IMG/VR virus record: IMGVR_UViG_3300044625_001067 | Span: 62,001-126,000 of that record | Length of the DNA stretch: 64,000 nt | Reading direction: 5' to 3' (one strand) | In this document: positions 1-64,000 of the stretch, piece after piece | How the letters are laid out: every line of letters begins with the position of its first letter | Position numbering within the stretch: position 1 is the stretch's first letter | Program-made: the position numbers and the translations under genes | The notes under the pieces: generated by a model | What the model saw: only the letters and a program-made list of their open reading frames with translations | Database searches by the model: none | Told to the model about the DNA's origin: nothing

Positions 1-137
1 CCAAGTAGAAAAATTGGCACAAGGGTTGGTGAAAGCACTGTGAGCCAGGGCCAGGAAACCTGACCCGTTACTTTCATAGTCATGAATACGGTTTGCAGAA
101 CGATGCAGAGGGCACCCGGCAATTTGATCCAGATCAT
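1..137 (-). CDS. Small membrane protein, partial (runs off window start)
   Basis: ATG at 137 overlaps the stop of the upstream gene (ATGA); reads MIWIKLPGALCIVLQTVFMTMKVTGQVSWPWLTVLSP..., hydrophobic. Confidence 0.6.
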   Translation of the reverse strand, partial: MIWIKLPGALCIVLQTVFMTMKVTGQVSWPWLTVLSPTLVPIFLL

Positions 138-1612
138 GCTCCTTCAGCAAATACGGCACCGACAGCGTCGTACCTTTCAGTGTAAACAGCGTCACGCATA
201 GCCCCTACAGGCGTAATTACCCCGCCAGTAAGCACAGCTTTCAGGATTGAAGGGCTGCACCCGGAGACCAGGCAAGTTCCCGTGTCGTGCATTTTCATAG
301 GTACGTTGCCGCTAGAGTTAACATTCCAGAAGACAAGTTCCGGCAAGGAATACCCAGCTTGAGCGTACTTGATTCGCACCGCCTCAAAGTTTGTCACTGA
401 GTTGTTTCTGCAGCAGGAATCAAACTGCATGTCTGAGACAATGATGAGCTTGCGCGGCATTTCCCCCTCAGGAATATGGTTCATCGTGGCGGTAGCCAAC
501 ACAAGATTGAAGACTGCTTGCAGGTCTGTATTCGCACCCCAGTCGGCCCGGCTAAGGTTACGAACACGCTCAGCAACGTTTCTCCCTGTAACCGACTGCA
601 ACTGCGGTCTTCCGGAGAAGGTTAGGAACTTATCCTTCCATGCCCCGGTGTTACGCTCAGCGATGTACATCGCCAGCGAGATTGAAACCGCCATGGGCAT
701 GCCGCCGTTATTTCCCATTGATCCTGAGACGTCGGCAATTACCAGGCCGTTCAGCTGCTCTCCTTCCATGTAGTTGGGTAGAGCCTCCCACATTAAGTTT
801 AGAGTCTGATCGCTCCTCTCACCCCCGTAAAGGTACTTGTGCACGATCTCGTAAGGGTAGATCGTACCGGCATTGATTTTTGCCTCACCTTTCTCTACCG
901 AGTCAAGGTAGGATTGGTAGCGGTCGCCGTCGCGCTTGGCGAAAGCTTTACGATACATGAAGCCTGCCCGAGAAGGCAACTTGCTATAGTCAATGCTTTC
1001 CCACTCACGGGCACACATTGGCTGCTCAACAATCTTGACTTGTGACCTGAGGGCAGTCAGTGCCTTGCGGTACTGCCTCTCGGTCCAACCCATTGCTTCG
1101 GCAATTTTTCGGCCAATCCTCTTAGAGTCCTGGCTGGAAGCGTTAATGGAAGGCAGCCACTTTGCCAGAAGTGAAACTGACTTTCCAACTTCCGTATTTA
1201 GGTCGGCGTTCAGTTGTGCCTTAATTGCTTCGAGTGCGATGCCCCAAACTAAGGTACCGTCAAGGGCTACCACATCATCCCAGCGACCGTACTGTGGAAT
1301 CAGGCTAACTAGCCTGGCACCAATTGCAGCATCATTTCGAACCAGCTCCTTGAAAACTTCTCGAAAGATCTTTCGCTCTCCCTGGCCCCCACGAATGTCG
1401 CGTGCCCAAAACAAGATTCGAGTTGCGGTCTCAGGGTCTTCTGCGTAGGCAAGGTTGAACAGTCGAGTTGCTTCGCTGATTTTGTCACGGCAAGCTGCAA
1501 TCTTTCCAAAAAGGTCCAGGCACTTAGACTCGGTGGACTTGTATGCCTTTGCACCGTTTGCAGTGGTAGTTTGGTTAAACTCGTTTTCGAGTGCGTTTAA
1601 AAAGGTTGTCAT
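134..1612 (-). CDS. TROVE-like/vWA domain protein (DUF2828-type)
   Basis: N-terminal TxNGA and RDIRGGQGER, YGRWDD, AKWLP; C-terminal vWA MIDAS DVSGSM and SDMQFD, VFWNV. Confidence 0.85.
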   Translation of the reverse strand: MTTFLNALENEFNQTTTANGAKAYKSTESKCLDLFGKIAACRDKISEATRLFNLAYAEDPETATRILFWARDIRGGQGERKIFREVFKELVRNDAAIGARLVSLIPQYGRWDDVVALDGTLVWGIALEAIKAQLNADLNTEVGKSVSLLAKWLPSINASSQDSKRIGRKIAEAMGWTERQYRKALTALRSQVKIVEQPMCAREWESIDYSKLPSRAGFMYRKAFAKRDGDRYQSYLDSVEKGEAKINAGTIYPYEIVHKYLYGGERSDQTLNLMWEALPNYMEGEQLNGLVIADVSGSMGNNGGMPMAVSISLAMYIAERNTGAWKDKFLTFSGRPQLQSVTGRNVAERVRNLSRADWGANTDLQAVFNLVLATATMNHIPEGEMPRKLIIVSDMQFDSCCRNNSVTNFEAVRIKYAQAGYSLPELVFWNVNSSGNVPMKMHDTGTCLVSGCSPSILKAVLTGGVITPVGAMRDAVYTERYDAVGAVFAEGA

Positions 1613-1771
1613 TTTCTCAAGTTGATTGTTTGTTAAGATACAAATTAAAGCTGTATCAACTTTGCGCTATGGGTAAGGACTCGATGGTCGAATGGTGGAG
1701 GAAATCCTCAAGGGTTTCTGAGCCATCGACACCCAAGCATAGTTAAAACCTAATGCAGTAAATCCTGGGAA

Positions 1772-2275
1772 CTACCAGGAGGCCCGGTACACGAACCTCC
1801 AGCTATAGTCCTCCTCAGGAATCGCGGGGTGGTTGAGGACTTTCTCCAGGACTTTGACTGTGTGTTCAAGGTCGGCGTAGTAATTCTCACCGTAGTCTGT
1901 CGAGCCGAAGAAGAATCCCCCTTCGGTGGGTAGGATCTCCGCAGGGTTTACTGTGTTTGTTTCCGCAGGGGTGTCCCTACTTTCGAGGAGTTTTTTGCAC
2001 CGAGAGAGAAGTTCTACCAAGTCGTCTCGGCCAACATCAATGTCTTCGCATTTGTCTTCTCCCTCAGATAGATCCACAAAAAACTTGTGAATGTGGTTGG
2101 CTTTACGCCAGTAAGCAACTTCGACTCGCGTGTAAAGACTGTTGCGCCTAACGGCTGCAAAGTCGGTCATACCCAAAGCTGTTACAATCTTGTTATACGT
2201 TTCTTTTTCTTCGTCGGACGAATGGTCGTAGTTGCCAAGGTATTTCTCAGCGTAAAGGTAGGAGTCAAGTCCCAT
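1772..2275 (-). CDS. Conserved phage hypothetical protein
   Basis: MGLDSYL start, YWRKANHIH, GFFFGSTDY, terminal YRASW; start moved to ATG 2275. Confidence 0.75.
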   Translation of the reverse strand: MGLDSYLYAEKYLGNYDHSSDEEKETYNKIVTALGMTDFAAVRRNSLYTRVEVAYWRKANHIHKFFVDLSEGEDKCEDIDVGRDDLVELLSRCKKLLESRDTPAETNTVNPAEILPTEGGFFFGSTDYGENYYADLEHTVKVLEKVLNHPAIPEEDYSWRFVYRASW

Positions 2276-2530
2276 GGTTTTGCGAGGTTGGTTGATCAGG
2301 AGTTTGGGTCGGACGGCGGTGCAATCAGCGCAGGTTGTCCGTACCTGCGATCTCTTCTTGAAGACGTTCAATAGCTCCACGAGCCATACCTTCCCAGAAG
2401 GAAGGGTCAAAGGCAAGGTCAATGCCCCTATCTACCCATTCCTCAATTTTCGTTTCGTGAATGGCGTCGCGTCCGGGCTTTGTGAATCGGCCACGGGACT
2501 CGTTCCAAATCTGGCCAAAGTTGTCGAAGT

Positions 2531-2920
2531 TCATTGTTTTGTCAAGAAGTATAGTTGCGGTTGTTGGTTTTCCTCGTACCGTGAGTAGCCAATAAAGTCA
2601 CCCTCAAAGCCGTCTACCCACGGTGAAATCCATTCAAAGAACTCCTGAATTTCTCCCCGGTAGTTCTTAATGTCGCCTTTTCCTAGGAGTGCCCACTGCT
2701 TTGAGATCGTGTCTCGTTCCAGGAATTTGCAGTGTGTACGAGGAGTGTAGTAGCTGCAGTCACTGAAAAGGCAACCCCATCGGTCTGGAAGGTCCTTCAG
2801 GGCCTCTCTTTCCGAGTCTTCGTCGAGCTTTCCGCACATTGCCTTGAGAACGGTAATGACGTCGTCGGGTGTCGATGCTTTAAGGTCAACGTTGACGTAA
2901 ATCTCTGTATACATTCCCAT
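2531..2920 (-). CDS. Conserved phage hypothetical protein
   Basis: MGMYTE start, KNYRGEI and GYSRYEE; downstream of promoter element at 2977. Confidence 0.7.
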   Translation of the reverse strand: MGMYTEIYVNVDLKASTPDDVITVLKAMCGKLDEDSEREALKDLPDRWGCLFSDCSYYTPRTHCKFLERDTISKQWALLGKGDIKNYRGEIQEFFEWISPWVDGFEGDFIGYSRYEENQQPQLYFLTKQ

Positions 2921-2976
2921 GTTTTCTTTGCGGTTTTCTTTGGGTTATGGTGCCAGTGCGATGGTTTTGTAAGGGT

Positions 2977-3022
2977 ATACTAGCGTGTTTGCTACGGGGA
3001 AGCAAGGGGCGGCTTCCCGCCC
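2977..3022 (-). promoter_or_regulatory. Repeated early promoter element (degenerate copy)
   Basis: TTGCTT-17-TAGTAT with upstream GC box. Confidence 0.55.
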
Positions 3023-3039
3023 TTACCCCCGGACCACAC

Positions 3040-3858
3040 TCACTTCGTGTTAAAAACACCCTCGGATAGGGAGAGCACGTTGGCACCGTTAATCAGAATC
3101 TTCTGAATACTGCCGTTTTTCATGGCTTCACGGAGAACCTCAAGACGTTGGTACTCAAGAGACTGCGAAGTCACTGTGGACGCCAGTGCCTTGTTTTCCT
3201 CGGCCTTAAGTTGAGCCGTTTCAGTCTTAACTTGCTGCTCTTTTAGACCAGATTGGGCGGCAACTACACGATTCACCGACGCCACCAATTCGTCTGGTAA
3301 GTCAGCTTTGCCTACGATGATGGAGTCGACGGTTATTTTACCATCAAGGCCGTTCTTTCGGAGAGCTTCGGACAGGTTGGTTTTGATTGTGTCTTGAATC
3401 TGTTCCAGGCTGCTGTTTACGGCTAGTGCGGGGAACTCATCGACAGATTGATTTACGGCGGATGTAATCAGCCTGGAAATGTAGCTGGACATTAGTTGAA
3501 GCTGACCATTTTCGGCAATCCCGTGATTAGTCAGATCGTAGTTGGTGAAGAACTCGTAAAGGGAGTTAGGGTTGATGCTGTATGTTACAGTAACATCCAT
3601 CTCTTTCATGATGGTGTTGTCCTTGGTCTTCGGGCGAAGGTCGTTTGCAGTTACCGTGATCTTTCGGGTGTTGAACACCTTAATGGATCCGAACCCGTCG
3701 TACTTAATGCCTGGTGTCAGAACCTCGTTTTTCACTTGGCCGTCGAAACCGACATAGAGCCCGTTTTCACCGGTGTTGATCGTAGTGAACTGACCAGCTG
3801 TGAGGGCGAGAAGGAGAGCACCGGCACCAACGCCGATACCAATTTTTGCGAGTGACAT
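3040..3858 (-). CDS. SPFH/Band 7/prohibitin family membrane protein
   Basis: N-terminal TM anchor, GENGLYV..G.V, KTKDN, C-terminal coiled coil. Confidence 0.85.
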   Translation of the reverse strand: MSLAKIGIGVGAGALLLALTAGQFTTINTGENGLYVGFDGQVKNEVLTPGIKYDGFGSIKVFNTRKITVTANDLRPKTKDNTIMKEMDVTVTYSINPNSLYEFFTNYDLTNHGIAENGQLQLMSSYISRLITSAVNQSVDEFPALAVNSSLEQIQDTIKTNLSEALRKNGLDGKITVDSIIVGKADLPDELVASVNRVVAAQSGLKEQQVKTETAQLKAEENKALASTVTSQSLEYQRLEVLREAMKNGSIQKILINGANVLSLSEGVFNTK

Positions 3859-3903
3859 TTTGAATGTGATTTTGAATGTGAGTGGTTTGGAATTAAGGCT
3901 GGG

Positions 3904-4065
3904 CTAGTCTTTAGTTACACCGGCGTAAATAAACGCACATGCAACAAAAAGGAGGAGTGCTAGCGGTACAATTTTGAGGAAAAACACCACTGGAAGCCCC
4001 CTCAAAAAGAGAATGAACAGGAGTAAAGACACTCCAGCAGCGACACCAAGAACTCGTATTAGCAT
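3904..4065 (-). CDS. Small two-helix membrane protein (not in ORF track)
   Basis: 53-aa ORF MLIRVLGVAAGVSLLLFILFLRGLPVVFFLKIVPLALLLFVACAFIYAGVTKD. Confidence 0.6.
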   Translation of the reverse strand: MLIRVLGVAAGVSLLLFILFLRGLPVVFFLKIVPLALLLFVACAFIYAGVTKD

Positions 4066-4111
4066 GTGGGGTTACAGGGTGGAGAACTTTTGTAATTGTG
4101 TCGCACGGCAA

Positions 4112-4456
4112 CTAAGCAATTTTCCAGTCTTCAGCGTCACGAAACTCGATGGACTCAGACCCGTCGTATTCCGTAACCCTAAACATAACCCCTTCAGGTA
4201 CCCAGTAAATTGAAAGTTGTCTCGCGCCATCACCGTAAAAGTAGGACTCAGGGTAAACGGACTCAACGTACTCTGGTATGGAGTCTCGGCGGTCGTCTTC
4301 AACCATGCTCACCAAGGTAGGGTCGTACAATAGAAAGTTTTCGAGACCGTCGTCACCATTGCCATCGCGGGAGTTCCAGGTGCTCCAACCCGCGCCATAG
4401 CCTGGGCTGTATAAAACGGCGACTTCACCGCCTCGAACTACTCTGTCAGCTTTCAT
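4112..4456 (-). CDS. Conserved phage hypothetical protein
   Basis: VAVLYSPGYGAGWSTWN and EYDGSES motifs typical of a widespread phage family. Confidence 0.75.
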   Translation of the reverse strand: MKADRVVRGGEVAVLYSPGYGAGWSTWNSRDGNGDDGLENFLLYDPTLVSMVEDDRRDSIPEYVESVYPESYFYGDGARQLSIYWVPEGVMFRVTEYDGSESIEFRDAEDWKIA

Positions 4457-4688
4457 TTCGGTTAAAGTGTGTTACAAGGAAGGTTTCTTGGTTTTCGTAG
4501 GCCTGAGCGAGAGCTTCGCCCTCAGCTTGAAGGAGCCTTACAAGGTCAAACTGTCCGCGATCAAGGAGGAGATGACATTGCACGGAAAGGTCCCATAGTC
4601 GAGTCTGAATTGCATCGCCAAGGGAAAACGCCTTACCATGTAAGGCAGTGTCGTAGGGGTTGGGGTTCATAAGTTAAGGGTTGGGAGA

Positions 4689-5426
4689 CTAAGCAAACTG
4701 AACAAGGGTCTGTTCTTCCAGGTTCCACACACAGAGGCGAGCGTGCGCCGGGTCAAAACTTTTCTGAGTGCTGCCACCCATCTGACCGTCGAGAACCAGG
4801 CTCTTCTCGCTCGTGTGAACGTGGTGGTAGTGCCCTGCGACACGAACCCAGGTCCGATCGCATTCCTCTTCCCACCAATAGACGCGAGTCTCATCTTGAG
4901 GGTACACCGCGCCGGGGCGGCGAGGGCCAAACAGCATGTAGTCCTTGGCTTTTCTCGTCACCTCGTTCACACGGTACACTCCAGTGTAAGACGGTGGAAC
5001 AAGAACCCACTTCGGAAACATCGCGTGAGCACAACGGTACTCTGTCCCTCTGGAATCTCGCAAGGCAACCCCGTAGGGAAAAGTTTCCAGCCAGGCAGAG
5101 ACTTCCTCAATAGGGATACCTGCGTCTGAGAAGTCTTGTACGGTACGCTCAAAGCCCTCTTTAAGAACCACGTTGTTCCCGCGAGCGTAACGCTCCAGCT
5201 TGTTTTGATGGTTGCTTCGAAGCACAATCGCCCCTTCTTCCACGGCTTGCCGAACGGCTTTGTACACACCTGCGCTGTCGCTTGTTTCCATGCGAGAGTC
5301 AAAGAGGTCGCCGAGGAAAATTGGTGTGCAATTTGCTCCTCGGCAATAATCGAGCGCTTTGAGCAGGGGCTTTCTCTGAGAGTGTAGGTCGCCGATGAAG
5401 GCAAAATTGGAAGTAACGTTATTCAT
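4689..5426 (-). CDS. Calcineurin-like metallophosphoesterase
   Basis: GDLH, GDLFD, SNHQ, CAHA, GHYH motifs. Confidence 0.9.
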   Translation of the reverse strand: MNNVTSNFAFIGDLHSQRKPLLKALDYCRGANCTPIFLGDLFDSRMETSDSAGVYKAVRQAVEEGAIVLRSNHQNKLERYARGNNVVLKEGFERTVQDFSDAGIPIEEVSAWLETFPYGVALRDSRGTEYRCAHAMFPKWVLVPPSYTGVYRVNEVTRKAKDYMLFGPRRPGAVYPQDETRVYWWEEECDRTWVRVAGHYHHVHTSEKSLVLDGQMGGSTQKSFDPAHARLCVWNLEEQTLVQFA

Positions 5427-5432
5427 GATATT

Positions 5433-5477
5433 ACTATAGCGTTTTTCCGTCTGAAAGGCAAGGGCGGGAAACCGCCC
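5433..5477 (-). promoter_or_regulatory. Repeated early promoter element
   Basis: GGGCGGTTTCCC box, TTGCCT-17-TATAGT, ATG 6 nt after the -10. Confidence 0.8.
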
Positions 5478-5798
5478 TTAGCCACGTAGAAATCCTTTGT
5501 GTTGTGCAGGCTCGCGACGGGTGGGCCTTTTTCTGGCGACAGCAGGTGCTGAGACAACCGGGGATGGCGCAGGAGACTCTGCAAGAGCAAGGGGTTGGAC
5601 CGGTGACGGTGGCTCCTCCAGGGCATTAAGCAGTGCCTTCAGGGCAACGACAAGGTGGGGTCTTAGAGCCTTGGCAGCCTTGCCCGCAAGGCCAAAAAGG
5701 AGAACGGACCACGCAATCGTAGTCAGTGCCGCGTCCACGGCTCTGTTACCAACAACCACGTAGTTGACCCTGCGCAAGGGTTCAAGAAAGGTTTTCAT
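5478..5798 (-). CDS. Hypothetical membrane protein
   Basis: ORF with TM segment and Pro-rich tail, behind promoter at 5854. Confidence 0.6.
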   Translation of the reverse strand: MKTFLEPLRRVNYVVVGNRAVDAALTTIAWSVLLFGLAGKAAKALRPHLVVALKALLNALEEPPSPVQPLALAESPAPSPVVSAPAVARKRPTRREPAQHKGFLRG

Positions 5799-5853
5799 TT
5801 TCTTTGAGAAAGGTTTCTAGGAGTTCGTTGTAGAGGGTGAACTCCCTAAAGCT

Positions 5854-5898
5854 AGTATAGCCCATTTGCCCCGAAAAGCAAAGGGGGAAAACCGTCCC
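5854..5898 (-). promoter_or_regulatory. Repeated early promoter element
   Basis: GGGACGGTTTTCC box, TTTGCT-17-TATACT. Confidence 0.7.
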
Positions 5899-6094
5899 CT
5901 TTACCTCTGGCTTGGGCTGTTCGACGTAAAATGTGCCCTTAAGCGAGCCATAATGGCCATGTTCGCCTTAGACAGAGCCATGTCCAAGGTAGCCTTTTCT
6001 CCGACCTTGGCTTCGGTGGTGGACGATCCTCGAAGCCGTAGAGCGGAAAGGCGACGAGCAGCACACGAGGCGATGTTTAACCACTGCAGCGAGG

Positions 6095-6604
6095 TCATCG
6101 CACGTACCGTACGAGAGTGACGTCCGCAATATCGTGGCAAGACAGAGAGAAACTTTCAAGCATTTTTACTATCGTGTCTTCGTTACCGCCAGCGAGACCG
6201 CACCCAATGTATGGGAATCCTACCGCAAACTTCCCGTCTAGTGGCGCAGCTATGGCGCCGCTTCTCAAAAAAGTTTGAAAACTTTTGAGAAAGTCTCGGA
6301 AAAAGTTGTACTCGAAAATGTCTTTGCCCCTTCCGTACGAGTACTGAGTATATGCGTTGACAATGTGAAAAGTATGGTTACCGCTCCCTTGAACCTGTGC
6401 CATGGTAAAACGACCGAGTTTGCCCCGGTCCCCTTCCCGAGTGGAAAGGTCAACGCTCGCTGCTTCTGGGTGCTCACGACTTATTTGCCCTGCGATGCCT
6501 GACGCCATCTTATTAAAACAATTTGCCCCGTGGACAATAATGTCAAACTGGCCCTTGCGAGCCATTGACAACAAGTCCCCGTTGGCCCGATGAAGTGTAC
6601 TCAT
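6095..6604 (-). CDS. Macrodomain (ADP-ribose binding/hydrolase) protein
   Basis: GDLL, IVHGANCFNKMASGIA, NAYTQY, FPYIGCGLAGG. Confidence 0.9.
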   Translation of the reverse strand: MSTLHRANGDLLSMARKGQFDIIVHGANCFNKMASGIAGQISREHPEAASVDLSTREGDRGKLGRFTMAQVQGSGNHTFHIVNAYTQYSYGRGKDIFEYNFFRDFLKSFQTFLRSGAIAAPLDGKFAVGFPYIGCGLAGGNEDTIVKMLESFSLSCHDIADVTLVRYVR

Positions 6605-6608
6605 ACGG

Positions 6609-6776
6609 TTAATTGGGTTTCAGACCCAAAAATATAAGGTTGCAAAGTGCTACTACGGTGGTCAAAAAATTAAAGGAAGCCCACCCTAGTTTATTTTCCC
6701 TGTAACGTACGAGACCCAAAAATATGGACACCCACATTATAAACATCCAAATGAGCGCGGAGAGTAGTGGAGACAT
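6609..6776 (-). CDS. Small membrane protein (not in ORF track)
   Basis: 55-aa hydrophobic ORF MSPLLSALIWMFIMWVSIFLGL... filling the intergenic gap. Confidence 0.6.
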   Translation of the reverse strand: MSPLLSALIWMFIMWVSIFLGLVRYRENKLGWASFNFLTTVVALCNLIFLGLKPN

Positions 6777-7805
6777 TTTGACGAGTGATGAGTTAGCTAG
6801 AGAGGTTGGGGCAGAGTTTTGTGTTAATGCGGATACTTAGGTGAACCACCAAAGTCCTCATCGTCGTACTCGACGAAAAGGTTAACTTCCCAGAAGTCAA
6901 ACTCTTCCTCGATTTTCTCTTTAGCCCTGCAGTACTCAGGCTTTGTCATGCAGCCAGGATTTTGGTAAAGGACCTTGAGTTCTTCGAGCGCACTCTGGAG
7001 ATTGCGAATGTACTCGAACTGGTGTTTCCTTCGTTGGTACTGGGCTATGGTTTCTTGAGTCCCGTTAGGATACGTGAAAGTTTCGGTGAGAGGGTTAAAC
7101 GAGACTTGGTCTTCTGGATTTATCATTCAGGGTGGTTGTATCTATGGGGAGTTGAAATGGCTCGGTTTAGGGTGCTAGGAAACTTTCGAGTGGTCGACGG
7201 GATAAGAAATCCAAATGTAGTTGTCAGACCCGTCTTTGTATCCTCGGGAACCGTCGCTTGCGATGTCAAACTGAACCCATGGTTTACCGGAATCCCTGCA
7301 GAAGCCCCCGTTCCAGTCTCTTCGATCGCTTATATAGCCGAATGCACCGACAGCTACACTGAACAGGGCTATGGCAAGTAGTTCCATTTTTGAGATTTGC
7401 GGTTTGGACCGGGGAGTGCAACCGTAGGGTGTACTGAGCCGTATGCGAATAACGTACAGCTACAACTAAGGTTGGGTCAGGAGAGTTCGGAATAGTAGCT
7501 TTATTGTCGTGTGTAGTCGCCGAACGAGTCGTAATTTGCGGTTGCGTTTCGGAATCGCTCCAGGTCCCCAACCCTTTCATCCAAGTCGGAGAGATCGCGG
7601 GAAAGTTGCTCAAATATGGAAATCCGACCGGCAACAAACCCCTTCAGGAATATTTCAAAGACGGAGCCTAGGCGGACGTCGTCTTCAGGTGTTTGACACC
7701 ACAAGGTGCGAAAGGCTTCAATCGCGTCGGGAGTTGTGCCCGTAGGGTATTCGTACGGGGTTGAAGCGGACATTTGGGTTTAGTGCGGGGTGAACTGACT
7801 AAGTT

Positions 7806-7872
7806 AGTATAGCGTTTCTGCCGAGCAAAAACAAGCCGGGAAACCGTCCCGAAGCAAAAGGGAAACCGCCCC
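7806..7872 (-). promoter_or_regulatory. Repeated early promoter element (two boxes)
   Basis: Two GGxCGGTTTCCC boxes, TTGTTT-17-TATACT. Confidence 0.8.
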
Positions 7873-7900
7873 CAACCACTTTGGCTTTCACGAGGGAACA

Positions 7901-8143
7901 CTACCCCCGGATATCCGGCCTACCGGAATTTGGACGATGAACATACAACGTGAATGCAACACCGAGGAGTCCAAGTACCACACTCGTAACGGACAGAAAA
8001 GTTACAGGGACATGAACTCCGACAACTATCGCCAAGGACGAAATTAAGCATTGTATAGCAAAGACTGCCGCCATTGCTACGGTTGGTGTGTTATCACGGT
8101 AGTTTCGAATTACTAGATTGAAGTCACGAAAGAACTTACGCAT
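7901..8143 (-). CDS. Small membrane protein, paralog of 8143..8370
   Basis: Shared IRxYR...T.T..A.FA..CL...YxHRPN pattern. Confidence 0.65.
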   Translation of the reverse strand: MRKFFRDFNLVIRNYRDNTPTVAMAAVFAIQCLISSLAIVVGVHVPVTFLSVTSVVLGLLGVAFTLYVHRPNSGRPDIRG

Positions 8144-8370
8144 TAGGGGTCATTGTGTATGTTGGGACGATGAATGTAACATGTAATGGCAAGGAGTGAG
8201 ATACCGTATGACACTAGTAAGTGGTTCACGGGAGTTGCCAAGATCCCTAGACTTAAGGTGAAGCAGGCTACCAAACAATGAAAAGCAAATATAAGTGCTA
8301 GGGTTAGGGTAGAAGTGCCTTGTCTATAGCGGCGAATGTGCCAATTTGCGTAGCGAATTAAAGAGAGCAT
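8143..8370 (-). CDS. Small membrane protein, paralog of 7901..8143
   Basis: Shared IRxYR...T.T..A.FA..CL...YxHRPN pattern. Confidence 0.65.
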   Translation of the reverse strand: MLSLIRYANWHIRRYRQGTSTLTLALIFAFHCLVACFTLSLGILATPVNHLLVSYGISLLAITCYIHRPNIHNDP

Positions 8371-8845
8371 TTTTATTTTAGATTGGATAGACTCTTGAGT
8401 ATTTGGTCAATCTTTCGCTTGAGGGCGTCTTGGTCTATTTTAACCTCGCTCAGTAACCTCCCTAGATTTTCGTCGTCTAAGATAGCTTGAGCAGCTTTCT
8501 GCTCAGATTCAATTAGTGAAGTCCAAGGGACTTCTAGATTCACTTCAGCCATCACTTCTCCTTCTTTTTCATCGACCATTCATTACTGATGGCCTTAAAA
8601 GTGAAACCATACTCATTGGATTTGAGGACAATCTCTTCTCGCTTAACCTTGGGGTTCAGAGACGGGCCATCGGCGTAAGCTAGCAGCTCCTCTAGGGAGC
8701 CGAACCGGTCGGTCAGCACCATGGAAAGGTCCAGGACGGGTGCGTGCTCCAGGGGGGCTTTAGCGTCCCCAGGCACCAAGGGCCGTCTAGTTTTTAACTA
8801 GGCGAAGTCATTCAGGGTAAACCTTAACAAGTCGTTCTGAAACCA

Positions 8846-9979
8846 ATGAGAAATTGCTACACATACAGAGTGGGTTGGTCCCGGTTCAATAAGTACTACT
8901 ACGGAGTTAGATTCGCCAAAGGATGTCACCCTGCTGACCTTTGGGTTGCCTATTTCACCAGCTCCCGGCATGTAAAAGCATTTAGAAAAGTTCACGGGGA
9001 GCCAGATATCCTAGAAGTGAGAAAAACTTTTGGAGACGAACCTAAAAAGGCAGCCGAATGGGAACAAACTGTTTTACGAAGACTAAACATAGAGTTCAAC
9101 GAACTATACTTAAACAGAAGCCGAAAGAACGCTTTCGGGGCCAAGGGGGCGCCATGGAATGTGGGTAGAACCAAGGAGAATTGCCCCGTGACACATTTAA
9201 CTGCGGAGAAGATTAGCAAGACTAGAAAAGGTTTTAAAGCCTCAGAAGAAACTAAGAAGAAACTGTCTATGGCTGCAAAGGGAAGAGCCGAAGAAAATTC
9301 CTGGAAGCAGCTATTAAAAAGTCCAGCAATTAGAAACAGATTTCACTCCTATAAACATTTCTTAGTTGAGATAGAAAACCTATACGAGTCTTGTTGGGGT
9401 ATCGCGGAGGTCATTTCAAAAGCCCTGGGAGTAAACGTCAGAGGCGTTGCTAAAGCCCTAGAGCGCCTAAATCTGACTTCTTTGAACGACCAGCAGAGAA
9501 CTAAAGTGTATAATAAGTACGGGAACAGGTTCTCTAGTTACAGCGACTACTGCATAAGTATCTTGGTTTTACATCTCAAGGGCTACACTCCCAGTCAAAT
9601 TGGTAGTCAGTTGGATGTGAATGAATGCGGAGTGGGGAACCTTCTTCTCAGGGTTGATTTAACCCCAAACAAGGCCAAAACGGGACCGTCAAAGCCCGCT
9701 TTTAAGAAGGTACTGATTGCTGATGCTCTTGAAGCTAAAAGCACCACATTCACTCTTGAAGACAATCCCCTCCCGGAGAGTCTTATTGTTAAGTTGAGAG
9801 AAACCGTCTGCCATACCGAGGATCTCTTCCACACCCATATCCTTTATAGAGAAGCTTCCCAACACAGGGACGTGGCCCAAACCAAATTGATCGCAAAAGT
9901 TTTTCCTTTCCAGGGGGGTCATGTACCTCCCCATATCCGTAAGGTAGACATCAAAAACAAAGAACTTGAAGTCATTTAG
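8846..9979 (+). mobile_element. Free-standing GIY-YIG-like homing endonuclease gene with NUMOD3-like motif
   Basis: YTY..YYYGVR N-terminus, YFTSS, conserved E (AAEWE) and YLN, SEETKKKLSMAAKG; only large plus-strand ORF. Confidence 0.75.
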
Positions 9980-10768
9980 CTTGTAGATGTTTTGCTGGAT
10001 TTTTGGGCCTACAACTTCTCCCTGTACAGCCACATTGTCAAACCCTGCAGTCTTCAGTTTTTCTTCTAGATTGACTTTTCTAGCGACGGACCAATAAGTG
10101 TTATTATTATCCTCTTTTAGGTCTAAGTTACGGGAGCAAACTCCGAACTCTCCGTTGTTAAGGTACATCGTACAAGATGTACCCTCTAGTTTCTCCGTAA
10201 CTTCGTATACAACATTCTTGTATTCCCCCAGTTTGTCGTATAGAGATTGAACTCTCGGCTGATCCGTTTTGGTAATGTAGCTCGGGAAGTTTCCACGAAC
10301 TTGTCCCGCAAGGCAAGCGGGGACCGGAGCTTCCCACTTCTGAATGCCAAACTCTAGAGTGAAGTCTTCGCCTTCTTCCCACACACACTCGTCAACTCGG
10401 AGAGATCCCCTCCCCCCATAAGGTTCGGCTAGCGAAACAACGTAGAAGCTTGGAGAGATGTCTGAGAAGCGAAGTAGGAGACCCTGGGAGACTTGGCCAC
10501 GGAGCCGGACGGTTTTCAACCTTTCCCCCTTCACTCCATTGTACTCCCTTGGTTCCTTCCCCTTGGACAAGAACGGGGCAAGTTCATGGGGGATCCACGA
10601 GTCAATCTCGAAATAGATTGCAAGATCACCGGCTTGGAATTCCCCTCTCTTCACGACAACGGGCCAGCCACCACCCACGATGGCGCACTCAATTGCGTCG
10701 GCGTCCGGGATTGGGCGAATCTCCGTTACTTGTCGGACGGAGGCGAGTTTGCGTTCGATGTTTGCCAT
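9689..10768 (-). CDS. RNA ligase, DRB0094/Rnl5-like, with N-terminal OB domain
   Basis: RKLAS..I.PI.DADAIE N-terminus; ligase motifs EKLEG, GEVVG, FDV, EGIVF, FKSIS. Confidence 0.9.
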   Translation of the reverse strand: MANIERKLASVRQVTEIRPIPDADAIECAIVGGGWPVVVKRGEFQAGDLAIYFEIDSWIPHELAPFLSKGKEPREYNGVKGERLKTVRLRGQVSQGLLLRFSDISPSFYVVSLAEPYGGRGSLRVDECVWEEGEDFTLEFGIQKWEAPVPACLAGQVRGNFPSYITKTDQPRVQSLYDKLGEYKNVVYEVTEKLEGTSCTMYLNNGEFGVCSRNLDLKEDNNNTYWSVARKVNLEEKLKTAGFDNVAVQGEVVGPKIQQNIYKLNDFKFFVFDVYLTDMGRYMTPLERKNFCDQFGLGHVPVLGSFSIKDMGVEEILGMADGFSQLNNKTLREGIVFKSECGAFSFKSISNQYLLKSGL

Positions 10769-11214
10769 TTTGCTTAGGTTGGTTGTTGAGAAAGTGATAA
10801 ATTATTTGCGGCGGAACCTTCAGTTGGTCCGGAAACCAGAGACCCAGATGTTTTTCCAAAGGTGTAGTACCAAAACCCTACATAGAGAGATACAAGCGAA
10901 AAGTCGATGATCGATGGAAGGAGCACCAGAAGCCAGGGCCAGGACATATACCCTGTGAGTTTGAGGGCTAAAAGAGAAGAGTGAAAGGTGTCGTGAAGTC
11001 AAATGTTGTGAAGCTTACGCGATTGCTCAGCTAGCTTTTCTCTCTCCTTAGCTAACTTAACGATCAAAGTCATCTGAAGATTACCGCTGAACTGCGAGAA
11101 CGTGAAGATTTCAATTGCAGCGTCGATTAAAAGAGCATAGGGTACTAAAATCCTCATTACCCGACAGTTTAGGTTGGGTTCCTTCACAGGGTTTCTAGTA
11201 ATTTTGAATTTCAC

Positions 11215-11637
11215 TTAAGCTCCTCCCACTGGGTCACCGCCTTCGGCTGCCTCTCTGGCGAATAGCTCCACAGCCCTTCTTATGACGTCGGCTTTACTTA
11301 TACCGTCAGCCTTTGCAAGAAGGGTCACCACGTCATAAAAGTTTTGCGATACACGCAGCTCAATGGTATGTTGAGCTCCCCCTTCGGTAGGACTTTCAGT
11401 TTGTGCAGCGCCAGCAGAATCCCACTGGGTCACCGCCTTCGGCTTCACCGCCCAATCCGCCGGATCGCACTCGGTAGCAGCCGCAAAGTCAATTTCCATG
11501 ACGGAGTTCCCACGGTTGATGCGGGGCACCCCATAACGTACCTCAGACCCGCTGGGGACAGGGAGATAGTTGTCGTGAACCCATTCCCATAACTCGGGAA
11601 GGTCGATCTCGATTGTTCCTTCGGATGTGAATGCCAT
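11215..11637 (-). CDS. Hypothetical protein with C-terminal ribbon-helix-helix (CopG-like) domain
   Basis: IELRVSQNFYDVVTLLAKADGISKADVIRRAVELF; start moved downstream of the promoter. Confidence 0.65.
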   Translation of the reverse strand: MAFTSEGTIEIDLPELWEWVHDNYLPVPSGSEVRYGVPRINRGNSVMEIDFAAATECDPADWAVKPKAVTQWDSAGAAQTESPTEGGAQHTIELRVSQNFYDVVTLLAKADGISKADVIRRAVELFAREAAEGGDPVGGA

Positions 11638-11679
11638 TTTCTGGGACAAGGTGGATTGCGGGTTTTCCCGTATAAACCT

Positions 11680-11744
11680 ACTATACCGCTTTCCTGTCGG
11701 AAAGGCAAGGGTGGGACCGCCCCATGGTAACGGGGAAACCGCCC
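11680..11744 (-). promoter_or_regulatory. Repeated early promoter element (two boxes)
   Basis: TTGCCT-17-TATAGT, spacer hairpin CTTTCC-4-GGAAAG. Confidence 0.8.
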
Positions 11745-12301
11745 TAAGGCAGTACAAAGGGTGAGTCAGGGTCGTCTGTGAAAGCAGTGAAATAGGTCTC
11801 TGTGGCCGGGTTACCCAGGTTAAGGACGGGAATGTTGTGAAACCTAGCGATGCGAATCGCCTGTGAGGTTCCACCGACATCCTTACCGTTTTTTGTCCAG
11901 CAAATTACCACGTCTGTTGGGCTCTTGCAGTCTCTCCCTAGGACTTGCATCGCGTTCCTAGCCATTAACTTTCGCCCCTTGTCATAGAGCCGAGAGGGTG
12001 CGGGATGGAACCGCTCCACGCTTTCTTGAGCTAGTTCTCGCCCTGGGCACAAAAGGTAATCAAAGTGGGATTTACCGTCGTGGTACCGTCCGTTGAATCC
12101 GTTCCACGGCAAGAATATCTCCTTTCTCCTGGAGTTTGCTTCAAAAGCCGCATCGGCGCCATCAGCACCACCCGAGCGCAGTGTGAACCCTAAACGGTCC
12201 ATCTTTGCCGAAATTCGGCCCATAAGTGCCAGGATCGAACCAGGTGTCTCTTGCCTCCCAATTCCTGTGTACACTTTCATTGCCCCTTTAGCCTCAGTCA
12301 T
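11744..12301 (-). CDS. SLOG-superfamily (DprA/Smf-like) nucleotide-binding protein
   Basis: YTGIGxxETP, LRSGGADGAD, MARN, GGTSQAIRIA. Confidence 0.8.
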   Translation of the reverse strand: MTEAKGAMKVYTGIGRQETPGSILALMGRISAKMDRLGFTLRSGGADGADAAFEANSRRKEIFLPWNGFNGRYHDGKSHFDYLLCPGRELAQESVERFHPAPSRLYDKGRKLMARNAMQVLGRDCKSPTDVVICWTKNGKDVGGTSQAIRIARFHNIPVLNLGNPATETYFTAFTDDPDSPFVLP

Positions 12302-12843
12302 TGTTTCTCATTCAGCTTTTAGATCAATTTTCATAATGTCGTACTCGTGTTCGTCAATACTATCCCACCGACCTGTGTCGGTCCAAGTGAGAGCTGGAGC
12401 TGAGCCTGAGTTCATGAAGTACGGAAATAACTTGCCCATCCAACGCCAGGGCATTAAACTACCTGAAGAAGGCGAGATAACACCGGTACGAACTGAGCCA
12501 TCGCGTAGCACAACGGTGACTTCTTTGCCGAGAAACTCTGCAAGATTAAGAATTGGTGACTCAAGATTCATGGCAAATACTTCATCACAATGAGTCCTTC
12601 CGGTGTAAACCGGACCCGCTTGTTTTCTTGATCCAACTCAGTTAGTTCTGGATGGCTTTGCTCCACCACCAGCTTCCAAAGGAGGCTAGATACTGAGCGC
12701 CATCCGTCCCCTGAGTCCGTGCTGCGTTCAATCAGCCGTAACATGTTTCTTTGCGCATCTGTTATCGGTGGCTTGGGGTTGGTCATGGCTTTCCTTCAGT
12801 TTAAGGGCGTGGGTCGTTGACTCGTTGAAGTTGAGTGTGAGTG

Positions 12844-13119
12844 CTACGCACGAGCAATCATACCGAAGCCAGGCTCCAGAAAACTTTCCAAGTTGCTGTC
12901 GGGATGAACCTTCTCAGCCACAAGTAAAAGAGCCCTGTGGCAGTCCTGCCTGGATCTCCGAGCCCCGAGTTTGTAAGCAGAAAGTGCGTAGGAGTGGGCC
13001 AACTGCAGAAAAGAGTCTCGCAAACCTGCGGGCATCTTCTCAACCTTGCTTCGGGTTTCTTCGGGAAGCCCCAGCCAAAGTGCTTCGAGATCGGCTTCTA
13101 CTTGAGGGTGGAAGGCCAT
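12844..13119 (-). CDS. Hypothetical protein (single-gene cassette start)
   Basis: ORF directly behind promoter 13143; leader shared with the 13431 gene. Confidence 0.65.
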   Translation of the reverse strand: MAFHPQVEADLEALWLGLPEETRSKVEKMPAGLRDSFLQLAHSYALSAYKLGARRSRQDCHRALLLVAEKVHPDSNLESFLEPGFGMIARA

Positions 13120-13142
13120 GGTTGCGTGCGTGGACTGAAGTA

Positions 13143-13187
13143 AGTATACCGCTTTCTCTTCGAGAAAGAAAGGGGGTAAACCGCCCC
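13143..13187 (-). promoter_or_regulatory. Repeated early promoter element
   Basis: TTTCTT-17-TATACT, hairpin CTTTCTC-3-GAGAAAG. Confidence 0.75.
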
Positions 13188-13212
13188 AGGGAAAGGGATC
13201 GGTGGGTGTGCC

Positions 13213-13431
13213 TCAGCACGGGCTATGCGGGGCAGAGCAGTAGGCAGCAAGATACGCTTCGATCTGCTCACTGTTCCACCTGGGGTCCGGAAACTTTGGC
13301 CAGCCGTAGGCGCAGTGTGTAGCGCCATGCTCAGCGCAATCTCGAAGTGTTTTAGTGTGAGGTGGAATAACGTAGTACTTTTCCCAACAAAGCAGCATTG
13401 AGCGTGCTTCTGCTTGAGGGTCGAAGGTCAT
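13213..13431 (-). CDS. Hypothetical protein (single-gene cassette)
   Basis: ORF flanked by two promoter elements. Confidence 0.65.
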   Translation of the reverse strand: MTFDPQAEARSMLLCWEKYYVIPPHTKTLRDCAEHGATHCAYGWPKFPDPRWNSEQIEAYLAAYCSAPHSPC

Positions 13432-13454
13432 GGTTGCGTGCGTGGGCTGAAGTA

Positions 13455-13498
13455 ACTATACCGCTTTCCTGCCGGGAAGGCAAGGGGGGTGAACCGCC
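13455..13498 (-). promoter_or_regulatory. Repeated early promoter element
   Basis: TTGCCT-17-TATAGT. Confidence 0.8.
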
Positions 13499-14392
13499 TT
13501 AGTCCAATATCTCCCTACGAACTGAGGTCTGCAGCTTACTGATTGCGGCGAGTGCGGCAGTGTGATTGTCGCGAGAGGCTTTCATGGGTGTGGCTTTCTG
13601 TACCATGACCCAAATGGCGTCTAGATCTGATAGAACCTCCGCAGCGTTTTTCAGTGCGGGTTTCGTCCTATACTTCGCAATGTATAGTTTGATAGTATTC
13701 GTCACCCTCTTGTAAAGAGACAACTTTTCTGCTTTGCACTGGTCGAGAGTACCAATGAAAGGGGGAGACTTGGAAAAGTCCATGTCGTCAAACCCGGCGT
13801 ACTTCCCGTCGATCTTTGCAAATCGAATACCGCTGTGGGACGGGATATTGTAGTCTAAGCCATGAGCTTCGCAACAAGCTTTGAAGTCTCGGAGAGAAAT
13901 CGCATTGCGGTCTAAGGTGTATAGGTGTGCCTTGGTTGCGCATTGCGGAGAGTTCCACATAGACTGAATGTCTGGGTCGCCGGAGTTGGTACGAACCTCC
14001 ACCACCTCAAGTTTGACGGGATCCTTTTCCGTGCGAGACTCGCCGAACACCGGCTCCCACGTTTTGAGAAAACGCTTGTAGGCGAATTCGTCGTCGAGAT
14101 TCTCAAAGATGTAGCAGCTTGAGTACCCCTCTTCCGGGGTGCCTTTTGAAGCGAGATCGCTTTTCTGTTCCATGTACGACTCGACTGACAAAGTGCTACC
14201 AGTCTCGTTCTCATAATGCGTAACTGCGGGTTGAAACACGCGAACACGTAGGATGGTCGTAGGGTCCGACACAACGAAAGTGTTTGCCGTTACAGGGATT
14301 CCATCCACCTCAAGGCTGGCGGATGTGTGGCTTCTTTGAACAAGGTAGCTCCCCTCGTTCACAAGATGAGTGGCCTTCAGAGTGATTGACAC
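13499..14392 (-). CDS. Hypothetical phage protein
   Basis: 297-aa ORF exactly filling the space between two promoter elements. Confidence 0.75.
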   Translation of the reverse strand: MSITLKATHLVNEGSYLVQRSHTSASLEVDGIPVTANTFVVSDPTTILRVRVFQPAVTHYENETGSTLSVESYMEQKSDLASKGTPEEGYSSCYIFENLDDEFAYKRFLKTWEPVFGESRTEKDPVKLEVVEVRTNSGDPDIQSMWNSPQCATKAHLYTLDRNAISLRDFKACCEAHGLDYNIPSHSGIRFAKIDGKYAGFDDMDFSKSPPFIGTLDQCKAEKLSLYKRVTNTIKLYIAKYRTKPALKNAAEVLSDLDAIWVMVQKATPMKASRDNHTAALAAISKLQTSVRREILD

Positions 14393-14424
14393 TTTGGTAG
14401 GTTTCAGGTGTTTTGAACTAGTTT

Positions 14425-14468
14425 AGTTTACCGCTTTCCTCCCGGAAAGGCAAGGGGGAAAACCGCCC
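14425..14468 (-). promoter_or_regulatory. Repeated early promoter element
   Basis: TTGCCT-17-TAAACT, hairpin CTTTCC-4-GGAAAG. Confidence 0.8.
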
Positions 14469-14844
14469 TGCCTCTACGCTACGGAGAGACGACCGATAAA
14501 ACCTTGATAAGGGAGTGCCCGTCGATTTCAGGTTGATAGTTTTCACCAGTCTGCGGCAGCAGGGATCGCTTCTTCGACGGGGAGGTAAATTGTGTCGAAT
14601 TTTCATGTGATTAACTGGGGGAAATCAACCAAATAGATAAAGCACCGAAAGTAGCACGACGGGGACAAACCCTAATGAGACTTGTATTTCAATTGGCGTA
14701 ACCTCTTCGGGGGAACCTCGCTCTTTGTCAAGTTTACGAATGAGTTTCTCATTCGGGGTTAGCCTCTGCCCGTCTTTCAACCCCACCCACCTCGACCCCT
14801 TTGGGTGACGGTGTTTTCGGCTTAAGGGGTAGTTTCGTTGCATA

Positions 14845-15292
14845 CTAACCGCGAGCGATCACTTCCTTCAAGAAGGCGAGACCGTCTTCGTTGGAGTCAT
14901 AGAAGTGGAGTCTTGCTTCTGGCCCTAATAGCCTTCCACCCGCAGTTATAGGGTCAGTTGTGAAATCTAACTCTCCGCACATTAGTTGAGCAAACCCTGC
15001 GATACAGTGAACCGAGCCGCAGTTACTTGGGGGTTAAACCCCGGTAGGAGCTACGGTCTGCAGAACCTTCAAACGAGCCCGCGTAGTCAGCTTTCAGGTG
15101 GAAAGCATACATATAAAAGTTCCCCAGGTCACGCTCTACAATCCAGAGTGCAACGTGCCGTAAGTTCTCTCCTTGTTGTTTAGATGTAAGCTCAATGTCC
15201 CAACTTTCAGGAATGTGCGGGAGTCTGGGAATACCAGGTGTGGTGGGTGCTATAAGATGGGAACTGGAACGTGTTTCAGTGAAGGTAGTCAT
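14845..15292 (-). pseudogene. Frameshifted paralog of 15668..16120
   Basis: N-half NLRHVALWIVERDL ends at TAA 15023; the +1 frame continues CGSVHCIAGFAQ...HFYDSNEDGLAFL, matching the paralog; shift lies in a C5 run (15029-15033). Confidence 0.8.
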
Positions 15293-15667
15293 TTTGTTTC
15301 GGGGTTTGGTGTTTTGAGGCGAGCGGGGTCTTACGGGTCGTAGTTTACACCCGTAGTTTAACGTGGGAGGGTTGTTGCCCTGTAGCAATCACCGTCGTCC
15401 TGGAGATTGATGCCGCACAGATAGTCGAAAAACGCATTCTTTGCCCTGCGAAGAAAGCCAACTTTCTTAGGAAAGTTGTCTCCTGGAGCAGGGTCCTCAG
15501 CCAGTGCTGCATCCACACGGCGGTCGAGGTCGTCGAGTGTTGGCTCCCAATTCTCAAGTACAAGGTGGCCCGTCTGTGATTTGCACATTGACCGCAGTAC
15601 TGCCAGTGCAATTTGTTGCTTGCGACACAGAGACCGCAGGTTCAGGTTCTCGGTTTCCATTCTTGCT

Positions 15668-16120
15668 TCATGCACTAGGGGAATTACGTGAAATGACACG
15701 CTGAAGGAAGGCAAGGCCATCTTCGTTGCTGTCCCGAAAGTGGCATGCGGCTTCTTCACCAAGCAACCGAGCCCCAGCGAGAGAGGGGGTAATCTCAAAC
15801 CCCTTCTGACCAGCCATCACCTGGCTGAAACCGGCGATGCAGTGAACAGTTCCACATGCGTTGAGCATGTGCAGGGAACCCTTGCGAGATATCCCAAACA
15901 AGTGAACCCAGGCAGCATGCCACTGACCCATATCAAAGTTGTGCAAATCGCGTTCGACCACCCACAAGGCCACATGTAACAGGTTAGCTTCCTGCTGAGC
16001 AGGAGAAAGCCGGTCAGCGGGGAGCCAAGTAACAGGAATGAAAGGTAAGGCGGGAAGGCCAGGGTTGGTATCTAACGCGATTTCCTGGGCGGTCCGAATC
16101 GCTTGTGCCGTGAGAGTCAT
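15668..16120 (-). CDS. Hypothetical protein with CGTxHCIAG motif
   Basis: FDMGQWH...CGTVHCIAG; intact paralog of 14845..15292. Confidence 0.75.
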   Translation of the reverse strand: MTLTAQAIRTAQEIALDTNPGLPALPFIPVTWLPADRLSPAQQEANLLHVALWVVERDLHNFDMGQWHAAWVHLFGISRKGSLHMLNACGTVHCIAGFSQVMAGQKGFEITPSLAGARLLGEEAACHFRDSNEDGLAFLQRVISRNSPSA

Positions 16121-16282
16121 TTTGTTTGGTATGACATGTAATTTGTAAAGGGAGTCAGGCTCGGGTTTGGGCTCGATTCAGAACTCGGACCAAGAGCACC
16201 AAACCAGTTACCGTGAAGAGAGTGCTGTGAAGGGCAGAAAGGTCGTTCAGAGGAAACATAGTTGCTCAATTGGACTGTAATA

Positions 16283-16327
16283 ACTATACCGCTTTCCTGT
16301 CGGAAAGGTAAGGGGGTAAACCGCCCC
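16283..16327 (-). promoter_or_regulatory. Repeated early promoter element
   Basis: TTACCT-17-TATAGT, hairpin CTTTCC-4-GGAAAG. Confidence 0.8.
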
Positions 16328-16596
16328 CTTTCAGAGTCTTACAGGAACAAGAGTGGCAGCCTCAGAGCGAGTGCGAGCTATCTCGTTGCAGTCGGCCTCA
16401 CTTAGGCCCGTCATACTCTGCAGTTCGTGGTCTTGCACTCCATCCAAAACGGTTACGAGTGCGCGAGCAAAACGTTCGGCTTTCACCTCTGCTTCCCCTC
16501 GCTTCTCGTTCTCGTACAAGACACGGTTTTCAAGCGTTGTAAGGAAATCGGATGCGTTAGTGGAATCCATTGTTTTTGGAGGAACTCAACTCATTT

Positions 16597-16660
16597 GGTA
16601 TACCGTTTCTGCCCCGCAGAAACAAGACGGAAAACAGAACGTTTAGGGCGGTTAACCCCC
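16597..16660 (-). promoter_or_regulatory. Repeated early promoter element
   Basis: TTGTTT-17-TATACC, hairpin GTTTCTGC-3-GCAGAAAC, distal GGTTAACC box. Confidence 0.7.
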
Positions 16661-16699
16661 TGAGACTTTCCCCCTCGCCCCAACAACTCGAAAGGTCGC

Positions 16700-17275
16700 T
16701 TACCCTGCGAATGGCTTTTCGAGGGCATCCTCCAACTTTTGCAGTCTTAGCTCAATGCTCTGCAACCTGTCCTCCGCTTCCCTTTCCCTTTTTATCCTCC
16801 GCTCACGGCGCTGAATCTGCTCAAGGCGAACCTCCTCCCGCAGTCTTGAATTTTCTTCCTTAAGCCGTTCTGTTTCCTCCCGAAACTGGGCGGTCTCCTT
16901 TTCAATTATTGCTGTTTCCTCACGAATTCGAGCCGTTTCTTCTCTCGTATCTCTCGTCATTTGCTCTAGTCTCGAAATGTTATCTTCCATCACTCTGCTC
17001 AGACTTGTATTAAGGGGCAGCCCTTCCTCTCCCCGTCTAGTGAAAGGTGCGTCAAGCAGTGCCGTGTGCGGGGCTCCCGTGGCACTCAGAAAAACCCGGT
17101 GATGTTTAAGCCCATTAACACAGTGAATCGTTGACTCTCCCGTTTTCCACCAATGTAGTGTTTCTTCAATCCACACGGATAAGCGAAAGGGTCGCCTTCC
17201 GCCACGGGCACTGTCCTCCCAGCCAACTCTTAATACCTTATCAGTAATTGATCTTAGTTTGTTCATTTGTTCCAC
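16700..17275 (-). CDS. Hypothetical protein with heptad coiled-coil C-terminus
   Basis: Repeated REETARI/KETAQF/REETERL heptads. Confidence 0.65.
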   Translation of the reverse strand: MEQMNKLRSITDKVLRVGWEDSARGGRRPFRLSVWIEETLHWWKTGESTIHCVNGLKHHRVFLSATGAPHTALLDAPFTRRGEEGLPLNTSLSRVMEDNISRLEQMTRDTREETARIREETAIIEKETAQFREETERLKEENSRLREEVRLEQIQRRERRIKREREAEDRLQSIELRLQKLEDALEKPFAG

Positions 17276-17661
17276 TAAAGTAGTCGTCTAATCCGTTATT
17301 GTGCAAGTCTGCGCATAATAGTCAATTAGAGCAATTGACCTGGCTTGTTTTTCATCGTTCGCCCAACAGTGCGTCGTGCTTATGAGCTCCCCTTTAGAAC
17401 TGATACGGAGTTCGCTCGGGGGTGGAATAGCGCCGCAACAAGCGCCCACAGAGTAACACTCTTTAACCTCACCAGACACTACTTTCACAAACCAGAACTC
17501 TTGCCCAGGGGGGTTTTCCGTAAGAGGATCCAAGAAGTACTCTTTGATTTCCGAGTAGGGAAGTTCCTTTTTCAGGTCCTCAGCGAGTTTCATGGTTGAG
17601 AATAAGCCTATTACTTCAGCTTCTTCTGTCCCGTAGAAGTCTATAACAGCGTAGATGATTG

Positions 17662-18072
17662 TCATTTGATTGTTTTTTGAGTAGGTTGTGCTAGAACTTC
17701 TCGTAGCTTCCCGACCCATTCCCGGTCCGCAGGGTCATCCAAATCAACGTAAAGATCAAAGTAACCTCCGGGAGAAGACGGGTCAATCATGTGAAACCAT
17801 GCCTGCTGTTTTTTAGTTACAAAGTCAGGCTCGATATCGAGAGACGGGCACAGACCAAAGGTTAACCACTCAAGTTCAAGTCCGCCATCGAAGCTTGAGA
17901 AGGCACTCGGGTACGAATCGGGAGGAAAGTTCTTGTCGAAAAAATCAAACACCCAGCTTTCGAACCAGTCCAAGAGCTCCTTTGAAGGGGCTTTGCACTC
18001 TCCATCGAGCCAGCCGTCCTCCAGCACCCTGAGCTTACCTAGATTTTCACGGAATTGGGTCTAGGTTTGCAT
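17662..18072 (-). pseudogene. Hypothetical protein with in-frame TAG at codon 4
   Basis: ATG 18072 MQT*TQFRENLGKLRVLEDGWLDGE...; TAG at 18061-18063; a GTG restart at 18027 is possible. Confidence 0.5.
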
Positions 18073-19163
18073 GATTAGCGTGCTGAGGGATCAGGGGTAA
18101 GGGGGCCAGGGAACAACCACGTAGTTACGTGCAAAGTCCTAAGGCTCTTTTCTCCTCCTTAGTCAACTTGGCCAAGGCAATTTCCTTAACTACCTTCATT
18201 CGCTCAGCATCTCGTAACTTGTGATTGGCCCACCATTCCTGGTAAACAGGGAGAATAGTGTTTAAACTCCACTTATCAAAGGCATCCCGTGCCAGTTCAA
18301 GCTCAGTGAACGCATAGCATGCAATTTCCATGAGCGCTCCCGGAAGTTCCGCGTCGCTTACGGACACACCGTACAGGCGCAAGTTGTCCTTTGCTTGCTC
18401 GGTCGGAAGCAGATAACGAACTGGAGCTAGCACAGGATTCCCGGCACTCTCGCTCTTAGGAGAGCGGAAGTCGTGGTGAGGCACATCATAAAAAGGGTCT
18501 CGGCAGGGTATTTTACTCGGGGTGTGGTTAGGGTTGTAAGAGGTTGGGCTACTTGAAGTTTGACTCCGCAGTTATCTGCTCTACGGCGTCTTTCGCAAGA
18601 GCACGGCAGTTGCTTCGGCGATAGAGACCGACTACTGCCCAGTGGGGGAAGCCGTAAGCTCCTCCAGTATAGCTGTTGTCTCCGGTTTGGAAACCCCAAG
18701 AGAAGGAACCGTCATCGTTCAAATCGGCGCCAACCGTTACCAAAATCCCTGGAATGCTGTCTTCTTCGTAAGCACGATAGTCATTTTGAATGTCTTTTTT
18801 CAGAGATTTTAAGAGGGACTCAATTTTAGTCTGAAGAACTTTTTTGGGATTAGACGTCATTTGGATAACTTGGGGGGACTCTTTAGGTTGGCGACCGCGT
18901 TCGGGACTCCGAGGAGCCAAGTTAAGCGAAAAGCGCAGCCCCAGCGATCACAAATATACTCAAGGCTTGACTCGATGCTTTCCAGACTGGTGTAGCCATA
19001 GGTCTCCTCGCCGCTCCTTCTGTCTGGGTCGTACGAAAAGGAAAAAGACCGGAGCGCCTGAATGGCTCTCCTATTCTTCTCAATTTTGCGTACCACTTTA
19101 CCCAGGTCCAGAGGGTGCGAGAAGTCGAAAACTTCACGTTGGATGCGCGTCTGGATCCGCTTT

Positions 19164-19865
19164 TTAACTTTCTTTTTCATGGGGTAAGTTTAGCTCGTTT
19201 GATCCACGGAGGCAAGGGGGGGAAACCGTCTGCCCCGGCACGGTTAACCGTTTTCTGCTTACCCAGTCTCCGTAGCTTCCTTCAAAGTCCAACGGGTAAG
19301 GCTTCAGCACACTAAATCGCGCAGCTTCGTCCAAAGCGTCAAGTGCTTCAGTCCTGGCTAGGAAGATGACTGTATTCCACCCAGGGGATGTAATTTTTCC
19401 CTCAATATACTTTGCTCTTTTGTACACCCCTCTGTGAACGACTCCCCAGCATCTTCCGGAGCCTTCGCAAACTTTTGCATGAGACACCCACTTACGCCCC
19501 CGAAGACTAACCCCTCGTCTGGCGTCTGCAGGGACATCTAGTCCAATCAAGCCAGAGTCGGCTATCGTATAGGCCAGAAATGCGCCTTGGCTGGGAATAC
19601 CCTCTAGCAGGTGAGGTAGGGTGGTACCCTCAAAAGAAGATTTGAGTGCCCCGAATCTACACCTATCAAACAAAGCACCTTTGAGTATAGCACCATTAAA
19701 GTTGCAACGGCGAATGAGGGAGTGCCTAAAGTCAGCACCAGTTAAGTCAGTGAAGCTGAAATCAACACGCCAGAGTTTGGACCCGAAGAAAGTGCTGTAA
19801 GGCATATCGGACCCCGAAAAGTCCTTAGAAACAAGGTGTTTCCGGTGGAAATTAGACTCCCTCAT
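19164..19865 (-). CDS. Pentapeptide-repeat protein
   Basis: DFSGSDM/DFSFTDLTGADFRHS/NFNGAILKGALF repeats in the N-half. Confidence 0.8.
   Translation of the reverse strand: MRESNFHRKHLVSKDFSGSDMPYSTFFGSKLWRVDFSFTDLTGADFRHSLIRRCNFNGAILKGALFDRCRFGALKSSFEGTTLPHLLEGIPSQGAFLAYTIADSGLIGLDVPADARRGVSLRGRKWVSHAKVCEGSGRCWGVVHRGVYKRAKYIEGKITSPGWNTVIFLARTEALDALDEAARFSVLKPYPLDFEGSYGDWVSRKRLTVPGQTVSPPCLRGSNELNLPHEKES
19187..19250 (-). promoter_or_regulatory. Repeated early promoter element (two boxes)
   Basis: CGGTTAACCG and GACGGTTTCC boxes, TTGCCT-17-TAAACT, ATG 6 nt after the -10. Confidence 0.75.
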
Positions 19866-20959
19866 CCTTCTCCCCTGGTAGCTGCTTGCTCAACTTGTTG
19901 CTGCAGCACGTCGGCGGCTCGGATGAGCGAGGTAGACAGGCGCGGTCACCGCGTGCCAAGGATTGAAGAAACCTCGTTTAGGTCAATCACCAGCCCTTGC
20001 ATTTCCTCAGACATCGGCGCTGGCAGGGGGGTGGTGCGGCTCCAACGGGCTAGGACGGCGCAAGCGAATGACACTGCTTCGCCATACAAAGCAAAGTACT
20101 CCGCCACTTTGTCCCAAAGGTCGTATAGCTGTTTACCGCTCGGTCCCTCTCCCTCCGGATAAACCTTCAGGGCAGCCAGCTCGGCTTCCTGCTGCTGGAG
20201 CAGGGTGACGACAGAACGCAGAACACCACGGTGCAAATAATCTGCGATGCCATCCCCGTAATACAGGCGTGTCCCGTATGGCTGTTGTTCCCAGAAAGCG
20301 TCTGCACTGAGTAATCCCTCAATTCCGTGAGATCCCTTGAATACACCGTTATTGGTGAGCAACTCCCCCACTTCCATCGGCTCCGGCGCTGGCGGGGCGC
20401 ATTGCTGCTGGAGCAGGGTGGCTGGCGCTGGTGCTGGTACCGCAGCCGGCCATTCCGATGTTCGAATCCCGTGCTCCTTCATCACCGGGCGGATGGCGGC
20501 AAGGGCTTCGGTGCAGCGCAGCTCGGCCCATGTGACCTTTTCAGTGGCAGAGCACAAACGCCCAATTTCCCCCTCGGCAACATCCGCCAGGGCGGCCTCG
20601 GCCTGAAGCAAGGCATTGGCAACCGGGCTGTCCTTTACCGGGGCTTCTGGTGCTGGCGGGGTGGATTGGCCCCATCGGGCAAGAACAGCCAGCATCAGAT
20701 CAGACAGCTCAAGGTGAGCCGATTCCAGGGAGCCGCCAGATTTCAGCCATGTTGCCCAGGGCTCACGGCCACATGCGAAAGCGAGCATGCTCGCATGGTT
20801 TGGAATTGGCACATTCTCACTAGGCTCGGCATCTAGTGCAGCGGTAGCCTCATCAATGGCTTCGTTCATTAAGCCGACACTGAAGGAGTCAGCTGTGGCT
20901 TCAGCCACCTCGGTTAGCCTAACTAGAGCAGTGCGAATGTCAGGTGCAGGATTAGTCAT
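19862..20959 (-). CDS. Mosaic multi-module hypothetical protein with premature TGA near the C-terminus
   Basis: TGA at 19946-19948 is followed in frame by ...IRAADVLQQQ... and a TGA overlapping the next ATG (19862-19865). Confidence 0.65.
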
Positions 20960-21010
20960 GTTCCGGAGTGAAGGTGAGATTGAGGGGGTTATAGGGATGC
21001 TCACACCCAT

Positions 21011-21053
21011 ACTATATCTTTTTATTACGAAAAGGGTAAGGGGGAAACCGCCC
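21011..21053 (-). promoter_or_regulatory. Repeated early promoter element
   Basis: GGGCGGTTTCCC box, TTACCC-17-TATAGT. Confidence 0.7.
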
Positions 21054-21419
21054 TATAGGTCCTCAGGACCATGCAAGGGGGCGGAGGAAAGCTCAAGTAG
21101 TCTCTTCACAGTGTCTCCGTGACAACGCTTTGGCGCACAAAAGCAAATTAGCTCCAGGGACTTCACGCTCGGATCTTGAACAATCGCGAGAAACTCTTGA
21201 AACTGCGCAAGTTCGGCACCTTTCTGAAGTAGCCTTGGAGGCAACCACTCTTCGTAACCATCGCAGACGCGGTCTCTCTCGACCTGGCTAGAGTCCTTCA
21301 TCGGCAGCGGATTTCCAAGGGCAGTCCCTCGGTGAATAGCTCGGCGTACGACACCCTCGGGGGGGGGGCTTCGTCTCTCGCCCCAAGTGGTACTTGTTTA
21401 CAACTTTGATTTTTGACAC
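21053..21419 (-). pseudogene. DUF4326-family protein, frameshifted in a C10 tract
   Basis: IKVVNKYH N-terminus; removing one C from 21359-21368 gives IHRGTALGNPL...RDRVCDGY...LICFCAPKRCHGD. Confidence 0.8.
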
Positions 21420-21438
21420 TTTTCTTGGGAGTTGGATA

Positions 21439-22074
21439 TTAAAGGAGAGGCCACTCGCACTTGGAGCGAGCTTCAAACCCTCCCGTTTTAAAAGGGTTTA
21501 TGTAGAAAAAGGTGTTTTCAGGGCAGGGTTCTCCAGAGACTTTTTCTCTGAGTCGCAAGTATCTTGTGTACTGATTGTGCTGCTCATAGAAGTCATTCCA
21601 GGAAGCAAACTTTCCCTCGCTTACCGCAAAAACTGCCCCGTCTTTATACGCCTCCATTAACGCCCAACCGTACCACAAGGGGAGGAATCGAAAAAGCCTG
21701 AAGTCGTCGCAGCGGTGCGTTAAACTTCTTAGCAGCCTCTTCGTTGCGGTTTTCATATCGAGTCTCCCTAACTCTGCCTTAATGTTGTACAAGTCTAGAT
21801 CATCATGGTCGCTACTAGAAAACTCATCGAAGTGGTTCTTGAGCCCCAGGTAAAGGTCCAACTGAGCTAGAGACAAGAGCTTTCCACGTGAAAGGGCAAA
21901 AACAGCGCCAGCCTCAAACGCCTCCTTCAGCGCCCAGCTCCCGTACAGGAAGTACGGGACATAGTCAACTCTTTTGTCGCAGCGGCTTTTCAGAGTAGTC
22001 GTGTACTCTCTTGCAGCCGCAAAGAGGCCAAGACCCCATAAGCTGTTGACTTTGTTGGAAAGTTGCGGGTTCAT
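21439..22074 (-). CDS. Hypothetical protein with internal domain duplication
   Basis: RCD...WALKEAFEAGAVFALSRGK and RCD...WALMEAYKDGAVFAVSEGK. Confidence 0.7.
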   Translation of the reverse strand: MNPQLSNKVNSLWGLGLFAAAREYTTTLKSRCDKRVDYVPYFLYGSWALKEAFEAGAVFALSRGKLLSLAQLDLYLGLKNHFDEFSSSDHDDLDLYNIKAELGRLDMKTATKRLLRSLTHRCDDFRLFRFLPLWYGWALMEAYKDGAVFAVSEGKFASWNDFYEQHNQYTRYLRLREKVSGEPCPENTFFYINPFKTGGFEARSKCEWPLL

Positions 22075-22316
22075 CTCGCTTTGGGCTTTCGGATGGCTAG
22101 GTGGAGGTGATCGCTTCAATCTGCGAAAGATCTATGCTCTCAACAACAAGTTTTGGATGCGGTAGCAAGTTTGCTAGCCACCCCTTAGTAATACTCAGGT
22201 ACGTGATCTTCCCGCCCGTAGTGCGAATCTTCCAGTCTTGGATGTGGGGAAGGCGCAGTTGGTTGCCGCTTCTCAGATAGATTGTTAGAGTCGTCATTTT
22301 TGTGGAAAGGGGGGGT

Positions 22317-22559
22317 TGTACTAGTCAACAATTGCTAAGAAAAGCTTGCGTGAAACGAAGACTAACGCAGCTAACGGCCATACCAAGCCAACCCAAAGTG
22401 AGTCGTTGGATGGCCAGCCCTTAGCAAGGAGCGCACAGTAGGCTCCCGCGTAAATAGCGTTGTACGCTAGTGCAAAAGTTAGAACAGCAAGCATTGATTT
22501 GTGGTGAGTGAACTGTACTAGTCAACAATTGCTAAGAAAAGCTTGCGTGAAACGAAGAC
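22317..22559. repeat. 46-bp perfect direct repeat (22317-22362, 22514-22559) forming the 3' ends of two tandem membrane-protein paralogs
   Basis: TGTACTAGTCAACAATTGCTAAGAAAAGCTTGCGTGAAACGAAGAC twice; ORFs 22321..22494 and 22518..~22686 both end VFVSRKLFLAIVD. Confidence 0.9.
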
Positions 22560-23068
22560 CAATGCGGTTATCGGCCACACCCATGCTAACAAAGCTGAAC
22601 TGCCGGATAGGTACTTCCTTTCAAGAAGCGCACAGTAGGCTCCACAGCAGGTGCTGGCGTATGCTGCGGTAAAGAGAAAGAACATTGAGCTGGGGTGGGT
22701 AGGGGTAGACAAGGAAAGGGGGACCCTAGTAGCTGTTTTCGAAGCGGATTTTGTGCACCCCCTTTGGAATTTCGCTCACTACAACCTCGTATCCGTGTAC
22801 ACCCTCAATCGGATGAACTTGTCGAAACGGTACAAACGGTACTTCAACCTCCAAGGTTCTGTCGGGATCGATACACTCTAGTTTGTATGGCCCAAAGTAC
22901 TCAGCGGTTTCTTCTGGTAGAGAAACTCCTACCTCGCGACAGACCCTCAAGACTTTAAGGTGCTTTTGGTGCTCAGGGTCTTCGGGACTCCGGTAGCCTT
23001 TAACGCTGGTTCGCATTGACATTTTGGATCGAGAAATGTTTGGAGAGGGTTTGCCCCTGTACGAACCT

Positions 23069-23131
23069 ATTATAGCGTTGTTTTCCGAAGAAAACAAGGG
23101 TGGAAACCGCCGTTTTCCGGGGCGGTTTCCC
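23069..23131 (-). promoter_or_regulatory. Repeated early promoter element (distal box inverted)
   Basis: TTGTTT-17-TATAAT, hairpin TTGTTTTC-4-GAAAACAA. Confidence 0.8.
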
Positions 23132-23183
23132 CTCAACCCCCTGGAATGTGTTGAACTGAAGTGGGGGACACGACCATAAGTCC

Positions 23184-23609
23184 CTAAAACTCGCGATTGG
23201 GTGGGCAATATCGCTTTGTCAAGTCTGTGGCCTTTCCTTCGTTGTAGCAAGTTATTTTATTTCCGTCATTATCTAGAAGTTGTTCGAGAAAAACGTGACC
23301 ATTGCGTACGCTCTGGATAAGGTAAACAGAGTGAGTTTGAATGAATACCTTCTTAAGGTTAGGAAAGCACACTAGCATACGGTCAGGAAGGGCTCTTAGC
23401 TCCAGCAAGTTCGCCCATCGCTCAGGGTACTCAAGGTCAAATTCTTCTACGGAAGGGTCAACTTCGCACTTGTCAAACATCTGCTCAAGAATGGACTTTC
23501 CACGGTAGACGAACATAGTGCCGTCTCGGAGGTTTGGTCGGGTAGCGACTTGTACAGTGAAGTCGATTTCCTCTCCTTTAGAATTGACGTAGTTATGGGA
23601 CTTTGCCAT
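23184..23609 (-). CDS. Hypothetical protein resembling the C-terminal half of an ABC/AAA_15-type ATPase
   Basis: FDLEYPE (Walker B/D-loop-like) and FIQTHSVYLI (H-loop-like); no Walker A. Confidence 0.5.
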   Translation of the reverse strand: MAKSHNYVNSKGEEIDFTVQVATRPNLRDGTMFVYRGKSILEQMFDKCEVDPSVEEFDLEYPERWANLLELRALPDRMLVCFPNLKKVFIQTHSVYLIQSVRNGHVFLEQLLDNDGNKITCYNEGKATDLTKRYCPPNREF

Positions 23610-23669
23610 TTTGACTCAGGTTGGTTGGGGCGTAAACCCCACTTTCGGGGTGGGGGTAAGGGGGAATGC

Positions 23670-24782
23670 TCAGGCAATCCCGAGCAAAACGTCGAGCTTT
23701 TTCGGGGTTAAACCTTCGAGCCACTCTGCAAAGGATCCGACTTTGCCGGATCGAATCGCAAAGCATGCTCCAGAAAGTTCTTTTGACTCGGCAAGTACGG
23801 CTTGAGCGAAATCCTTCTGGTTAAGATGGTTGTGAGCCCTCATGTTCTCGCTCACCGCACTCTCCATCACTTCGATGGAACGCAGGTGAACGTCAAAACC
23901 CCCACGATACTCGGGAAAGTGAAGCAGAAACTCTTCCAAGTCGTCGTTCAGGAAAAGCTCGGAGAAATCCGGTTCGCCGTTTCCTTTAACCCTGTGCAAC
24001 TGGCAATATACGTTGGACTTGTCTTTCTGCCGGTTTCCCTTCCCATCGACAATAATCACTCCTTCAGCGGTACCACGAGAAGAGTCGTTTACAAACTGGG
24101 TTACAGCTTCATGTGAGCGCAGGTCGTAGGTCTGAGCGATATTGAATCGGTTCTCAAAGTACTTGAGATCCTTTTCGTTCAGGTCATCTATTACGCTACG
24201 GACCGTTAAGAGAGGTAAAAGGGGAGTCTCGTAGTCTACAACAATTTTGTTGTCTTTGTGGCACAACTCGTAGACGTAGACAAAATAAGGGTCGAGGTCA
24301 GCCCGGTCATATTCAACTTCATTAAAAACGTGCCAAAACAAGTCGGAGAAGGAGCGGCCCGTGGTCCCGACTTCTGAAGAACCAGCGACTGAACCTGATG
24401 TTGATACCAACCACTCTCCTTTATAGTTGAACAACTTGATCAGAGACCCGTCGTACTTCTCAGCTACACGGGCAGTGGACCAATCAATCTCTGCGGCGTA
24501 ACCCTCCCCGACGTTGAAGAAACGGTCGAAGGCGTACGCAACCAGCCGAAAGTACGGGGAGCCCGTACCATCGTCAACGAGTTCGACTACGGCACCACGG
24601 CAGGCACGAACGATCGGCAGTGCCTTGTCCGCCATCACACTGCCGTACTTTAAGTTGTAGAGAGCAGGGTAACGTTCGTCGCGAGCAACACGAATGTCGT
24701 GCTCGGCAAGTGCTTCAAAAGCAGTCTCGACCCGGTAGTTTAACCAGTCGATTAGAAAGTGGCGCAGGTTTAAAGGTTCCAT
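23670..24782 (-). CDS. T4 Rnl1-like RNA ligase
   Basis: CRGAV, FDRFFN, motif I EKYDGS, YEL, EGVII. Confidence 0.9.
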   Translation of the reverse strand: MEPLNLRHFLIDWLNYRVETAFEALAEHDIRVARDERYPALYNLKYGSVMADKALPIVRACRGAVVELVDDGTGSPYFRLVAYAFDRFFNVGEGYAAEIDWSTARVAEKYDGSLIKLFNYKGEWLVSTSGSVAGSSEVGTTGRSFSDLFWHVFNEVEYDRADLDPYFVYVYELCHKDNKIVVDYETPLLPLLTVRSVIDDLNEKDLKYFENRFNIAQTYDLRSHEAVTQFVNDSSRGTAEGVIIVDGKGNRQKDKSNVYCQLHRVKGNGEPDFSELFLNDDLEEFLLHFPEYRGGFDVHLRSIEVMESAVSENMRAHNHLNQKDFAQAVLAESKELSGACFAIRSGKVGSFAEWLEGLTPKKLDVLLGIA

Positions 24783-24837
24783 GGCAGCTTTAGGTGGGTG
24801 GGACCGTTGAGTTTTGTTTATCTGGGCAAGGTTGGGA

Positions 24838-25467
24838 CTAGCGATTTCGTTTCCCACTGTCCCAGGCTGGCGCTGATCTCCGCTTTGGAAAGTCATGTCC
24901 AAGATCGCCTTTTACTTCCCCGTTAGCGAGGACAACAAGGTGGTCTGTGCCGTAATCGTCCCAGTCGTCGGAGAACTTCGTGTCTACTGACAGAGTAACC
25001 TTGTGCTTGTAAAGAACTTGGCCGAGATCCTTTCTAAACTCGTCCATGTCGAACTTTTCGCCAGGGGTGTACGCGTAGGACGTAACTACTTGGTCTCGAA
25101 GGAGCTGGTCCCAGTCGAGGCAGTTGTACGGGAGTTTTGTCTCTGACATGTCTTCCGGGGAGAAGCAGCTTCGTAGTGTTCTGTGATTACGCCGTTCATT
25201 CGTCCAGGTTCGATCCTCACGGACTCTTACCAGAGTGTAGCAGTATGAGGATGGAACGTTCGGGTTCGTTGCTTTCGGGTGCATCCAGATGTCGGACACA
25301 ACGTAGAGACCGTCTTTTACTGGACTCTTCCGAAAGTGAAGGTAAGGAACTTCAGTGCCCCAGGTTCGACCGTCGGGTGAATTTTTAAGTATTTTTCCAG
25401 GAACAAACACACTGTCCCCTGGCTTCAGCAAAAGTTTTCCTGTAACTGATTCAGGGGGAGACTTCAT
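24838..25467 (-). CDS. Hypothetical protein
   Basis: ORF behind promoter 25495; start moved to ATG 25467. Confidence 0.65.
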   Translation of the reverse strand: MKSPPESVTGKLLLKPGDSVFVPGKILKNSPDGRTWGTEVPYLHFRKSPVKDGLYVVSDIWMHPKATNPNVPSSYCYTLVRVREDRTWTNERRNHRTLRSCFSPEDMSETKLPYNCLDWDQLLRDQVVTSYAYTPGEKFDMDEFRKDLGQVLYKHKVTLSVDTKFSDDWDDYGTDHLVVLANGEVKGDLGHDFPKRRSAPAWDSGKRNR

Positions 25468-25494
25468 GGGTTGGGGTGCTTTGGTCACGAACCA

Positions 25495-25556
25495 ACTATA
25501 CCGGTTTTGCCTGAGCAAAACAAGCCGGGAAACCGGTCAAAGCAGGGCGGTTTCCC
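25495..25556 (-). promoter_or_regulatory. Repeated early promoter element
   Basis: TTGTTT-17-TATAGT, hairpin GTTTTGC-4-GCAAAAC. Confidence 0.8.
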
Positions 25557-26471
25557 AAATGACCTCAGACACAGGTCAGGGATGAAACAAGGGGAAACCG
25601 CAAAAGATGTGTTTCGTCTGCTTGTCTACGTGTTGAATTGAGTGCTTCGGTCCAAAAACTACAAGTCAATCCGGACCCCTTAACGTGGCATTCTGTGTCC
25701 CACTCACCTTTTCTCTTGCTGATCCAGCATTGGGCCTCAACTTCGTCTTCCGTTTTGTAGCACGCTATCGGGGGAACACCTCTTCCCCTCCAGTAAGCTG
25801 GGCAGTTCCGGCTTCCGTCATCCCCCATCTTAAACAGTTGGTGGTAGAAGAGAGACGGCATAAAATAAAAGTTTGGGCAGTGGGGAACTAACCACGCAAA
25901 TTCATCCATAACACAATAATAAGGCGGCCTTGAAGGAATTAGGTTAAACGATGTGTGGCCTTACGGGGCTTCGAGGCAACAACGTAGTAGTCGGGAACAC
26001 GGTCTGTGGGGTTCCCCGCATTCACTTCTGTAAACCTGTCGTTTGCCTCGCCGTAAGTTGTGTAAAACTCGGACCAGGACTCGCTTCCCCATCCTCGCTC
26101 AGACTCATGCAAGTCAACAATCCAAACATCTTGAGCTAAGCTTAAACCTTGTTCTTCGGTGATTCTTGCCATTTTACACTAGTGGGATGAATGTGAAGTT
26201 TAGGGGTAACAGGTCAGTTGCGGGTCTTAGCCCGAGGGACATGCTCTCGACGTGCCAGCTCTTCCTTGATTGCGGCTTTTTGGTGCTCAAACCGCTTAGT
26301 TGCGGAACCCTCTTCGTCTTCGTCGTAGGCGAAGCTGGAAAAGTTTGCTCGAAAGTATGTTAGCAACCTGTGAGTTGGCAATTTGAGAAGGGTTTCGAGT
26401 GAGTTGCGATTCGGGTCCATGCGAGTCTCAGGGGTTGGGTGATTTAGGTTGGGGTTGGGAGTGCGGGGCAA

Positions 26472-26783
26472 CTAATCATTCTCAAATTCCTTCCTTAACG
26501 TTTCATACCTTTGTCGCCGCACTTCCTTTGCGATTCCTTCCTTTTGCGCTTTTTTACTAATGGCACTTAGCCTTTTGTCCCGCTCTTCGTTTGTTTCTGG
26601 GCGGTGCTTGTAGAGATCTTACACATCAGACCCAAACCGACAAGTATACTCAATACCCTCCCAACCCTCTTTCTCGAGCTTGTCAAGGGCTCTCTTAATG
26701 TCGCTGAATTTCCCACAGAAAGCGGTCTCAGGGTCGAGATAAGAGGTCTCTTTAATTGTGATGTTCTTTGGGAGGTTTGTCAT
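26472..26783 (-). pseudogene. Hypothetical phage protein interrupted by in-frame TAA
   Basis: MTNLPKN...FGSDV*DLYKHRPETNEERDKR...RRQRYETLRKEFEND; TAA at 26619-26621. Confidence 0.75.
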
Positions 26784-26806
26784 TGCGGGGTCTATTCAAC
26801 TCATTT

Positions 26807-26850
26807 AGTATACCGTTTCTGCCGAGCAAAGACAAGGGTGGAAACCGCCC
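26807..26850 (-). promoter_or_regulatory. Repeated early promoter element
   Basis: TTGTCT-17-TATACT. Confidence 0.8.
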
Positions 26851-27987
26851 TTGGCGGCCCATAGTGTCAAATCTTCGGGAAAAGCAGACTGTACGTGAGA
26901 ATTCCATCCGTTATCTTGTCCACGGTGTGGCCAACGGCTGAAAGGGCGTCGAGCTTTGCGGAAAGCTGTTGAATTGCCTCAATAAGTTGCTGAATTTGCT
27001 GCGGGTCTAGCGTGGGGGTTGCCATAGGCTTGCAAGTTTGTCTCTCTGGGTTAGTGGGAGATGCCCACTGTTGGTACGCTGTTTCTAGATCTTTGACTTT
27101 GTTTGGGTTGGCTACAGGGTAATACCCGTGGATAGTATGGCCTGTGGACTCGAGCCATTCTGGTGGTGTCTTGACCCGCTCTCGCCTTATCTCTCCCGGA
27201 CTTACTCTGCGGTAAAAGTTTCCGTCGTCGAAGAGAAAGTCGTCTCTTAGTGGGTTCGAGTCGTGTCTTCTCTGGTGGGTTAGGAGTTTCATTCGGTGGC
27301 TGTGTACCTTGGAGTCTCGTTGAAGGTTTCTCTAGCTATGTTGAACAATTTTGTGTGGGTTTAAGGTAACCGCCCTTGGATCGCCTTCTGCACTTCAATC
27401 GGTCGTTGGCATCAGACAGAGCTCGGGACTTTAGACGATTTTGTTCCTGGGCCATTGCCATTACGAGGGACACTGTTCCTGAGCTCTCTTTGTAGGAATA
27501 TCCGGTTAAACGTTCGGCGGCATCAAGGGGGTCGAAACTTAGGATCTTGTCGAAGGATTCGCTAGTTGGGTTGGGCATTTTCTTGTAGTAGGTTACCAGA
27601 GCAAAGGTCAGACCTTAGGTTGTTTCGACGCCCATTCCAAAACTGCGTCTTTCTCCACTGAGGAAAGCTTAGACAAGGCAAGTCCTACAAGTTGCTCTGC
27701 TTCTTTCTCACGAAGACGGTCCCCTTCGGTACGCTTGAGCCATTCGCCGCAGGTTTCGTGAACCCAAGTGCGGGATCTAGCATCGCACGGGTTCCATTTA
27801 AACCCCTCTTGTTCGGGAGACATCTCTGTGATCTCAGTCACAGTTTTTGTCGGGTCGCTGTCCCCGAACTCAAAGTCTCTGGCCTGTTTTGCGTCGTCCG
27901 CCAGCACAAAGTCAAATTCGTACCGCTCAACTTTGAAAAGTTTCTGTGCCATTTGAAGAGTCTTTTGGGGGGGGGGGTCACAAGTTA

Positions 27988-28054
27988 AGTATACCGCTTT
28001 CCTCTCGGAAAGGCAAGGCGGGGAAACCGCCCCCAGAGCAAACGGTTAACCGCC
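27988..28054 (-). promoter_or_regulatory. Repeated early promoter element (type copy)
   Basis: GGCGGTTAACCG-9-GGGGCGGTTTCCCCGCC-TTGCCT-17-TATACT. Confidence 0.85.
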
Positions 28055-28755
28055 TCAACGCGGAGCCCGAAGCTCTTAGAGTCTTTTTCTTCTCGTGGAT
28101 CGTGGAATTCGACCTGGTACAACAAAGAGGGACCATCGCTCCGCCCAAATAACTCTCCCCCAAGGGCAAACCTTTGAGGAAGGGTTTGAGTTTACCCACC
28201 GAAAGTTCCCCAGCCCACCCGATCTCGAGTTGACGTGGATAAACCGGCAGTCAGCATGTGGCGGTAAGGCTGACTCACTGTGATCATAATTGCTAGGAAG
28301 CTCTAAGACATCAAAAGAGTTTTTTACTAGGTAGTAAAAGCGAAGCCATGCGGTTCGAAAGTTCATGGTGAAGTCAGGAGTAGTATTCGTCAAGATCAAA
28401 GTCCTGAAGCAACCCGTCAAAAGGTTCTTTGCAGCCGGTGTAAGCGTAAAGCTTATCGTTCATGGCATACCACGAAACATTCAGCAGGTACCAGAAAGTT
28501 GCGTGGTGGCCGTCGTGCCAGAAAAGACCTTCAGTGTCACAATCGAGGGCCCAAAAGGTAGTTTCCTGTGGTACCGAAATCCAATTCTTCCAGTAGTTAA
28601 ATGTTTTTAGTGTGAGTTGAAGAGAATTTGGTATCATTCTGCTTTAGGTCTCCCGCTCGCGTCGTAAGGGCTAGACTTGTTTGAACGCACTACGGGTGGT
28701 GTCGGTAAAACTGGTTTCCGGGGTGTGTACGGTGACTGATTACCGTTATTACTGG

Positions 28756-29229
28756 TCATTTGGGGGCCTCGTGATTACCGGTCCTTAAGGTTGGGTTGAT
28801 GAGTGTAACGTTCACCACACCATTGCCGATATCTTGCGGAGAGTTGTTTGAATCGTCGCAAAAAACTTTCCAGTTTAGTACTGGCACAGACGGTAGTGGG
28901 ATGTACTTTACAATCACGTCTCGTAGAGAGTCCTTGGGGGTTTCCACGTTAGACGCGTCTAAGCATTTACCATTAAAGGGCTCAAAAGCGTCTTTTAGAT
29001 CGTTGCGAACTCTCTCCAAACACTTGCTTGCGTAAATTTTACGTGCGGACCCCTCAGCTTCTTTGAGGCTACCCCAAAAACCCGAGTGTTCTTCCTCGTT
29101 CAACCAGCACCACTCACAGTGATCGTACTCGTATATTTCTACGTGATTGCATCCCTCCTCCTCTCCAGGTAGGGGTGGAAAGTCAATAAAGTAGCTACCA
29201 CCGGATTTATACAGAGGGAAAGGTGTCAT
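28756..29229 (-). CDS. Small protein ending in a tail-sheath C-terminal-like domain
   Basis: KVFCDDSNNSPQDIGNGVVNVTLINP resembles the CDxxNN-P signature of contractile sheath C-termini. Confidence 0.55.
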   Translation of the reverse strand: MTPFPLYKSGGSYFIDFPPLPGEEEGCNHVEIYEYDHCEWCWLNEEEHSGFWGSLKEAEGSARKIYASKCLERVRNDLKDAFEPFNGKCLDASNVETPKDSLRDVIVKYIPLPSVPVLNWKVFCDDSNNSPQDIGNGVVNVTLINPTLRTGNHEAPK

Positions 29230-29256
29230 TTTTGTATGGGTCTTGGCTACTTGGTT

Positions 29257-29319
29257 ATTTTACCGCTTTTTCGGAGCATAAACAAGGCGGAGAACCGCCC
29301 CAAAGCAAGCGGTTAACCG
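29257..29319 (-). promoter_or_regulatory. Repeated early promoter element (two boxes)
   Basis: TTGTTT-17-TAAAAT, distal CGGTTAACCG. Confidence 0.75.
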
Positions 29320-30177
29320 AATAGGCGGGCTAGTGGCCATCTGCGTCTAAAACTAAGTAAGTCCAACCACCGGCAATTACTGACACCGCTAGAATTTCAG
29401 GGGGCCAGCCCTGTCTCAAGGCACCATAAGCTGATCCGCACGCCACGGCAAAGTACAGGGTGAGTTCAGCCAGCAACTTTAATCCCTTCCTCACCGATTT
29501 GACTTTTTCACTTGGTACGGGCTAACCCTCTAAAACTATGACTCTCTTCGTTACCATAGGAATTTCAAGGTTAACAAGTTCACCCTTAACTTCGTCTCTA
29601 TACTCGCATTTAGTATTCACGAAGGAGTAGTGATCGATGTTACTCTGCCACTTTGTAGTGTAGTTACAATGATTAACTTCCATGTTATCAATGGAGAACT
29701 CGTTCTCAAAGCAATAGCTGTGTTTTCTGCGAGTAACCAGAATAACCTCTGTGTCATCAGGGTACTGGCTTAAAAGTTCTTGTAGGCGTTTATTTAACAT
29801 GGTGAGCTCAGTCGTAAAGGTCCCAAAGATTACTATAGGTGATATCTTGTGTTGTAGAATCCAGTCTAACCTGCCCTTCCCCAATAAGGTCTACAATTCT
29901 CTGTAATTCTCCAAGTATTTTGTGCCCATGGGCGGAGTCGTCCAGTGAGGTTTGCAGTGTCTCGCTATTTGTCTGGTTTGGTAACCTGTAGTTCCCTTTC
30001 AGTGCATCTGTAGCCGTCTCTAGGCACCTTTTGCAAGGAACTTGGAAACTCTCGCCCATTTGAGCGCACGCAGCATGGTCTAAACTCTGAAACACCCAGT
30101 CAGAGCTACAAAGGGTTCTCCCGCACCAGGACGTTCCCTTCATGTCCTCGTGGGTGTGTCATATACACTGCCCAGAG

Positions 30178-30768
30178 TCAGACATAGACGTACTCACGCC
30201 ACTCTTCAACTTCTGCTGTACTGATTGTAACAGACATCTTGCTATAGGGTGCCTTCGGCTTTGAGGCGAGAGTGGTGCCACGTCGAGTGACGCGGGTTTC
30301 CATCATCCCAATCTGAAAGCTGTCCCAGCTGAATGGTAGCGGAGAAACATTCGTGGTTTCCTTTGCAAACACCTTCTTTAGGGCAACCGCCCACTCTTCC
30401 GGGGTGCGATTGTCCTTGCAGTTGTTGCACTCAAGGCAGCTGGTGACAAGGTTTTGCCAAGTGTCCTGCCCTCCTCTTGACTTCGGTATCACATGGTCCA
30501 AGGTTAGTTTCGGACCGGAGTACTCGCAATACTGGCAGGTGTGATTGTCCCGTTTTAGAATCAAGGTGCGAGAGGGCTTCGCCGCTGCCATCTTGGCTTG
30601 GGGAACCTTAACGTATGTCTTTAGGCGAATGGTGCGGCTGGACACGACATGGGCCTTGTCCTTCAATACAAGCACTCTAGCCCTCCGCCACGAGGTCTGG
30701 TTCAAGGGTTCGTACGTGGCATTTAAAACCAGAATGGTTTTCTTGTATGCGATTGTCTTGTAGTCCAT
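30178..30768 (-). CDS. HNH endonuclease (McrA-like, LVLNA family)
   Basis: LVLNATYEP, RDNHTCQYC, TLDHVIPKSRGG, NLVTSCLECN. Confidence 0.9.
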   Translation of the reverse strand: MDYKTIAYKKTILVLNATYEPLNQTSWRRARVLVLKDKAHVVSSRTIRLKTYVKVPQAKMAAAKPSRTLILKRDNHTCQYCEYSGPKLTLDHVIPKSRGGQDTWQNLVTSCLECNNCKDNRTPEEWAVALKKVFAKETTNVSPLPFSWDSFQIGMMETRVTRRGTTLASKPKAPYSKMSVTISTAEVEEWREYVYV

Positions 30769-30867
30769 GACCTTGGTGATTTAAGTGTTTCCCCATCGCA
30801 CGAGGGAACGTCAGTTCTTTCAGAATTATACCCCGGAACAGGGGGTGTAAACCCCCTTGTACCAAGC

Positions 30868-32382
30868 CTAAGCTGCGGGGTTAAGAAGTCGAGTACGAAT
30901 GTTAGGCAGTGAGTTTACATCCTCCCCGTAAACCACGCTGTTTAAGAACACGGTGCGAAGCTCGCCTCGCTGCTCTTGCTCACGAGTCTGCTGTTGATGA
31001 AGAACAAAGTTCTCCCCATCCTTTTCAACTCGCAGTAGACCCAACGCCGACTTTTTCGTGCCGCGATCCGTAATGGGATCCTTCATGGTTTCGACGGCGA
31101 GACCGTTAATTTGCCCCCAGGTTGTTTTGTAAGCAATACCGAACGTGTCTCGTGTATGGTATTGGTAGGTGTAAGAACCGATACCAAACACAATGTTTTC
31201 GGACGCCCACCCAAGCTGCCTCATGTGCTCTAGGATGGCCCTGGCCCGTGGAAGAGTGATTGAGTCGCCGTAAATTAGGCCAACTCGAGGGTTCAGTACC
31301 TTGAAACCCTTCTCGTTTATCGTTCCTCCGAAGACCTCCCAGAGAAGCTCAAGCGAGCCTTTGTACTCTCGGCTACCTAGCTCAGCGTCAGCGTCACCGC
31401 AGATGATTTTCTCAGGGTTACCGCTGTCGGGACGGAAGACGACCTTAGCGATGCCCTGAGAATTCGGACAACGATTTAAGATGTCTTCCTTAAGTGCGGG
31501 TGCAATAACAGTCAGTGCATCCCAGTAGTTCCAAGTGTCAAAAACTACACTGACCGGCCCAGTTGGGTATACTTTTGTAATAATTCGACGAATTGTCTCT
31601 AATTCGTTTCTTTGACCGCCAAGGCAGGTCACACTGTGTTCCGTAGCGGGAATACTACCACCAATGAAATTGGACCCACAATCGTAGTAATCTTCCAAGT
31701 AGTCAATGGAAAGGATTGTATCCGTGCCCTTGAAAGAAAAAAGGTGTCCGATATTGTGTGCAGCGGCATCGTAAATGCCTCCGACTCCGCGAGCGGAGAA
31801 GTCGTGCCCCTGAAAGTCAACAAACTGCGGATTACTCCCTGTGATTTCAGCGTAGTGGTCGAGAAGACGGCGAAACTCGTAGGCGATGGTTGCCACGTTG
31901 ATGGCCTTCCACAGCTCAGACGACTTGGCGGTTTCGACATAGTTGGTTAGCCACGGGGCCAGCCACTTGAAGTCATTGTGAGTGTTTTGCGCCGTCAAAA
32001 ACGGCACTCCAATGTTAACACGGCTACCCTCGGGCAGTGCCTTCACATGTAGCGGCATGTAGCCCAGGTCGTGAAGCTCAGCAATGTGGTCAGTGCCGAC
32101 AACACCTTCTCCGAGCGAGGAGTCCATTCGCCGCTTGTATTTGTCCAACACCTTGGCCTTGGGTTGCTGAAAAAAGGTCTCATTCCAAAGATCCCTCAGC
32201 ATCCATTTCATTGTCCCCTGGATGTTGGCCACGACGATCTTGTGGTCGAAGTCAGCGGGCATGTTCGCCAGACGGTCGGACCTTGCCGTCATGTTGGCGT
32301 AGATTACTTCGGTGCCTTCAGGGTTTTGCGAAGGGTGTCCTGTCTTGTAAAAGTCGGTTGCGTGGGGCGCAAAAATTTTCAT
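30868..32382 (-). CDS. Nicotinamide phosphoribosyltransferase-family protein (Nampt/NadV; Namat candidate)
   Basis: TDFYKTGH, HDFSARG, GTDT, PATEHSV, RPDSG, IYGDSIT, FGIGS, KDPITD. Confidence 0.92.
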   Translation of the reverse strand: MKIFAPHATDFYKTGHPSQNPEGTEVIYANMTARSDRLANMPADFDHKIVVANIQGTMKWMLRDLWNETFFQQPKAKVLDKYKRRMDSSLGEGVVGTDHIAELHDLGYMPLHVKALPEGSRVNIGVPFLTAQNTHNDFKWLAPWLTNYVETAKSSELWKAINVATIAYEFRRLLDHYAEITGSNPQFVDFQGHDFSARGVGGIYDAAAHNIGHLFSFKGTDTILSIDYLEDYYDCGSNFIGGSIPATEHSVTCLGGQRNELETIRRIITKVYPTGPVSVVFDTWNYWDALTVIAPALKEDILNRCPNSQGIAKVVFRPDSGNPEKIICGDADAELGSREYKGSLELLWEVFGGTINEKGFKVLNPRVGLIYGDSITLPRARAILEHMRQLGWASENIVFGIGSYTYQYHTRDTFGIAYKTTWGQINGLAVETMKDPITDRGTKKSALGLLRVEKDGENFVLHQQQTREQEQRGELRTVFLNSVVYGEDVNSLPNIRTRLLNPAA

Positions 32383-33320
32383 GGTTGGTTGCGTGGGGTG
32401 GGGTAGTTTTCGGTACGAAGGTAGGTCAAGTACGAGGGTAACTCTTGGTAAAAGGCTTTATACGGGAGCAAGTTCGCAACGAAAAAGTTGTCGATTAAGC
32501 TCCCAAACACCTTAAAACCCTTGGAGAAAATTCCGTGAGTTACATAGAGGTCAATTCGAGACGGGTCGAACTGACGTAGCACCTTGGCGAGTTCGATAAA
32601 GGTGCGACCGCCATCGCAGATGTCGTCCACAATCAGAAGGTTTTTGCCCTTGTAACTGACGTCTTCTGGAACTTCCGTCCTTAGGATTTGCCCGTCTTCA
32701 GGGTTGCGAACTTTCGTAGCGTACACTACAGAGTGGAGCCCCAGTGTTTGTTGTACGAGGGTTGCTCTTTCGACTGCACCTTTATCCGGAGCAATCACAA
32801 TTGTCTCAGCACTAAACTCTTGCCCCCGGTCTTTGAACTTCTGGAGAAACAGTTGGGGTTGTAGGTTGTTGAACTCGCAGCCGATTTCGGTTCGAAAGAG
32901 CTCATTTGCAACGTGGCTGTGCACGTCCCATGTGTACACCCGGTCGCACACTCCCTTAAGATAAGGGGCGAGAGCTTTTACAAAAGTTCTTAGCGAAAAC
33001 GCTTCCCCTTCAGCGCACTGGCGGTCTTGGCGGCTATAAGGTAAGTACGGGATGTCCAATTGTAGACTTCGCAGCACAGGAAGGTCTTTGATGGCCGACA
33101 GAGTCAGAAGAAGTTCTGCGAAACTTTCTCCGCTGTGTATGTCTGCGTCTACGATAATGTCAGTCGAATTTGTTGGAGTGTCGTGCAACCGGACCTGCCT
33201 TTCACCGGCACTGAACGTAAAGGAGGTCTTTGAAATCTTGTACAGGTTTTGTCCGTCGCGATTCGAGTAAACCTCAATCGGCTCTGTTTTCTGATACTCT
33301 TTAGTTTCGGTCACGTGCAT
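32379..33320 (-). CDS. Ribose-phosphate pyrophosphokinase-like protein (Prs family; Adps candidate)
   Basis: FSAGE, PYLPYSRQDR, DVHS, APDKGA, IVDDICDGGRTF, VTHGIFS; ATGA-coupled to the Nampt-like gene. Confidence 0.92.
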   Translation of the reverse strand: MHVTETKEYQKTEPIEVYSNRDGQNLYKISKTSFTFSAGERQVRLHDTPTNSTDIIVDADIHSGESFAELLLTLSAIKDLPVLRSLQLDIPYLPYSRQDRQCAEGEAFSLRTFVKALAPYLKGVCDRVYTWDVHSHVANELFRTEIGCEFNNLQPQLFLQKFKDRGQEFSAETIVIAPDKGAVERATLVQQTLGLHSVVYATKVRNPEDGQILRTEVPEDVSYKGKNLLIVDDICDGGRTFIELAKVLRQFDPSRIDLYVTHGIFSKGFKVFGSLIDNFFVANLLPYKAFYQELPSYLTYLRTENYPTPRNQP

Positions 33321-33342
33321 TGTTGTTTTACGGTGTGAGCTT

Positions 33343-33386
33343 ACTATAGCTTGTTTAGGGGCGAGGGTAAAGGACGGTTTCCCGCC
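33343..33386 (-). promoter_or_regulatory. Repeated early promoter element (variant, box inverted)
   Basis: TTTACC-17-TATAGT, GGCGGGAAACCGTCC. Confidence 0.65.
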
Positions 33387-33667
33387 GCGTACGGGGGGGT
33401 GAAACTAGACCGTGTACCCACTTCCGCTGCACTCGTACGGTAAGTCCTGCAGTACTCGGTAGTAAAGCTCACGATACGCATCGTAGGCAATCATCTCCAT
33501 CCACAAAACAAGAGAATAATCTACCCCCATGAACTCGTCAAAGTCTTCCGCTGTGGAGCGAAGGTAGCAGTCTCCAATCTCCCCGTCTCTCTCAAACTGT
33601 TCGTAGTCTTCGGTTAGTTGTTGGAGGTTTTGCTTGGTAAGTGCTTGGATTCTGTCTCTGAGGGTTT

Positions 33668-34036
33668 TCATTGGGTTTGCTCCGGCGAGTGGGTTAACGG
33701 GGAGGTGCGAGTGCGAAAGGGCAGGACATACTGAGTCTCTTCGGACAAATCGAGACTTTCTTGCGCGAGTTGCTCGTATGAGAGCAGCTTAATTGAGAGA
33801 GCACAGTCAAAAGCTTTGGCCACTTTCACCAGGAGATCTATGCTGTGGTCGTTTATCTCGGGGTCTTCTAACCACTCTACGACTCTCAATTTGACCCCAA
33901 CCTTGTCTGCAAGTTGTTGTTTTGTCAGACCTCGCTTTAGTCTGTTTATTTTTACTTGCCAGGAAATCGCTTGCTCAATGGAGGCTTCCATGTAAGCTTC
34001 TCGGTACTCTTTGTCGTCCCACTGCGGGTTTGTCAT
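33668..34036 (-). CDS. XRE-family HTH protein (antitoxin-like)
   Basis: RLKRGLTKQQLADKVGV...WLE...SIDLLVKVAKAF. Confidence 0.8.
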   Translation of the reverse strand: MTNPQWDDKEYREAYMEASIEQAISWQVKINRLKRGLTKQQLADKVGVKLRVVEWLEDPEINDHSIDLLVKVAKAFDCALSIKLLSYEQLAQESLDLSEETQYVLPFRTRTSPLTHSPEQTQ

Positions 34037-34059
34037 TGCGGGTGTCCTTCAACTGATTT

Positions 34060-34105
34060 AGTATAGCGTTTCTGCGATGCAGAAACAAGGGCGGGAAACC
34101 GCCCC
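34060..34105 (-). promoter_or_regulatory. Repeated early promoter element
   Basis: TTGTTT-17-TATACT, hairpin GTTTCTGC-3-GCAGAAAC. Confidence 0.8.
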
Positions 34106-34240
34106 CCTTGACCCACCGTATGTTTAATCGGGGGCAACCCGTGAGGGTTCCTCTGCTGCCGCCCTAAAAATCTCGTCTATTTTCCTGTGCGCCCTAGTGC
34201 TTCACATATCAGAAACAGCCTAAGTCATTTTAAGTAAAGA

Positions 34241-34263
34241 GGGGGGGGGGTTCACCCCCCCCC
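34241..34263 (-). terminator. Probable intrinsic terminator hairpin
   Basis: G10-TTCA-C9 inverted repeat 16 nt after the stop of the beta-barrel gene, followed by TCTTTACTT on the minus strand. Confidence 0.6.
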
Positions 34264-34279
34264 GTTCTTCTGACGGTAA

Positions 34280-34846
34280 TCAGAACTTGAAACCGAGGCC
34301 AACGGTGCCGACAGGTGCGTAGGCCGTCCCCGAAACACCATTCGTTTGAGTGGGGAACTTCACGTCAGCGAACCCGACGAGAGACGGCGAGAAGGAACGC
34401 TCAACACCTGCAACGAAGAGGAACTGGGATCCTTGTCCTACACTTGTCTGGTAGTTGGCTTGTCCGTTGTTCGTCAACGCCCATTGACCACCTACACCAA
34501 CGTAAACGTTCGTGTCACTCATATACGAATCAGCAACTTCGCGTCCGGTTAAGGAGAAATCAACGGTGCCAAGGACACCAGCGGCAGAGCCAATTTGGCT
34601 GTCGGGGCCAGCCGCAAAGTTAAAGAAAGGGCGAACAGAGGCGGATACATTGGAAGGCTCGCTCAGACGGAACCGCGACTGAACCGCGACTCCAGCGACG
34701 GTGCGGTTCGAAGTGTACTCAGTACCGTCAACTCCTTGGCGGTTAAGATTCACTCCAACTCCGACGTAGTTTCCAACCTCGGACGCCACTACCGGAGTTG
34801 ACAGGAAGGAAGCAACTGCTAACGCGGGAATAAGTTTAAAAGTCAT
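34280..34846 (-). CDS. Outer-membrane beta-barrel protein
   Basis: Signal peptide, alternating amphipathic strands (NYVGVG, VYVGVG), terminal GLGFKF. Confidence 0.8.
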   Translation of the reverse strand: MTFKLIPALAVASFLSTPVVASEVGNYVGVGVNLNRQGVDGTEYTSNRTVAGVAVQSRFRLSEPSNVSASVRPFFNFAAGPDSQIGSAAGVLGTVDFSLTGREVADSYMSDTNVYVGVGGQWALTNNGQANYQTSVGQGSQFLFVAGVERSFSPSLVGFADVKFPTQTNGVSGTAYAPVGTVGLGFKF

Positions 34847-34969
34847 GTTTGTTTTTGTGTGTGTTTTTCTGTACAGAACCGGGTTACATATCCCGGAAGG
34901 TAGTTGTAAGGGTGCGAACCTTTGCAAAACTTTGCTAACCCTCTTAGAGTTACAACTACGGTGGTTGCG

Positions 34970-35215
34970 TTAGTTCTCAGGGCTTATGGAGCCATGGCCA
35001 GGGCCATAAGTACAAAGGGCGACAGGGCTGCCGTTCTCCGTGCCTTCGGTCCAGTTTCCCCCAGATCGAACACAGTCACTCATTCTGTACGGACTTTTAC
35101 CAAAGAGTAAACTCGATGAGACAGAAAGGAGTATGACAGTGATAGACACGAAAATTAAGAGTTCTATGAGAGTGAAGCCGTTAGGTGCTTTCGGTTTAAG
35201 ATGTAACATTTTCAT
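34970..35215 (-). CDS. Type IV pilin-like protein
   Basis: Class III signal peptide G/FTLIEL with E5, hydrophobic helix, C-terminal Cys pair. Confidence 0.8.
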   Translation of the reverse strand: MKMLHLKPKAPNGFTLIELLIFVSITVILLSVSSSLLFGKSPYRMSDCVRSGGNWTEGTENGSPVALCTYGPGHGSISPEN

Positions 35216-35478
35216 GGACTAACCTCAAGAGAATTACATTCAATGGTGAAAAACGGTGTTGAACGGGTAGGCAATATTGTGAATACAATCCCGAGCACTC
35301 TTGCAACATCTGCCACAAATCCCACGTCTACCTCGGAGCCACGCTCAATCTTTCGAAGAAGTTCTACGGGTATTTGTGCAGCAAACGCAATGTCCTGCTT
35401 GGACCATCCCTGAGAAAGCCGTGCTTCGCACAATTGAGTCCCAAATCGTTGGGCGTGGGTTGAGTCGTAGAAAATCAT
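35212..35478 (-). CDS. XRE-family HTH protein
   Basis: ARLSQGWSKQDIAFAAQI...KIERG...VARVLG. Confidence 0.8.
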   Translation of the reverse strand: MIFYDSTHAQRFGTQLCEARLSQGWSKQDIAFAAQIPVELLRKIERGSEVDVGFVADVARVLGIVFTILPTRSTPFFTIECNSLEVSP

Positions 35479-35530
35479 TGGGCAAGATGGCTAAGGAAAG
35501 GGTGACAACCAGGGTCATCACCCGAAGGGG

Positions 35531-35884
35531 CTAAATGCGAGTGATGCAAACGTTAGCGAGTCCACTCTCAGTTACTCGGAGACGCTGAGCAGATCCGTGC
35601 CCCAGGTCGATGATTCGTCCACCGACATAGGGTCCTCGGTCGTTAATGCGAACGTCGGCAATAAGCCCGTTGTCGCGATTGACAACTCGCACCCAAGACC
35701 CGAGGGGGAGGTACGGGTGAGCAGCGGTCATGGTTCCGGGTCGGAAAGTCTCTCCGTTGGCAGTTTTATTTCCGTAGAGGCCTGGACCGTACCAGCTGGC
35801 TTGACCGCACTGCCTTGCTTGAGCGGGTGCTCCGGAGAGAAGTCCGGCGGCGAGAAAGAATGAAGCGAGTCTTGTAAGACGCAT
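35531..35884 (-). CDS. rlpA: RlpA-like double-psi beta-barrel lytic transglycosylase
   Basis: Signal peptide, GQASWYG, TANGE, TAAHPYLPLG, VRINDRGPY, RIIDL; start moved to ATG 35884. Confidence 0.9.
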   Translation of the reverse strand: MRLTRLASFFLAAGLLSGAPAQARQCGQASWYGPGLYGNKTANGETFRPGTMTAAHPYLPLGSWVRVVNRDNGLIADVRINDRGPYVGGRIIDLGHGSAQRLRVTESGLANVCITRI

Positions 35885-35993
35885 GAAAAAAGTAGAGTTC
35901 AACATCCGTGTTTGTTGCATTGCGCAACCACGGCTCAGTGCCCGTTGGCCCAGCGAAGGTGTACCTAGCTGAAGCCGTTTCGGGCTGGACTCA

Positions 35994-36038
35994 AGCTTAG
36001 CTCGTAAAAGGCCCAAGGTAAAGTTCGGGAAACCGCCC
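35994..36038 (-). promoter_or_regulatory. Repeated early promoter element (variant)
   Basis: GGGCGGTTTCCC box, TTTACC-17-TAAGCT. Confidence 0.6.
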
Positions 36039-36039
36039 A

Positions 36040-36678
36040 TCAACCTTCCTCCTGGCGCAGCATCGCCAAGTTGTTTTCGTAGAAGAGGCGAAGGTTGTCG
36101 TAGGTTTTGACCGGCTGATCGTAGTAACTGCTTCCATTGTAAGTTGGAAGGGAAGCCCATTCTGGTGCGAGTCTTGCGAGTAGAGTTGGGGTAATCTTCC
36201 CAGAGTCAGCGAGGTGCAAAGCGTCGCGTCGCTCTATTAAGTACAAGGCAGCCTGATCCTGGTTAGTGGGACCGAAATCGCTTAGGTTGAGCTTTCGGGC
36301 TGCCTCATACCAAGTACTTGGCAGAAACTGGTAGGCCCCCGCTGCTGCGCTAGCATAACGCAGCGAGTAACGTACTTGATTTGGATGTCTGTCTAGCGTG
36401 GACACCGTTCCACCCCCAAATACAACCCGGTAGCCATCATTATGGCCGTCTTTCCAAGTTCCTTCAGCGAAGCGAATGGTGTTTAAAAGGGCTCGACGCT
36501 CTGGGGTGAGTTTGTAAGCGTGAGTCGGCAGAGAATTGATTGGACCGCAGCCTGTGCAAATGAAGCGCGATTCGAAAGTTGTTTCTGGGGCAATGTCCCT
36601 AGCGGCAACGGTGTTGCTGAAAGGGGTTGCAGCAGTTCCAACGAGGGAGACGGCCATAAGTGTAGCAAGGTTGAGCAT
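36040..36678 (-). CDS. Lambda-R-like muramidase/lytic transglycosylase (GH104-type) with signal peptide
   Basis: ALLNTIRFAEGT, AAGAYQFL, DFGPTNQD, EWASLP. Confidence 0.9.
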   Translation of the reverse strand: MLNLATLMAVSLVGTAATPFSNTVAARDIAPETTFESRFICTGCGPINSLPTHAYKLTPERRALLNTIRFAEGTWKDGHNDGYRVVFGGGTVSTLDRHPNQVRYSLRYASAAAGAYQFLPSTWYEAARKLNLSDFGPTNQDQAALYLIERRDALHLADSGKITPTLLARLAPEWASLPTYNGSSYYDQPVKTYDNLRLFYENNLAMLRQEEG

Positions 36679-37203
36679 TTATTGAAGAGAATTCGGCATC
36701 CGTATAGGAAACGGTCACTCACCTGTTTCAAGGTGCGTTTTCCCACGGCACATTTGATTTAAGAGCGCAATGTTAGGCTCCGAGTCCTACCTTGTCTGCG
36801 AAGACAGGGAACCCACTCATAACGGGCGACGTATTTACGTCTCAGGACTTTCACAGTATATCGCTTTCTCGAATTGGTAAACTACCCGGCGTTGAAGGCG
36901 ATAGGTATGTGTTCCACGCAATATTCACGGAATAATTCTTTCGTTTCTTCCCAGCTTTCCTCGCTCGCTGGCTTCCCGAGTGCGGCTGCGGCTTGAGGAA
37001 TGTTTCACTGGGCTGTGAAGAGCTTTTCCATTGCCCAAGTATGATCAATGTCTTTCACTACCCTTCTTGGGATTCCTTAACCGTGGTCTTTCACTCGGAG
37101 GTGAAACCTCAAAGTAAACATCTTGCATCCTCTCTTTCAAGCCTGACTCAGGCTTGGGGGGTGTTTTCTCAATGTCCTTCATAGTAAGTGTTTAAGGTGA
37201 AAA

Positions 37204-38124
37204 CTAGTCGAGTTCAACGACAAGAACGCCGTCTTCTCTTTTTGTAACTTTGCGAACGGTTTGTTCGGTGTTTCGAGGTAAGATAGCCTCATTTTCATAA
37301 GGTACATCAGAATACATGTTTACCGGAGTTAAACTTCTATTCTTTGAGACAAACAAGACACTTCTAGACGTTCTGGAAGCACCAAGGAAACCATTTGCAG
37401 TCTTTTCGTCTAAGGAATAGGACCCGAAACCGGGGTCTTTTAGAACGGACCCAGGGGTCAGTTTTTCCACTTGGGCGTACAAGTCAGCGGATTTTAACGG
37501 GAAATTAACCCCACGATAGAATGAGATACCTTCATTGTTTTTCGGGAGCTTACCTAGAGCTGAATCAAATTCTTTTACAAACTCCTTAGTGATCTCAGGT
37601 TTTTTGCAAGTGGGAGGGTTTCTTAAACAGGCGTTAGTCTTTTTGTGCGGGCGGTCAGACATGTCTGAGGGGGCTGTGTAGTCATAAACGGATTTAGCCT
37701 CCGCGCTACTTAGCTTAACCTTTCTTTGTGCTTCGTTTATCCTTGTAAGGACTTCTTCATGTGTGTCTTTCTTTGACACCTTTTGTTGGTTGTCCTGTGC
37801 TAGCTTATCTGTAAGCTTTTCGAGAGAGGAGTTCAGTTCAATGGGTATCTTTTTACTTGGCTTAACCTTCGCCCCGGTACTCTTTGTTTTTCTCGGCGTC
37901 TTAGTGGCTTTCGCACGCTTAGGCTTTTTAGTTGCCACCTCTTTCGCTTGCTTTGTACCTTTCCTGCACTTTCCAGAAGTCCCGTACGCAGTACCGTCCT
38001 CTCGAACACAACGAGTGTAGTCGTACGGCTCTAAGCCTAGCTCAGAGAAGTTACAGGACGATAGTGCTCCAACCATCTCTTCGCACTTCCTTAGCGATTG
38101 CTCTGAAAAAGACCCTTGGCTCAT
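37204..38124 (-). CDS. Tag-fused ADP-ribosyltransferase (R-S-E clade, VIP2/Alt-like)
   Basis: N-terminal RCVREDGTAYGTSGKCRKG tag; C-terminal FYRG, GFGSYS, ENEAILPR. Confidence 0.85.
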   Translation of the reverse strand: MSQGSFSEQSLRKCEEMVGALSSCNFSELGLEPYDYTRCVREDGTAYGTSGKCRKGTKQAKEVATKKPKRAKATKTPRKTKSTGAKVKPSKKIPIELNSSLEKLTDKLAQDNQQKVSKKDTHEEVLTRINEAQRKVKLSSAEAKSVYDYTAPSDMSDRPHKKTNACLRNPPTCKKPEITKEFVKEFDSALGKLPKNNEGISFYRGVNFPLKSADLYAQVEKLTPGSVLKDPGFGSYSLDEKTANGFLGASRTSRSVLFVSKNRSLTPVNMYSDVPYENEAILPRNTEQTVRKVTKREDGVLVVELD

Positions 38125-38195
38125 AACTGCGACTACTCTTATAAACAAACTTACCCCTAATGCACCCACGACGGGGGTGAGTTTTCAATGAGGAC

Positions 38196-38351
38196 TCACA
38201 GAGTCGATTTGTATCGGTTCAACCCTTTCAGAAAGGTTTTCATGTCTGGGGCCTGCGCAGCATCCTGTCGAAATTGCTCGCGGGAATCAGCTGCAATATT
38301 CTGAATGAGTGCCGCGAGAGTGCGACTGGTTGTGGGGTCGTTAAGGTTCAT
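38196..38351 (-). CDS. 51-aa helical protein coupled to the upstream ART-like gene (not in ORF track)
   Basis: MNLNDPTTSRTLAALIQNIAADSREQFRQDAAQAPDMKTFLKGLNRYKSTL; ATG 1 nt after the upstream stop. Confidence 0.65.
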   Translation of the reverse strand: MNLNDPTTSRTLAALIQNIAADSREQFRQDAAQAPDMKTFLKGLNRYKSTL

Positions 38352-38352
38352 T

Positions 38353-39552
38353 TTAGTCCGGTGTTAATTCAGGGTCGTTCGCTACGATGATTGCTCCACG
38401 GTTGAGAACAACCCAGAAGTCTTGGCCATCGGTCTGTGGAACTCTATACGCATGTATTCCCAGAGATGCAGCGGCTGACCCCACATCGTGATGGTCGTAC
38501 CCCGTAATCTCTCTTGCTTTCTGCAGGGTCTCTCCTTCCCACTGCCTAAACTGCTTCCCGTCTCCCTCAAACTGTACGAGTCGAGCGTCGGACCGGAATG
38601 CAAACGCTGAAACCCTTAGTGTTTTATTTCCACTTTCCCCAGAGTAGTCTTTCGCTGTATCTTGGGCCCATCTATCATGCTTAACCTTGCCAGATAAAGG
38701 GGAAGAAGCAGAGTAACTCCCACTCCCGTAAATCCCGCCACCAGGAAAGTGCTTGTCTCCGTCTGGACCACCACCTTTGAACTGCAAGGAAAACTCATTT
38801 GAACCTACGCCGCGATAAGCCACAATTGGCCTTCCGTCGGGGTTCCGGGCTATATCTTTTCTTGATTCCAGTTCCGATCGTGTTGCAACAACCTCCGGTC
38901 GAGCATGAAAACCTTGCCGTTCGTACACAGAAGTGAGAATCGGCGGTAACAAGGTGCCCTTGCGAGCACTCGAAAGTGTTCGACCGAGCTCCATACCTTC
39001 CTTTTGCAGATGTAAAAGCTTCTCTCTTGACACGTCGTCGGTAGGCTCTCCTATTGCTCGGACTCTTTTCTTCAGTGCTTCAAGTTCCTTTTCGAGAAGC
39101 TCAACCTCTTTCTCAACCGTGGCTTTCAGTAAAGGTTTGCTCGATCCAGGTGTTTGCGTGTACTTCGGCGAGTTTCTCACCAATTCGTCGTATTGATCCT
39201 GAAGGGCACCCTTTTGTTGTGTTTGCTCTGCCTTCTTCGCCAAGTGAGTCTTTAGGCGAAGATACCGTAAGGCGGTAAGGGCACTCTCTGTGAGGGGTGT
39301 GCGGTACCCTGGCTTTGACAAAAGCATTCCCTCAAGAGTCCTTAGATTCTTGTTTAGAGCGTCAGGATCATTCTTTTCGTAAATCTTGACATTTTTGAGA
39401 ACAGACTCTCTTCGAGTGCTACGGTCTTCTTTTGCGGACTCCACTCCCTTGCGACATTGTCCTGCTGTACCGTACACCCCACCGTCCGGTTTCACACAAC
39501 GTGTAAAGTCGTGCACAAACGCTAGGGTATCGGGGGAAATTTCTCCGTACAT
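38353..39552 (-). CDS. Tag-fused protein with C-terminal ART-like fold
   Basis: N-terminal RCVKPDGGVYGTAGQCRKG tag, coiled coil, then AYRG...GGGIYGSGSY...AKDY...WVVLNR. Confidence 0.65.
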   Translation of the reverse strand: MYGEISPDTLAFVHDFTRCVKPDGGVYGTAGQCRKGVESAKEDRSTRRESVLKNVKIYEKNDPDALNKNLRTLEGMLLSKPGYRTPLTESALTALRYLRLKTHLAKKAEQTQQKGALQDQYDELVRNSPKYTQTPGSSKPLLKATVEKEVELLEKELEALKKRVRAIGEPTDDVSREKLLHLQKEGMELGRTLSSARKGTLLPPILTSVYERQGFHARPEVVATRSELESRKDIARNPDGRPIVAYRGVGSNEFSLQFKGGGPDGDKHFPGGGIYGSGSYSASSPLSGKVKHDRWAQDTAKDYSGESGNKTLRVSAFAFRSDARLVQFEGDGKQFRQWEGETLQKAREITGYDHHDVGSAAASLGIHAYRVPQTDGQDFWVVLNRGAIIVANDPELTPD

Positions 39553-39582
39553 TCGTACAACCGAACTAAGCACCAGGGTACT

Positions 39583-39990
39583 TTACCCCTCCGCGTGGTT
39601 CACCAAGCGGCCTTCCCGCATTAGTGAGAAAAAATGTGAAGCTACCGTTTGCCCCTTGATGTCCACCGGCGTAGCCCTGAGGGGAACCCACAGAGGGAAC
39701 TCAGAGAGCACATAGCGGTGGTCTTCGTCGACCAGGCACGCTAGGGCACTGGGGTCAAACCCCTTGTAGTCTGGATCGTGAAATTCTACCACCGAGAGTC
39801 CGTAACTCCGAAGAACACACGAGAGTTGCAAAAGCTCCCATTTGCTCTCAACCGACAGCCACACAAAGGGTGGGTGTTCCTTGGCTAAAGACTCAGGGTG
39901 CAACCTCGCAAACTCGACTTGTGCGTGAGCCGCCTGAATAGCTTGCTGAGCAGGGTCAAGGTCGCGGCGTGTGATCGCGTAGAAATGCAT
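39583..39990 (-). CDS. Peptidyl-tRNA hydrolase 2-like protein
   Basis: YAITRRDL...QAIQAAHA, F.DPD...ALA, L..FPL. Confidence 0.65.
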   Translation of the reverse strand: MHFYAITRRDLDPAQQAIQAAHAQVEFARLHPESLAKEHPPFVWLSVESKWELLQLSCVLRSYGLSVVEFHDPDYKGFDPSALACLVDEDHRYVLSEFPLWVPLRATPVDIKGQTVASHFFSLMREGRLVNHAEG

Positions 39991-40018
39991 TTGCGGTTTC
40001 GAGAGCTTAAGTAAGGGT

Positions 40019-40062
40019 ATTATACGTTATTTCAGAGTAGAAACAAGGGGGGAAACCGTCCC
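40019..40062 (-). promoter_or_regulatory. Repeated early promoter element
   Basis: TTGTTT-16-TATAAT, GGGACGGTTTCCC box. Confidence 0.7.
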
Positions 40063-40887
40063 AAACGAAAGGTCGTACAAAGTGCTCGCTATGAGCAAAA
40101 GTCTTTCGCTGTCGTGCAACCCCGAAACCCATCGCTTAGGAATAGCCTTGTAACCGTAGTAAGCACCTGCTAGCTGCCCCGTAATCGCAGCAACCGTGTC
40201 TGAGTCGTCCCCGTAGTTCACAGCCTGCAGGATGGCCTCTTCAAAGGACGAAGTTGACCCAAAGTGGTAGAGTGCGGCGTTTAAGGACTTCGGTGCGTAC
40301 CCGGAATTTTCAATTCCCTCCGGCGAGACTTCAGGTTTTCCCCCCGTGCCATTTAAGTATTGGTGCAGCAAACGACCGAGATCTTTGCATAGGTCGGATG
40401 CCAAGTGGCCATGGGTTGTTGATGATGACGCGTCACACGCTGCTACAGCGTCCTGCTCACTTGACTTGTGGTACACAATAGAAACGGGGGATAAACGCAT
40501 CAAAGACCCGTTTCCTTTCGAATTCTCCGGATAGAGACTCAAAGACCCCTCAACGAGAAAAGTCTCAATTGCACGAAGTGTTCCATTGCCGATGTCAAAA
40601 CAGACACCTGTTGAGCTGTTCCTTCCGTACTCGTACCAGTTGGAGTACCGACGCATTTGGTCTCCAAGATTGATCTGCCCATTGCAATGAATAAAAGACT
40701 CGGCAAGGCAAACAGCCTGCGATGTGTCGTCCGTCCAGTAGCCTGACGGCAGATTAAAGGGCCCCCCTGCTCGGTAACCTGTGACGGTCTCAAAGGTCCC
40801 CGGTGGAGAGAACTCCACTGGCGCACCCATCGCGTCACCGATCGCAAGGCCAATAAAGGCTCCGAGGCATTTGTCGAAAGTTGTCAT
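40027..40887 (-). CDS. ADP-ribosylglycohydrolase (DraG/ARH family)
   Basis: GLAIGDAMG, WTDDT, GNGSLMR, TTH, GDDSDTVAAITGQLAGA. Confidence 0.93.
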   Translation of the reverse strand: MTTFDKCLGAFIGLAIGDAMGAPVEFSPPGTFETVTGYRAGGPFNLPSGYWTDDTSQAVCLAESFIHCNGQINLGDQMRRYSNWYEYGRNSSTGVCFDIGNGTLRAIETFLVEGSLSLYPENSKGNGSLMRLSPVSIVYHKSSEQDAVAACDASSSTTHGHLASDLCKDLGRLLHQYLNGTGGKPEVSPEGIENSGYAPKSLNAALYHFGSTSSFEEAILQAVNYGDDSDTVAAITGQLAGAYYGYKAIPKRWVSGLHDSERLLLIASTLYDLSFGTVSPLVSTLK

Positions 40888-40977
40888 TTTTCCTTGTATG
40901 GTTCTTGTTTGAGCGGGCTTGCTTGGGTGGATATAAGACCCAAGGTAAGGGTTAGAGTCTCGCACCATGGGCAAGGG

Positions 40978-41673
40978 CTATGCACGGGGGAACTTTCCTC
41001 GAAAAGATATCTTAGCGTCAAACCCCTTCTGCACGAGTCGATCCTTGTCCGATACACTCACAGGCGGAACACTGTCTGGGCTATCCCTCAGCGAGGCCAT
41101 AAACATTGATATATTTTGGTACATTTGCTCAGCCGGAATTGCTGAGGCGAATCCCAACTTCCCAAGGATTGGGATCTCGCGACTTACGGCCACTTGAGGC
41201 GACTTTTTGAGTCCGCTGAACCTCGGAGTGGGCTCTATCACGAATACGGGAACCTGAAGTTGTCTTGAGATATCGACACAACTTTTGTTCGGAACTCCCC
41301 ATATTTCGTCCATCCTAATTTCTTCGAACCATCTTCGGTGGCTGCTGTGTACCATGCGCAGAGAGGGGTGGTCTTCTGTAATTAGTCTCCAATCAGGAGT
41401 AAAACTTATCTTTGAGACAAGAAGGTACAGCTCTCCGCAAACTGAGCACCACTTAAACGCCCACGGAAGGATCTCCCCGTAGTAGTCTCTTCTGGTGGGT
41501 ACTTCTGGTATGCGTTCGGTTTCGTTGACGTTTACGTACACATTCGAAGAGTCCGGTTGGTCAGGCTGTGACAGCTCTTTGCGAACGTAAGTGTTCGAGG
41601 GGTCACCACCTTCTTGAGAGTACAAATACTCCACATAGTCGTAGTAGTCCTTGAATTTTGATTGGATCTTCAT
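40978..41673 (-). CDS. Conserved phage hypothetical protein
   Basis: MKIQSKFKDYYD start and KGFDAKISFR end. Confidence 0.75.
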   Translation of the reverse strand: MKIQSKFKDYYDYVEYLYSQEGGDPSNTYVRKELSQPDQPDSSNVYVNVNETERIPEVPTRRDYYGEILPWAFKWCSVCGELYLLVSKISFTPDWRLITEDHPSLRMVHSSHRRWFEEIRMDEIWGVPNKSCVDISRQLQVPVFVIEPTPRFSGLKKSPQVAVSREIPILGKLGFASAIPAEQMYQNISMFMASLRDSPDSVPPVSVSDKDRLVQKGFDAKISFRGKFPRA

Positions 41674-41727
41674 TTTCCTACTGATTTAGGCCCCTGCCTG
41701 GTTCTGATGGGTTAACGTGTCGGAGTC

Positions 41728-42328
41728 TTAGTGGGATGCTAGTATGGCAAACGCATCAAGATTGTCGTAAGTTTGAGAACGTCCCCAGTGGTTTATGGCG
41801 TCCTTGTCCCACCAATCTGAAGGCAACACATCGGAACCAATTCTAGGACCAAACTCAGTTACTAACCAACTTTCTCTGTCGTAGTCCCAAACTGAGTTCG
41901 AAAGCTCTATTTGTTCGGCTATATACCTTCTTCCGTCTGGCCCCTCAGCAACAACAACTTCATACTCGGTCCAACCTCCGTGAAACTCCTCTCGCCGCTT
42001 CTTCAGCGTTTTCCACTTTCTGCCTTAGGTCAAGGACGATGCAGGCAAAGTTCTTAAATACTTTCTCTTGAGACTCGGACAAGTTCGTCCAGTTAATTCC
42101 CGCGTCGCTCGTCGGATTCGGGGTGACCTCTTCGGTGTTCAAACCAGACAAGATCTCCCGCATGACCTGGTGTGTGTCCCACTCCACCTTAAACCGGTAG
42201 AAGTCTTCTGAACTTTTGAAATCTGCCCAGTTAAATACACCGTAGTTTCGTATTTCTACGGGGTCCAACATTAGTTTCTTGGCCTTTTTCTTTCCTGAAG
42301 GACTAAGGGCCTTTAGTTCAAGGTTCAC
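41728..42328 (-). pseudogene. Hypothetical protein, probably frameshifted
   Basis: ORF 41960..42328 overlaps a ~100-codon open +1 frame with no early start codon (WKTLKKRREEFHGGWTEYEVV...ILASH) ending at 41728. Confidence 0.5.
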
Positions 42329-42384
42329 AGTGTTTCAGCGTGGGTTGGAGTGTAGGGTGCTGTTTTGGCTAGGAAAGTTGGCGG

Positions 42385-42715
42385 TGTAAGGGGGCCGAAA
42401 CCCCCGAGTTATGAGTCAGAGTGCGGTTGCTCAAACGGCAACGGCAATCCTCTCGAATTTGACGATGTTGTTAGCGTCTATTTTGTGCTTATGCAAGCGG
42501 CTTTCACTCAGGCGACATCTTTACCCTAGCGAGACCATGGCACCCCCTTGACTAGAGGTGGGAGTTTAACCCACAGTGACCCTGCCTTCTCAGTAAGTCG
42601 GAAGGTTGAAGAAGGGACGGTCACGTTCTCAAATGGAGGTGAGGGGATTCGAACCCCTGTATAGGGCACTATCTTCCAGAGCTACACCCAGTTTAATGTC
42701 GTGTGGTAGGACTGT
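42385..42715 (-). ncRNA. ssrA: Permuted two-piece tmRNA (outer ends approximate)
   Basis: T-arm AGGGGTTCGAATCCCCT plus CACCTCCA (ends 42634) precedes the 5' strand GGGGGTG (starts 42547), giving G3.U70; tag ORF 42431-42475 ANNIVKFERIAVAV*. Confidence 0.9.
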
Positions 42716-44358
42716 CCGCCTAATAAACTTCTATGCTTAGCCCACTCGTTTCAGGGGTGGGTGTTGACCAGGAGCCTATCCCTATGCAAGCTCCGGACGG
42801 TAAAATGAGTTGCAGGTATTCTCCGCCATGTGAACCCTGGCAGCCTTTAACCTCCGAGTAAGAGTAGCTCAGAATGTCTCTATTTTCTACCAACTTTTCA
42901 AGGTCCCCTTCAATCATGAGCGGCAAGCCCCGTAAGTATCGGTTTCACGTCGTATTTTCGTACTAAAAGCGCCAAAAGCTCTTTCTTCAGCCCCTCAAAC
43001 CCACCTACAATTTGGTCCTGGGGAACAGCGTAGCAGGGTCCAACCTTCGTACCCGCCCAAGGGATAACCTGCTTCGTTTCGAGTATCTCTTTTCGGTACT
43101 TCATAAGCAGGTCATCAACTTCGATCATCAGAGTGAGCTGGGGGTCGGGTTGGCTGGATTGCCTCATTTTAACAGTGTAGTTAGTGCTAAGTGAAAGTAA
43201 ACCGGAGCATGCCGTCAAAACTCCTTCAGTAGAGCCGATGTGGAGAAATCTTGGCCAGCTTGAGAGTTTATCAGCACACACTCTGCTTGCACAGAAGGGT
43301 GCCAGAATCCTTTTATCTCAGAAAACGGGACGTAGTTTTCCCTGGCCCAGCTACGAAAAGAGTCCTCTTCTTCAGCTGTGAGACTACGATAGAGTTCCAT
43401 GGACTTTGAGGGAGTTACCGGAGAGTGTTTTTAGTGTAGTCAAAACCGGGACTTCTGGCGAAAGACCCTGCTTCGGGAGACCCTGAATAGAGCAGAGAGG
43501 GATAGTGCCAAAATTATCAGGATCCAGAGGCCATCCACAACTGTGCTACTCAGGGCTATGGGGTCTCCCAAGGTCTGCGAGGGGACTTCAGTCTGAGTCT
43601 GGTGACGCTTTTCCATTTGATGAGAAGGGCGGAGTAAGCAGTGTGGGGTTGAATGGAATGAGAACCTCGGACCAGAAGGAGTCACCGTTGGGGCACTTGT
43701 AGAGAAACTCCCAAGTTTGTGTCCCAACACTTTGTGCTCCAGCGATTAACTTGCAGCTTTCCTCTGTGACTTTCTGAGCGTCCTTTGACCAGAAAGGTCT
43801 CCACCCCTCCGGGTGGTATGCGAAAGCAGGTTGTGCCGAAGAAAACGAGCATAGGGCGCAGAGGGTTAAACTCAGTATAAACTTCATGGGGCAGGATTAA
43901 AGGACAAGATCCCAGTTCGGGTCTCCCGAAAGGTCGACCCACACGCAGTACCCACTCTTGGAAGAGACAAGTACTTTGTTGCCAGTGCGTTTTTCCAGCC
44001 GAACGGCGCTGTCACCGCCCATAGACTTTTCCAGGGCTGCCCTGGCTTTGTTTGACCGGGGGACTAAGCGCATTCCTCCATCTCAGGGTGGTACAGCGGA
44101 GTGGTAAGACTCCCCCAGTTATCGCCCAGGAAGGCCAGGAACCCTGGGACAAGAGTGTCGTTGTAGAAGGGGTCTAGGTCCTCTGGGACTCGGCTATAAG
44201 CCGTGGGGCTCAGCTTCATGAGCTGGTTAACAAGGTGCTGACCCCACCGAATACCCTGGGTCTGAGGCTGGTTAGAAGCCCATTCGACAAATTCCTGAAA
44301 GTCCATTGGATCTCCTGAGTTGAGGGCTAAGTGTCTGAGCACCGCTGCTCATGTAAAT

Positions 44359-44423
44359 ACTATACCGTTTCTGCCGAGCAGAAGCAAGCCGGGAAACCGC
44401 CCCGGAGCAAGCGGTTAACCGCC
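44359..44423 (-). promoter_or_regulatory. Repeated early promoter element (two boxes)
   Basis: GGCGGTTAACCG and GGGGCGGTTTCCC, TTGCTT-17-TATAGT. Confidence 0.85.
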
Positions 44424-44450
44424 TCTGGTTTAGCCAAGAAATTGCAGGAG

Positions 44451-44918
44451 TCAGGCGAAGGAAGGCTCAAGGAGTAACGATAGCATTTCCTGTATGGTCG
44501 CGTAGATGGGATCTTCAACTGTAAAGGCGAACTTTTCGGTTGCCTTGTCGTCAATCCACTCTCTCACTCCTGTTCCGAACTCGGTGGACCTTGCGTACCA
44601 ATCGCAAACCATCTCCGCGACGTAAACTTTGGGCATGTCGTGAATGCTCCCCCAGTATTCAGGGTGGTGCGGGTTCACTGACTGATGGTGTTTTACGACT
44701 TCGGACAGCAAGGGGTCTGAATGAAAAAGGTGTGCAAACTCAATTCCCTTAAACTTTGAATTGTCATGGATCTGCCCGTTTGCGATTAAGTTGCGCCCCA
44801 GCTCAATGTCGCCGCGTTTCATTAGCTTCAGGCCAAGCTTGTAACAGCTCCTTTGCACGTTTTTTATGTGCGAGAAAACCAACTCAATTTTTTCGACGGC
44901 TTCGGTCTCAATTGTCAT
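44451..44918 (-). CDS. HD-superfamily hydrolase (DUF5662-like)
   Basis: HIKNV, HDNSKF, HHQSVNPHHPEYW, EMVCDW. Confidence 0.8.
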   Translation of the reverse strand: MTIETEAVEKIELVFSHIKNVQRSCYKLGLKLMKRGDIELGRNLIANGQIHDNSKFKGIEFAHLFHSDPLLSEVVKHHQSVNPHHPEYWGSIHDMPKVYVAEMVCDWYARSTEFGTGVREWIDDKATEKFAFTVEDPIYATIQEMLSLLLEPSFA

Positions 44919-44959
44919 GGGAGTAGTATGCATTCGCACAGAAAATGTTACCCTTGCGC

Positions 44960-46102
44960 TCACCGGTTCTCAATACAACCGAGACTTTGAAATTTTTCCA
45001 CAGTCTCAGCACAGAGAGTGTTGATGAGTTGGTCATCTACCGTGTTCGGCAAGACGCACTCGTTCTTCCCCACGTGCTCAGCCTCCTTAAAGAGCTGAGT
45101 TACAATTGTGCTTAGTTCGTCATACGTAATCCTGCCGTACTTAATGTCCAGAAGAAAATCTGCGTCCCCAACCAACTTTCTATTCACAAGAAGCTCTCCG
45201 GTTCGCATTCCCTCAATGGCCATTTTCATAAGTCGAACACAGTGGCTGGCGTTCTTCCCGTCGTACCCACAGGCCCGCTCAATTTCGGATCGCTTCACAT
45301 TCCGATTAGTCAACCAATCTTGGTAATTACTCCACCGTTTTAAATCTGACCGGTACTGTTGGCTTGAGTGGAGAAGGGCCATGTACTCATCGCTTGCTCT
45401 CGTGATTTTCTGTGTTTCATTGAAGCACTCCTCCGGTAAGACACTCTGCTTCAAAATTCCTTTCCAATCAACACGGTCGTTGAGAAGCTCGTACAGCTCG
45501 ACTGAAGGTTGGTAGTACTCGATTCTGTCTTTAATCAGCAAGTACAAGTACTCGATGAAAGACTCGATTTGAGACGGGGTTAAGCTCGGGGAAGAGACAC
45601 CGTAGTCCTCCCACTCCGGTCGCCGTGTTGGAGGGTTTAAGAGCCATTTGCGGTGAGTCTCCATTTTCTTGATCTGGGACCTTGCGTACTGAACGAATGT
45701 GCCAGAGATTCTCCTGGAAATTAGCTTCCTCCGGTTGTCAATTAGCGACTGCCCCAGAAAGTCAAGGTACAGGTAGCTGTCGGGAGTCTGCCAGAGCATC
45801 TCCAAAATGTTGGGGTTTTGCGACCGCAACAAGCTCAGGTACCTGCGAATGCCGTACACCACTGAATCCGAGTTATCTAACTCAGGGAATCTAGAGTTGA
45901 ACTCACCCTCGTCTTGTTGCTCCCCTACCCACCCCTTATCCTTTTGCTCAAATGTTTCGAGAGTGGTGTAAAACCGCTGTGGCGCCACACAGATTCCCTT
46001 AAAGTCCAAGTCGGACATCTCGGTGTTGAGGCCATAGGCGTGGCTGCCTGACTTGCAAAACAGGATCATCCCGTCTTCAATTTCTTTTCGTGTAATTGTC
46101 AT
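44960..46102 (-). CDS. Pol-beta-superfamily nucleotidyltransferase (RlaP/YcgL-like)
   Basis: GSHAYGLNTEMSDLDFKG, NPNILEML, GYDGKNASHCVRL. Confidence 0.88.
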   Translation of the reverse strand: MTITRKEIEDGMILFCKSGSHAYGLNTEMSDLDFKGICVAPQRFYTTLETFEQKDKGWVGEQQDEGEFNSRFPELDNSDSVVYGIRRYLSLLRSQNPNILEMLWQTPDSYLYLDFLGQSLIDNRRKLISRRISGTFVQYARSQIKKMETHRKWLLNPPTRRPEWEDYGVSSPSLTPSQIESFIEYLYLLIKDRIEYYQPSVELYELLNDRVDWKGILKQSVLPEECFNETQKITRASDEYMALLHSSQQYRSDLKRWSNYQDWLTNRNVKRSEIERACGYDGKNASHCVRLMKMAIEGMRTGELLVNRKLVGDADFLLDIKYGRITYDELSTIVTQLFKEAEHVGKNECVLPNTVDDQLINTLCAETVEKFQSLGCIENR

Positions 46103-46438
46103 TTTTCCAGTTACTGGTTTGTCTACGTGTGTTACTAGCGGTTTTCAATCCCAGTCCCTTACGTCAACAATCTCGTACCAGTCGTACTCCCGGTCTGGGT
46201 CTTTGCTGCACTTAATTCGGTAGGTTATGTTGTTGCTTTTTAGTTGGCCTTTCATGGGGCCAGACTTGAAGAATCGTGGACAATCAACGTACTCGATTTG
46301 CTCTCTAGCCTCGCTCACAGTTTCAAAACGAGCTATCCAATCTTCTGACCCTTGTGAAGGGTAGTAATGATCGCCGGCAATCAAGAGGAAAGGCTTGTCC
46401 ATGCTTAAGCTCAGGTTGTTTTCGGAGTATGATAACTA

Positions 46439-46496
46439 AGTGTAGCGGGTGTTTGTAACGTGAACAAGACAGGGAACCCCGCTAAGGGTTAATCGG
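46439..46496 (-). promoter_or_regulatory. Repeated early promoter element (degenerate)
   Basis: TTGTTC-17-TACACT with degenerate boxes. Confidence 0.55.
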
Positions 46497-46986
46497 TCAA
46501 ACCTTTACTAAATCGGCAGGGTCACAAGCCCGAGACGTGGCCCCGTCCCATCCGAATCGAGACACTGCCTCGTTGAACTTTACGAAAACATTCTTGCCAT
46601 TGTGAGAGGACACCGTGCCGTGCTCAACGTCAAAGTGGTCTAGGCATCCTGAGGCATGAAGTGGGACGTAGGCTACTCGTGTTCCAGGTGTTGCAAGTTC
46701 GATGTTCATTGTTTTCGGGGTTGTTTTAACTTGTTTAACTCGTTTAACTCAATTTTAAGCCCCAGCTCTTTAAGGGCCAGGGTCTGGGCTCTTAGCCTCA
46801 GCTCTTCGGCTCTTAGCCTCAGTGTGTCTTCTCGGCAGGAAAGTTCTTCCTCCTTCAGGGAAAGTTCTTCCTCCTTCAGGGCGAGGGTCTCAGCTCGAAG
46901 CTCTTCGAGTCTTTTGCCCCTTGGGGGCAGGGGCATTCGCATCCACAATGGTAAAAAGGCTGGGCACCACATTTGTTTAAGGGGAC

Positions 46987-47595
46987 TCAGGAGCTGCCGA
47001 GGACAAAACGTACGAATCGCTTCACAACTATGTTTTCGCCAACTATTGCAGCGAAGTTCTTCACGTATGTTTCGATACTCATTGAGTTGTCTTTGATGTA
47101 GGGCTGGTCCATGAGAGACAGCTCTCTGAATCGCTTTGCCACACGACCCTCAACGATCTTGTTTTGAATTGCCTCGGGCTTCTTCACAAGGTCTGCCTTT
47201 CCGGACTCAATCCGAGTCTCCTCAAGGAGAGTCTCCTCAGGGATATCAAAGATTGAAACGTGGCACACAGAGGGGCACGCTGCAATTTGCATCGAAAGAT
47301 TTCGAACAAGTTCCTGAAAGGGTTCGGACTTGGCCACAAAGTCCGTTTCGCAGTTGACCTCGATAAGGACTCCAACCTTACCGCCAGTGTGAATGTAGCT
47401 ACCCACAGTACCTTCTCGTGCGCTCCGACCGATCTTTCCGTCAGCCAGGGCGACTCCTTTCTGCCGCAGCCACGTGATCGCACCGGCCTCATCACTGTCA
47501 GACAAAATAAGTGCTTCTTTGCAGAGAATCAGGCCCGCACCGGTCTTCTCTCGCAGGGACTTAACTTGTAGGATTGTTGGAGGGGTGGAAGCCAT
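46987..47595 (-). CDS. tsf: Translation elongation factor Ts (short cyanobacterial-type)
   Basis: VKSLREKTGAG..CKEAL, SYIHTGGKVGVLIEVNCETDFVA, GENIVVKRFVRF. Confidence 0.95.
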   Translation of the reverse strand: MASTPPTILQVKSLREKTGAGLILCKEALILSDSDEAGAITWLRQKGVALADGKIGRSAREGTVGSYIHTGGKVGVLIEVNCETDFVAKSEPFQELVRNLSMQIAACPSVCHVSIFDIPEETLLEETRIESGKADLVKKPEAIQNKIVEGRVAKRFRELSLMDQPYIKDNSMSIETYVKNFAAIVGENIVVKRFVRFVLGSS

Positions 47596-47636
47596 GTTAC
47601 TTAGGTGTGGTAGAGGGGGTTATTCAGGCTGTAAAT

Positions 47637-47701
47637 ACTATAACGCTTTCTCTTCGAGAAACCAAGCCGGGAAACCGTCCCCGAGCAAACGGTTAACCGC
47701 C
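47637..47701 (-). promoter_or_regulatory. Repeated early promoter element (two boxes)
   Basis: TTGGTT-17-TATAGT, hairpin TTTCTC-3-GAGAAA. Confidence 0.8.
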
Positions 47702-48037
47702 TAGAAGCGCAGGAATGTGGAGAGAGAAAGGTAATCCCTTTAGCTGTGCGAAAGAGATCTCGGACTGAACTCCAGTGGACTCACACCAACCAGGTAAGGT
47801 TAAGACGTAGAGCTCGTCGGACTTACTCAGCAGCGTTAGGCACTGGTTTTCCCAGAATTTGTAGTCGGTAGGCAAGTCGATACCTGAACTCAGGGCAAAG
47901 TGCATAAGCAACGGCGAGAATGCCACTAACCCTTTCGATGCAAGGTGTGCGAGTTCGTAAGTCACCGCGTTCATACGAAACTTTACAACAGTAGGGTCGC
48001 GGTCGTTGTAAGGTGCCGCGACGTAAATTAAGGGCAT
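47693..48037 (-). CDS. DUF1937 / nucleoside deoxyribosyltransferase-like protein
   Basis: IYVAAPY, FSPLLMH, LPGWCESTGVQSEI. Confidence 0.8.
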   Translation of the reverse strand: MPLIYVAAPYNDRDPTVVKFRMNAVTYELAHLASKGLVAFSPLLMHFALSSGIDLPTDYKFWENQCLTLLSKSDELYVLTLPGWCESTGVQSEISFAQLKGLPFSLHIPALLGG

Positions 48038-49029
48038 TTGCCTGGCACCTTTTCATAGGAAGTCACTGTTTTCTCCTGCATTTCAAAGAATTGATACACG
48101 AAGCTAGCGTCTTCGACACTGTCGTTTTCGTTCTTCATATGGGTAACTTGGCGTATTCCAAGGAAAGACCCGTGAATCTTGATCACTTCTGTGGAAATTT
48201 CGTACCACCTGTGCCTATCAAGGTCTAAGTCCCTAGCCACAACTTCGTAGTTGGTGTCGTAGAAGAAGTTTTCGTAGATGTCTTCCGGAAGGTCGTCAAC
48301 CCAGTAACCAGTTTGCTTGAGGCTAAGCCCTTGAAGTTTGCTTAAGAGATTGCTGAAGGTTGTTTGGGGTTTGCTCATTGGAGTCAGTAGGTCAGTCGTC
48401 GGGCTCAATTGTGTACTCGATGCGTAGCAGTGAGCAAAGTTCTCGTGCAAAATAAATCTCTCCGACTCTGCATCCACTGTCAAAGGCGTCGTCCACCCTG
48501 TCTATGTCGCTAAAGTCGTACTCTTCTTGTCCGGGTGATCTATCAAAAACGGTACGCTTTGAAGCTACGAACCTTAGCTTGTCAATCAGTTTGGTGTTGA
48601 TTAGTTCCACGGGAGTCCCTCAGCGGCGATCAAGAGCCTGTAAAGAAGCCTCAATTTCTTGCCTCTTTTCCTCGGATACTCCAACGGTGTAGTCCTCGGC
48701 ACCCTCTTCTTCGAAGTAACTAAGCGGGTTAATGCCCGTTGCCATCTCGTGAATCTCGAAGAAGTTTACAATTTCTTCCTCATCTGTTACGAAGATGAAA
48801 TTTTCCACGGAGACAACTCCGGAAATTTCGCTGTGCTTTCCGAGAACTTCACCGAAGTAAAGTTCTTTCCCGCTATCGATCAACCTTTTGACTTCTTGAG
48901 GTTCGGCAACGAAAATTCCCTCAAGCTCGCCCATTCGTCCGCAATCGAAGAAGAACTTGTAAATAGCTTTTTTCATCTGTTTTGTGTCGGTTGGAGTTGG
49001 TTGTGTGTTTTGCTGCTTCATTCAGGATA

Positions 49030-49075
49030 ACTTTAGCGTATCCGCAGCGCAGAAACAAGGGCGGAAAACCGTCCC
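49030..49075 (-). promoter_or_regulatory. Repeated early promoter element
   Basis: TTGTTT-17-TAAAGT. Confidence 0.7.
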
Positions 49076-49076
49076 T

Positions 49077-49973
49077 TCACTTGGACAAACTTTGGAAGTA
49101 AGTGAGTAGGTCCGTGCTATCGAACGGAGTGCGTTCGCTGCTCCTGCTTGTTTTTGCGTACGTGCCTTCGACAGCGTCGATGTACATTGTGAAGCTACCG
49201 TCGTCTCCCATGTAAAACTTTGACCAACCCTCGTTCGTGAGCAATCTTCTGATGTTTAGTTGTTCCACAGCAAGGTTGTCGAACGATAAGTGAATCTTTC
49301 CAAGGAAAGTTGGGATGGCCCGGTACCATTCGGAAAGAAGCTTCTTGGTCTTGTTACCGTAGAACTGGATACCACGGCCAAAGGTTTTGTACCCAAGCAC
49401 AAGAGTTTTGCTGTTCGGGAGGGTGCTTAGGTCTGATAGAACTCTGGGCGAGTGCACACCAGCAATCACATGAAACACGGTGTGCGGGTTGTTTTTCAGG
49501 AATTGTCTTACCAGGGGCAGGTTTGCACCGGTCACAGAAACTCCGACCCCTTTTACCAAGTCCTTCCTTCTCAGATACCCTAAAAGAAACTGGTAAGGTT
49601 CCAGGTGCCGTTCATTCACAGTCAAATTGGCTACCAAACCCTTATTGCGAACTTCTCGAAGGAAGGGGATAAGGTCAGGGTGGGATAGCGGGTTCCCGCC
49701 CCCAATCGCCAGCTCTACGCCCGGTGGTAAAGGCTCCAAAACTGTAAGTAAGCGGTTCAGATCCCCGTGCTTTCCTTCGAGAGTGGAGTTTTCGTGGCAG
49801 TAAGGGCACGCAAGGTCGCAAAAATTTGTAACCTTGATGTCAATGCTTTCCGGGTGTTCTGCCCAAGGGTGGTCTGCGTCCAGAGTCTCTCGAGTCTTGG
49901 TGCCGCCAGACCACAAAGTAACGTTGCAGTTACCGTTTTTGTACGCGTGAAGGACTGTCTCAGTAGTTGTCAT
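49077..49973 (-). CDS. Radical SAM protein
   Basis: YKNGN N-terminus, CDLACPYC (CxxxCxxC), AIGGGNP. Confidence 0.92.
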   Translation of the reverse strand: MTTTETVLHAYKNGNCNVTLWSGGTKTRETLDADHPWAEHPESIDIKVTNFCDLACPYCHENSTLEGKHGDLNRLLTVLEPLPPGVELAIGGGNPLSHPDLIPFLREVRNKGLVANLTVNERHLEPYQFLLGYLRRKDLVKGVGVSVTGANLPLVRQFLKNNPHTVFHVIAGVHSPRVLSDLSTLPNSKTLVLGYKTFGRGIQFYGNKTKKLLSEWYRAIPTFLGKIHLSFDNLAVEQLNIRRLLTNEGWSKFYMGDDGSFTMYIDAVEGTYAKTSRSSERTPFDSTDLLTYFQSLSK

Positions 49974-50418
49974 TGTCGGTATGAAGGACACTGCGAGGGT
50001 TAAAGATAAACTGTCGCAAAAGTTCTGGGTCTTCGAACAAGTAGTCTAGCTGACCCCCTTCAACAGACTGGTGGTCGATGTACGATGTTTCCCGTGGGTG
50101 AGACCAGTCTGTAGATAAATCGTATACAACGTTTGAGCAACCCGTTTGCTGCTTGATCACTGTGTCAAGAACTTCCTTGAACTCCGCACTCTTTTCCCCG
50201 GACCACTCGGAAACGTAAATGGCCGCGTAACTCGCCTTAGTGCCCGCATCGGAGTAGTCTTCCACTTCCCAGCCAAACTGGCCCCCATTGAGGACCACTT
50301 CCCCCTGTTCGTTCAAGGGCAAAGTATCAAGGAGATCTGTGGAACTTGAAGAGATACTGAGTGAGTGAGTGCTTGAACTGTTGGTTTCAAAAACTGCTTG
50401 TCTTGTTTGAATGGTCAT
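49960..50418 (-). CDS. FETNSSS-motif protein coupled to the radical SAM gene
   Basis: R..VFETNSSSTHS, GQFGWE, YIDHQS, FIFN...TDNDN; overlaps the radical SAM start. Confidence 0.8.
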   Translation of the reverse strand: MTIQTRQAVFETNSSSTHSLSISSSSTDLLDTLPLNEQGEVVLNGGQFGWEVEDYSDAGTKASYAAIYVSEWSGEKSAEFKEVLDTVIKQQTGCSNVVYDLSTDWSHPRETSYIDHQSVEGGQLDYLFEDPELLRQFIFNPRSVLHTDNDNY

Positions 50419-51472
50419 CGTTTGTGAGTGGGTCTGAGAGATTAAGTACTGAAAAATTTGTGTCGTAAGCTTGGGGGAAACGCTCGTGAAAAGAGGAGTG
50501 GGACGCTCAAGCCACCCACTTTTCTGAGAACTTTTAGAAAGTTCGCATACTTTTTAGGTGGAGTCGGTCTGCTTGCCGTCTGATTTGTGACCCGTGCCAG
50601 TTTAGAGCTTGGGGCGAGCAGGTACCACAGGAAGTGCGTAGTAGGGCAACCAGTGGCTGCCGTCCCCAACCCTGGCAGAGTATTTCCAGCAACTACAGGA
50701 AAACACCGGGTGCGAACTTCCAGCTATGGCTTCATTACCCCACCAGCAGTACCCCTTCGAGTCACAATCTTCAGCTCCAGGTAACCTTTCGGTCTTAGGG
50801 ACAGGGTTCAACGAGTTGTACGGAAGGAGGTCCAAGGGATTTCCGTCGTAGTCACCGGTGCTGGCGGCGGACAAAGCGTCAAGTACCTCTACGCTCGCGT
50901 TGAGAACTCCGCAAACTTGGTAGATAGCTGCGCAGAGGTCGCGAAGTTTTCTAATTTCCCGCAAGGACTGAGACGCTTGGTAACGCACCAACCGTTCGAA
51001 CCCGATTTTCGTTAGATCTTGCATGGAAGGGTGTTCAGGTGAATTTATGGGACCCATTGTGTGTCGTACGGGGAACTTATTTGATTACTCTTTCCAGCAA
51101 ATTCCGGAGTAGAAACAAGGGCCAAAGCAACGCACCCTTCGCAGGGTGAACCGGAGACTTATATGTGCCCCACTGAAGAGAGCCTAAAAACAAATCCACC
51201 TGAAAAAGAAGGGCAACTAGCACAACACCTGAAATATAGGTCGTTGCCAGAATCTGAAGTACTAAGAGTGTCATGGGGTTAAGCTGGAATCAGCTTGTAA
51301 AGAAGGCGAACAGCACTCAGCAAGTCCTTGTCTGTAAGGTTAATCAAGTCGGGTTGTTCGGCGGCAATACACTCAGCGTCGCCTTCAAAGAGAGTCACCA
51401 GTCGGCTAATCTCGGTCTGGTCTTGGACGGTGAGGGATGTGGATGACATTGGTTGCTCTTGTTTACCCTTTC

Positions 51473-51517
51473 ACTATAGCGTGTTTAACCAAGGAAGGCA
51501 AGCCGGGAAACCGTCCC
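51473..51517 (-). promoter_or_regulatory. Repeated early promoter element
   Basis: TTGCCT-17-TATAGT. Confidence 0.8.
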
Positions 51518-52040
51518 TCCCTCCTAGTCTTAGGGGACCAGTGTGCAAGGGCTTCTTCTACTATAAGAGCCACTCGGCCAAGGTAGTCGTCTGAGCCCCA
51601 AGATGATCGGTCTTCTATCCAACTCAGGATTTCTGAGCGTGCGGGTTTGTTACTTTGCTCTTCAAACACTTCCTGATCGGTTTTCTTGTCTCTAAAGTAA
51701 ACACTCCACACACCACCTTCTTCTTCCAGGTCGCAGTAGAAACCAGGGTGGTCTATGTAGTAGCCTAAAGTGTTACCGTCTTCGTCAACCCTTTGCTTAA
51801 ACAGCATCTCTCCGCCTTTATGTTCGGCCTCGCAGTCAGTTTCCCCCAACGCAAGAGAAACGTCTTGCATACTTTTGTTCAGTCGCTCCGCTCTTTGGCT
51901 TGCCGTAGTTGTATGGGTGTCGGTGAATAGCAAGTAAGAGTTGCAGGCGAACAAGAGTTCGGTGCACAGTTTACGAAAGTTATGTTCCAACATGTTTATC
52001 TAGGAGTTACGACGGGTTTGTTAGTGGGAGTGTTCCAGTT

Positions 52041-52676
52041 TTAGGGTTGTACTCCGCTTTTCAATAAATTCTCTAGTTCGGCAATTCTAGCAGCCTGCTG
52101 TTGTTCTACGGTGAGAGGCCGGGGTATGTTGTAGTAAGCAGAACTAGCTTCTTTTGCTGTTGACCAACTAAACTTCTTGAAAAATTCCACACAGGTAACA
52201 GAATTAGGCTTTTCCCACATACCCTCTTTGTTCAGATAGTGGCTACCAACCCTTACTACCCAATGCTTACGCAGACGGTCACACGCTTCCACGTAAGTCC
52301 CACTGGCAGGGTGTTTGAGCGGAAACCTAAAAGGTACTGGTTCTGGTATAGGCCCTAAAAAAGAAGGTTCTCGAATCCAACGGACTAGGCCCAAAATAGT
52401 GTCTGTGGCATCCATTTTCTCCCAGTCGTCGTCCCCGTCGTACCTATTGAGTTCACGACTGTAGGCCCAGCGTAGTGTGCCGTCTTCGTTTTGTTCTAGT
52501 TCCCCGTCAATAAACCCCTGATTGTCCAAAAAGCGCAGGATTTCATCGTCAGTCCTGGTGTCTTGTTCCTGGGAGTCAAGTTCTTTCAATAGAGCAGAGC
52601 GATACTGACCAAGAGTCTGAAAACTAATGGCATAGGAATCATCGGCGATTAGGTCTCGGAGAATGCTGAGTGACAT
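52041..52676 (-). CDS. Hypothetical mosaic protein
   Basis: LIADDSYAISFQTLGQYRSALL N-terminal module, C-terminal QQQAARIAELE. Confidence 0.7.
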   Translation of the reverse strand: MSLSILRDLIADDSYAISFQTLGQYRSALLKELDSQEQDTRTDDEILRFLDNQGFIDGELEQNEDGTLRWAYSRELNRYDGDDDWEKMDATDTILGLVRWIREPSFLGPIPEPVPFRFPLKHPASGTYVEACDRLRKHWVVRVGSHYLNKEGMWEKPNSVTCVEFFKKFSWSTAKEASSAYYNIPRPLTVEQQQAARIAELENLLKSGVQP

Positions 52677-52721
52677 GCGTAGCTCTTGTGGTGTGATGGG
52701 GGAATACTAGTTCTTTTGATA

Positions 52722-52786
52722 ACTATAGCGTGTAACTCATCAGAAAACAAGCCGGGAAACCGTCCCAGGGCAAACGGTTAACCGCC
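52722..52786 (-). promoter_or_regulatory. Repeated early promoter element (two boxes)
   Basis: GGCGGTTAACCG and GGGACGGTTTCCC, TTGTTT-17-TATAGT. Confidence 0.8.
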
Positions 52787-52807
52787 CCCTTTAGAGTGTA
52801 ACAACTA

Positions 52808-54484
52808 CTAACCAAGCTTGTGCACTGTGGAATTTCCTATCGCAACTCCCAAGAGAAAAGAATCCTCGCATGCTTCTCGAACGTGAACGCCAACATAAAC
52901 ACGTCCTATGGCATTTTCCAAGCCAGCTTCAAAGAAGCTGTTATCTTTCCACAGGCTAGAGCTTGTCACGGAGCTTATATCACCTAGACTCCCGTTTGCA
53001 ATGCGACCGTCAAAAGATCGAGACTTTCCGGGCAGGTCCTGCGAAGTTGTTGACCATATGAGGTTGTCGCCGAAAAAGTGTGTCATTACACTCGCAAACA
53101 CTCCGCCCATCACTGAGTGACCGGATATAAAGTCAGGGAACGGTGGAGATTGTACTCCGTTTATGGAGGAAAGCAACGACTTCCACTCTGTGTCTCGGAC
53201 AGTGAGGTCTGAGCCGTCTTCATCGGAAAAACTGCCAGTGATTACGTCCCACGGTCGAGGCTGAACATTGTCGTATTTTTCTCTCCATGCCACGGTTACG
53301 GCGTCTGCCATGGCGACGCTTAAGCTAGCGAATAACCTAGCGTTGTTAGCTGGGGTTGTTGCTTGGTTCGTTGCTATTTCAGTTGCAATATCAAACAACT
53401 GACCATACGGCCTATAGGTGTCAGGCCGATCGTAAGCCCAAAAAAGAGCAATGTCCGTCTGATCAGCATTTCGGCGCGAGGTGGTGGTTGCAGTGTTTGT
53501 TAGTCCGCCGTACAAACGCACTTCAGCTAAGTCTCTGGCGTACAGGTCCAAATTCACGTCTGGCTTGCCCTGTAGACCGTTGGTCCTATGTGTAACTTCA
53601 CTGCCTAAACCCCACGGTTTTACTGTGCCCCAATTGGGGCCTAGAGCAGCCCCTGCAGTGGGTCCGCTTGAGGCTGGCATCCAGGTATATCCCGGCAAGC
53701 TATTAGTAGGGGGTTGATAAGGTGTATTATTCGTTGATCCGTCGTTGGATCTTAGTGAGCGGATTTGATCAGCTATTCCGGACCCCAGGGCTAAGCCAGA
53801 GTGAATGCTCTGCGAGGTTCCCGTCAGATTGGCCAGACTTGATTTGTAGTGCTTTTGGAGTATTTCTTGTTCTCCAGGAAGCTCCAACGAAAGAATGCGG
53901 TAGGCCGCACCAATCAACGCGGCATCTACGCTAGCAGCAGCGGGTGCGTTTTGGTCGATCTTGTAGAAGGCCACTTGATCACCGAACGCTGCCCGAGTGT
54001 CCAACATTGCCGTGGAAAGCATTGCCATCAGACGACTACCTGTGGTAGGAGGCACTCCAGGTTTTCCATTGCTGCCCGCTGATTGGATTGCTTCCAGAGC
54101 ACAGCTAATCCAGGACAGAACTTGGTCGGGACCAGGCTGATTGACCGGTGGCGTGATGTTAGCGGCCTTTTGGTTGCGAAAGAAGATGGCCTTTTCATTG
54201 GTGCTGAGAGAGCGAATGTCGCCGTAACCGATCTTGTCGAATCTGTTGACGCTGGTATAAGTGACAGCGACGGTGTCTGTGGCGAGGACCGCTGAGGCAA
54301 GATTTAAGCGAACGGTTTTTCCACCGTCAATTAGCGTTGCGGGTCCAATGACAGTGCGGCGAACCCCGTTCACTGTTACTTGAAAGCGGCTGAAGCTAGG
54401 GAGAGTACTGCTTAGGACATCGCTGTAGCGCAGCTCGACGAACGACTCTTTTGCAATTAGCTCAACCAGGGTCAATGATTTCAT
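52808..54484 (-). CDS. Vanadium-dependent haloperoxidase / PAP2-superfamily protein with N-terminal SwmB-like domain
   Basis: KYDNVQPRP, PFPDFISGHS, RVYVGVH vanadate/phosphate-binding motifs; N-terminal FQVTVNG...VRLNLA...DTVAVTY. Confidence 0.85.
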   Translation of the reverse strand: MKSLTLVELIAKESFVELRYSDVLSSTLPSFSRFQVTVNGVRRTVIGPATLIDGGKTVRLNLASAVLATDTVAVTYTSVNRFDKIGYGDIRSLSTNEKAIFFRNQKAANITPPVNQPGPDQVLSWISCALEAIQSAGSNGKPGVPPTTGSRLMAMLSTAMLDTRAAFGDQVAFYKIDQNAPAAASVDAALIGAAYRILSLELPGEQEILQKHYKSSLANLTGTSQSIHSGLALGSGIADQIRSLRSNDGSTNNTPYQPPTNSLPGYTWMPASSGPTAGAALGPNWGTVKPWGLGSEVTHRTNGLQGKPDVNLDLYARDLAEVRLYGGLTNTATTTSRRNADQTDIALFWAYDRPDTYRPYGQLFDIATEIATNQATTPANNARLFASLSVAMADAVTVAWREKYDNVQPRPWDVITGSFSDEDGSDLTVRDTEWKSLLSSINGVQSPPFPDFISGHSVMGGVFASVMTHFFGDNLIWSTTSQDLPGKSRSFDGRIANGSLGDISSVTSSSLWKDNSFFEAGLENAIGRVYVGVHVREACEDSFLLGVAIGNSTVHKLG

Positions 54485-54629
54485 AGACTAGAACTGAGTT
54501 TAGAAAACGGATGAAGAATTTCCTGTGGTACGACCAGAGAACATTCGTTTTAAAGGGGTTTAGCACCCCCTTAGTCTTGGTAGCACTCGGTTAAAGTAAA
54601 CCCGTAACCCCTGGGTCATTTTGCGCTAG

Positions 54630-55523
54630 CTACCAACCTACCCGTCCAAGTTCAACATTTTGCGCCTCAAGCTCTGCTATCCTGGCTTCCTGCTCCTGTA
54701 CTAAAATCGCAGCGCAAGCGAGTCGTTCTGCCATGCCAATCCTCCCTTCGTAGGAGGCTTCTCTCAACTCATCCTGTAGCCATTCCACCACCTTTTTCAC
54801 GTTTCGGGTCTTAGGTGATGGCGGCCTTCTGTTGGGTTGCTCCGACAGCTGAAAGGCAACGTTTTCAGCACCCCAGCGGTCCTCACTCCCTGGATCCATA
54901 CACTCGGCAGTATTGTTAAGTGTATGAATCAAGGCGTCCACGTCTACCATGGGTGTGCAATCCGGTAAAATGCTTTGACCATTCTGATGTAGCATCATGG
55001 CAAAGTTTGCAACATCCACGGGGTCCCCTTTGCGAATGTGTTCGCATAGAAGACGAGACAGGTGCTCAGCGGATGCCCCTTTCCACCCCTGCCTGCCTTC
55101 TTTGCTCTTTCGGGAAAGTTTAAGTTTCATTGCAGCGGCAAACTGATCAACGGCGATCCGGTCTTCTTCAACTAAGCCCGGTGTTTTGGATTGAGCAGGT
55201 AATGCGGAGTTAAGCAACGGTGCAGTCGCGGGGTGCGTCAGCAGATGACGAGCAAGGTCCTCCAGCGTGAAACCAGCTGCAATTGGGTTAAGTGTGTCAC
55301 CACGCATTACGTCTGCAAGATCCTCAACCGTGAGGGGGCGGGTAGCTATAGGCATAGGGTGCGTGTACAGCGCTATAAGATAATGGACTTGATCTCGAAG
55401 GTAGTCCACAACTTTTTCTGGAGTCGGAGTAATTCCGGCCCACTGCCAAAGAGAAGGGCCATCGCCTCCGATTTCGTCAACAAAATTTGTGAGAGCTTTC
55501 GCCCAATCGTCCGGTGTTGTCAT
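54630..55523 (-). CDS. Mosaic protein containing a KGDPVDVANF module
   Basis: FAAAMKLKL...GW...HIRKGDPVDVANFAMML; C-terminal VVEWL...ARIAELE. Confidence 0.7.
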   Translation of the reverse strand: MTTPDDWAKALTNFVDEIGGDGPSLWQWAGITPTPEKVVDYLRDQVHYLIALYTHPMPIATRPLTVEDLADVMRGDTLNPIAAGFTLEDLARHLLTHPATAPLLNSALPAQSKTPGLVEEDRIAVDQFAAAMKLKLSRKSKEGRQGWKGASAEHLSRLLCEHIRKGDPVDVANFAMMLHQNGQSILPDCTPMVDVDALIHTLNNTAECMDPGSEDRWGAENVAFQLSEQPNRRPPSPKTRNVKKVVEWLQDELREASYEGRIGMAERLACAAILVQEQEARIAELEAQNVELGRVGW

Positions 55524-56416
55524 AGCTGTTCGGTTTGTAGTTGTTGGAGTAGGGTGGCGGCGCGGAAGAGAAAGTGAGCATCACCAAACTGAAGAGCATC
55601 TGCGGCACGCTTGGTCATCAGTTCCAGTTCTTCCGCCAACTCCCCCACCCCCTCTACTCGTTTCGGCGCTGGCGGGGTTGAAACCTGCTGGAGCAGGGCG
55701 GGGGTGCAGATGATTCGGTCAGCAATCTTCGAAGCCCACCACAACGGATCACCTATAACTGTGCCCTCGGGCATTTCCCCTTCAAGCCACTCAGCAAAGT
55801 CGGGATACCACTGGTCCACTCCCGTGATCAGGGGTGGTAAAGCTACCCTACGGGCAAGTGCGGTGCGAACGATCTCTAGAATTGCGACAACAACGGTGTC
55901 AAAATCGTTTGAGCCAACAAACATTGAAATTTCGTTGTCTGCGCACAGTTGTCTAACATCGGCTAGGCTCGGCCCCGGCTCTGATGGGGCACTGCGCTGT
56001 AGCAGGTGCTGGGCCCAACGAATTGCATCGCAAAGGGGAATGGATCCAAAATAGGGGGAGCCGTGGGTAATTTCGTACCAGTTCCGGAAGTTGCCCTCCA
56101 AGACGGCGTCGCTCTGCCCCTGCTTCGGTGAAGGTATGGACCCGCCGAACTCGGCCAACGCCTCTGGCCCGAACACTTCAGCTACAACCCACGGGTCAAT
56201 GTAACGGGATTCAAAGGGGCCAGGCCGAAACTTGTCAAAGCAGAACGCAATACCTTGCTCGACTAGGCGCAACTGCTCCTCTTCTGGTTCTGCCCTTAAG
56301 GCAGCACGAGCATCGGCGATAGCGTCAGTCCAGGCATTTGCGATTGCCGGGGCAGGTCCTTTGCGGTCTTCAAGTTGTATCAGGCGTTGTAGGGCGGTTC
56401 TTGTAGATAGAGTCAT
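55520..56416 (-). CDS. Mosaic multi-module hypothetical protein
   Basis: Modules shared with the 19862 and 57351 proteins (RTALxRL, GPS, LLQQ..PPAP, VGEL, RAATLLQQ). Confidence 0.7.
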   Translation of the reverse strand: MTLSTRTALQRLIQLEDRKGPAPAIANAWTDAIADARAALRAEPEEEQLRLVEQGIAFCFDKFRPGPFESRYIDPWVVAEVFGPEALAEFGGSIPSPKQGQSDAVLEGNFRNWYEITHGSPYFGSIPLCDAIRWAQHLLQRSAPSEPGPSLADVRQLCADNEISMFVGSNDFDTVVVAILEIVRTALARRVALPPLITGVDQWYPDFAEWLEGEMPEGTVIGDPLWWASKIADRIICTPALLQQVSTPPAPKRVEGVGELAEELELMTKRAADALQFGDAHFLFRAATLLQQLQTEQL

Positions 56417-56566
56417 TGGTGGTATGCGCATTGCGACCAGTAGCCAGGTTGAGAGCCGGATCGAGCCGGGACCCAAACAACTCGTGGCAGGAACACCGGA
56501 GTGTCTGCCCCCGAATGAGGATAACAAAATGGCTTCTTGTCTAAAACAGGGATGTATGCTATCATT

Positions 56567-57019
56567 TTATTGGGGAAAAAGGTCTAAGGCCACCGCAATT
56601 TCCCAACATAAGAGCATAGTTTGGAAAGCAGTTACAAGGGTCCAGACTGTATTTTGTGCAGACATTCGAAACGGGGTAGAGCGAGTGTGGGGGGTTTGAC
56701 TCATGGCGCATTCATGCTCTTGTCTCTCTTCTCCAGGGTAGGGGTAGCAGGTCTCCAGCCGTGCACAGGTTGCTGTAGCTTGTGCAACAACGTCTGACCA
56801 GGAGATCCCATTGGCCTCTGTAATTGACATCAAGACAAGCAGAACATCTGCGGCTTCCGACTTCGGGTCACCACGCTTCCCACGAAGCGCCTCAATTAGT
56901 TCTGATGACTCAAGGTGTAGGTATGCACCACGAGCCGACCAGTGCAGTGACCAACCACGCCTCTTGCACATTGCTAGTATACGTGGTGCTAAGCTCTGAT
57001 CATCAGTTTCCTTACTCAT
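56567..57019 (-). CDS. MazG-like NTP pyrophosphohydrolase
   Basis: LESSELIEA...SEAADVLLVL (ExxE...ExxD). Confidence 0.7.
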   Translation of the reverse strand: MSKETDDQSLAPRILAMCKRRGWSLHWSARGAYLHLESSELIEALRGKRGDPKSEAADVLLVLMSITEANGISWSDVVAQATATCARLETCYPYPGEERQEHECAMSQTPHTRSTPFRMSAQNTVWTLVTAFQTMLLCWEIAVALDLFPQ

Positions 57020-57268
57020 TTCACACCAAGTTCGGTTTAGGGGGTCAGCTCTTTCACTGTGCTTACTTATCAAGTAAGTAGTAGAATTCGGAGTCGGGTT
57101 CAGGTGGAAAATAACCACCACAAAGTGTGGCCATTGAGTCTAGTGCCTCTCGAACAATCTCAGCTTCTTTGCCATACAAACAATCACGTTCCAGAAAGTT
57201 CAACCTACTGTAGATTGTTTCAAAGGCTTCGAGGGGGGTCATTGGACTTGAGGGTTTGCACTGAAGTA

Positions 57269-57332
57269 AGTATACCGTTTCTGCAGAGCAGAAACAAGGG
57301 TGTAAACCGCCCTGGTGCAGCCGGTTATCCGG
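57269..57332 (-). promoter_or_regulatory. Repeated early promoter element
   Basis: TTGTTT-17-TATACT, hairpin GTTTCTGC-3-GCAGAAAC. Confidence 0.8.
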
Positions 57333-57784
57333 CACGGTGAAACGTGGGCATCAATCCTGAACATTTAGCTCTGTACGAACCCACTGAAGAAGAAGTAAGC
57401 ATGCGCCGCTGTGGTCTCCCGCACCTTCTGCAAAGGTCACCGCGTTCCTTAGCACATCTTGTACGTTCCTTACACACCAGTCGTTTTGCTCTAGTAGGGT
57501 TGCAGAGCGGTCTAAAAAGTCTGCTGCCTCAACAGTTCCACCATTTTCAGTATCTCTCTCGTCTTTTGCGTTGTCCCTCAGCCATTGTACAAGCTCAACC
57601 ACTTCCCCTTCTCTCTGGGGTTTTACTCGGAGTGCGGTGGCGGCGATAGCCGAGACTGACTGAAGTGCCTGGAGCTGACCGGCACGGTAGGGTCCGGTGC
57701 TACCCATTATGGGGCGAAAAGACTGGATCCGTTCTAGTGCCTCTGTCGGAGTTATCATGGCAGTGAGTTTCTGGGGTCTATCTA

Positions 57785-57829
57785 ATTTTACCGTTTCTGC
57801 GCCGCAGAAACAAGCCGGGAAACCGCCCC
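57785..57829 (-). promoter_or_regulatory. Repeated early promoter element
   Basis: TTGTTT-17-TAAAAT, hairpin GTTTCTGC-3-GCAGAAAC. Confidence 0.8.
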
Positions 57830-58704
57830 AGAGCAAGACGGCTGCACTACCGCTGTGCTACGTGGGTGAGTTCTCTCCGGCCCTACCTTAGCATCTTTCT
57901 CGATCGAGTCGAAACTCGGCCTGAATTTGCTTGTAGACGCTTCGCTTCCACTCGGGCTCTCTCACTACGGGAATTTGATACGGGATCTCACTCAGCAAGC
58001 GCACCTCAACGGTGTTATCTTTCACGTTTGACGCCATGACAGTATCCCTCAGGTGTTGTTTTTTGGACAAGCTTTGCTCAGCGCACGAATCGCCGAGAGT
58101 GCGCTTCGAACTTCGGATGGTGTTCGGCACCACTCTAAAGCGTTGGATACCTGTCTACGGTTTGAGCACATTTCTTGCGCCCAAAATCGGAACAGTTCCG
58201 CGTCTTCCCCGTCTTTTTCAGTTCCCATGAAGACTCCCGACGTTTTCACAAACTTTCCGAATTTCCCCTTGAGTGATCTTGGTTACACCGAAGTCACACA
58301 TGTTCGGGGGACTACCCGCAGCGTGAAGGGCGATTAACTCAGCTTCCAACGTCGGAGTGTGTCGAGATCGAGTGCGCAAGTACCACACGTCTTGAGCGCA
58401 ACTCACAGAAACTCCGAGTTCGGCTGCAAGGTCTCTCATGTACTGCTCCAGCTCATCGTAGTACTCTTGTTGTTCATTCATGAGAGTTTGCTGAGATGGA
58501 TGTAGGGGTTAAACATTTCCATGGAAGTTCATCTTCGTAGTTCCCCATTAGTAGTCTCACCCAGAGTTTTCCGTGAGAGTCGAGAGCAACTACATGTTCG
58601 GTTACAACAGTAGTTATTTTACTGTCGTCCGGGGTGGTGTAAACTGAAACGCTCTGAGGGACTACCTTAAAGGAGACAATTTTCTCAGGGAAGTTGTTCA
58701 TGGG

Positions 58705-59097
58705 TCAGGGAAAGGGTACAAACTCGCAAACGAGGGGAAAACTAAAGTTCTCTCTTTGAATTGAAAGTGGAGACTGAAGCATCACATTCGACTCAACCGG
58801 TCGTACACCGGGAAGCATCGAAATTGTCATGTGAGGGTTCTTGTTCAAGCAAACACTCCGGATTCCGTTCGGAAGCTCAACTCGCAGGGCATGAATGCGG
58901 TCGCCAAAGCAGTTCTCAGTGGCACGAACCGTGAAAGTTCTCCCTAAGATCCCGTCTGGAATCTCGTTCTCCACCACACCAAACTGCAAAGTAACGTGAA
59001 AGTGCTAAGCAGCTTGGTTGAAGATTGGGTGAACTGGGGATTTTTGCTCCGGGAGGGACAACCAGAGAATCCCACGGCGAGGGGCGGTGTTTTCCAT
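58705..59097 (-). pseudogene. 2H phosphoesterase-like protein interrupted by in-frame TAG
   Basis: HVTL and HMTI (two HxT motifs); ATG 59097, TAG at 59005-59007 three codons before the first HxT. Confidence 0.75.
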
Positions 59098-59103
59098 ACT
59101 TTA

Positions 59104-59165
59104 ACTATACCGCTTTTGCTCTGTGAGGGAAAGCGGGGAAACCGTCCGAGTTAGGGCGGTTATCC
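59104..59165 (-). promoter_or_regulatory. Repeated early promoter element
   Basis: TTTCCC-17-TATAGT, ATG 6 nt after the -10. Confidence 0.7.
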
Positions 59166-59331
59166 TCGTTTAAGTTGAAGAAAACAGTGCCACTCCAATG
59201 GCACCTCCGCCTAACATTGATGACAAGAGGCCCAGTGGGGTGGTATAGCGAGCCCAGCGACGAAGAAAAAGAGTCCGATGAGTAGGAGGGGTTTGTCCAT
59301 AGCGGGTACAATCGGTGGGGACAAGGGTAAA

Positions 59332-59405
59332 CGCCCTGTGCAGGATTTGAACCTGCGACATTCTCTTTAGGAAAGAGATGTTCTAATCCACTGAACTAAC
59401 AGGGC
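59332..59405 (-). tRNA. tRNA-Arg(CCT)
   Basis: Cloverleaf; anticodon arm TCTCT-TTCCTAA-AGAGA; T loop GTTCAAATC; no encoded CCA. Confidence 0.92.
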
Positions 59406-59477
59406 TTTTGGCTTAAGTCCGTATGCTTCTTGCAAAGGGCAAACCGGACTCAGTACGATGGTAACCTTATGGGGTTA

Positions 59478-59551
59478 CGCCCCCTAGAGGATTCGAACCT
59501 CTGACACCACGGGCCGAAACCGTGTGCTCTAATCCGCTGAGCTAAGGGGGC
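59478..59551 (-). tRNA. tRNA-Arg(TCG)
   Basis: Cloverleaf; anticodon arm CACGG-TTTCGGC-CCGTG; GTTCGAATC. Confidence 0.92.
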
Positions 59552-59837
59552 TTGGCTGCATAATGTGCCGGGGGTGACTACCCCATTTGACGTGCAAATC
59601 TTCCGGCGGAACTCACCTTTACCCCTGGGTGGGAATAGACGGGGAAGTGAATTTGCCCATCCAAGAAAACTAACCTGTAGTGGTTCTTAACAAGGAAGTT
59701 TTCGAAGTTTGTAGCGTTCAGAGTCTCAATTCGCCTTAGCGTCTCAAGGGTTTTGCAATGATTTTGTAGCAGAGTAACTTGCCTCTGCAACGCCACGTTT
59801 TTGTTGTGCAATTCCACGTTTTGTTTTCTCATGTGCG

Positions 59838-60371
59838 TCACCACCGACTTGTAGTTGGTTTGGGTGCAAGTCCCAGGATTTCAAGATCGTCCTTGCTTAA
59901 GGAAGCCAAAAGTTCGGCTTTCCGCTCCCGAACTCGTTTCTCCTCGTCCTTTGCTCGTTGAACCTCGCTCAGGAACTCATTTGCGTCCCAGAGGTCGGAA
60001 TTAAGGGAATTCAGCTCTTGTTGTGACTGAGGACCCTGCCGAGAGAATTTCACACCACATTCACCCATTGGGCGTGAAGTGTCAAGTGTAAGGGCGAATC
60101 GATCCGGTGTTACAGCCTCACCGAACTCACTGTAGGTGATTCGTTCAAGGATGGGCTCCACCCCAAGCTCTCTGGCTTTAGCCATAAGGCTCAGGATGGT
60201 CCACGGCAACTCTGCTGTCGCCGCAGCCAAATTCGCCTCAAGATCCTTTTGCTGCTGCGCAGCTTTCTCAGCCTTTAGTTGAGCTTTTCGTTCTGCTCGG
60301 TCTTTACTAGCTGCCCACTGGGCAACTGTTTGAGTGGTTTCTTCGTCAGAAATTTGGATGGGGTTGGTCAT
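59838..60371 (-). CDS. Hypothetical protein
   Basis: ORF behind promoter 60397; ends with A.LS..DL..LGL. Confidence 0.7.
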   Translation of the reverse strand: MTNPIQISDEETTQTVAQWAASKDRAERKAQLKAEKAAQQQKDLEANLAAATAELPWTILSLMAKARELGVEPILERITYSEFGEAVTPDRFALTLDTSRPMGECGVKFSRQGPQSQQELNSLNSDLWDANEFLSEVQRAKDEEKRVRERKAELLASLSKDDLEILGLAPKPTTSRW

Positions 60372-60396
60372 TGGTTCGACTGGCTCGACTGAATTA

Positions 60397-60461
60397 ATCA
60401 TACCGTTTCTGCAGAGCGAAAACAAGCGGGGAAACCGTCCCAGATGAAACGGTTTACCGCC
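60397..60461 (-). promoter_or_regulatory. Repeated early promoter element (two boxes)
   Basis: TTGTTT-17-TATGAT. Confidence 0.8.
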
Positions 60462-60845
60462 CTCTCACCCCCGAAGCTACTCAGGAAGCAACCGCAACGG
60501 TAGGAACTAAGGAAGTGTCCCGACCCGCTTGAGCCTTCATTGCAGAGCGAGCACGAAGCATCGCCTGAGCCTGCAGAGCTGCGTCGTTGACGGTTAGCTG
60601 CAGGGCGGAATGGCGACTGGTGTAGGAGCCGTATGAGCGCCCGTACTTGCGGTTCCACTCATCTTGGCGTTCTTGCGGCCAGACGTAAGAGAACACAGGA
60701 AGCTCTTCAATGCTTCTTTGAGACTCTTTAATTTCCATTTTACGAGTGCGCTGACGCTCGCTGAGCTGAGCGTAGGTAGCTTGCCATTCGGCAACTTCAC
60801 GCAGGTATGTGTCGCGGTCTTGCATTGTTTTGTAAGGTTGGTTAA

Positions 60846-60918
60846 CACCGGCAGAGGGATTTGAACCCCCGACATCAAGCTTAGAAGGCTCGCGTTCTGT
60901 CCGCTGAACTATGCCGGT
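60846..60918 (-). tRNA. tRNA-Arg(TCT)
   Basis: Cloverleaf; anticodon arm CGAGC-CTTCTAA-GCTTG. Confidence 0.9.
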
Positions 60919-61275
60919 TTGCTCGAGGTGGGTTACACGGTGTCCCCCACCTGATTGGTTCTAACTTAGCGCATTATGCACCGGGGTACTCTTCAAGGTA
61001 GCCCTTGTACCAGTCCTGGGCAGCCCCTGAAATAACCCCTCAACCATATTCTTTAGGATCCAGAGCTGGCGTTCAGGAAACGCTGTCATTTTCAGATGAG
61101 TGTATCTGAGTGAGCCCCAGCTCCTCAGGAACTTGGGGTTTTGCTCTGGGAACAAAGTCAGGAGCAAGGAGTCCACCAGGGGGCGTTTCTCGAACCCGCG
61201 AGTCATGCTCGAAAGAGTTTCTTCGATGGCGGTGAGCTGGGTGGGGCTGAGGCTGAGGTTGTTTTCCATGAACTA

Positions 61276-61342
61276 ACTATACCGCTTTTGCCCCGTAGAA
61301 ACAAGGGGGTAAACCGCCCTCGAATAGGAGGGTAAACCGCCC
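61276..61342 (-). promoter_or_regulatory. Repeated early promoter element (two boxes)
   Basis: Two GGGCGGTTTACC boxes, TTGTTT-17-TATAGT, ATG 6 nt after the -10. Confidence 0.8.
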
Positions 61343-61810
61343 TAGTTCAGTCGTTGCCAGTGGGGAGAGTGGTAGGGGACCTCGGAGAGCCGGGTGCCTC
61401 TTAGGTGAAAGCAGAGCCAAAGAGAACCGCCATCATCCACTGCAAGAATGTACGGGTCGTACCCTAAGTGTGAATTACCGGGAACAAGCTCGTAACTAAC
61501 GATACTATCTGGTGCTAGGGGACGTGGGATAGTATGGATTTCTGGAGTATGAGGGTTGTCAAAGTCCATAGTGACCTGGGGCAGGTGTACGGCGCAGTAT
61601 AGCCTATTCAAGGGTCCGTAAAGCCCTTGCTAGACGTCGTCGAGTGCGAGATATCTGTCTTTTTATGTAGGGTAGAGACCGCAGGTGGCTCTTCCACCTA
61701 CGCTTTCCTCGCTGCCATAGTAGGATTGACTCCTGTTTTGACTCAGGTTTTGCCATGCTTCTTTAGGGTGTCAGGATGCTGGTAGGTTTTGTAGGCGTGC
61801 AAGCCTATTC

Positions 61811-62608
61811 TCAGCCAAGGTGATCCTTTGGGGTTCCCCTTGAGGGAAGTTCCCCGAATAGAACAACGTACCAGTCTCTCAAACTTCCAGGGTTCTCGGA
61901 GAAGGAATGCGGTGGTTCAACGCCACCACCTTTGCGAACCTGGCCGACCAGTTGTCCATCCCCCTTGTCTACAAAGCCTATGCGCTCGTATGCTTTCTTG
62001 CGTTTGTCTCCTCTGCCGTCCTCGTCGTAGGCGTAACAATGAATGACATCACCGGGGCTAAGAGACTGCGTGAGGAGCCCAAACATACGTCTTACGGTGA
62101 GTGCCGCTTTGACTTTGTCGCGAGGGTCTTCTATACTACCGTAGTCGTACTCGCCATTTACAAGAAAATCAACTTCCTTCGTGTTCCCCTTGAACTTTAG
62201 GGAAACTTCGTCAAAGTCGTTCAGTCTTCTCTTTAAGGATACAAAAGTCTGGTTCGACACGACAACTGTGGACCCATCGTCTAAGTTTCGTATGTTGTTG
62301 GCCTTGTCACGATTTAGGTTAAACCTCTTGATAGCAATATCTCGTCTTTCGGGCTCATCAACTAGCTTTTCATTAATCTGTTTGGTCCACCAGCGATCTT
62401 CGTACTCTTGTTCCTGTTTCTCCTCGTCGGACCTCTTCACCGCCCTGCGCAGGATTTCCTTCGCCTGCTCTACACCTTTACGGCACTTTCCCGATGTCCC
62501 GTACGCAGTACCGTCCTTCCTAACGCAACGTGCGAAGTCGAGCGTGTAACCCTCAGGCAAAAGTTGCGAGAGTTTTTGAAAACTTTCGTGAGAAAAAGAA
62601 CTTTGCAC
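61811..62608 (-). CDS. Tag-fused protein with possible GNAT-like C-terminus
   Basis: N-terminal RCVRKDGTAYGTSGKCRKG tag; C-terminal R.KAYERIGF. Confidence 0.7.
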   Translation of the reverse strand: MQSSFSHESFQKLSQLLPEGYTLDFARCVRKDGTAYGTSGKCRKGVEQAKEILRRAVKRSDEEKQEQEYEDRWWTKQINEKLVDEPERRDIAIKRFNLNRDKANNIRNLDDGSTVVVSNQTFVSLKRRLNDFDEVSLKFKGNTKEVDFLVNGEYDYGSIEDPRDKVKAALTVRRMFGLLTQSLSPGDVIHCYAYDEDGRGDKRKKAYERIGFVDKGDGQLVGQVRKGGGVEPPHSFSENPGSLRDWYVVLFGELPSRGTPKDHLG

Positions 62609-62660
62609 TTGAAGATGGCACTCTTACAAATTTACCCTCTTACCTGGAAATCATCCGTAA

Positions 62661-62732
62661 AAGCTGTAGCAGGAATCGAACCTGCGACCCACTCCGTATG
62701 AAAGAGCTGTTCTACCGCTGAACTATACAGCC
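62661..62732 (-). tRNA. tRNA with CAT anticodon (Met or lysidine-Ile), atypical
   Basis: Cloverleaf; arm GCTCT-TTCATAC-GGAGT; G1.U72 pair and U73 discriminator. Confidence 0.8.
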
Positions 62733-62978
62733 TTGTTCCCGCCGTGTGGCGGGGTTTTGAACCAAGGTTTATTGTACCCTCAGCTAAGATTCGTAAACGC
62801 ACTGAGCTGCTTCAGGAGCCAAATAGAGTGAACAATTCCGCTCACGAACGCAACGCCAATGAGACCACTTACCCAACCGACTCTGCGTTCGTGCCGCATT
62901 ATTTTTTCATCAGCAATCTCGCTGGCGATACGGGTTATTTCTGCCAGGGTGGGCGGGTCGAGGAGTGTCATTGTTTGC

Positions 62979-63251
62979 TCAACATTTCATCCTGGTGGTC
63001 GATGTACGATGTTCTCCGTGCGCCGTAGGGTGTCCCGACTCTGGACACGTGGATTCACTCTGTGGCAACCCTGAGTGAAGCCTATTTAGGGCTTCTTGTT
63101 CTTTCGGGCCACCAAAGGAAGGGTCAATCTCGTGGTGGAAAACCATGCTCAAGTGGTTTCGAATCATTTGAACTCGCGTCGGTGTGAGTGTGACCGGTTC
63201 GGCAAGCTCGAAGAACCCTTGAAGCCAGTAGCAAAAGTCGCGTGATTTCAT
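62979..63251 (-). CDS. Conserved hypothetical protein (F.YWLQG family)
   Basis: MKSRDFCYWLQGFFE...IRNHLSMVF; tandem paralog at 63291..63503. Confidence 0.75.
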   Translation of the reverse strand: MKSRDFCYWLQGFFELAEPVTLTPTRVQMIRNHLSMVFHHEIDPSFGGPKEQEALNRLHSGLPQSESTCPESGHPTAHGEHRTSTTRMKC

Positions 63252-63290
63252 TTTGGTTTAGTACTGCAATAAGTTGTGTGAAGGTTCAAG

Positions 63291-63503
63291 TCAGCAGCGG
63301 TAAATTTCACCGTTCGGGCCGGTGCCGCCAGGACTCCACGGGGTCGTACCCGTGAGTGTCTCTGTGACGGGGGTATTGGCCGTGTCAGACTTCACCTTGT
63401 TCAGGTTACTCTTAATGAGACTCACTTGGGCCTCGTTCAGTTCTACACCTGTTACCCCAAGGATAAACCCTTGGAGCCATGTTGAAAATTCGTCTTTGTT
63501 CAT
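63291..63503 (-). CDS. Conserved hypothetical protein, paralog of 62979..63251
   Basis: MNKDEFSTWLQGF...QVSLIKSNL.KV; terminal Cys. Confidence 0.7.
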   Translation of the reverse strand: MNKDEFSTWLQGFILGVTGVELNEAQVSLIKSNLNKVKSDTANTPVTETLTGTTPWSPGGTGPNGEIYRC

Positions 63504-63534
63504 TTTGTATGAAGATGTGAGTGAAGTGAAGAAG

Positions 63535-63915
63535 TTAGATTGAAGTGAGCCACCTCTCCCTCTCGTCGGACCTGAGAATGACTTGTTCGCCATCTTTGAC
63601 AGCTTCCTTTGCAATTTTGTAGAGGCCAATGGCGCGACGAAACACTTCAGCCGCATTCAGTCCAGTAATTTCCTGAATCTCGTGAAACTCTTGTGCGAGT
63701 TCGTCGCTCATTCTTACCTCAAAGTGGTTGCATGGAGTTGTAGGGCTGAGCAAAGATTCTTGGTCATACAGGGGCCACTCCTCCTTTTCTATATTGTCTT
63801 CTTCGGTGCGAACAACATCTTGGACAACTGAGAGAAGAATCTTGTGTCCGTCCAAGTCAGTGTTCTGGCTACCCTCGTGTCCCCCCGGAGTCCACAGCTT
63901 TCGGGTCTTGTCCAT
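63535..63915 (-). CDS. Ribbon-helix-helix (CopG-like) regulator
   Basis: FEVRMSDELAQEFHEIQEITGLNAAEVFRRAIGLY. Confidence 0.7.
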   Translation of the reverse strand: MDKTRKLWTPGGHEGSQNTDLDGHKILLSVVQDVVRTEEDNIEKEEWPLYDQESLLSPTTPCNHFEVRMSDELAQEFHEIQEITGLNAAEVFRRAIGLYKIAKEAVKDGEQVILRSDERERWLTSI

Positions 63916-64000
63916 GAAAGTATCAAGGATAATCCCCTTTAGGCAGTCTGAGAGAAACTCTTTCAGGTTGCACAGTCTTTCTTCCTGGCTAAGGCTCTCT

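What the first reader, a model, noticed from the sequence alone, without database searches (positions are those of the whole stretch)
2977..61342. About 32 copies of a composite promoter/operator element partition the region into gene cassettes
Seen: on the minus strand the consensus is [GGCGGTTAACCG]-~9-[GGGCGGTTTCCC]-few nt-TTGYYT-17 bp-TATART, always co-oriented with the genes and just upstream of a start, about one per 2 kb. The two GGCGGTT boxes are direct repeats ~23 bp apart (about two helical turns). The proximal box abuts the -35, and boxes are sometimes inverted (23069, 25495, 33343). Established: -35/17/-10 is sigma70-type geometry, and T4-type phages have repeated promoter-stem-loop (PeSL) cassettes implicated in module shuffling. 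Inference: a single activator or repressor regulon controls the whole early region, and the repeats may also serve as recombination points.
Basis: partly seen in the sequence, partly recalled or inferred. Interest (0 to 1): 0.75.

Follow-up and report, generated by a model that had tools for sequence, protein, structure and literature searches.

The report
Repeated early-promoter cassettes of jumbo cyanophage
The repeats are about 90 near-identical early promoters (29 in this window) of an uncultured freshwater jumbo cyanophage. Each has a conserved GC-rich protein-binding-type box beside the -35 and an unusual self-complementary spacer, so they look like a PeSL-like promoter-cassette system rather than a new kind of element.

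Summary
A position matrix finds 29 elements in the window, all on the minus strand. It finds about 95 in the 277-kb genome and none in the reversed-sequence control. Each element is a sigma70-type promoter: TTGYYT, then 17 bp, then TATAgT, with G at -14 and a purine seven nt after the -10. The start codon lies at +1 (leaderless) or 16-27 nt downstream, with no Shine-Dalgarno sequence.

A GC box (GGGRCGGTTTCCC) abuts the -35 and is centred near -42.5. A second box lies 22 bp upstream in only about half the copies. The boxes show sequence conservation without covariation. CGGT never changes between orthologues, and relatives such as S-CBWM1 carry a perfect GGGCGG-W4-CCGCCC palindrome at the same place. 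This points to a sequence-specific protein site, not a terminator hairpin.

New here: the 17-bp spacer is a covarying inverted repeat. Late genes use a different motif (GGGTAAAR).

Some cassette indels between relatives cross over inside the box, as with PeSLs, but the enrichment is modest. No binding factor was identified, and no bacterial or archaeal genome searched carries the composite.

Verdict: a new variant of a known kind. The regulon idea is plausible but unproven.

The parts
2977..3025 (-). weak element: inverted-type box GGGCGGGAAGCCGCCCC, then TTGCTT, then a poor -10
   Evidence: core matrix 12.5 bits
5433..5481 (-). element: perfect palindromic box, TTGCCT-17-TATAGT, ATG 6 nt after the -10 (leaderless)
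   Evidence: 48.0 bits, stem 5/8
5854..5902 (-). element: proximal box, TTTGCT-17-TATACT
   Evidence: 46.0 bits
7806..7879 (-). element with distal and proximal boxes, spacer stem 7/8
   Evidence: 59.5 bits
11680..11753 (-). element with distal and proximal boxes, CTTTCC/GGAAAG spacer stem
   Evidence: 40.9 bits
13143..13191 (-). element: proximal box, TTTCTC/GAGAAA spacer stem
   Evidence: 53.8 bits, stem 7/8
13455..13503 (-). element. Metatranscriptome contigs break at 13442-13447, next to the predicted +1 at 13448
   Evidence: 44.9 bits; contig ends
14425..14473 (-). element. Relatives carry a 350-nt insertion at 14408-14411, just past +1
   Evidence: 51.8 bits
16283..16331 (-). element. 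Contigs of relatives diverge at 16270 and at 16315-16328
   Evidence: 50.9 bits
16597..16670 (-). element with distal box, spacer stem 8/8. G002 has a 1.2-kb insertion at 16599-16626
   Evidence: 35.1 bits
19187..19260 (-). element with distal box and leaderless ATG. It is the downstream partner of the cassette deletion seen in G001
   Evidence: 35.3 bits; alignment A2
21011..21058 (-). degenerate element: box GGGCGGTTTCCCCC, TTACCC-17-TATAGT. It is the upstream partner of the cassette deletion
23069..23142 (-). element with an inverted distal box (GGGGAAACCGCCCC)
   Evidence: 42.3 bits, stem 6/8
25495..25568 (-). element with an inverted distal box. An indel boundary in G001 and G002 lies at 25535, inside the proximal box
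   Evidence: 48.5 bits
26807..26855 (-). element: proximal box only
   Evidence: 59.3 bits
27988..28061 (-). element with palindromic distal box CGGTTAACCG
   Evidence: 51.4 bits
29257..29330 (-). element with distal box, -10 TAAAAT
   Evidence: 48.5 bits
33343..33391 (-). weak element with an inverted proximal box, TTTACC-17-TATAGT
   Evidence: 12.6 bits
34060..34108 (-). element with perfect palindromic box, spacer stem 8/8. It drives an XRE-family helix-turn-helix (HTH) gene
   Evidence: 50.7 bits
35994..36038 (-). variant element of S-CBWM1 type: box, TTTACC-17-TAAGCT
40018..40066 (-). element with a 16-bp spacer
   Evidence: 31.3 bits
44359..44432 (-). near-consensus element with both boxes
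   Evidence: 62.5 bits
47637..47710 (-). element with both boxes, TTTCTC/GAGAAA stem
   Evidence: 52.3 bits
49030..49078 (-). element: proximal box, -10 TAAAGT
   Evidence: 42.9 bits
51473..51521 (-). element: proximal box, weak spacer stem
   Evidence: 43.0 bits
52722..52795 (-). element with both boxes. A replacement boundary in G001 lies at 52800
   Evidence: 40.3 bits
57269..57342 (-). element with distal box CCGGATAACCGG, stem 8/8. It is the downstream edge of a cassette replaced in G001
   Evidence: 55.2 bits
57785..57833 (-). element, stem 8/8. It is the upstream edge of the same replaced cassette
   Evidence: 61.2 bits
59104..59177 (-). element with distal box, followed by ATGGAAAACACCGCCCC (a box-like inverted copy at +1)
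   Evidence: 48.8 bits
60397..60470 (-). element with both boxes
   Evidence: 55.1 bits
61276..61349 (-). element with both boxes, leaderless ATGGAAAAC start
   Evidence: 60.2 bits

Best explanation
The elements are the early and accessory-gene promoters of an uncultured freshwater jumbo cyanophage of the S-CBWM1-like lineage.

Shown from sequence:
- Each element has full sigma70-type geometry: TTGYYT, 17 bp, TATAgT, G at -14, and a purine +1 seven nt after the -10.
- Each sits at a fixed distance from a start codon. The mRNAs are either leaderless or have 16-27-nt leaders without a Shine-Dalgarno sequence.
- About 95 copies cover genome positions 4-171 kb, including the tRNA clusters and the gene for one phage sigma factor.
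- The structural and replication block uses a different motif (GGGTAAAR).

Inferred: the host RNA polymerase with its primary sigma reads these promoters at the start of infection. A phage sigma factor made from one of them then switches on the late class.

The GC box abutting the -35 (centre -42.5/-43.5) and its optional twin 22 bp upstream (centre -64.5) are most likely a binding site for one sequence-specific, probably dimeric, protein. That protein would co-ordinate all these promoters at once. The positions are those of a Class II plus Class I activator site. Every sigma70-type promoter found carries the box, so a phage-made factor could only act after some basal transcription. I therefore favour a phage-lineage factor that modulates or shuts off early transcription, or a virion-borne or host factor that boosts it. 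Its identity is unknown.

The covarying inverted repeat that fills the spacer is selected as a nucleic-acid structure. It is most likely a DNA hairpin or cruciform that makes promoter strength depend on DNA topology. This is inference only.

Because the copies share 12-60 bp of identity, they also act as occasional crossover points. These add, delete or swap promoter-plus-gene cassettes, as PeSLs do in T4-like phages.
For: Specificity and distribution:
- The motif is real and specific.
- It is restricted to the early region and co-oriented with genes on both strand blocks.

Promoter geometry:
- 17-bp spacer in 74 of 87, and ATG at 6 nt or 22-33 nt after the -10.
- Purine at position 7 after the -10 in 70 of 72.
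- In about 104 orthologue comparisons, CGGT of the box, G at -14 and TATA never change, against about 8% background divergence.

Temporal classes:
- A separate late motif lies 28-36 nt before starts in 171-277 kb.
- There are two phage sigma genes, one preceded by an element.

The box as a sequence motif:
- Pairing beyond the core equals the shuffled expectation.
- 61 of 66 strict boxes lie inside elements, with none standing alone at gene ends.
- Positions and phase are fixed.
- The same GGGCGG-W4-CCGCCC box abuts the -35 in S-CBWM1 and other uncultivated viral genomes (UViGs), although their -35 and -10 differ.

Spacer structure:
- 45 of 87 have a perfect stem of >=5 bp, against about 5% of shuffles, with 43 distinct stems.
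- Covariation z reaches 7.9.
- In the tool test, 72.8% of cells pair against 64.2 +/- 1.7, and 31 cells change on both sides against 17, both 0 of 500 shuffles. Slid controls give 44-55%.
- Five compensatory double changes occur between orthologues.

Recombination:
- A crossover inside the box removes a 1.8-kb cassette in G001.
- 20 of 109 breakpoints fall in the 77 element-bearing gaps.
- About 16 of 53 large indels have a boundary at an element.
Against: - There is no transcription-start data. The only RNA evidence is metatranscriptome contigs of 90-97% relatives. Their ends at the elements could equally be assembly breaks at repeats.
- No box-binding protein was found. The XRE-family HTH genes in the phage have no S-CBWM1 counterpart, and S-CBWM1 has no HTH_3 hit. 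The Mor family is absent.
- The only recognisable shared transcription proteins are two sigma factors.
- In relatives the box is a perfect GC hairpin followed by TTT, which also fits a terminator.
- The distal box is no more conserved than background between orthologues.
- Stem mismatches (50 G.U against 114 A.C) do not show on which strand or molecule the hairpin acts.
- Breakpoint enrichment is modest, and most indels lie elsewhere.
Confidence: 0.6

Rival explanations
1. Classical PeSL reading. The boxes are stem-loops that terminate or insulate transcription of the upstream cassette, and the T-rich -35 doubles as the U-tract. No dedicated DNA-binding factor is involved.
For: - In S-CBWM1 and other relatives the box is a perfect 6-bp GC stem with a 4-nt centre in either orientation, followed by TTTAC.
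- Some copies here also form it, and two are picked up by the terminator scan.
- PeSLs have exactly this stem-loop-then-promoter order (PMC4122927).
Against: - In this genome only 20 of 87 proximal boxes fold at <= -8 kcal/mol, and only 16 of 87 look terminator-like.
- The left arm (CGGT) is invariant while the right arm drifts.
- There is no covariation.
- The stem sequence, not just the pairing, is fixed across a lineage whose TerL is only 60% identical, unlike PeSL stems.
- No stand-alone boxes occur at gene ends or at the convergent junction.
- Terminator-like sites are not enriched (16 against 22 expected).
Confidence: 0.2
2. The box is read by RNA polymerase itself. It would be an upstream (UP-like or extended -35) element for the alpha C-terminal domains or sigma region 4 of the picocyanobacterial enzyme, with no separate factor.
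For: - The A/T centre of the proximal box lies at -42.5, where the proximal UP subsite is centred in E. coli (established knowledge).
- The second box is on the same helix face.
- No shared transcription factor was found.
- All promoters carry the box, so nothing has to be made first.
Against: - The most conserved bases are G/C (CGG), not the A/T centre.
- UP elements are A/T-rich.
- The composite and the double box are absent from 185,579 species genomes, including cyanobacteria.
Confidence: 0.12
3. The elements are not host-sigma early promoters. They are a middle class read by one of the two phage-encoded sigma factors, or they depend wholly on a phage-made activator.
For: - There are two phage sigma genes but only one obvious late motif.
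- The -35 matches TTGACA only at TTG.
Against: - The geometry is that of primary-sigma promoters.
- A phage sigma gene is itself preceded by such an element.
- No box-less sigma70-type promoter exists to start the cascade.
- The phage sigmas are small proteins with regions 2 and 4 only. Such proteins usually read different hexamers.
Confidence: 0.1
4. The repeats are primarily mobile or recombination sites: an integron-like or MITE-like cassette system served by a dedicated recombinase or structure-specific nuclease that recognises the box and hairpin. On this view their promoter activity is secondary.
For: - There is a crossover inside the box.
- Contigs of relatives diverge exactly at element edges.
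- The hairpin covaries.
- HNH nucleases are present in the region.
Against: - Position and orientation relative to start codons are strict.
- The -10 and +1 are conserved.
- Breakpoint enrichment is only about 1.7-fold.
- No recombinase was linked to the elements.
Confidence: 0.05

Closest known systems
PeSLs (promoter-early stem-loops) of T4-like myoviruses (Arbiol et al. 2010, PMC2839356; Comeau et al. 2014, PMC4122927)
   Same: - Dozens of near-identical composite cassettes lie between small accessory genes.
- A sigma70-like promoter has a palindromic element immediately upstream of the -35.
- They are concentrated in the plastic part of the genome.
- Indels and replacements between close relatives cross over in the repeats.
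   Different: - The host phage is not T4-like (Mu-like portal, S-CBWM1-like TerL).
- The upstream element is fixed in sequence and asymmetric here, and is a poor terminator in most copies.
- A second phased box is present in about half the copies.
- The spacer itself is a covarying hairpin.
- There is no Shine-Dalgarno sequence, and many starts are leaderless.
Class II / Class I activator-dependent sigma70 promoters (CRP/FNR/NtcA at -41.5; phage Mu Mor and C at -43.5)
   Same: - A 16-bp dyad lies at -42.5/-43.5, overlapping the upstream edge of a weak -35.
- A second site lies two helical turns upstream.
   Different: - No activator has been identified, and the Mor family is absent.
- The site sequence is unlike any I know (from memory, and a literature string search found nothing).
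- The -10 and spacing are already near-optimal.
Extended-consensus early promoters of lytic phages (T4 early promoters with upstream A-tracts; T5, T7 A1-A3)
   Same: - Many copies of a strong host-type promoter with conservation far beyond the two hexamers.
- They are used to capture host polymerase at the start of infection.
   Different: - The upstream conservation is GC-rich and palindromic in origin, not an A/T-rich UP element.
- The spacer is structured.
Promoters controlled by hairpin or cruciform extrusion (the synthetic promoter of Horwitz and Loeb 1988; N4 virion-polymerase hairpin promoters). Both recalled from memory.
   Same: - A short inverted repeat (5-8-bp stem, mostly 3-nt loop) lies inside the promoter.
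- Stem size is similar to the N4 hairpins.
   Different: - Here the hairpin is centred at about -24, between the -35 and -10 of a sigma70-type promoter.
- The loop sequence is not conserved.
- No N4-like polymerase is evident.
- No natural sigma70 promoter family with such a spacer is known to me.

Membership tests
sigma70-type (primary sigma) promoter | -35 and -10 hexamers with 17 +/- 1 bp spacing | tested here: met
   TTGYYT/TTTNNN and TATAgT; spacer 17 bp in 74, 16 bp in 7 and 18 bp in 6 of 87. The -35 matches the consensus only at TTG.
sigma70-type (primary sigma) promoter | purine start 6-8 nt after the -10, and conservation of the key -10 bases | tested here: met
   Purine at position 7 in 70 of 72. 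TATA and G at -14 are unchanged in about 104 orthologue comparisons.
sigma70-type (primary sigma) promoter | transcripts actually start there | not testable with these tools
   Only assembled metatranscriptome contigs of relatives were available. Their ends at 13442-13447 fit the predicted +1 at 13448 but could be breaks at repeats.
PeSL (promoter-early stem-loop) | strong sigma70-like early promoter repeated many times in hyperplastic regions | tested here: met
   About 95 copies in the 4-171 kb accessory region, and only 2 in the structural block.
PeSL (promoter-early stem-loop) | stem-loop just upstream of the promoter that is an effective terminator | tested here: inconclusive
   A palindrome-derived box is always there, but only 16 of 87 are terminator-like. 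There is no covariation. Termination was not measured.
PeSL (promoter-early stem-loop) | indels and replacements between close relatives cross over in the elements | tested here: met
   A hybrid element in G001 shows a crossover in the box. Breakpoint density is about 1.7-fold that of other gaps. About 16 of 53 large events touch an element. The effect is modest.
PeSL (promoter-early stem-loop) | Shine-Dalgarno sequence and start codon at the 3' end; T4-like phage | tested here: not met
   There is no Shine-Dalgarno sequence; starts are leaderless or have short C/A-rich leaders. The phage has a Mu-like portal and S-CBWM1-like TerL.
Class II activator-dependent promoter | dyad site centred near -41.5 to -43.5, overlapping the -35 | tested here: met
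   CGGT lies at -47/-48 and the core centre at -42.5/-43.5 in 79 of 87.
Class II activator-dependent promoter | a cognate activator protein | tested here: inconclusive
   No candidate is shared across the lineage. The host could not be searched for the single 16-bp site.
intrinsic terminator | stable GC stem followed by a U-tract, found at gene ends | tested here: not met
   16 of 87 qualify. Boxes never stand alone. The generic scan finds 16 sites against 22 expected.
N4-type hairpin promoter | hairpin centred near -12, conserved loop, virion RNA polymerase | tested here: not met
   The hairpin is centred 11 nt after the -35 start, at about -24. Loops vary. No such polymerase was seen among the large ORFs, but this was not searched exhaustively.

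The most novel reading that the evidence does not exclude
The covarying inverted repeat filling the spacer of about 90 sigma70-type promoters may be a functional DNA hairpin or cruciform switch. Together with the lineage-specific GC box and an unrecognised phage protein, it could form a previously undescribed way of timing a whole early regulon. In that reading, promoter geometry would be made or broken by DNA topology, or by a structure-specific factor, as the injected genome changes state. The same structure might also be the handle by which promoter-gene cassettes are moved.
Probability: 0.15. Interest if true: 0.85.

Novelty: new variant of a known kind. Interest (0 to 1): 0.6.

Why it matters
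This is an unusually clean regulatory code in an uncultured jumbo cyanophage lineage that is widespread in lakes. Two promoter classes, early composite and late GGGTAAAR, can be read straight from the sequence. That allows temporal annotation of several hundred unknown genes.

The fixed box at a Class II position predicts a single, still unknown regulator. The structured spacer is a design not described for natural sigma70 promoters. The leaderless starts are rare in cyanobacterial systems.

A cultured relative, S-CBWM1 on Synechococcus CBW1002, carries the box, so the predictions can be tested at the bench. The crossover inside the box extends PeSL-type modular shuffling beyond T4-like phages.

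Tried and rejected
- **RNA-structure reading of the upstream boxes.** Pairing equals the shuffled expectation, and whole-element folds are not better than shuffles (z -0.4 to -2.9).
- **Sense-RNA hairpin for the spacer.** Wobble statistics do not favour it.
- **Generic terminator scan.** It gave no enrichment.
- **Host regulon.** The composite pattern and the double-box pattern each gave 0 hits in 185,579 species genomes.
- **ECF-type promoter hidden in the two boxes, on either strand.** By inspection the spacing is 14 bp, not 16-17, so I rejected it.
- **Candidate factors.** The homologue of the S-CBWM1 'DNA binding protein' is a pyrimidine-dimer glycosylase. The 'transcription elongation' homologue looks SprT-like by eye. 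Mor is absent. The three XRE-family HTH proteins and one RHH protein have no S-CBWM1 homologue, and S-CBWM1 has no HTH_3 hit. Ten shared or candidate ORFs scanned, six of them small proteins with no Pfam hit; none shows a DNA-binding domain.
- **Complex prediction.** I did not run it because no candidate had a reasonable prior.
- **Literature.** A string search for the box found nothing relevant.
- **Phage collection.** The megablast search found no close relative.
- **Metatranscriptome reads.** They gave contigs of relatives only, with no start sites.

Full report
**What the window is.** The window is positions 62001-126000 of a single 277,244-bp IMG/VR virus record. The record is linear, estimated 98% complete, and about 50% GC. 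Its large terminase is 60% identical to that of Synechococcus phage S-CBWM1, with the S-TIM5 group next. It has a Mu-like portal and protease, a family-A polymerase with a mitochondrial-type exonuclease domain, and a ribonucleotide reductase containing an intein. It also has homologues of S-CBWM1 psbA and hli. Lake-water metagenomes and metatranscriptomes hold it or close relatives. It is therefore an uncultured freshwater jumbo cyanophage and not a T4-type phage.

GGCGGTT occurs 34 times in the window, against 8.7 +/- 3.0 in shuffles. An iterated position matrix finds 87 elements in the genome. A core matrix from the proximal box to the -10 finds 95 at >=12 bits and none in the reversed sequence. 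Of these, 29 are in the window, all on the minus strand, which is one per 2.0 kb.

Genome-wide, the elements lie on the plus strand at 4-44 kb and 144-171 kb, and on the minus strand at 49-143 kb. They are always co-oriented with the genes. Only two lie in the 171-277 kb block, and one of those sits directly upstream of a phage sigma-factor gene.

**Promoter anatomy.**
- The spacer is 17 bp in 74 of 87 elements.
- The base 7 nt after the -10 is a purine in 70 of 72 (A 41, G 29). The two bases after the -10 are A/T-rich.
- The first ATG of a real ORF lies either 6 nt after the -10 (at least 11 cases, so the A of ATG is the predicted +1 and the mRNA is leaderless) or 22-33 nt after it (about 45 cases). 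These are C/A-rich leaders without a Shine-Dalgarno sequence.
- Between this genome and three long relatives (G001-G003, 85-98% identical), background divergence is about 8%. CGGT of the proximal box, G at -14 and TATA of the -10 show no change in about 104 comparisons. The hairpin loop is the most variable part, and the distal box is no better conserved than background.

This is strong internal evidence for working sigma70-type promoters, although no start site has been mapped.

**A separate late class.** Upstream of genes in 171-277 kb there is a different motif, RGGGTAAAR. It occurs 38 times on the coding strand, mostly 28-36 nt before the start. The phage encodes two small sigma factors, as S-CBWM1 does. 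The simplest reading is that host polymerase reads the composite promoters early, and that a phage sigma factor made from one of them drives the late class. This temporal order is inferred, not observed.

**The boxes.**
- The proximal CGGT starts 12 nt (61 cases) or 13 nt (18 cases) upstream of the -35. This puts the 10-bp core centre at -42.5/-43.5.
- A distal box is present in only 41 of 87 elements: 25 palindromic (CGG-W4-CCG), 10 forward and 6 inverted. It is exactly 22 bp upstream, centred at -64.5.
- Extending the putative stems outward gives pairing equal to the shuffled expectation, so there is no covariation.
- Folds of whole elements are not better than shuffles.
- Only 20 of 87 proximal boxes fold at <= -8 kcal/mol, and 16 of 87 look terminator-like.
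- 61 of 66 strict boxes lie inside elements, and none stands alone at a gene end or at the convergent junction.
- In S-CBWM1 and in other uncultivated viral genomes, including a complete 279-kb one, the same place is occupied by a perfect GGGCGG-W3M-CCGCCC palindrome. It directly abuts TTTACn, TTTGCn or TTGnnn, followed by 17 bp and a -10 that differs between phages (TAAGCT, TAAAGT or TATAnT). The A/T centre occurs in either orientation.

A stem whose sequence, not just its pairing, is fixed across a lineage this divergent, and whose upstream half is the constrained half, fits sequence-specific protein recognition better than a generic terminator. The geometry is that of Class II plus Class I activator sites.

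**No binding factor was found.** The composite pattern and the double-box pattern are absent from 185,579 bacterial and archaeal species genomes. No recognisable transcription factor other than the two sigma factors is shared with S-CBWM1. The Mor family is absent. The XRE-family HTH and RHH proteins of this phage have no S-CBWM1 counterpart.

- From the G of TTG to the C before GGTATAGT, the spacer is an inverted repeat centred 11 nt after the -35 start.
- 45 of 87 elements have a perfect stem of >=5 bp, against about 5% of shuffles. There are 43 distinct stems and mostly 3-nt loops, for example GTTTCTGC/GCAGAAAC, CTTTCC/GGAAAG and TTTCTC/GAGAAA.
- Column pairs covary, with z of 7.9, 7.3, 4.3 and 4.1.
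- On the 28 window copies with a 17-bp spacer, the pair-counting tool gives 72.8% paired against 64.2 +/- 1.7, and 31 both-side changes against 17 +/- 3.5. Both beat 500 of 500 shuffles. Slid controls give 44-55%.
- Orthologues show five compensatory double changes. By my own rough estimate about 1.5 would be expected by chance.
- Mismatches are 50 G.U against 114 A.C. A sense-strand RNA hairpin is therefore not favoured, and the strand or molecule cannot be assigned.

A protein operator cannot explain variable but complementary inner bases, so a nucleic-acid structure is being selected. I think a DNA hairpin or cruciform that couples promoter strength to topology is the most likely role. This is inference only.

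**Cassettes and recombination.** A viral-contig scan found the exact core pattern in 40 stretches from about 25 freshwater records, all relatives of this phage.
- Against G001-G003 there are 109 alignment breakpoints in 1-171 kb. Twenty fall in the 77 element-bearing gaps (11.8 kb), 22 in the 158 other gaps (22.3 kb), and 67 in genes. That is about 1.7-fold per nucleotide over other gaps.
- Of 53 indels or replacements of >=150 nt, about 16 have a boundary within 75 nt of an element.
- The clearest case is window 19228-21040, a two-gene cassette flanked by elements and absent from G001. The single G001 element is a hybrid whose crossover lies inside GGTTTCCCCC.
- A cassette between the elements at 57297 and 57813 is replaced in G001.
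- Metatranscriptome contigs of relatives diverge exactly at the edges of elements 13483, 14453, 16311 and 16625. These could be de Bruijn-graph breaks at repeats.

The PeSL-like role is therefore real but accounts for only a minority of events.

**Comparison with known systems.** PeSLs are composite terminator-promoter cassettes of T4-like phages, with the stem-loop just upstream of a sigma70-like promoter. They are implicated in modular shuffling (PMC2839356, PMC4122927). The present elements work like PeSLs in distribution and in recombination. They fail several membership features:
- The phage is not T4-like.
- There is no Shine-Dalgarno sequence.
- The upstream element is a fixed-sequence, asymmetric, poor terminator.
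- There is a second phased box.
- The spacer is structured.

I file them as a new variant of a known kind.

**Confidence.**
- That these are early sigma70-type promoters: about 0.85.
- That the box is a protein site rather than a terminator: about 0.6.
- That the spacer structure acts at the DNA level: about 0.35.
- That the elements are a major driver of cassette exchange: about 0.3.

Noticed in passing
whole window (genome 45600-143642): The 98-kb segment that contains the window is inverted in this record, and in a 100%-identical record from another sample (G005). In G001, G002 and eight other relatives, 45600 is joined to 143642 and all genes run one way. The junctions are precise, with no repeat or element at them.
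   Followed up: partly
window 42431-42689 (-): A permuted (two-piece) tmRNA gene scores 67.9 bits against RF04321. Most of it lies in a 416-nt stretch that is absent from relative G001.
   Followed up: partly
window 37204-38169 (-): A 321-aa ORF matches the ADP-ribosyltransferase exoenzyme family (PF03496, 1.2e-13). The 1.16-kb cassette is absent from G001, G002 and G003. T4 uses such enzymes to modify RNA polymerase, but no link to the promoters was tested.
   Followed up: no
window 59332-62732; genome 40-46 kb and 130-142 kb: The genome has more than 45 tRNA genes. The tRNA clusters are driven by a sub-class of the same promoter (TTTCGCC...GGCGAAA spacer). Each is followed by a conserved leader of about 70 nt that begins AAAGGGGTGGTTGAGAGAGCTTCGC and contains a UUCG hairpin. 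Its function is unknown.
   Followed up: partly
genome 171-277 kb (outside the window): The late and structural genes share a different upstream motif, RGGGTAAAR, 28-36 nt before the start. A few of these are preceded by a box plus TTTACG.
   Followed up: partly
window 59104-59132, 61276-61304 and about 8 other elements genome-wide: Leaderless starts often read ATGGAAAAC(A)CC(GCCCC). This resembles an inverted copy of the box placed at +1. It could be a coding constraint (MEN...) or a third site.
   Followed up: no
window 33668-34036 (-), 35212-35478 (-); genome 170575-170841 (+): There are three small XRE-family helix-turn-helix proteins. One is HigA-like and is encoded by the last early gene before the late block. 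None has an S-CBWM1 homologue.
   Followed up: partly
window 134-1612, 9689-10768, 23670-24902, 30868-32382, 44960-46102: The cassettes carry an RNA-repair and NAD set: two RNA ligases, an RlaP-type nucleotidyltransferase, a nicotinate phosphoribosyltransferase and a DUF2828/DUF7788 protein. This suggests a tRNA-repair or counter-defence theme.
   Followed up: no

What the first reader, a model, noticed from the sequence alone, without database searches (positions are those of the whole stretch)
11689..57811. Covarying hairpin hidden inside the -35/-10 spacer of the repeated promoters
Seen: the spacer sequence varies but often stays self-complementary with a 3-4 nt loop. Examples: CTTTCC-4-GGAAAG (copies at 11680, 14425, 16283, 27988), CTTTCTC-3-GAGAAAG (13143), GTTTCTGC-3-GCAGAAAC (16597, 34060, 57269, 57785), GTTTTGC-4-GCAAAAC (25495), TTGTTTTC-4-GAAAACAA (23069). 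Some copies lack it (33343, 51473, 52722). Compensatory changes in DNA upstream of the TSS suggest selection on structure or dyad symmetry. Established: N4 virion RNA polymerase reads short-loop DNA hairpin promoters, and MerR-type regulators bind dyads within spacers. Inference: cruciform or ssDNA recognition, a dimeric operator, or an RNA hairpin acting on read-through transcripts from the upstream cassette.
Basis: partly seen in the sequence, partly recalled or inferred. Interest (0 to 1): 0.68.

Follow-up and report, generated by a model that had tools for sequence, protein, structure and literature searches.

The report
Hairpin-forming spacer in cyanophage promoter cassettes
A 277-kb freshwater cyanophage repeats about 70 compact terminator-plus-promoter cassettes, and in about half of them the DNA between the -35 and -10 boxes is a selected small inverted repeat whose function sequence alone cannot settle.

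Summary
The window is part of a 277-kb uncultured myovirus related to Synechococcus phage S-CBWM1. It carries about 71 copies of a sigma-70-type promoter (TTGYYT, 17 nt, TATAGT), 26-28 of them in the window, all on the minus strand. In 35 of 71 copies the spacer holds a perfect stem of 5-8 bp with a 3-4-nt loop. That is far more than shuffles preserving each column's composition give. It still holds after copy families are collapsed to one representative each, and compensated stem variants exist, one at an orthologous locus.

Selection acts on pairing, not on a fixed pair of half-sites. An N4-type hairpin promoter and a MerR-type operator fail their defining tests.

- A GC-rich terminator-like hairpin abuts each -35, so the unit resembles the PeSL cassettes of T4-like phages, including cassette swapping between relatives.
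- The 5' arm of the dyad is that terminator's U-tract.
- The same hairpin style starts right after 19 of 49 phage tRNA genes.

My best reading (about 0.4) is an RNA hairpin in transcripts that run through the terminator. A repressor operator, a supercoil-driven cruciform and a recombination by-product remain open. New variant of a known kind; moderate interest.

The parts
5433..5461 (-). promoter core (-35 to -10); degenerate dyad TTTC-agacg-GAAA
5854..5882 (-). promoter core; no real dyad (3 bp)
7806..7834 (-). promoter core; degenerate main-type dyad (TTGTTTTTGC-tcg-GCAGAAAC)
11680..11708 (-). promoter core; hairpin CTTTCC-gaca-GGAAAG at 11689-11704
   Evidence: RNA fold -7.6 kcal/mol
11709..11750 (-). 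example of the upstream GC-rich terminator-like hairpin region (GGGGCGG...CCC) that abuts the -35
13143..13171 (-). promoter core; hairpin CTTTCTC-gaa-GAGAAAG at 13152-13168
13455..13483 (-). promoter core; degenerate dyad (CCTTCCC-ggca-GGAAAG, one mismatch)
14425..14453 (-). promoter core (-10 TAAACT); hairpin CTTTCC-ggga-GGAAAG at 14434-14449
16283..16311 (-). promoter core; hairpin CTTTCC-gaca-GGAAAG at 16292-16307
16597..16625 (-). promoter-like core with weakened -10 (TATACC); hairpin GTTTCTGC-ggg-GCAGAAAC at 16605-16623
19187..19215 (-). promoter core (-10 TAAACT); no dyad
21011..21039 (-). promoter core; weak dyad TTTT-cgtaat-AAAA
23069..23097 (-). promoter core; hairpin TTGTTTTC-ttcg-GAAAACAA at 23078-23097 (C-UUCG-G loop on the sense strand)
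25495..25523 (-). promoter core; hairpin GTTTTGC-tcag-GCAAAAC at 25504-25521. The orthologous promoter in relatives carries the main-type stem instead
26807..26835 (-). promoter core; 5' arm GTCTTTGC against 3' arm GCAGAAAC (two mismatches). The ortholog in L147 has 3' arm GCAAAGAC, a perfect 8-bp stem
27988..28016 (-). promoter core; hairpin CTTTCC-gaga-GGAAAG at 27997-28012
29257..29285 (-). promoter core (-10 TAAAAT); degenerate dyad
33343..33371 (-). promoter-like core (TTTACC, 17 nt, TATAGT) without a dyad
34060..34088 (-). promoter core; hairpin GTTTCTGC-atc-GCAGAAAC at 34068-34086; the gene downstream encodes an HTH_3 protein
   Evidence: RNA fold -10.2 kcal/mol, z -4.7
40019..40047 (-). 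promoter core; degenerate dyad
44359..44387 (-). promoter core; hairpin TTCTGC-tcg-GCAGAA at 44369-44383
47637..47665 (-). promoter core; hairpin TTTCTC-gaa-GAGAAA at 47647-47661
49030..49058 (-). promoter core (-10 TAAAGT); degenerate main-type dyad
51473..51501 (-). promoter core; no dyad
52722..52750 (-). promoter core; no dyad
57269..57297 (-). promoter core; hairpin GTTTCTGC-tct-GCAGAAAC at 57277-57295
57785..57813 (-). promoter core (-10 TAAAAT); hairpin GTTTCTGC-ggc-GCAGAAAC at 57793-57811
59104..59132 (-). promoter core; no dyad; start codon 6 nt after the -10 (ATGGAAAAC)
61276..61304 (-). promoter core; degenerate main-type dyad; start codon 6 nt after the -10

Best explanation
SHOWN. 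The repeated unit is a compact intergenic cassette on the coding strand. In order it holds the stop codon of the upstream gene, a GC-rich hairpin, a T-rich stretch that is also the -35 hexamer (TTGYYT), a 17-nt spacer, the -10 (TATAGT/TATACT/TATAAT), and then a start codon either 6 nt or about 23 nt further on. The spacer dyad pairs the T/C-rich stretch that follows the GC hairpin (for example GTTTCTGC) with an A/G-rich stretch that ends 2-3 nt before the -10 (GCAGAAAC). Pairing, not a fixed sequence or a fixed half-site spacing, is what is kept.

INFERRED. The GC hairpin plus the T-rich stretch is the intrinsic terminator of the upstream gene, and host-type sigma-70 holoenzyme reads the promoter, as in the PeSL cassettes of T4-like phages. 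The dyad acts as a hairpin in single-stranded nucleic acid, most likely the RNA of transcripts that run through the terminator. There it folds the U-tract onto its downstream complement, directly beside the terminator stem. This hides an A/U-rich single strand and gives read-through and intercistronic RNA a closed two-hairpin structure, which would serve as insulation or stabilisation, or perhaps as a pause before the next promoter. On this reading it lies in the promoter spacer because the terminator tail and the next promoter share the same 30 nt. It is not a promoter-recognition element.
For: Anatomy
- 71 copies lie between 4 and 171 kb of the 277-kb genome and none in the late region.
- The A1 alignment is ungapped, with invariant T, A, A, T of the -10.
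- The upstream stop codon is a median 41 nt before the -35.
- The upstream 44 nt fold to a mean of -14.4 kcal/mol (z -1.59). The last paired base lies within 3 nt of TTG in 64 of 71 copies, and the next 9 nt hold 5.45 T on average.

Selection on pairing
- There are 22 distinct perfect stems.
- Compensated variants include GTCTTTGC/GCAAAGAC at the ortholog of window 26807, GTCTCTGC/GCAGAGAC, GGTTTTGC/GCAAAACC, GTTTTCG/CGAAAAC and TTTCGCC/GGCGAAA.
- The gap between the TTTCY and RGAAA blocks is 3, 4, 5 or 7 nt in different types. A rigid dimer would not tolerate that.

Pointers to RNA
- The same hairpin style (pyrimidine-rich 5' arm, C-G closing pair, 5-8 bp, loop 3-6) begins 0-3 nt after 19 of 49 tRNA genes, against 2.3% of random places. 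No -35/-10 pair flanks those sites. Some stems are identical to promoter ones (GTTTTGC/GCAAAAC) or differ only in the outermost pair (TTTTCTGC/GCAGAAAA against GTTTCTGC/GCAGAAAC).
- The cultured relative S-CBWM1 shows the same after 12 of 34 tRNA genes.
- In those trailers G.T mismatches outnumber A.C by 10 to 4.
- The shorter promoter stems carry G..A or UUCG loops on the sense strand only: GAA, GAGA, GGGA, GAAA, GTAA, TTCG.
- Stem length tracks the T-richness of the terminator tail (rho 0.42, p 0.0002), not the quality of the -10.
- Predicted RNA hairpins are -4.7 to -10.2 kcal/mol.
Against: - In the promoter dyads themselves, G.T and A.C mismatches are equal (23:23; 9:8 for internal ones). 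There is no RNA-specific wobble signal.
- A perfect inverted repeat has the same arms on both strands, so the pyrimidine-rich 5' arm does not identify a strand.
- If the terminator works well, few transcripts would ever contain the 3' arm.
- The few terminator-like GC hairpins that lack a promoter mostly lack a second hairpin too (n about 4).
- The dyad comes and goes at orthologous genes when promoter cores are swapped, so it is dispensable for any single gene.
- The loops of the main type are unconstrained.
- No 5' or 3' RNA ends could be mapped. The metatranscriptome runs that hold relatives are kept only as contigs.
Confidence: 0.4

Rival explanations
1. Operator(s) for dimeric phage regulators. 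One or several small DNA-binding proteins sit on the duplex dyad between -35 and -10 and shut off, or time, the early promoters, as Arc or Cro-type repressors do.
For: - The dyad is centred at about -24, inside the RNA polymerase footprint.
- The main type has invariant 8-bp arms and a free 3-bp centre in 30 copies with 13 different centres, the classic look of an operator.
- The same arms persist in a second clade whose -10 (TATGAT) and upstream motif differ.
- There is no wobble bias.
- The phage encodes three HTH_3 ORFs and one borderline RHH ORF. At least two of the HTH_3 ORFs and the RHH ORF lie just downstream of dyad-bearing promoters of different types: window 34060 main type, G000 170545 GTTTTCC type, window 11680 CTTTCC type.
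Against: - Half-site spacing and sequence differ between types, and the inner positions are complementary in every type. A protein that contacts the outer blocks would not require that.
- Matched changes in both arms are not expected for a protein site.
- Hairpins of the same style flank tRNA genes, where there is no promoter.
- Several paralogous regulators would have to be assumed.
Confidence: 0.2
2. Supercoil-driven DNA hairpin or cruciform. Under negative supercoiling the spacer extrudes, which removes about 16-19 bp between the hexamers and switches the promoter off. This would tie early phage transcription to DNA topology.
For: - Direct precedent: the N4 P1 hairpin (5-7-bp stem, 3-nt loop) placed between the -35 and -10 of E. 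coli rrnB abolished promoter activity, and novobiocin restored it. Extrusion there needs a C:G closing pair and G and A loop bases (PMC4496689, read).
- Here the closing pair is C-G in all main types, and the shorter stems carry C-GAA-G or C-GNNA-G loops.
- There is no wobble bias.
- The dyad is tied to promoters rather than to promoter-less terminators.
- DNA-fold energies are -3.7 to -7.3 kcal/mol.
- The phage encodes a topoisomerase II/gyrase A-like protein.
Against: - The commonest type has arbitrary loops, which the N4 work found insufficient for extrusion.
- The G..A loops are always on the sense strand.
- Stems are short.
- It gives no explanation for the hairpins next to tRNA genes.
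Confidence: 0.15
3. Recombination by-product or selfish spread. Palindromic promoter cores are favoured or created by the cassette-shuffling process itself (template switching, gene conversion, structure-specific nicking) and have no role in expression.
For: - Orthologous promoters in relatives differ by whole-core or loop-only swaps, with break points inside the element. All three loop bases can change while the flanks stay identical.
- Metatranscriptome contigs of relatives lose homology exactly at the elements, near window 13439-13498, 14395-14408, 16270-16328 and 16586-16633.
- Presence of the dyad is not conserved at orthologous genes.
- Perfect 7-bp hairpins are about threefold over chance genome-wide: 116 against roughly 34 expected (and my arithmetic).
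Against: - The arms are kept perfect while the loops are saturated with change, which points to purifying selection.
- The position is fixed within the spacer.
- Microhomology alone, as proposed for PeSLs, needs no palindrome.
Confidence: 0.12
4. N4-type hairpin promoter read by a phage single-subunit RNA polymerase.
For: Stem and loop sizes resemble N4 early promoters.
Against: - No PF00940 hit, though that search rang in no control genome.
- The longest ORFs are tail, polymerase, RNR and similar proteins.
- Conserved TTG, 17 nt, TATAGT geometry.
- Half of the copies have no hairpin.
- There is no conserved loop purine in the main type.
Confidence: 0.02

Closest known systems
PeSL (promoter-early stem-loop) cassettes of T4-like phages (Arbiol et al. 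2010, PMC2839356; Comeau et al. 2014, PMC4122927)
   Same: - A sigma-70-like promoter with a 17-nt spacer lies immediately behind a stem-loop taken as the terminator of the upstream gene.
- The unit is repeated tens of times between small ORFs of unknown function.
- Insertions, deletions and replacements between close relatives have break points in or beside the element.
   Different: - The carrier is not T4-like. Its DNA polymerase is gamma-like, 57% identical to that of Synechococcus phage S-CBWM1.
- The region upstream of the -35 is GC-rich, not AT-rich.
- About half of the copies hold a second, covarying hairpin inside the spacer whose 5' arm is the terminator tail and -35. The PeSL papers do not describe this: the terms 'spacer' and 'palindrom' do not occur in the 2010 text.
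N4 virion-RNA-polymerase hairpin promoters, and the engineered rrnB promoter carrying the N4 P1 hairpin in its spacer (reviewed in PMC4496689)
   Same: - Small hairpin (5-8-bp stem, 3-4-nt loop) with a C-G closing pair.
- G..A loops in the shorter stems.
- The engineered construct has the same placement, between the -35 and -10 of a sigma-70 promoter.
   Different: - No virion or T7-like RNA polymerase was found.
- Host-type hexamers are conserved.
- The loop is unconstrained in the main type.
- The stable loops lie on the non-template strand.
- The natural function here is untested.
Repressor operators lying between -35 and -10 (the P22 Arc operator in Pant; from my own knowledge)
   Same: A dyad centred in the spacer of a phage promoter. 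Candidate HTH and RHH genes are present.
   Different: Variable half-site spacing, inner complementarity and matched changes on both arms point to pairing rather than protein contacts.
3' inverted repeats of chloroplast mRNAs, which process and stabilise RNA without terminating transcription (Stern and Gruissem 1987; from my own knowledge)
   Same: Short inverted repeats in a cyanobacterial-type expression system, placed at RNA 3' flanks, with a polarity that cannot terminate (A-rich 3' arm, no U tail).
   Different: Here they overlap the next promoter and also follow tRNA genes. No processing data exist.

Membership tests
PeSL composite promoter-terminator cassette | sigma-70-like -35 and -10 with a spacer of about 17 nt | tested here: met
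   TTGYYT, 17 nt, TATAGT/TATACT/TATAAT; T, A, A, T of the -10 invariant in 71 copies
PeSL composite promoter-terminator cassette | stable stem-loop immediately upstream of the -35, in the intergenic space after the upstream stop codon | tested here: met
   mean MFE -14.4 kcal/mol; stem ends within 3 nt of TTG in 64 of 71 copies; stop codon a median 41 nt upstream
PeSL composite promoter-terminator cassette | break points of indels and replacements between close relatives lie at the elements | tested here: met
   orthologous promoters with swapped cores or flanks; contigs of relatives diverge at the elements
PeSL composite promoter-terminator cassette | [quoted passage not shown] | tested here: not met
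   the upstream motif is GGGCGGTTTCCCGSC, which is GC-rich
PeSL composite promoter-terminator cassette | carried by a T4-like myovirus | tested here: inconclusive
   no Gp23 or AsiA Pfam hit, but those searches rang in no control genome; the nearest cultured relative is S-CBWM1 (Aokuangvirus), not T4-like
PeSL composite promoter-terminator cassette | measured promoter and terminator activity; mini-circle formation | not testable with these tools
   needs reporter assays and inverse PCR
N4 vRNAP hairpin promoter | phage single-subunit (T7-like) virion RNA polymerase | tested here: inconclusive
   no PF00940 hit, but the control genomes also did not ring; none of the 9 longest ORFs is a polymerase of that kind
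N4 vRNAP hairpin promoter | conserved loop (G..A, central purine) and conserved stem bases in all promoters | tested here: not met
   13 different loops in the main type; half of the copies have no stem
MerR-type promoter | over-long spacer of 19-20 bp with a dyad | tested here: not met
   the spacer is 17 nt; alignment A1 is ungapped
MerR-type promoter | MerR-family regulator encoded | tested here: not met
   no PF13411 hit, while 12 of 14 control genomes rang
Dimeric repressor operator | two half-sites of fixed sequence at fixed spacing | tested here: not met
   met within the main type only; across types the TTTCY/RGAAA blocks are 3-7 nt apart and the stems differ
Dimeric repressor operator | cognate DNA-binding protein | tested here: inconclusive
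   three HTH_3 ORFs and one borderline RHH ORF exist; binding not testable here
Intrinsic terminator (for the spacer hairpin itself) | stem followed directly by a U-tract | tested here: not met
   the 3' arm is A-rich and is followed by CGG TATAGT; as a palindrome it has the same polarity on both strands
Any Rfam family | match at the gathering score | tested here: not met
   only tRNAs and a permuted tmRNA matched in the window

The most novel reading that the evidence does not exclude
The spacer hairpins are natural supercoil sensors. In about 35 early promoters of a cyanophage, negative supercoiling extrudes the dyad and silences the promoter. This would be a natural counterpart of the engineered rrnB promoter carrying the N4 hairpin, and it would couple phage early transcription to host or phage DNA topology, which in cyanobacteria is reported to follow light and the circadian clock (from my own knowledge).
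Probability: 0.15. Interest if true: 0.8.

Novelty: new variant of a known kind. Interest (0 to 1): 0.5.

Why it matters
- It extends PeSL-type terminator-promoter cassettes, and the gene shuffling that goes with them, beyond T4-like phages to a large uncultured freshwater cyanophage lineage.
- It adds a feature not described for PeSLs: a structure-selected hairpin built from the terminator tail and the promoter spacer.
- If the hairpin acts in RNA, it shows how a phage packs a terminator, an RNA-structure element and a promoter into about 75 nt.
- If it acts in DNA, it would be a rare natural case of promoter control by hairpin extrusion.
- In either case the roughly 70 natural variants (perfect, broken and compensated stems) form a ready-made mutant series for reporter assays.

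Tried and rejected
- **Near-identical phage DNA:** a megablast of 10 kb of the window against GenBank phages found nothing. A protein search placed the phage next to S-CBWM1.
- **RNA ends:** twelve metatranscriptome runs hold parts of the stretch. Four were laid on 5.6 kb, within the operators' 6,000-letter limit. All are kept as contigs of 90-99% relatives. The contigs break at the repeats, so they give no transcript starts or ends. They do show cassette mosaicism.
- **Wobble test for RNA:** no excess of G.T over A.C in the promoter dyads.
- **Polarity argument:** I first took the pyrimidine-rich 5' arm as a strand signal. I dropped this because a perfect inverted repeat has the same 5' arm on both strands.
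- **Simple promoter/terminator scan:** it found few of the elements because its thresholds are strict.
- **Long-range pairing** between the upstream CCGYTT and the AARCGG before the -10: inspected by eye, with no consistent covariation.
- **Spacer hairpin as a second terminator:** rejected as a canonical terminator because there is no U tail.
- **S-CBWM1 promoters:** they share the GC hairpin plus -35 but have no consistent spacer dyad, so that cultured phage is not a model for the dyad itself.
- a faulty regular expression; superseded.
- **Pfam searches for Gp23, AsiA and T7-like RNA polymerase:** they rang nowhere, not even in controls. I treat them as uninformative, not as absence.

Full report
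**What the window is.** The window is bases 62,001-126,000 of a 277,244-bp virus record from IMG/VR, estimated 98% complete.
- It has no near-identical DNA among GenBank phages.
- Its gamma-like DNA polymerase is 56.8% identical to that of Synechococcus phage S-CBWM1, and more distantly related to those of S-TIM5 and the Acaryochloris and Microcystis phages.
- Its large ORFs are myovirus tail, sheath, baseplate and protease genes plus ribonucleotide reductase.
- Lake-water metatranscriptomes hold close relatives. It is therefore an uncultured freshwater cyanophage.
- Genes in the window are small and almost all on the minus strand. They include NAMPT, PRPP synthetase, an ADP-ribosyltransferase, an ADP-ribosylglycohydrolase, two RNA ligases and an RlaP-type RNA-repair protein.
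- The phage encodes two sigma-70-family proteins in its late region. No T7/N4-like RNA polymerase was detected, but that search rang in no control genome, so it is weak evidence.

**The repeated element.** Read on the coding strand, the unit is:
1. a GC-rich motif GGGCGGTTTCCCGSC, often preceded by a second copy or by its inverted partner AACCGCC;
2. the -35, TTGYYT;
3. a 17-nt spacer;
4. CGG/CGC followed by the -10, TATAGT, TATACT or TATAAT.

I curated 71 copies, all between 4 and 171 kb and none in the structural and replication region at 171-277 kb. Twenty-six lie in the window, plus two weaker variants at 16597 and 33343. The 29-nt cores align without a gap.

The upstream ORF stops a median 41 nt before the -35. 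The next start codon lies 6 nt after the -10 in nine copies, which implies leaderless mRNAs beginning ATGGAAAAC or similar, or 22-25 nt after it in sixteen.

The upstream 44 nt fold to a mean of -14.4 kcal/mol. The stem ends within 3 nt of TTG in 64 of 71 copies, and the following 9 nt hold 5.45 T on average. This is the geometry of an intrinsic terminator whose U-tract is the -35 hexamer and the start of the spacer.

**Check of the observation.** All named examples are present.
- Thirty-five of 71 copies have a perfect stem of at least 5 bp, 29 at least 6 bp and 19 at least 7 bp. No shuffle of three kinds reaches these numbers. The strictest kind permutes every alignment column and so keeps the position-specific composition; it gives means of 10.4, 4.1 and 1.4.
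- In the formal pair count, 71.7% of cells are paired against 60.3 +/- 1.2 in shuffles, and the covariation score is 0.351 against 0.194. Registers slid by 1-3 columns, which keep relatedness, give 46-54% and at most 0.205.
- Because the copies are related, I collapsed 144 distinct cores from this genome and from IMG/VR relatives into 52 representatives. Stems of at least 5/6/7 bp number 11/7/5 against 4.4/1.5/0.4 expected, with 4, 0 and 0 of 2000 permutations reaching them.

The dyad is real and more than chance or composition gives.

**What varies and what does not.**
- There are 22 distinct perfect stems.
- The main one, GTTTCTGC-N3-GCAGAAAC, occurs 30 times with 13 different loops.
- The others include CTTTCC-N4-GGAAAG, (G)TTTTCTC-GAA-GAGAAAA(C), TTTTCC-GAA-GGAAAA, GTTTTGC-N4-GCAAAAC and TTGTTTTC-TTCG-GAAAACAA.
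- The closing pair is C-G throughout these types.
- The outer T/A blocks overlap positions that are conserved anyway: the -35, and an A-rich stretch at about -19 to -16 that persists in copies without a dyad. The real covariation therefore sits in the inner pairs. Pair 9/15 is GC 27, CG 17, UA 6; pair 7/17 is UA 33, CG 23.
- The gap between the TTTCY and RGAAA blocks is 3, 4, 5 or 7 nt depending on the type.
- Relatives supply compensated variants of the main stem: GTCTCTGC/GCAGAGAC, GGTTTTGC/GCAAAACC, GTTTTCG/CGAAAAC and TTTCGCC/GGCGAAA.
- One orthologous case stands out. At window 26807-26835 the arms are GTCTTTGC and GCAGAAAC, with two mismatches. In locus L147 the same flank and the same 5' arm are joined to GCAAAGAC, a perfect 8-bp stem.

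These facts favour selection on pairing over recognition of fixed half-sites.

**Recombination.** Orthologous promoters in related contigs differ by whole cores, by all three loop bases at once, or by an unrelated upstream or downstream flank, with break points inside the element. The dyad type, or its presence, can differ at the same gene in different phages: none, main type or GGTTTTGC upstream of one gene; GTTTTGC against the main type at window 25495. Contigs of relatives lose homology at the elements. This is the behaviour described for the PeSL cassettes of T4-like phages: a sigma-70-like promoter directly behind a terminator stem-loop, repeated in plastic regions and mediating modular shuffling (PMC2839356 and PMC4122927). 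Those papers do not describe a dyad inside the spacer.

**A wider pattern.**
- The exact main dyad occurs in this genome only in promoter cores.
- In IMG/VR it occurs almost only in promoters of this clade and of a second clade with -10 TATGAT and upstream CGGTTCTC.
- Hairpins of the same style are not confined to promoters. The phage has 49 tRNA genes and a permuted tmRNA. At 19 of the 49 tRNA genes a perfect stem of at least 5 bp with a T/C-rich 5' arm (T 53%, C 31%) starts 0-3 nt after the gene, against 2.3% at random places. Some of these stems equal promoter stems.
- Nine tRNA genes have a hairpin ending 0-3 nt before the gene.
- S-CBWM1 shows the same after 12 of 34 tRNA genes, although its promoters (GGGCGGTAAACCGCCC, TTTACA, 17 nt, TAAAGT) have no consistent spacer dyad.
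- In the tRNA trailers G.T mismatches outnumber A.C by 10 to 4. In promoter dyads they are equal.

**Mechanism.**
- *RNA hairpin (about 0.4).* I take the dyad to be a structure-forming element and think it most likely acts in RNA that reads through the terminator. It would fold the U-tract onto its complement beside the terminator stem. Supporting this: the tRNA-flank parallel, the sense-strand G..A and UUCG loops of the shorter stems, and the link between stem length and T-richness of the tail. Against it: the missing wobble bias, the dispensability of the dyad at single genes, and the small amount of read-through expected if the terminator is efficient.
- *Operator (about 0.2).* The main type looks like a classic operator, and three HTH_3 ORFs and one borderline RHH ORF exist. 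At least two of the HTH_3 ORFs and the RHH ORF lie behind dyad promoters of different types.
- *Supercoil-driven extrusion (about 0.15).* There is a direct engineered precedent: the N4 P1 hairpin placed in the rrnB spacer silences that promoter in a gyrase-dependent way, and extrusion needs a C:G closing pair and G and A loop bases (PMC4496689). The arbitrary loops of the main type count against it.
- *Recombination by-product (about 0.12).* This cannot be excluded.
- *N4-type and MerR-type readings.* Both fail their defining features.

**Verdict.** The unit is best filed as working like a PeSL cassette, in a non-T4 cyanophage lineage, with an extra spacer hairpin. That makes it a new variant of a known kind. 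The function of the hairpin needs RNA-end mapping and compensatory-mutant reporters.

Noticed in passing
G000 126-146 kb (locus L128), 40-56 kb (L126) and window 59332-62733; S-CBWM1 locus L121 11-25 kb: At 19 of 49 phage tRNA genes a perfect 5-8-bp hairpin with a T/C-rich 5' arm begins 0-3 nt after the tRNA (2.3% at random places). Nine tRNA genes have one ending 0-3 nt before the gene. S-CBWM1 shows the same after 12 of 34. This may be a tRNA-processing or spacer-insulation feature.
   Followed up: partly
G000 192006, 192968, 193479, 194369, 194721, 248775 (loci L116, L118): A second repeated promoter-like class in the late region: a variable hairpin, then ATATAGTCTGAAC, then a hairpin with a GAAA or GTAA loop, then (in the five copies at 192-195 kb) a conserved leader AAGTAAAGGATAAAGAGCCTTTACGATAAC. 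There is no -35.
   Followed up: no
window 42340-42723 (-): The phage encodes a permuted (two-piece type) tmRNA. Rfam tmRNA_permuted scores 67.9 bits; ARAGORN gives the tag ANNIVKFERIAVAV.
   Followed up: no
window 59104, 61276, 5433 and six more copies elsewhere in the genome: The start codon lies 6 nt after the -10 (often ATGGAAAAC, sometimes GTG), implying leaderless mRNAs for a subset of early genes.
   Followed up: partly
window 30868-33320, 37204-38169, 40027-40974 (-): An NAD-centred gene set: NAMPT, PRPP synthetase-like protein, an ADP-ribosyltransferase of the exoenzyme family and an ADP-ribosylglycohydrolase. This recalls T4 Alt/Mod-type host modification.
   Followed up: no
window 134-1612, 9689-10768, 23670-24902, 44960-46102 (-): An RNA-repair set: Rnl2-like and Rnl1-like RNA ligases, an RlaP nucleotidyltransferase, and a 492-aa protein (PHROG 'RNA-binding protein', Pfam DUF2828/DUF7788).
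   Followed up: no
G000 252284-252508 and 258897-259046 (loci L122, L123): Two sigma-70-family ORFs in the late region. They may read the late promoter class rather than the repeated early promoters.
   Followed up: no
window 33797-33952, 35287-35427, 11260-11364; G000 170617-170775: Three HTH_3 ORFs and one borderline RHH ORF. At least two of the HTH_3 ORFs and the RHH ORF sit just downstream of dyad promoters of different types.
   Followed up: partly
window 34242-34263 and about 27960-27975: Long G/C homopolymer runs: GGGGGGGGG-ttca-CCCCCCCCC, a 9-bp hairpin, and an 11-nt C run just after the promoter at 27988.
   Followed up: no
window 36000-36040 (-), G000 about 98037: A promoter-like copy with S-CBWM1-type hexamers (TTTACC, 17 nt, TAAGCT) behind GGGCGGTTTCCCGAAC. 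In relative L020 its -10 reads TATACT.
   Followed up: no
G000 18010-18066 (-), locus L124: An orphan element on the opposite strand of a plus-strand gene block: the GC motif, TTG and an intact TTTCTC-GAA-GAGAAA hairpin, but no -10.
   Followed up: no
window 8846-9979 (+): A homing-endonuclease-like ORF on the opposite strand, overlapping the end of the RNA ligase gene region.
   Followed up: no

What the first reader, a model, noticed from the sequence alone, without database searches (positions are those of the whole stretch)
30868..33386. NARP1-like NAD+ reconstitution operon
Seen: a Prs-like gene translationally coupled (ATGA) to a Nampt-like gene, with its own early promoter and no NMNAT in the window. 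Established: phage NARP1 is Adps (Prs homolog, ADPR to ADPR-PP) plus Namat (Nampt homolog), rebuilding NAD+ after depletion by Thoeris, DSR, SIR2-HerA and similar systems. Inference: an anti-defence pathway in a probable cyanophage that could also supply the phage's own ARTs.
Basis: partly seen in the sequence, partly recalled or inferred. Interest (0 to 1): 0.62.

Follow-up and report, generated by a model that had tools for sequence, protein, structure and literature searches.

The report
NARP1 NAD+ rebuilding operon, cyanophage
Two overlapping genes in a 277-kb freshwater cyanophage genome carry the sequence hallmarks of the known phage NARP1 pathway, which rebuilds NAD+ from ADP-ribose and nicotinamide after bacterial defences destroy it; this is a correct call of an already described system, not a new kind.

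Summary
On the minus strand, a 313-aa Prs-like gene (32379-33320) overlaps by ATGA a 504-aa Nampt-like gene (30868-32382).

Both proteins carry the features that separate NARP1 enzymes from ordinary Prs and Nampt:
- The Nampt-like protein has the published Namat clamp motif (GSYTYQYHTRD) and the clamp-loop arginine.
- It keeps 18 of 20 NAD+-contacting residues of the solved SPbetaL1 Namat.
- It scores 434 bits to that structure, against 192 bits to human Nampt.
- The Prs-like protein falls with the validated SPbetaL1 and ICP1 Adps, across a 100/100 branch from housekeeping Prs.
- It has the Adps-type loops (DDICDGGRTF; no RRxRSAR).

Gene adjacency and order are kept in eight related viral contigs. 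The genome has no NadM-Nudix or NadR-type NMNAT. It has one small HxGH nucleotidyltransferase of unknown specificity, 40 kb away.

The host guess is sound. The genome carries psbA, its terminase and portal are 61% identical to Synechococcus phage S-CBWM1, and the locus occurs in lake metagenomes.

The pair sits closest to bacterial prs-nadV (NrtR-regulon) operons. An ADP-ribosyltransferase, an ADP-ribosylglycohydrolase and a Macro phosphatase lie nearby.

Verdict: a new member of a known kind. Enzyme activity and anti-defence role are inferred.

The parts
32379..33320 (-). adps: Prs-family ADP-ribose diphosphokinase candidate (313 aa, P0001)
   Evidence: ORF. TIGR01251 129 bits and phrog_619 8e-65. 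On the Adps side of a 100/100 branch, away from six housekeeping Prs. Adps-type loops DDICDGGRTF (232-241), YSRQDRQCAEG-EAFS and TKVRNPEDGQI; K203 aligns with the ICP1 catalytic K185.
30868..32382 (-). namat: Nampt-family nicotinamide ADP-ribose transferase candidate (504 aa, P0002)
   Evidence: ORF. phrog_448 6.7e-175. Best solved relative is SPbetaL1 Namat 9w5x at 434 bits, against 192 bits for human Nampt. Clamp motif G402-S-Y404-T-Y-Q-Y408-H-T-R-D412 and R37 at the Arg40 position; 18 of 20 NAD+ contact residues are identical. Inside the Namat clade (SH-aLRT 100).
32379..32382 (-). ATGA stop/start overlap between adps and namat
   Evidence: Read directly. The same 4-base overlap occurs in relatives L006-L008. 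It is replaced by a 55-70 nt gap in L009-L011.
33343..33371 (-). Promoter-like TTTACC-17 nt-TATAGT, 22 nt upstream of the adps ATG
   Evidence: It is a degenerate copy of a cassette found about 40 times in this genome. Two exact-match metatranscriptome contigs end at 33325, just downstream; this is suggestive only.
30841..30856 (-). Short G5/C5 stem-loop 12 nt after the namat stop (possible end of the unit)
   Evidence: It has no T-run, was not called by the terminator scan, and its folding z-score is not significant.
6095..6604 (-). Possible accessory, not shown to be linked: Macro/Poa1p-like phosphatase (169 aa, P0003), a homologue of the Adpp of NARP1-AP
   Evidence: phrog_335 'phosphatase' 2.6e-38. 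Pfam Macro only 16 bits. 38.6% identical to the phosphatase that sits inside the Adps-Namat operon of Pseudomonas phage K5. It lies 24 kb from the pair.
37204..38169 (-). Possible functional neighbour: ADP-ribosyltransferase (321 aa), an NAD+ consumer
   Evidence: PF03496 1.2e-13 and PF01129 1.7e-5.
40027..40974 (-). Possible functional neighbour: ADP-ribosylglycohydrolase (315 aa), a potential source of free ADP-ribose
   Evidence: PF03747 3.5e-61 and phrog_6572 1.2e-60.

Best explanation
The two genes are a NARP1 module. The Prs-like enzyme (Adps) transfers the beta,gamma-diphosphate of ATP onto the terminal ribose of free ADP-ribose, giving ADPR-PP. The Nampt-like enzyme (Namat) then joins ADPR-PP to nicotinamide and releases NAD+. 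Its adenine-binding clamp (R37, Y404, Y408) makes it prefer ADPR-PP over PRPP.

In an infected picocyanobacterium this would rebuild NAD+ from exactly the two products left by NADase defence effectors (TIR, SIR2, SEFIR and similar). It could also recycle the ADP-ribose and nicotinamide released by the phage's own ART and ADP-ribosylglycohydrolase.

Shown here: gene structure, family and clade membership, signature residues, conserved synteny, and presence in lake DNA and RNA libraries. Inferred: the chemistry, the substrate preference and the anti-defence role.
For: Gene structure: and one search give the ORFs and the ATGA overlap.

Namat:
- Best solved relative is SPbetaL1 Namat at 434 bits, against 192 bits for human Nampt.
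- Motif GSYTYQYHTRD fits the published signature GSX-phi-X-phi-X-phi-TRD, with aromatics at positions 3 and 7 (PMC12774641).
- R37 aligns with the clamp-loop Arg40.
- 18 of 20 NAD+ contact residues are identical, and the two differences (A362S, F392Y) are the majority state, also found in the Namat of ICP1, whose Adps was assayed.
- All six PRPP-type Nampts (KVP40-like, or next to NadM, or alone) instead have GMGG(G/A)LLQ..RD, G at the S190 position and a short ESRGG loop.
- The tree has an SH-aLRT 100 branch between those six and 40 Prs-linked sequences, which include the window.

Adps:
- A 100/100 branch separates six housekeeping Prs from 39 Namat-linked Prs-likes, which include the assayed SPbL1 and ICP1 Adps and the window.
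- The PP loop is DDICDGGRTF against DDMxDTxGTL. The RRxRSAR flexible loop is absent. The hairpin carries K203 and one extra residue. R97, H134, D232, D233 and D236 are conserved (PMC13586617).

Context:
- Adjacency and order are kept in 8 related IMG/VR contigs.
- No Nudix or NadM/NadR-type NMNAT is found in a genome that is 98% complete.
- Contigs from four lake metatranscriptome libraries tile the locus and bridge the gene junction.
Against: - No biochemistry is available. Namat of SPbetaL1 still makes NMN from PRPP in vitro (PMC12774641), so some Nampt activity is expected.
- A Namat-clade protein can serve as a plain Nampt. The H. ducreyi pNAD1 NadV sits in the clade without an Adps, although it has lost both clamp aromatics.
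- The AU test does not formally reject placing the window lineage next to the Nampt group. That tree is 29.5 lnL worse, with p 0.055.
- ICP1 Phe92, which contacts the ADPR adenine, is Cys in the window and in most clade members.
- The C-terminal tail after THG is 53 aa. That equals SPbL1 but lies between ICP1 (40) and housekeeping Prs (64-77).
- The Adps outgroup held class I Prs only.
- The genome has one HxGH nucleotidyltransferase whose homologues are auto-annotated by some sources as NMNAT.
- RNA-library contigs cannot prove transcription.
Confidence: 0.8

Rival explanations
1. Classical salvage. The Prs-like enzyme makes PRPP from ribose-5-phosphate, and the Nampt-like enzyme makes NMN from PRPP and nicotinamide. 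NMN is then adenylylated by a host NMNAT or by the phage's own 167-aa HxGH nucleotidyltransferase. This would be a NARP2-like route with its own PRPP supply.
For: - Generic family names say ribose-phosphate diphosphokinase and nicotinate/nicotinamide phosphoribosyltransferase.
- Namat enzymes retain PRPP activity (PMC12774641).
- H. ducreyi NadV lies in the same clade.
- A nucleotidyltransferase with both HxGH and SSTxxR motifs exists at genome 52442-52945. Some of its homologues are named NMNAT by JGI.
- The AU test is borderline.
Against: - Both proteins carry the NARP1-type signatures and lack the Prs and Nampt-type ones.
- No NadM-Nudix or NadR exists in the genome.
- The 167-aa protein matches glycerol-3-phosphate cytidylyltransferase better (1.5e-5) than NMNAT (0.02) by profile.
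- Its fold matches PPAT, NaMNAT, NMNAT and GCT about equally, at TM 0.5-0.68.
- It lies 40 kb from the pair.
- It is also present in S-CBWM1, which has no Nampt/Namat at all.
- Osterman et al. found Nampt-clade genes, not Namat-clade genes, to go with Nmnat.
Confidence: 0.1
2. The chemistry is the same as NARP1, but the main role is housekeeping for the phage rather than counter-defence. The pathway would recycle the nicotinamide and ADP-ribose produced by the phage's own ADP-ribosyltransferase, glycohydrolase and Macro enzymes, and so keep NAD+ up during a long jumbo-phage infection.
For: - An ART (37204-38169), an ADP-ribosylglycohydrolase (40027-40974) and a Macro phosphatase (6095-6604) are on the same strand of the same non-structural region.
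- The window's pair nests among bacterial prs-nadV operons, which are chromosomal and ADPR-regulated (PMC2330246).
- Osterman et al. allow housekeeping roles for bacterial NARP1.
Against: - In every phage tested so far, NARP1 acts as counter-defence.
- ARTs release nicotinamide but fix ADP-ribose on targets, so the flux of free ADPR may be small.
- Macro and ART genes are common in phages without NARP1.
- No linkage beyond a few kb of shared neighbourhood was tested.
Confidence: 0.2
3. The pair is a recently captured bacterial prs-nadV operon that is decaying or has no function in the phage.
For: Nearest relatives of both proteins are bacterial (55-59% for Namat, 37-42% for Adps). A homing HNH gene lies next door.
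Against: - Both ORFs are intact, with all catalytic residues.
- The pair is kept across relatives whose Adps has diverged to 56-61% identity and whose Namat to 83-87%, which implies long purifying selection in the phage lineage.
- Contigs in RNA libraries cover it.
Confidence: 0.03

Closest known systems
NARP1 (Adps + Namat) of Bacillus phage SPbetaL1, E. coli phage Bas63, Bacillus phage Fado and Vibrio phage ICP1 (Osterman et al. 2024, bioRxiv 10.1101/2024.02.11.579819; PMC12774641; PMC13586617)
   Same: - Two adjacent co-oriented genes, with the Prs-like gene first.
- Namat clamp motif and loop arginine.
- Catalytic His, Asp and Arg.
- Adps catalytic lysine and acceptor residues.
- DDICDG-type PP loop, as in ICP1.
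- No NadM-Nudix or NadR in the genome.
   Different: - Only 44-46% (Namat) and 30-31% (Adps) identical to the assayed proteins.
- The window lineage branches among bacterial operons, not with other phage NARP1s.
- The clamp loop is 4 residues longer than in SPbetaL1.
- The host is a freshwater picocyanobacterium and the genome is 277 kb with psbA.
- Activity is untested.
NARP1-AP (Adps-Adpp-Namat, Vibrio phage Gary; bioRxiv 10.64898/2026.01.28.702374)
   Same: The genome encodes a Poa1p-like Macro 'phosphatase'. It belongs to the same family as the one embedded in the NARP1 operon of Pseudomonas phage K5 (38.6% identity).
   Different: The Macro gene is 24 kb away, not in the operon. The family is also common in phages without NARP1, so linkage is not shown.
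NARP2 (Nampt + NMNAT/Nudix, Vibrio phage KVP40)
   Same: Both are Nampt-superfamily enzymes that use nicotinamide, and both would restore NAD+.
   Different: - 29-30% identity to KVP40-like and cyanophage BUCT-ZZ01 Nampts.
- On the opposite side of a fully supported branch.
- Lacks the GMGGxLLQ motif.
- No NadM-Nudix partner.
- Has a Prs-like partner instead.
Bacterial prs-nadV operons of the NrtR regulon (Shewanella, Acinetobacter ADP1, Chromobacterium, Cytophaga; Rodionov et al. 2008, PMC2330246) and bacterial NARP1 of Paenibacillus foliorum (PMC12774641)
   Same: These are the closest sequences: 55-60% (Namat) and 37-42% (Adps). They share the gene order and the same Adps and Namat signatures in 76 of 80 loci.
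   Different: The phage lacks the NrtR-like Nudix regulator that flanks most bacterial copies. The phage copy sits behind a phage-type promoter cassette and next to an HNH endonuclease.
Housekeeping class I PRPP synthase (E. coli Prs) with NadV/NadM salvage
   Same: Same folds, and the same conserved ribose and ATP-binding core residues.
   Different: - 27% identity to E. coli Prs.
- Lacks the RRxRSAR loop.
- Lacks the DT of the ribose-5-phosphate loop.
- Shorter C-terminus.

Membership tests
NARP1 | Prs-family protein belonging to the Adps clade, separate from housekeeping Prs | tested here: met
   A 100/100 branch separates 6 housekeeping Prs (E. coli and five genomes that also carry a prs2) from 39 Namat-linked sequences. 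These include the assayed SPbL1 and ICP1 Adps and the window. Caveat: no class II or III Prs was in the outgroup.
NARP1 | Adps donor-site (PP loop) and remodelled flexible loop and hairpin | tested here: met
   The window has DDICDGGRTF, as do ICP1, Se-G, mistaenkt and 24 bacterial prs2; Prs has DDMxDTxGTL. It has no RRxRSAR loop. The hairpin is one residue longer. SPbL1 and Staph K use a variant (DDLSSFGGTF), so the signature is not universal. The paper's own alignment figure could not be seen.
NARP1 | Adps catalytic Lys185 and acceptor residues (Arg87, His121, Asp161, Asp212, Asp213, Asp216 in ICP1 numbering) | tested here: met
   All are present (K203, R97, H134, D232, D233, D236). They are shared with Prs, so they show competence rather than specificity. 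Phe92 is Cys here and in most clade members.
NARP1 | Loss of the C-terminal alpha11-alpha12 module of Prs | tested here: inconclusive
   There are 53 residues after the THG motif. This equals SPbL1 Adps (53), is longer than ICP1 (40), and is shorter than housekeeping Prs (64-77). Close relatives have 44. No structure was predicted.
NARP1 | Nampt-family protein in the Namat clade, distinct from PRPP-preferring Nampt | tested here: met
   (SH-aLRT 100), with bit scores. Caveat: the AU test of the window lineage held with the Nampt group gives p 0.055.
NARP1 | Namat selectivity-clamp helix motif GSX-phi-X-phi-X-phi-TRD, with aromatics at positions 3 and 7 | tested here: met
   GSYTYQYHTRD at residues 402-412. 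Nampt-type sequences have GMGG(G/A)LLQxxxRD.
NARP1 | Clamp loop with Arg, Lys or Tyr as the stacking residue | tested here: met
   R37 aligns with SPbL1 Arg40 in the HMMER and MAFFT alignments. The loop is 4 residues longer.
NARP1 | Intact Nampt-like catalytic core (Phe189, Asp215, His245, Arg306 in SPbL1 numbering) | tested here: met
   F195, D221, H249 and R317.
NARP1 | adps and namat within ten genes of each other | tested here: met
   They overlap by 4 bases. They are adjacent in 8 related contigs.
NARP1 | No Nmnat in the same phage (NARP1 and NARP2 were not found together) | tested here: inconclusive
   No Nudix, NadM-Nudix or NadR was found. One 167-aa HxGH nucleotidyltransferase of unresolved specificity exists. 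It also occurs in S-CBWM1, which has no Namat.
NARP1 | ADPR + ATP gives ADPR-PP; ADPR-PP + nicotinamide gives NAD+; rescue from NADase defences | not testable with these tools
   This needs purified proteins and infection or co-expression assays.
NARP2 | KVP40-type Nampt together with an NMNAT (NadM-Nudix) | tested here: not met
NARP1-AP | Macro-domain ADPR-1''-phosphate phosphatase inside the NARP1 operon | tested here: not met
   None of the ten neighbouring proteins scanned (28076-39573; the 81-aa and 88-aa ORFs at 34970-35478 were left out) has a Macro domain. A homologue lies 24 kb away.
Housekeeping class I PRPP synthase | RRxRSAR flexible loop, DT in the ribose-5-phosphate loop, full C-terminal module, high score to equivalog models | tested here: not met
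   NCBIfam equivalogs score 48-122 bits against cut-offs of 296-536. Housekeeping copies score 353-408 bits to TIGR01251, against 129 for the window protein.

The most novel reading that the evidence does not exclude
The pair was captured from a bacterial ADP-ribose-inducible prs-nadV (NrtR-regulon) operon. In this jumbo cyanophage it is one arm of a self-contained ADP-ribose/NAD+ cycle. The phage ART spends NAD+. The glycohydrolase and the Macro phosphatase free ADP-ribose from targets or from ADPR-1''-phosphate. Adps-Namat then turns ADP-ribose plus nicotinamide back into NAD+. The module would thus serve the phage's own host-takeover chemistry as much as counter-defence.
Probability: 0.2. 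Interest if true: 0.55.

Novelty: new member of a known kind. Interest (0 to 1): 0.33.

Why it matters
It extends NARP1 to an uncultured lineage of 277-kb psbA-carrying freshwater cyanophages. That implies NAD+-depleting defences matter in lake picocyanobacteria.

It shows that the published Namat clamp motif and an Adps-type PP loop cleanly sort Prs/Nampt look-alikes in sequence data.

As a by-product, the long-puzzling second prs of bacterial prs-nadV operons, which are induced by ADP-ribose through NrtR, carries the same signatures in 76 of the 80 best loci kept, out of at least 566 matching stretches in bacterial genomes. That fits NARP1 chemistry as a widespread bacterial housekeeping route.

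For the scan itself the result is a correct annotation of a known system.

Tried and rejected
- DNA-level search against phages gave only short 66-72% matches inside namat, which was uninformative.
- The first genome-contig scan with the single protein found nothing. The alignment-based scan worked.
- The best 'phage' hit, Acinetobacter phage MD-2021a, turned out to be a bacterial-looking contig with prs-nadV and an NrtR-like Nudix gene, not a phage relative.
- The PDB held no Adps-clade chain among the sequence matches of P0001. The best matches were archaeal and bacterial PRPP synthases at 61-66 bits.
- The 167-aa nucleotidyltransferase could not be assigned by any of six routes: Pfam, NCBIfam, PHROGs, PDB sequence search, PDB profile search, and a pLDDT 95 model searched with Foldseek. 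All gave a generic HxGH fold.
- A terminator upstream of adps and one after namat were considered. Folding energies are no better than shuffles, so unit boundaries are not claimed.
- The generic promoter scan alone is at chance level.
- The AU test did not formally reject the alternative placement.
- RNA-library contigs cannot show strand, ends or level, so 'expressed' and 'early' are not claimed.
- Complex prediction was not used. [quoted passage not shown]
Full report
**What is there.** The finding's coordinates cover two minus-strand ORFs. One is a 313-aa gene at 32379..33320 and the other a 504-aa gene at 30868..32382. The downstream ATG overlaps the upstream TGA as ATGA at 32379-32382.

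- The first protein (P0001) matches ribose-phosphate diphosphokinase models: TIGR01251 1.5e-37, phrog_619 8e-65, and Pfam Pribosyltran and Pribosyltran_N.
- The second (P0002) matches the Nampt/NadV family: PF04095 8.6e-33, NF006629 3.3e-146, phrog_448 6.7e-175.
- Neither has a paralogue in the genome.

**What genome this is.** The window is bases 62001-126000 of a single 277,244-bp IMG/VR virus record. CheckV puts it at 98% complete, and its G+C is 49.8%.

- Its terminase large subunit and portal are 60.5% and 61% identical to those of Synechococcus phage S-CBWM1. The next-best hits are the S-TIM5 cyanophages at 32-35%.
- The genome carries a psbA-type reaction-centre gene (PF00124, 8.6e-86).
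- The locus is held by lake-water and freshwater metagenomes from about 20 studies and by six lake metatranscriptome libraries.

'Probable cyanophage' is thus well supported. The best description is a freshwater jumbo cyanophage of picocyanobacteria.

**Is the Nampt-like protein a Namat?** Lan et al. (PMC12774641) solved SPbetaL1 Namat. They defined an adenine-binding selectivity clamp made of two parts. One is a helix motif GSX-phi-X-phi-X-phi-TRD, whose aromatic positions 3 and 7 stack on the adenine. The other is a variable loop that gives an Arg, Lys or Tyr.

- P0002 has GSYTYQYHTRD at 402-412, and R37 aligns with Arg40.
- Of the 20 residues that contact NAD+ in the crystal structure, 18 are identical. 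The two differences (A362S, F392Y) are the commonest state in the clade and also occur in the Namat of ICP1, the phage whose Adps was assayed.
- By sequence, the best solved relatives are the SPbetaL1 Namat entries 9w5x and 9w5w at 434 bits. Human Nampt scores 192 bits and the Xanthomonas enzyme 157.
- I collected six PRPP-type Nampts: KVP40-like R11Z, Cronobacter phage leB, Synechococcus phage BUCT-ZZ01, Rhizobium phage X66 and Ralstonia (the last three next to NadM-Nudix), and Rhodococcus (alone). All have GMGG(G/A)LLQxxxRD, a Gly at the Ser190 position, a short ESRGG loop and AxEHST.
- In a 46-sequence tree these six are split from 40 Prs-linked sequences by a branch with SH-aLRT 100. The window protein lies deep in the second group.

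An instructive exception is H. ducreyi pNAD1 NadV. It has no Adps partner. It sits in the Namat clade but has lost both clamp aromatics (GAQTYQRNTRD). This suggests the motif tracks function rather than ancestry alone.

One caution applies. An AU test of a tree that holds the window lineage together with the Nampt group is 29.5 log-likelihood units worse, but gives p 0.055, which is not a formal rejection.

**Is the Prs-like protein an Adps?** Liu et al. (PMC13586617) solved ICP1 Adps. They describe a remodelled PP loop and catalytic hairpin, the essential Lys185, degenerate regulatory loops, and loss of the C-terminal alpha11-alpha12 module.

I aligned P0001 with three groups of sequences:

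- the assayed ICP1 and SPbL1 Adps, seven further phage Adps and five viral-contig relatives;
- 24 bacterial prs2 genes that sit next to Namat-type genes;
- six housekeeping Prs, five of them from genomes that also carry a prs2.

The comparison gives these results:

| Feature | Window protein | Housekeeping Prs |
|---|---|---|
| PP loop | DDICDGGRTF, as in ICP1 and most of the clade | DDMxDTxGTL |
| Flexible loop | no RRxRSAR | RRxRSAR present |
| Catalytic hairpin | one residue longer, carries K203 | shorter |
| Core residues | R97, H134, D232, D233, D236 conserved | also conserved |
| Score to TIGR01251 | 129 bits, like the bacterial prs2 copies (98-144) | 353-408 bits |

The tree separates housekeeping Prs from everything else at 100/100, with the window on the Adps side.

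Three caveats remain. The tail after the THG motif is 53 residues, equal to SPbL1 but between ICP1 and Prs. ICP1 Phe92 is Cys here. Only class I Prs served as outgroup.

**Context and conservation.**

- Eight related IMG/VR contigs keep adps directly upstream of namat. Their Namat is 83-98% identical and their Adps 56-100%. Seven also keep the HNH gene downstream. A ninth contig, a short fragment, holds namat and the HNH gene only.
- The ATGA overlap is present only in the closest three.
- No Macro or RyR-domain gene is found among the ten neighbouring proteins scanned; the two small ORFs at 34970-35478 were not scanned.
- The genome has no Nudix domain and nothing resembling NadM-Nudix beyond a 34-residue HxGH stretch.

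That stretch belongs to a 167-aa nucleotidyltransferase at genome 52442-52945, about 40 kb from the pair.

- It has HxGH and SSTxxR motifs, and some of its homologues are named NMNAT by JGI.
- Its family profile matches glycerol-3-phosphate cytidylyltransferase (1.5e-5) better than NMNAT (0.02).
- A pLDDT 95 model matches PPAT, NaMNAT, NMNAT and GCT about equally.
- The family is present in S-CBWM1, which has no Namat at all.

I therefore treat it as unassigned and as weak support at most for the classical-salvage rival.

**Promoter.**

- The generic sigma-70 scan finds TTTACC-17-TATAGT at 33371-33343, but at chance frequency.
- TATAGTA is the most enriched 7-mer in upstream regions of this genome.
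- About 37 sites share an extended cassette: a G+C hairpin, then TTGYTT, 17 nt, then TATAGT. Three more have an inverted hairpin, one of which is the adps site. Shuffles give fewer than 1.
- All copies lie on the coding strand within 4-171 kb and none in the structural module.
- The adps copy is degenerate, and its hairpin is not stable.
- Two exact-match metatranscriptome contigs from different studies end at 33325, just downstream of the box. Contigs from two other libraries run through it. Contigs cannot define RNA ends.

A dedicated promoter is therefore plausible, and 'early' is an inference.

**Where the pair came from.** The nearest relatives are bacterial. At least 566 stretches in genome contigs encode a relative.

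- The best 80 are 46-60% identical to P0002. They come from Acinetobacter, Hydromonas, Marinomonas, Achromobacter, Chromobacterium, Pedobacter, Fibrella and many MAGs.
- 76 of the 80 have a prs-like gene upstream of it, directly adjacent in most.
- 70 have an NrtR-like Nudix gene nearby.
- 69 have an aromatic at both clamp positions of the Namat motif. The other 11 carry His, Gly, Met, Asn, Cys or Ser at one or both.

This is the prs-nadV operon of the NrtR regulon, which is de-repressed by ADP-ribose. Its dedicated second prs was called unexplained in 2008 (PMC2330246). The window lineage nests inside a bacterial subclade (SH-aLRT 99). Capture from bacteria is therefore likely, though the direction was not formally tested.

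**How it most likely works.** Adps pyrophosphorylates free ADP-ribose with ATP. Namat condenses ADPR-PP with nicotinamide to give NAD+. The result is restoration of NAD+ after cleavage by NADase effectors, as shown for SPbetaL1, Bas63, Fado and ICP1 homologues.

An ART (37204-38169), an ADP-ribosylglycohydrolase (40027-40974) and a Poa1p-like Macro phosphatase lie on the same strand. The Macro phosphatase (6095-6604) is 38.6% identical to the one inside the NARP1 operon of Pseudomonas phage K5. The module may therefore also recycle the products of the phage's own ADP-ribosylation chemistry, and with the Macro enzyme it may handle ADPR-1''-phosphate. These links are inferred.

**Verdict.** The locus is a new member of a known kind (NARP1), which Osterman et al. 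found in 4.3% of sequenced phages. No paper in the library mentions NARP1 together with cyanophages, but Microcystis phage Mvi-JY20 already carries an Adps-Namat pair. Interest is modest. The confidence of 0.8 refers to the biochemical assignment. The anti-defence role rests on analogy.

Noticed in passing
Genome-wide. In the window (minus strand), near 5476, 13498, 16325, 21052, 33383, 44401, 47680, 51516, 52765, 59147 and 61318: A conserved cassette of about 50 nt recurs roughly 40 times upstream of genes: a G+C hairpin (GGGGCGGTTTMCCSCC), then CTTGYTTCTGC..GCAGAAACGG, then TATAGTA. Shuffles give fewer than 1. Copies lie only in genome 4-171 kb and always on the coding strand. This looks like a terminator-promoter unit of the non-structural genes. 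A different GATATAGTCTG motif occurs three times in the structural region.
   Followed up: partly
L011:6001-8448 and L014:6001-8448: In two related viral contigs the Namat ORF is 815 aa. It has an in-frame insert of about 310 aa inside the catalytic RPD|SGDP motif. The insert starts with Cys, ends GN|S, and holds a LAGLIDADG-like LAIAFQADGSY, so it is a probable intein with a homing endonuclease.
   Followed up: partly
window 37204-38169 (-) and 40027-40974 (-): An ADP-ribosyltransferase (PF03496 1.2e-13) and an ADP-ribosylglycohydrolase (PF03747 3.5e-61) lie 3.9 and 6.7 kb upstream of the NARP1 pair on the same strand.
   Followed up: partly
window 6095-6604 (-): A Macro/Poa1p-like 'phosphatase' (phrog_335 2.6e-38). 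It is 40% identical to a protein of the 244-kb Synechococcus phage B23 and 38.6% identical to the phosphatase inside the Adps-Namat operon of Pseudomonas phage K5. It is a candidate Adpp (ADPR-1''-phosphate phosphatase) that is not linked to the operon.
   Followed up: partly
genome 52442-52945 (-), outside the window (L001:1288-1791): A 167-aa HxGH/SSTxxR nucleotidyltransferase from a family of at least 157 metagenomic proteins, variously auto-named NMNAT or cytidylyltransferase. A pLDDT 95 model matches PPAT, NMNAT and GCT about equally. The family is also present in S-CBWM1. Its substrate is unknown.
   Followed up: yes
L015-L094 (bacterial genomes): 76 of 80 bacterial loci pair a divergent prs2 with a nadV. 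69 of the nadV genes keep both clamp aromatics of the Namat motif, and most loci also have an NrtR-like Nudix regulator. This is the ADP-ribose-responsive prs-nadV regulon of Rodionov et al. 2008. NARP1 chemistry would explain its 'unexpected' second prs.
   Followed up: partly
L122:3828-5315 (H. ducreyi plasmid pNAD1): NadV of pNAD1 branches inside the Namat clade but has lost both clamp aromatics (GAQTYQRNTRD) and has no Adps. The solved chain 9ke8 shows the same motif. It looks like a reversion of a Namat to plain Nampt use.
   Followed up: no
window 30178-30768 (-): An HNH endonuclease (PF01844 1.5e-14) lies directly downstream of namat and is conserved there in eight of the nine related contigs. 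A TATAAT box and a G5/C5 stem-loop lie in the 99-nt spacer.
   Followed up: no
window 34241-34263: A perfect G9/C9 stem-loop with a 4-5 nt loop, called as terminator-like on both strands. It lies between the 215-aa ORF and the HTH gene (33668-34036).
   Followed up: no
window 134-1612, 23670-24902, 44960-46102, 49077-49991, 52808-54484: Other notable genes on the minus strand: a DUF2828/DUF7788 protein (phrog_850, annotated 'RNA-binding protein'), a T4 Rnl1-type RNA ligase, an RlaP-family nucleotidyltransferase, a radical-SAM/Fe-S protein, and a 558-aa PAP2/vanadium-haloperoxidase-like protein.
   Followed up: no
L003 (CAKLQF020000015.1): The INPHARED record named 'Acinetobacter phage MD-2021a' carries ordinary chromosomal genes around prs-nadV (ABC transporters, AraC, efflux pumps). 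It looks like bacterial DNA filed as phage.
   Followed up: no
genome 272210-273082 (+), outside the window (L140): A psbA-type photosystem II reaction-centre gene (PF00124 8.6e-86) in a 359-aa open frame.
   Followed up: no
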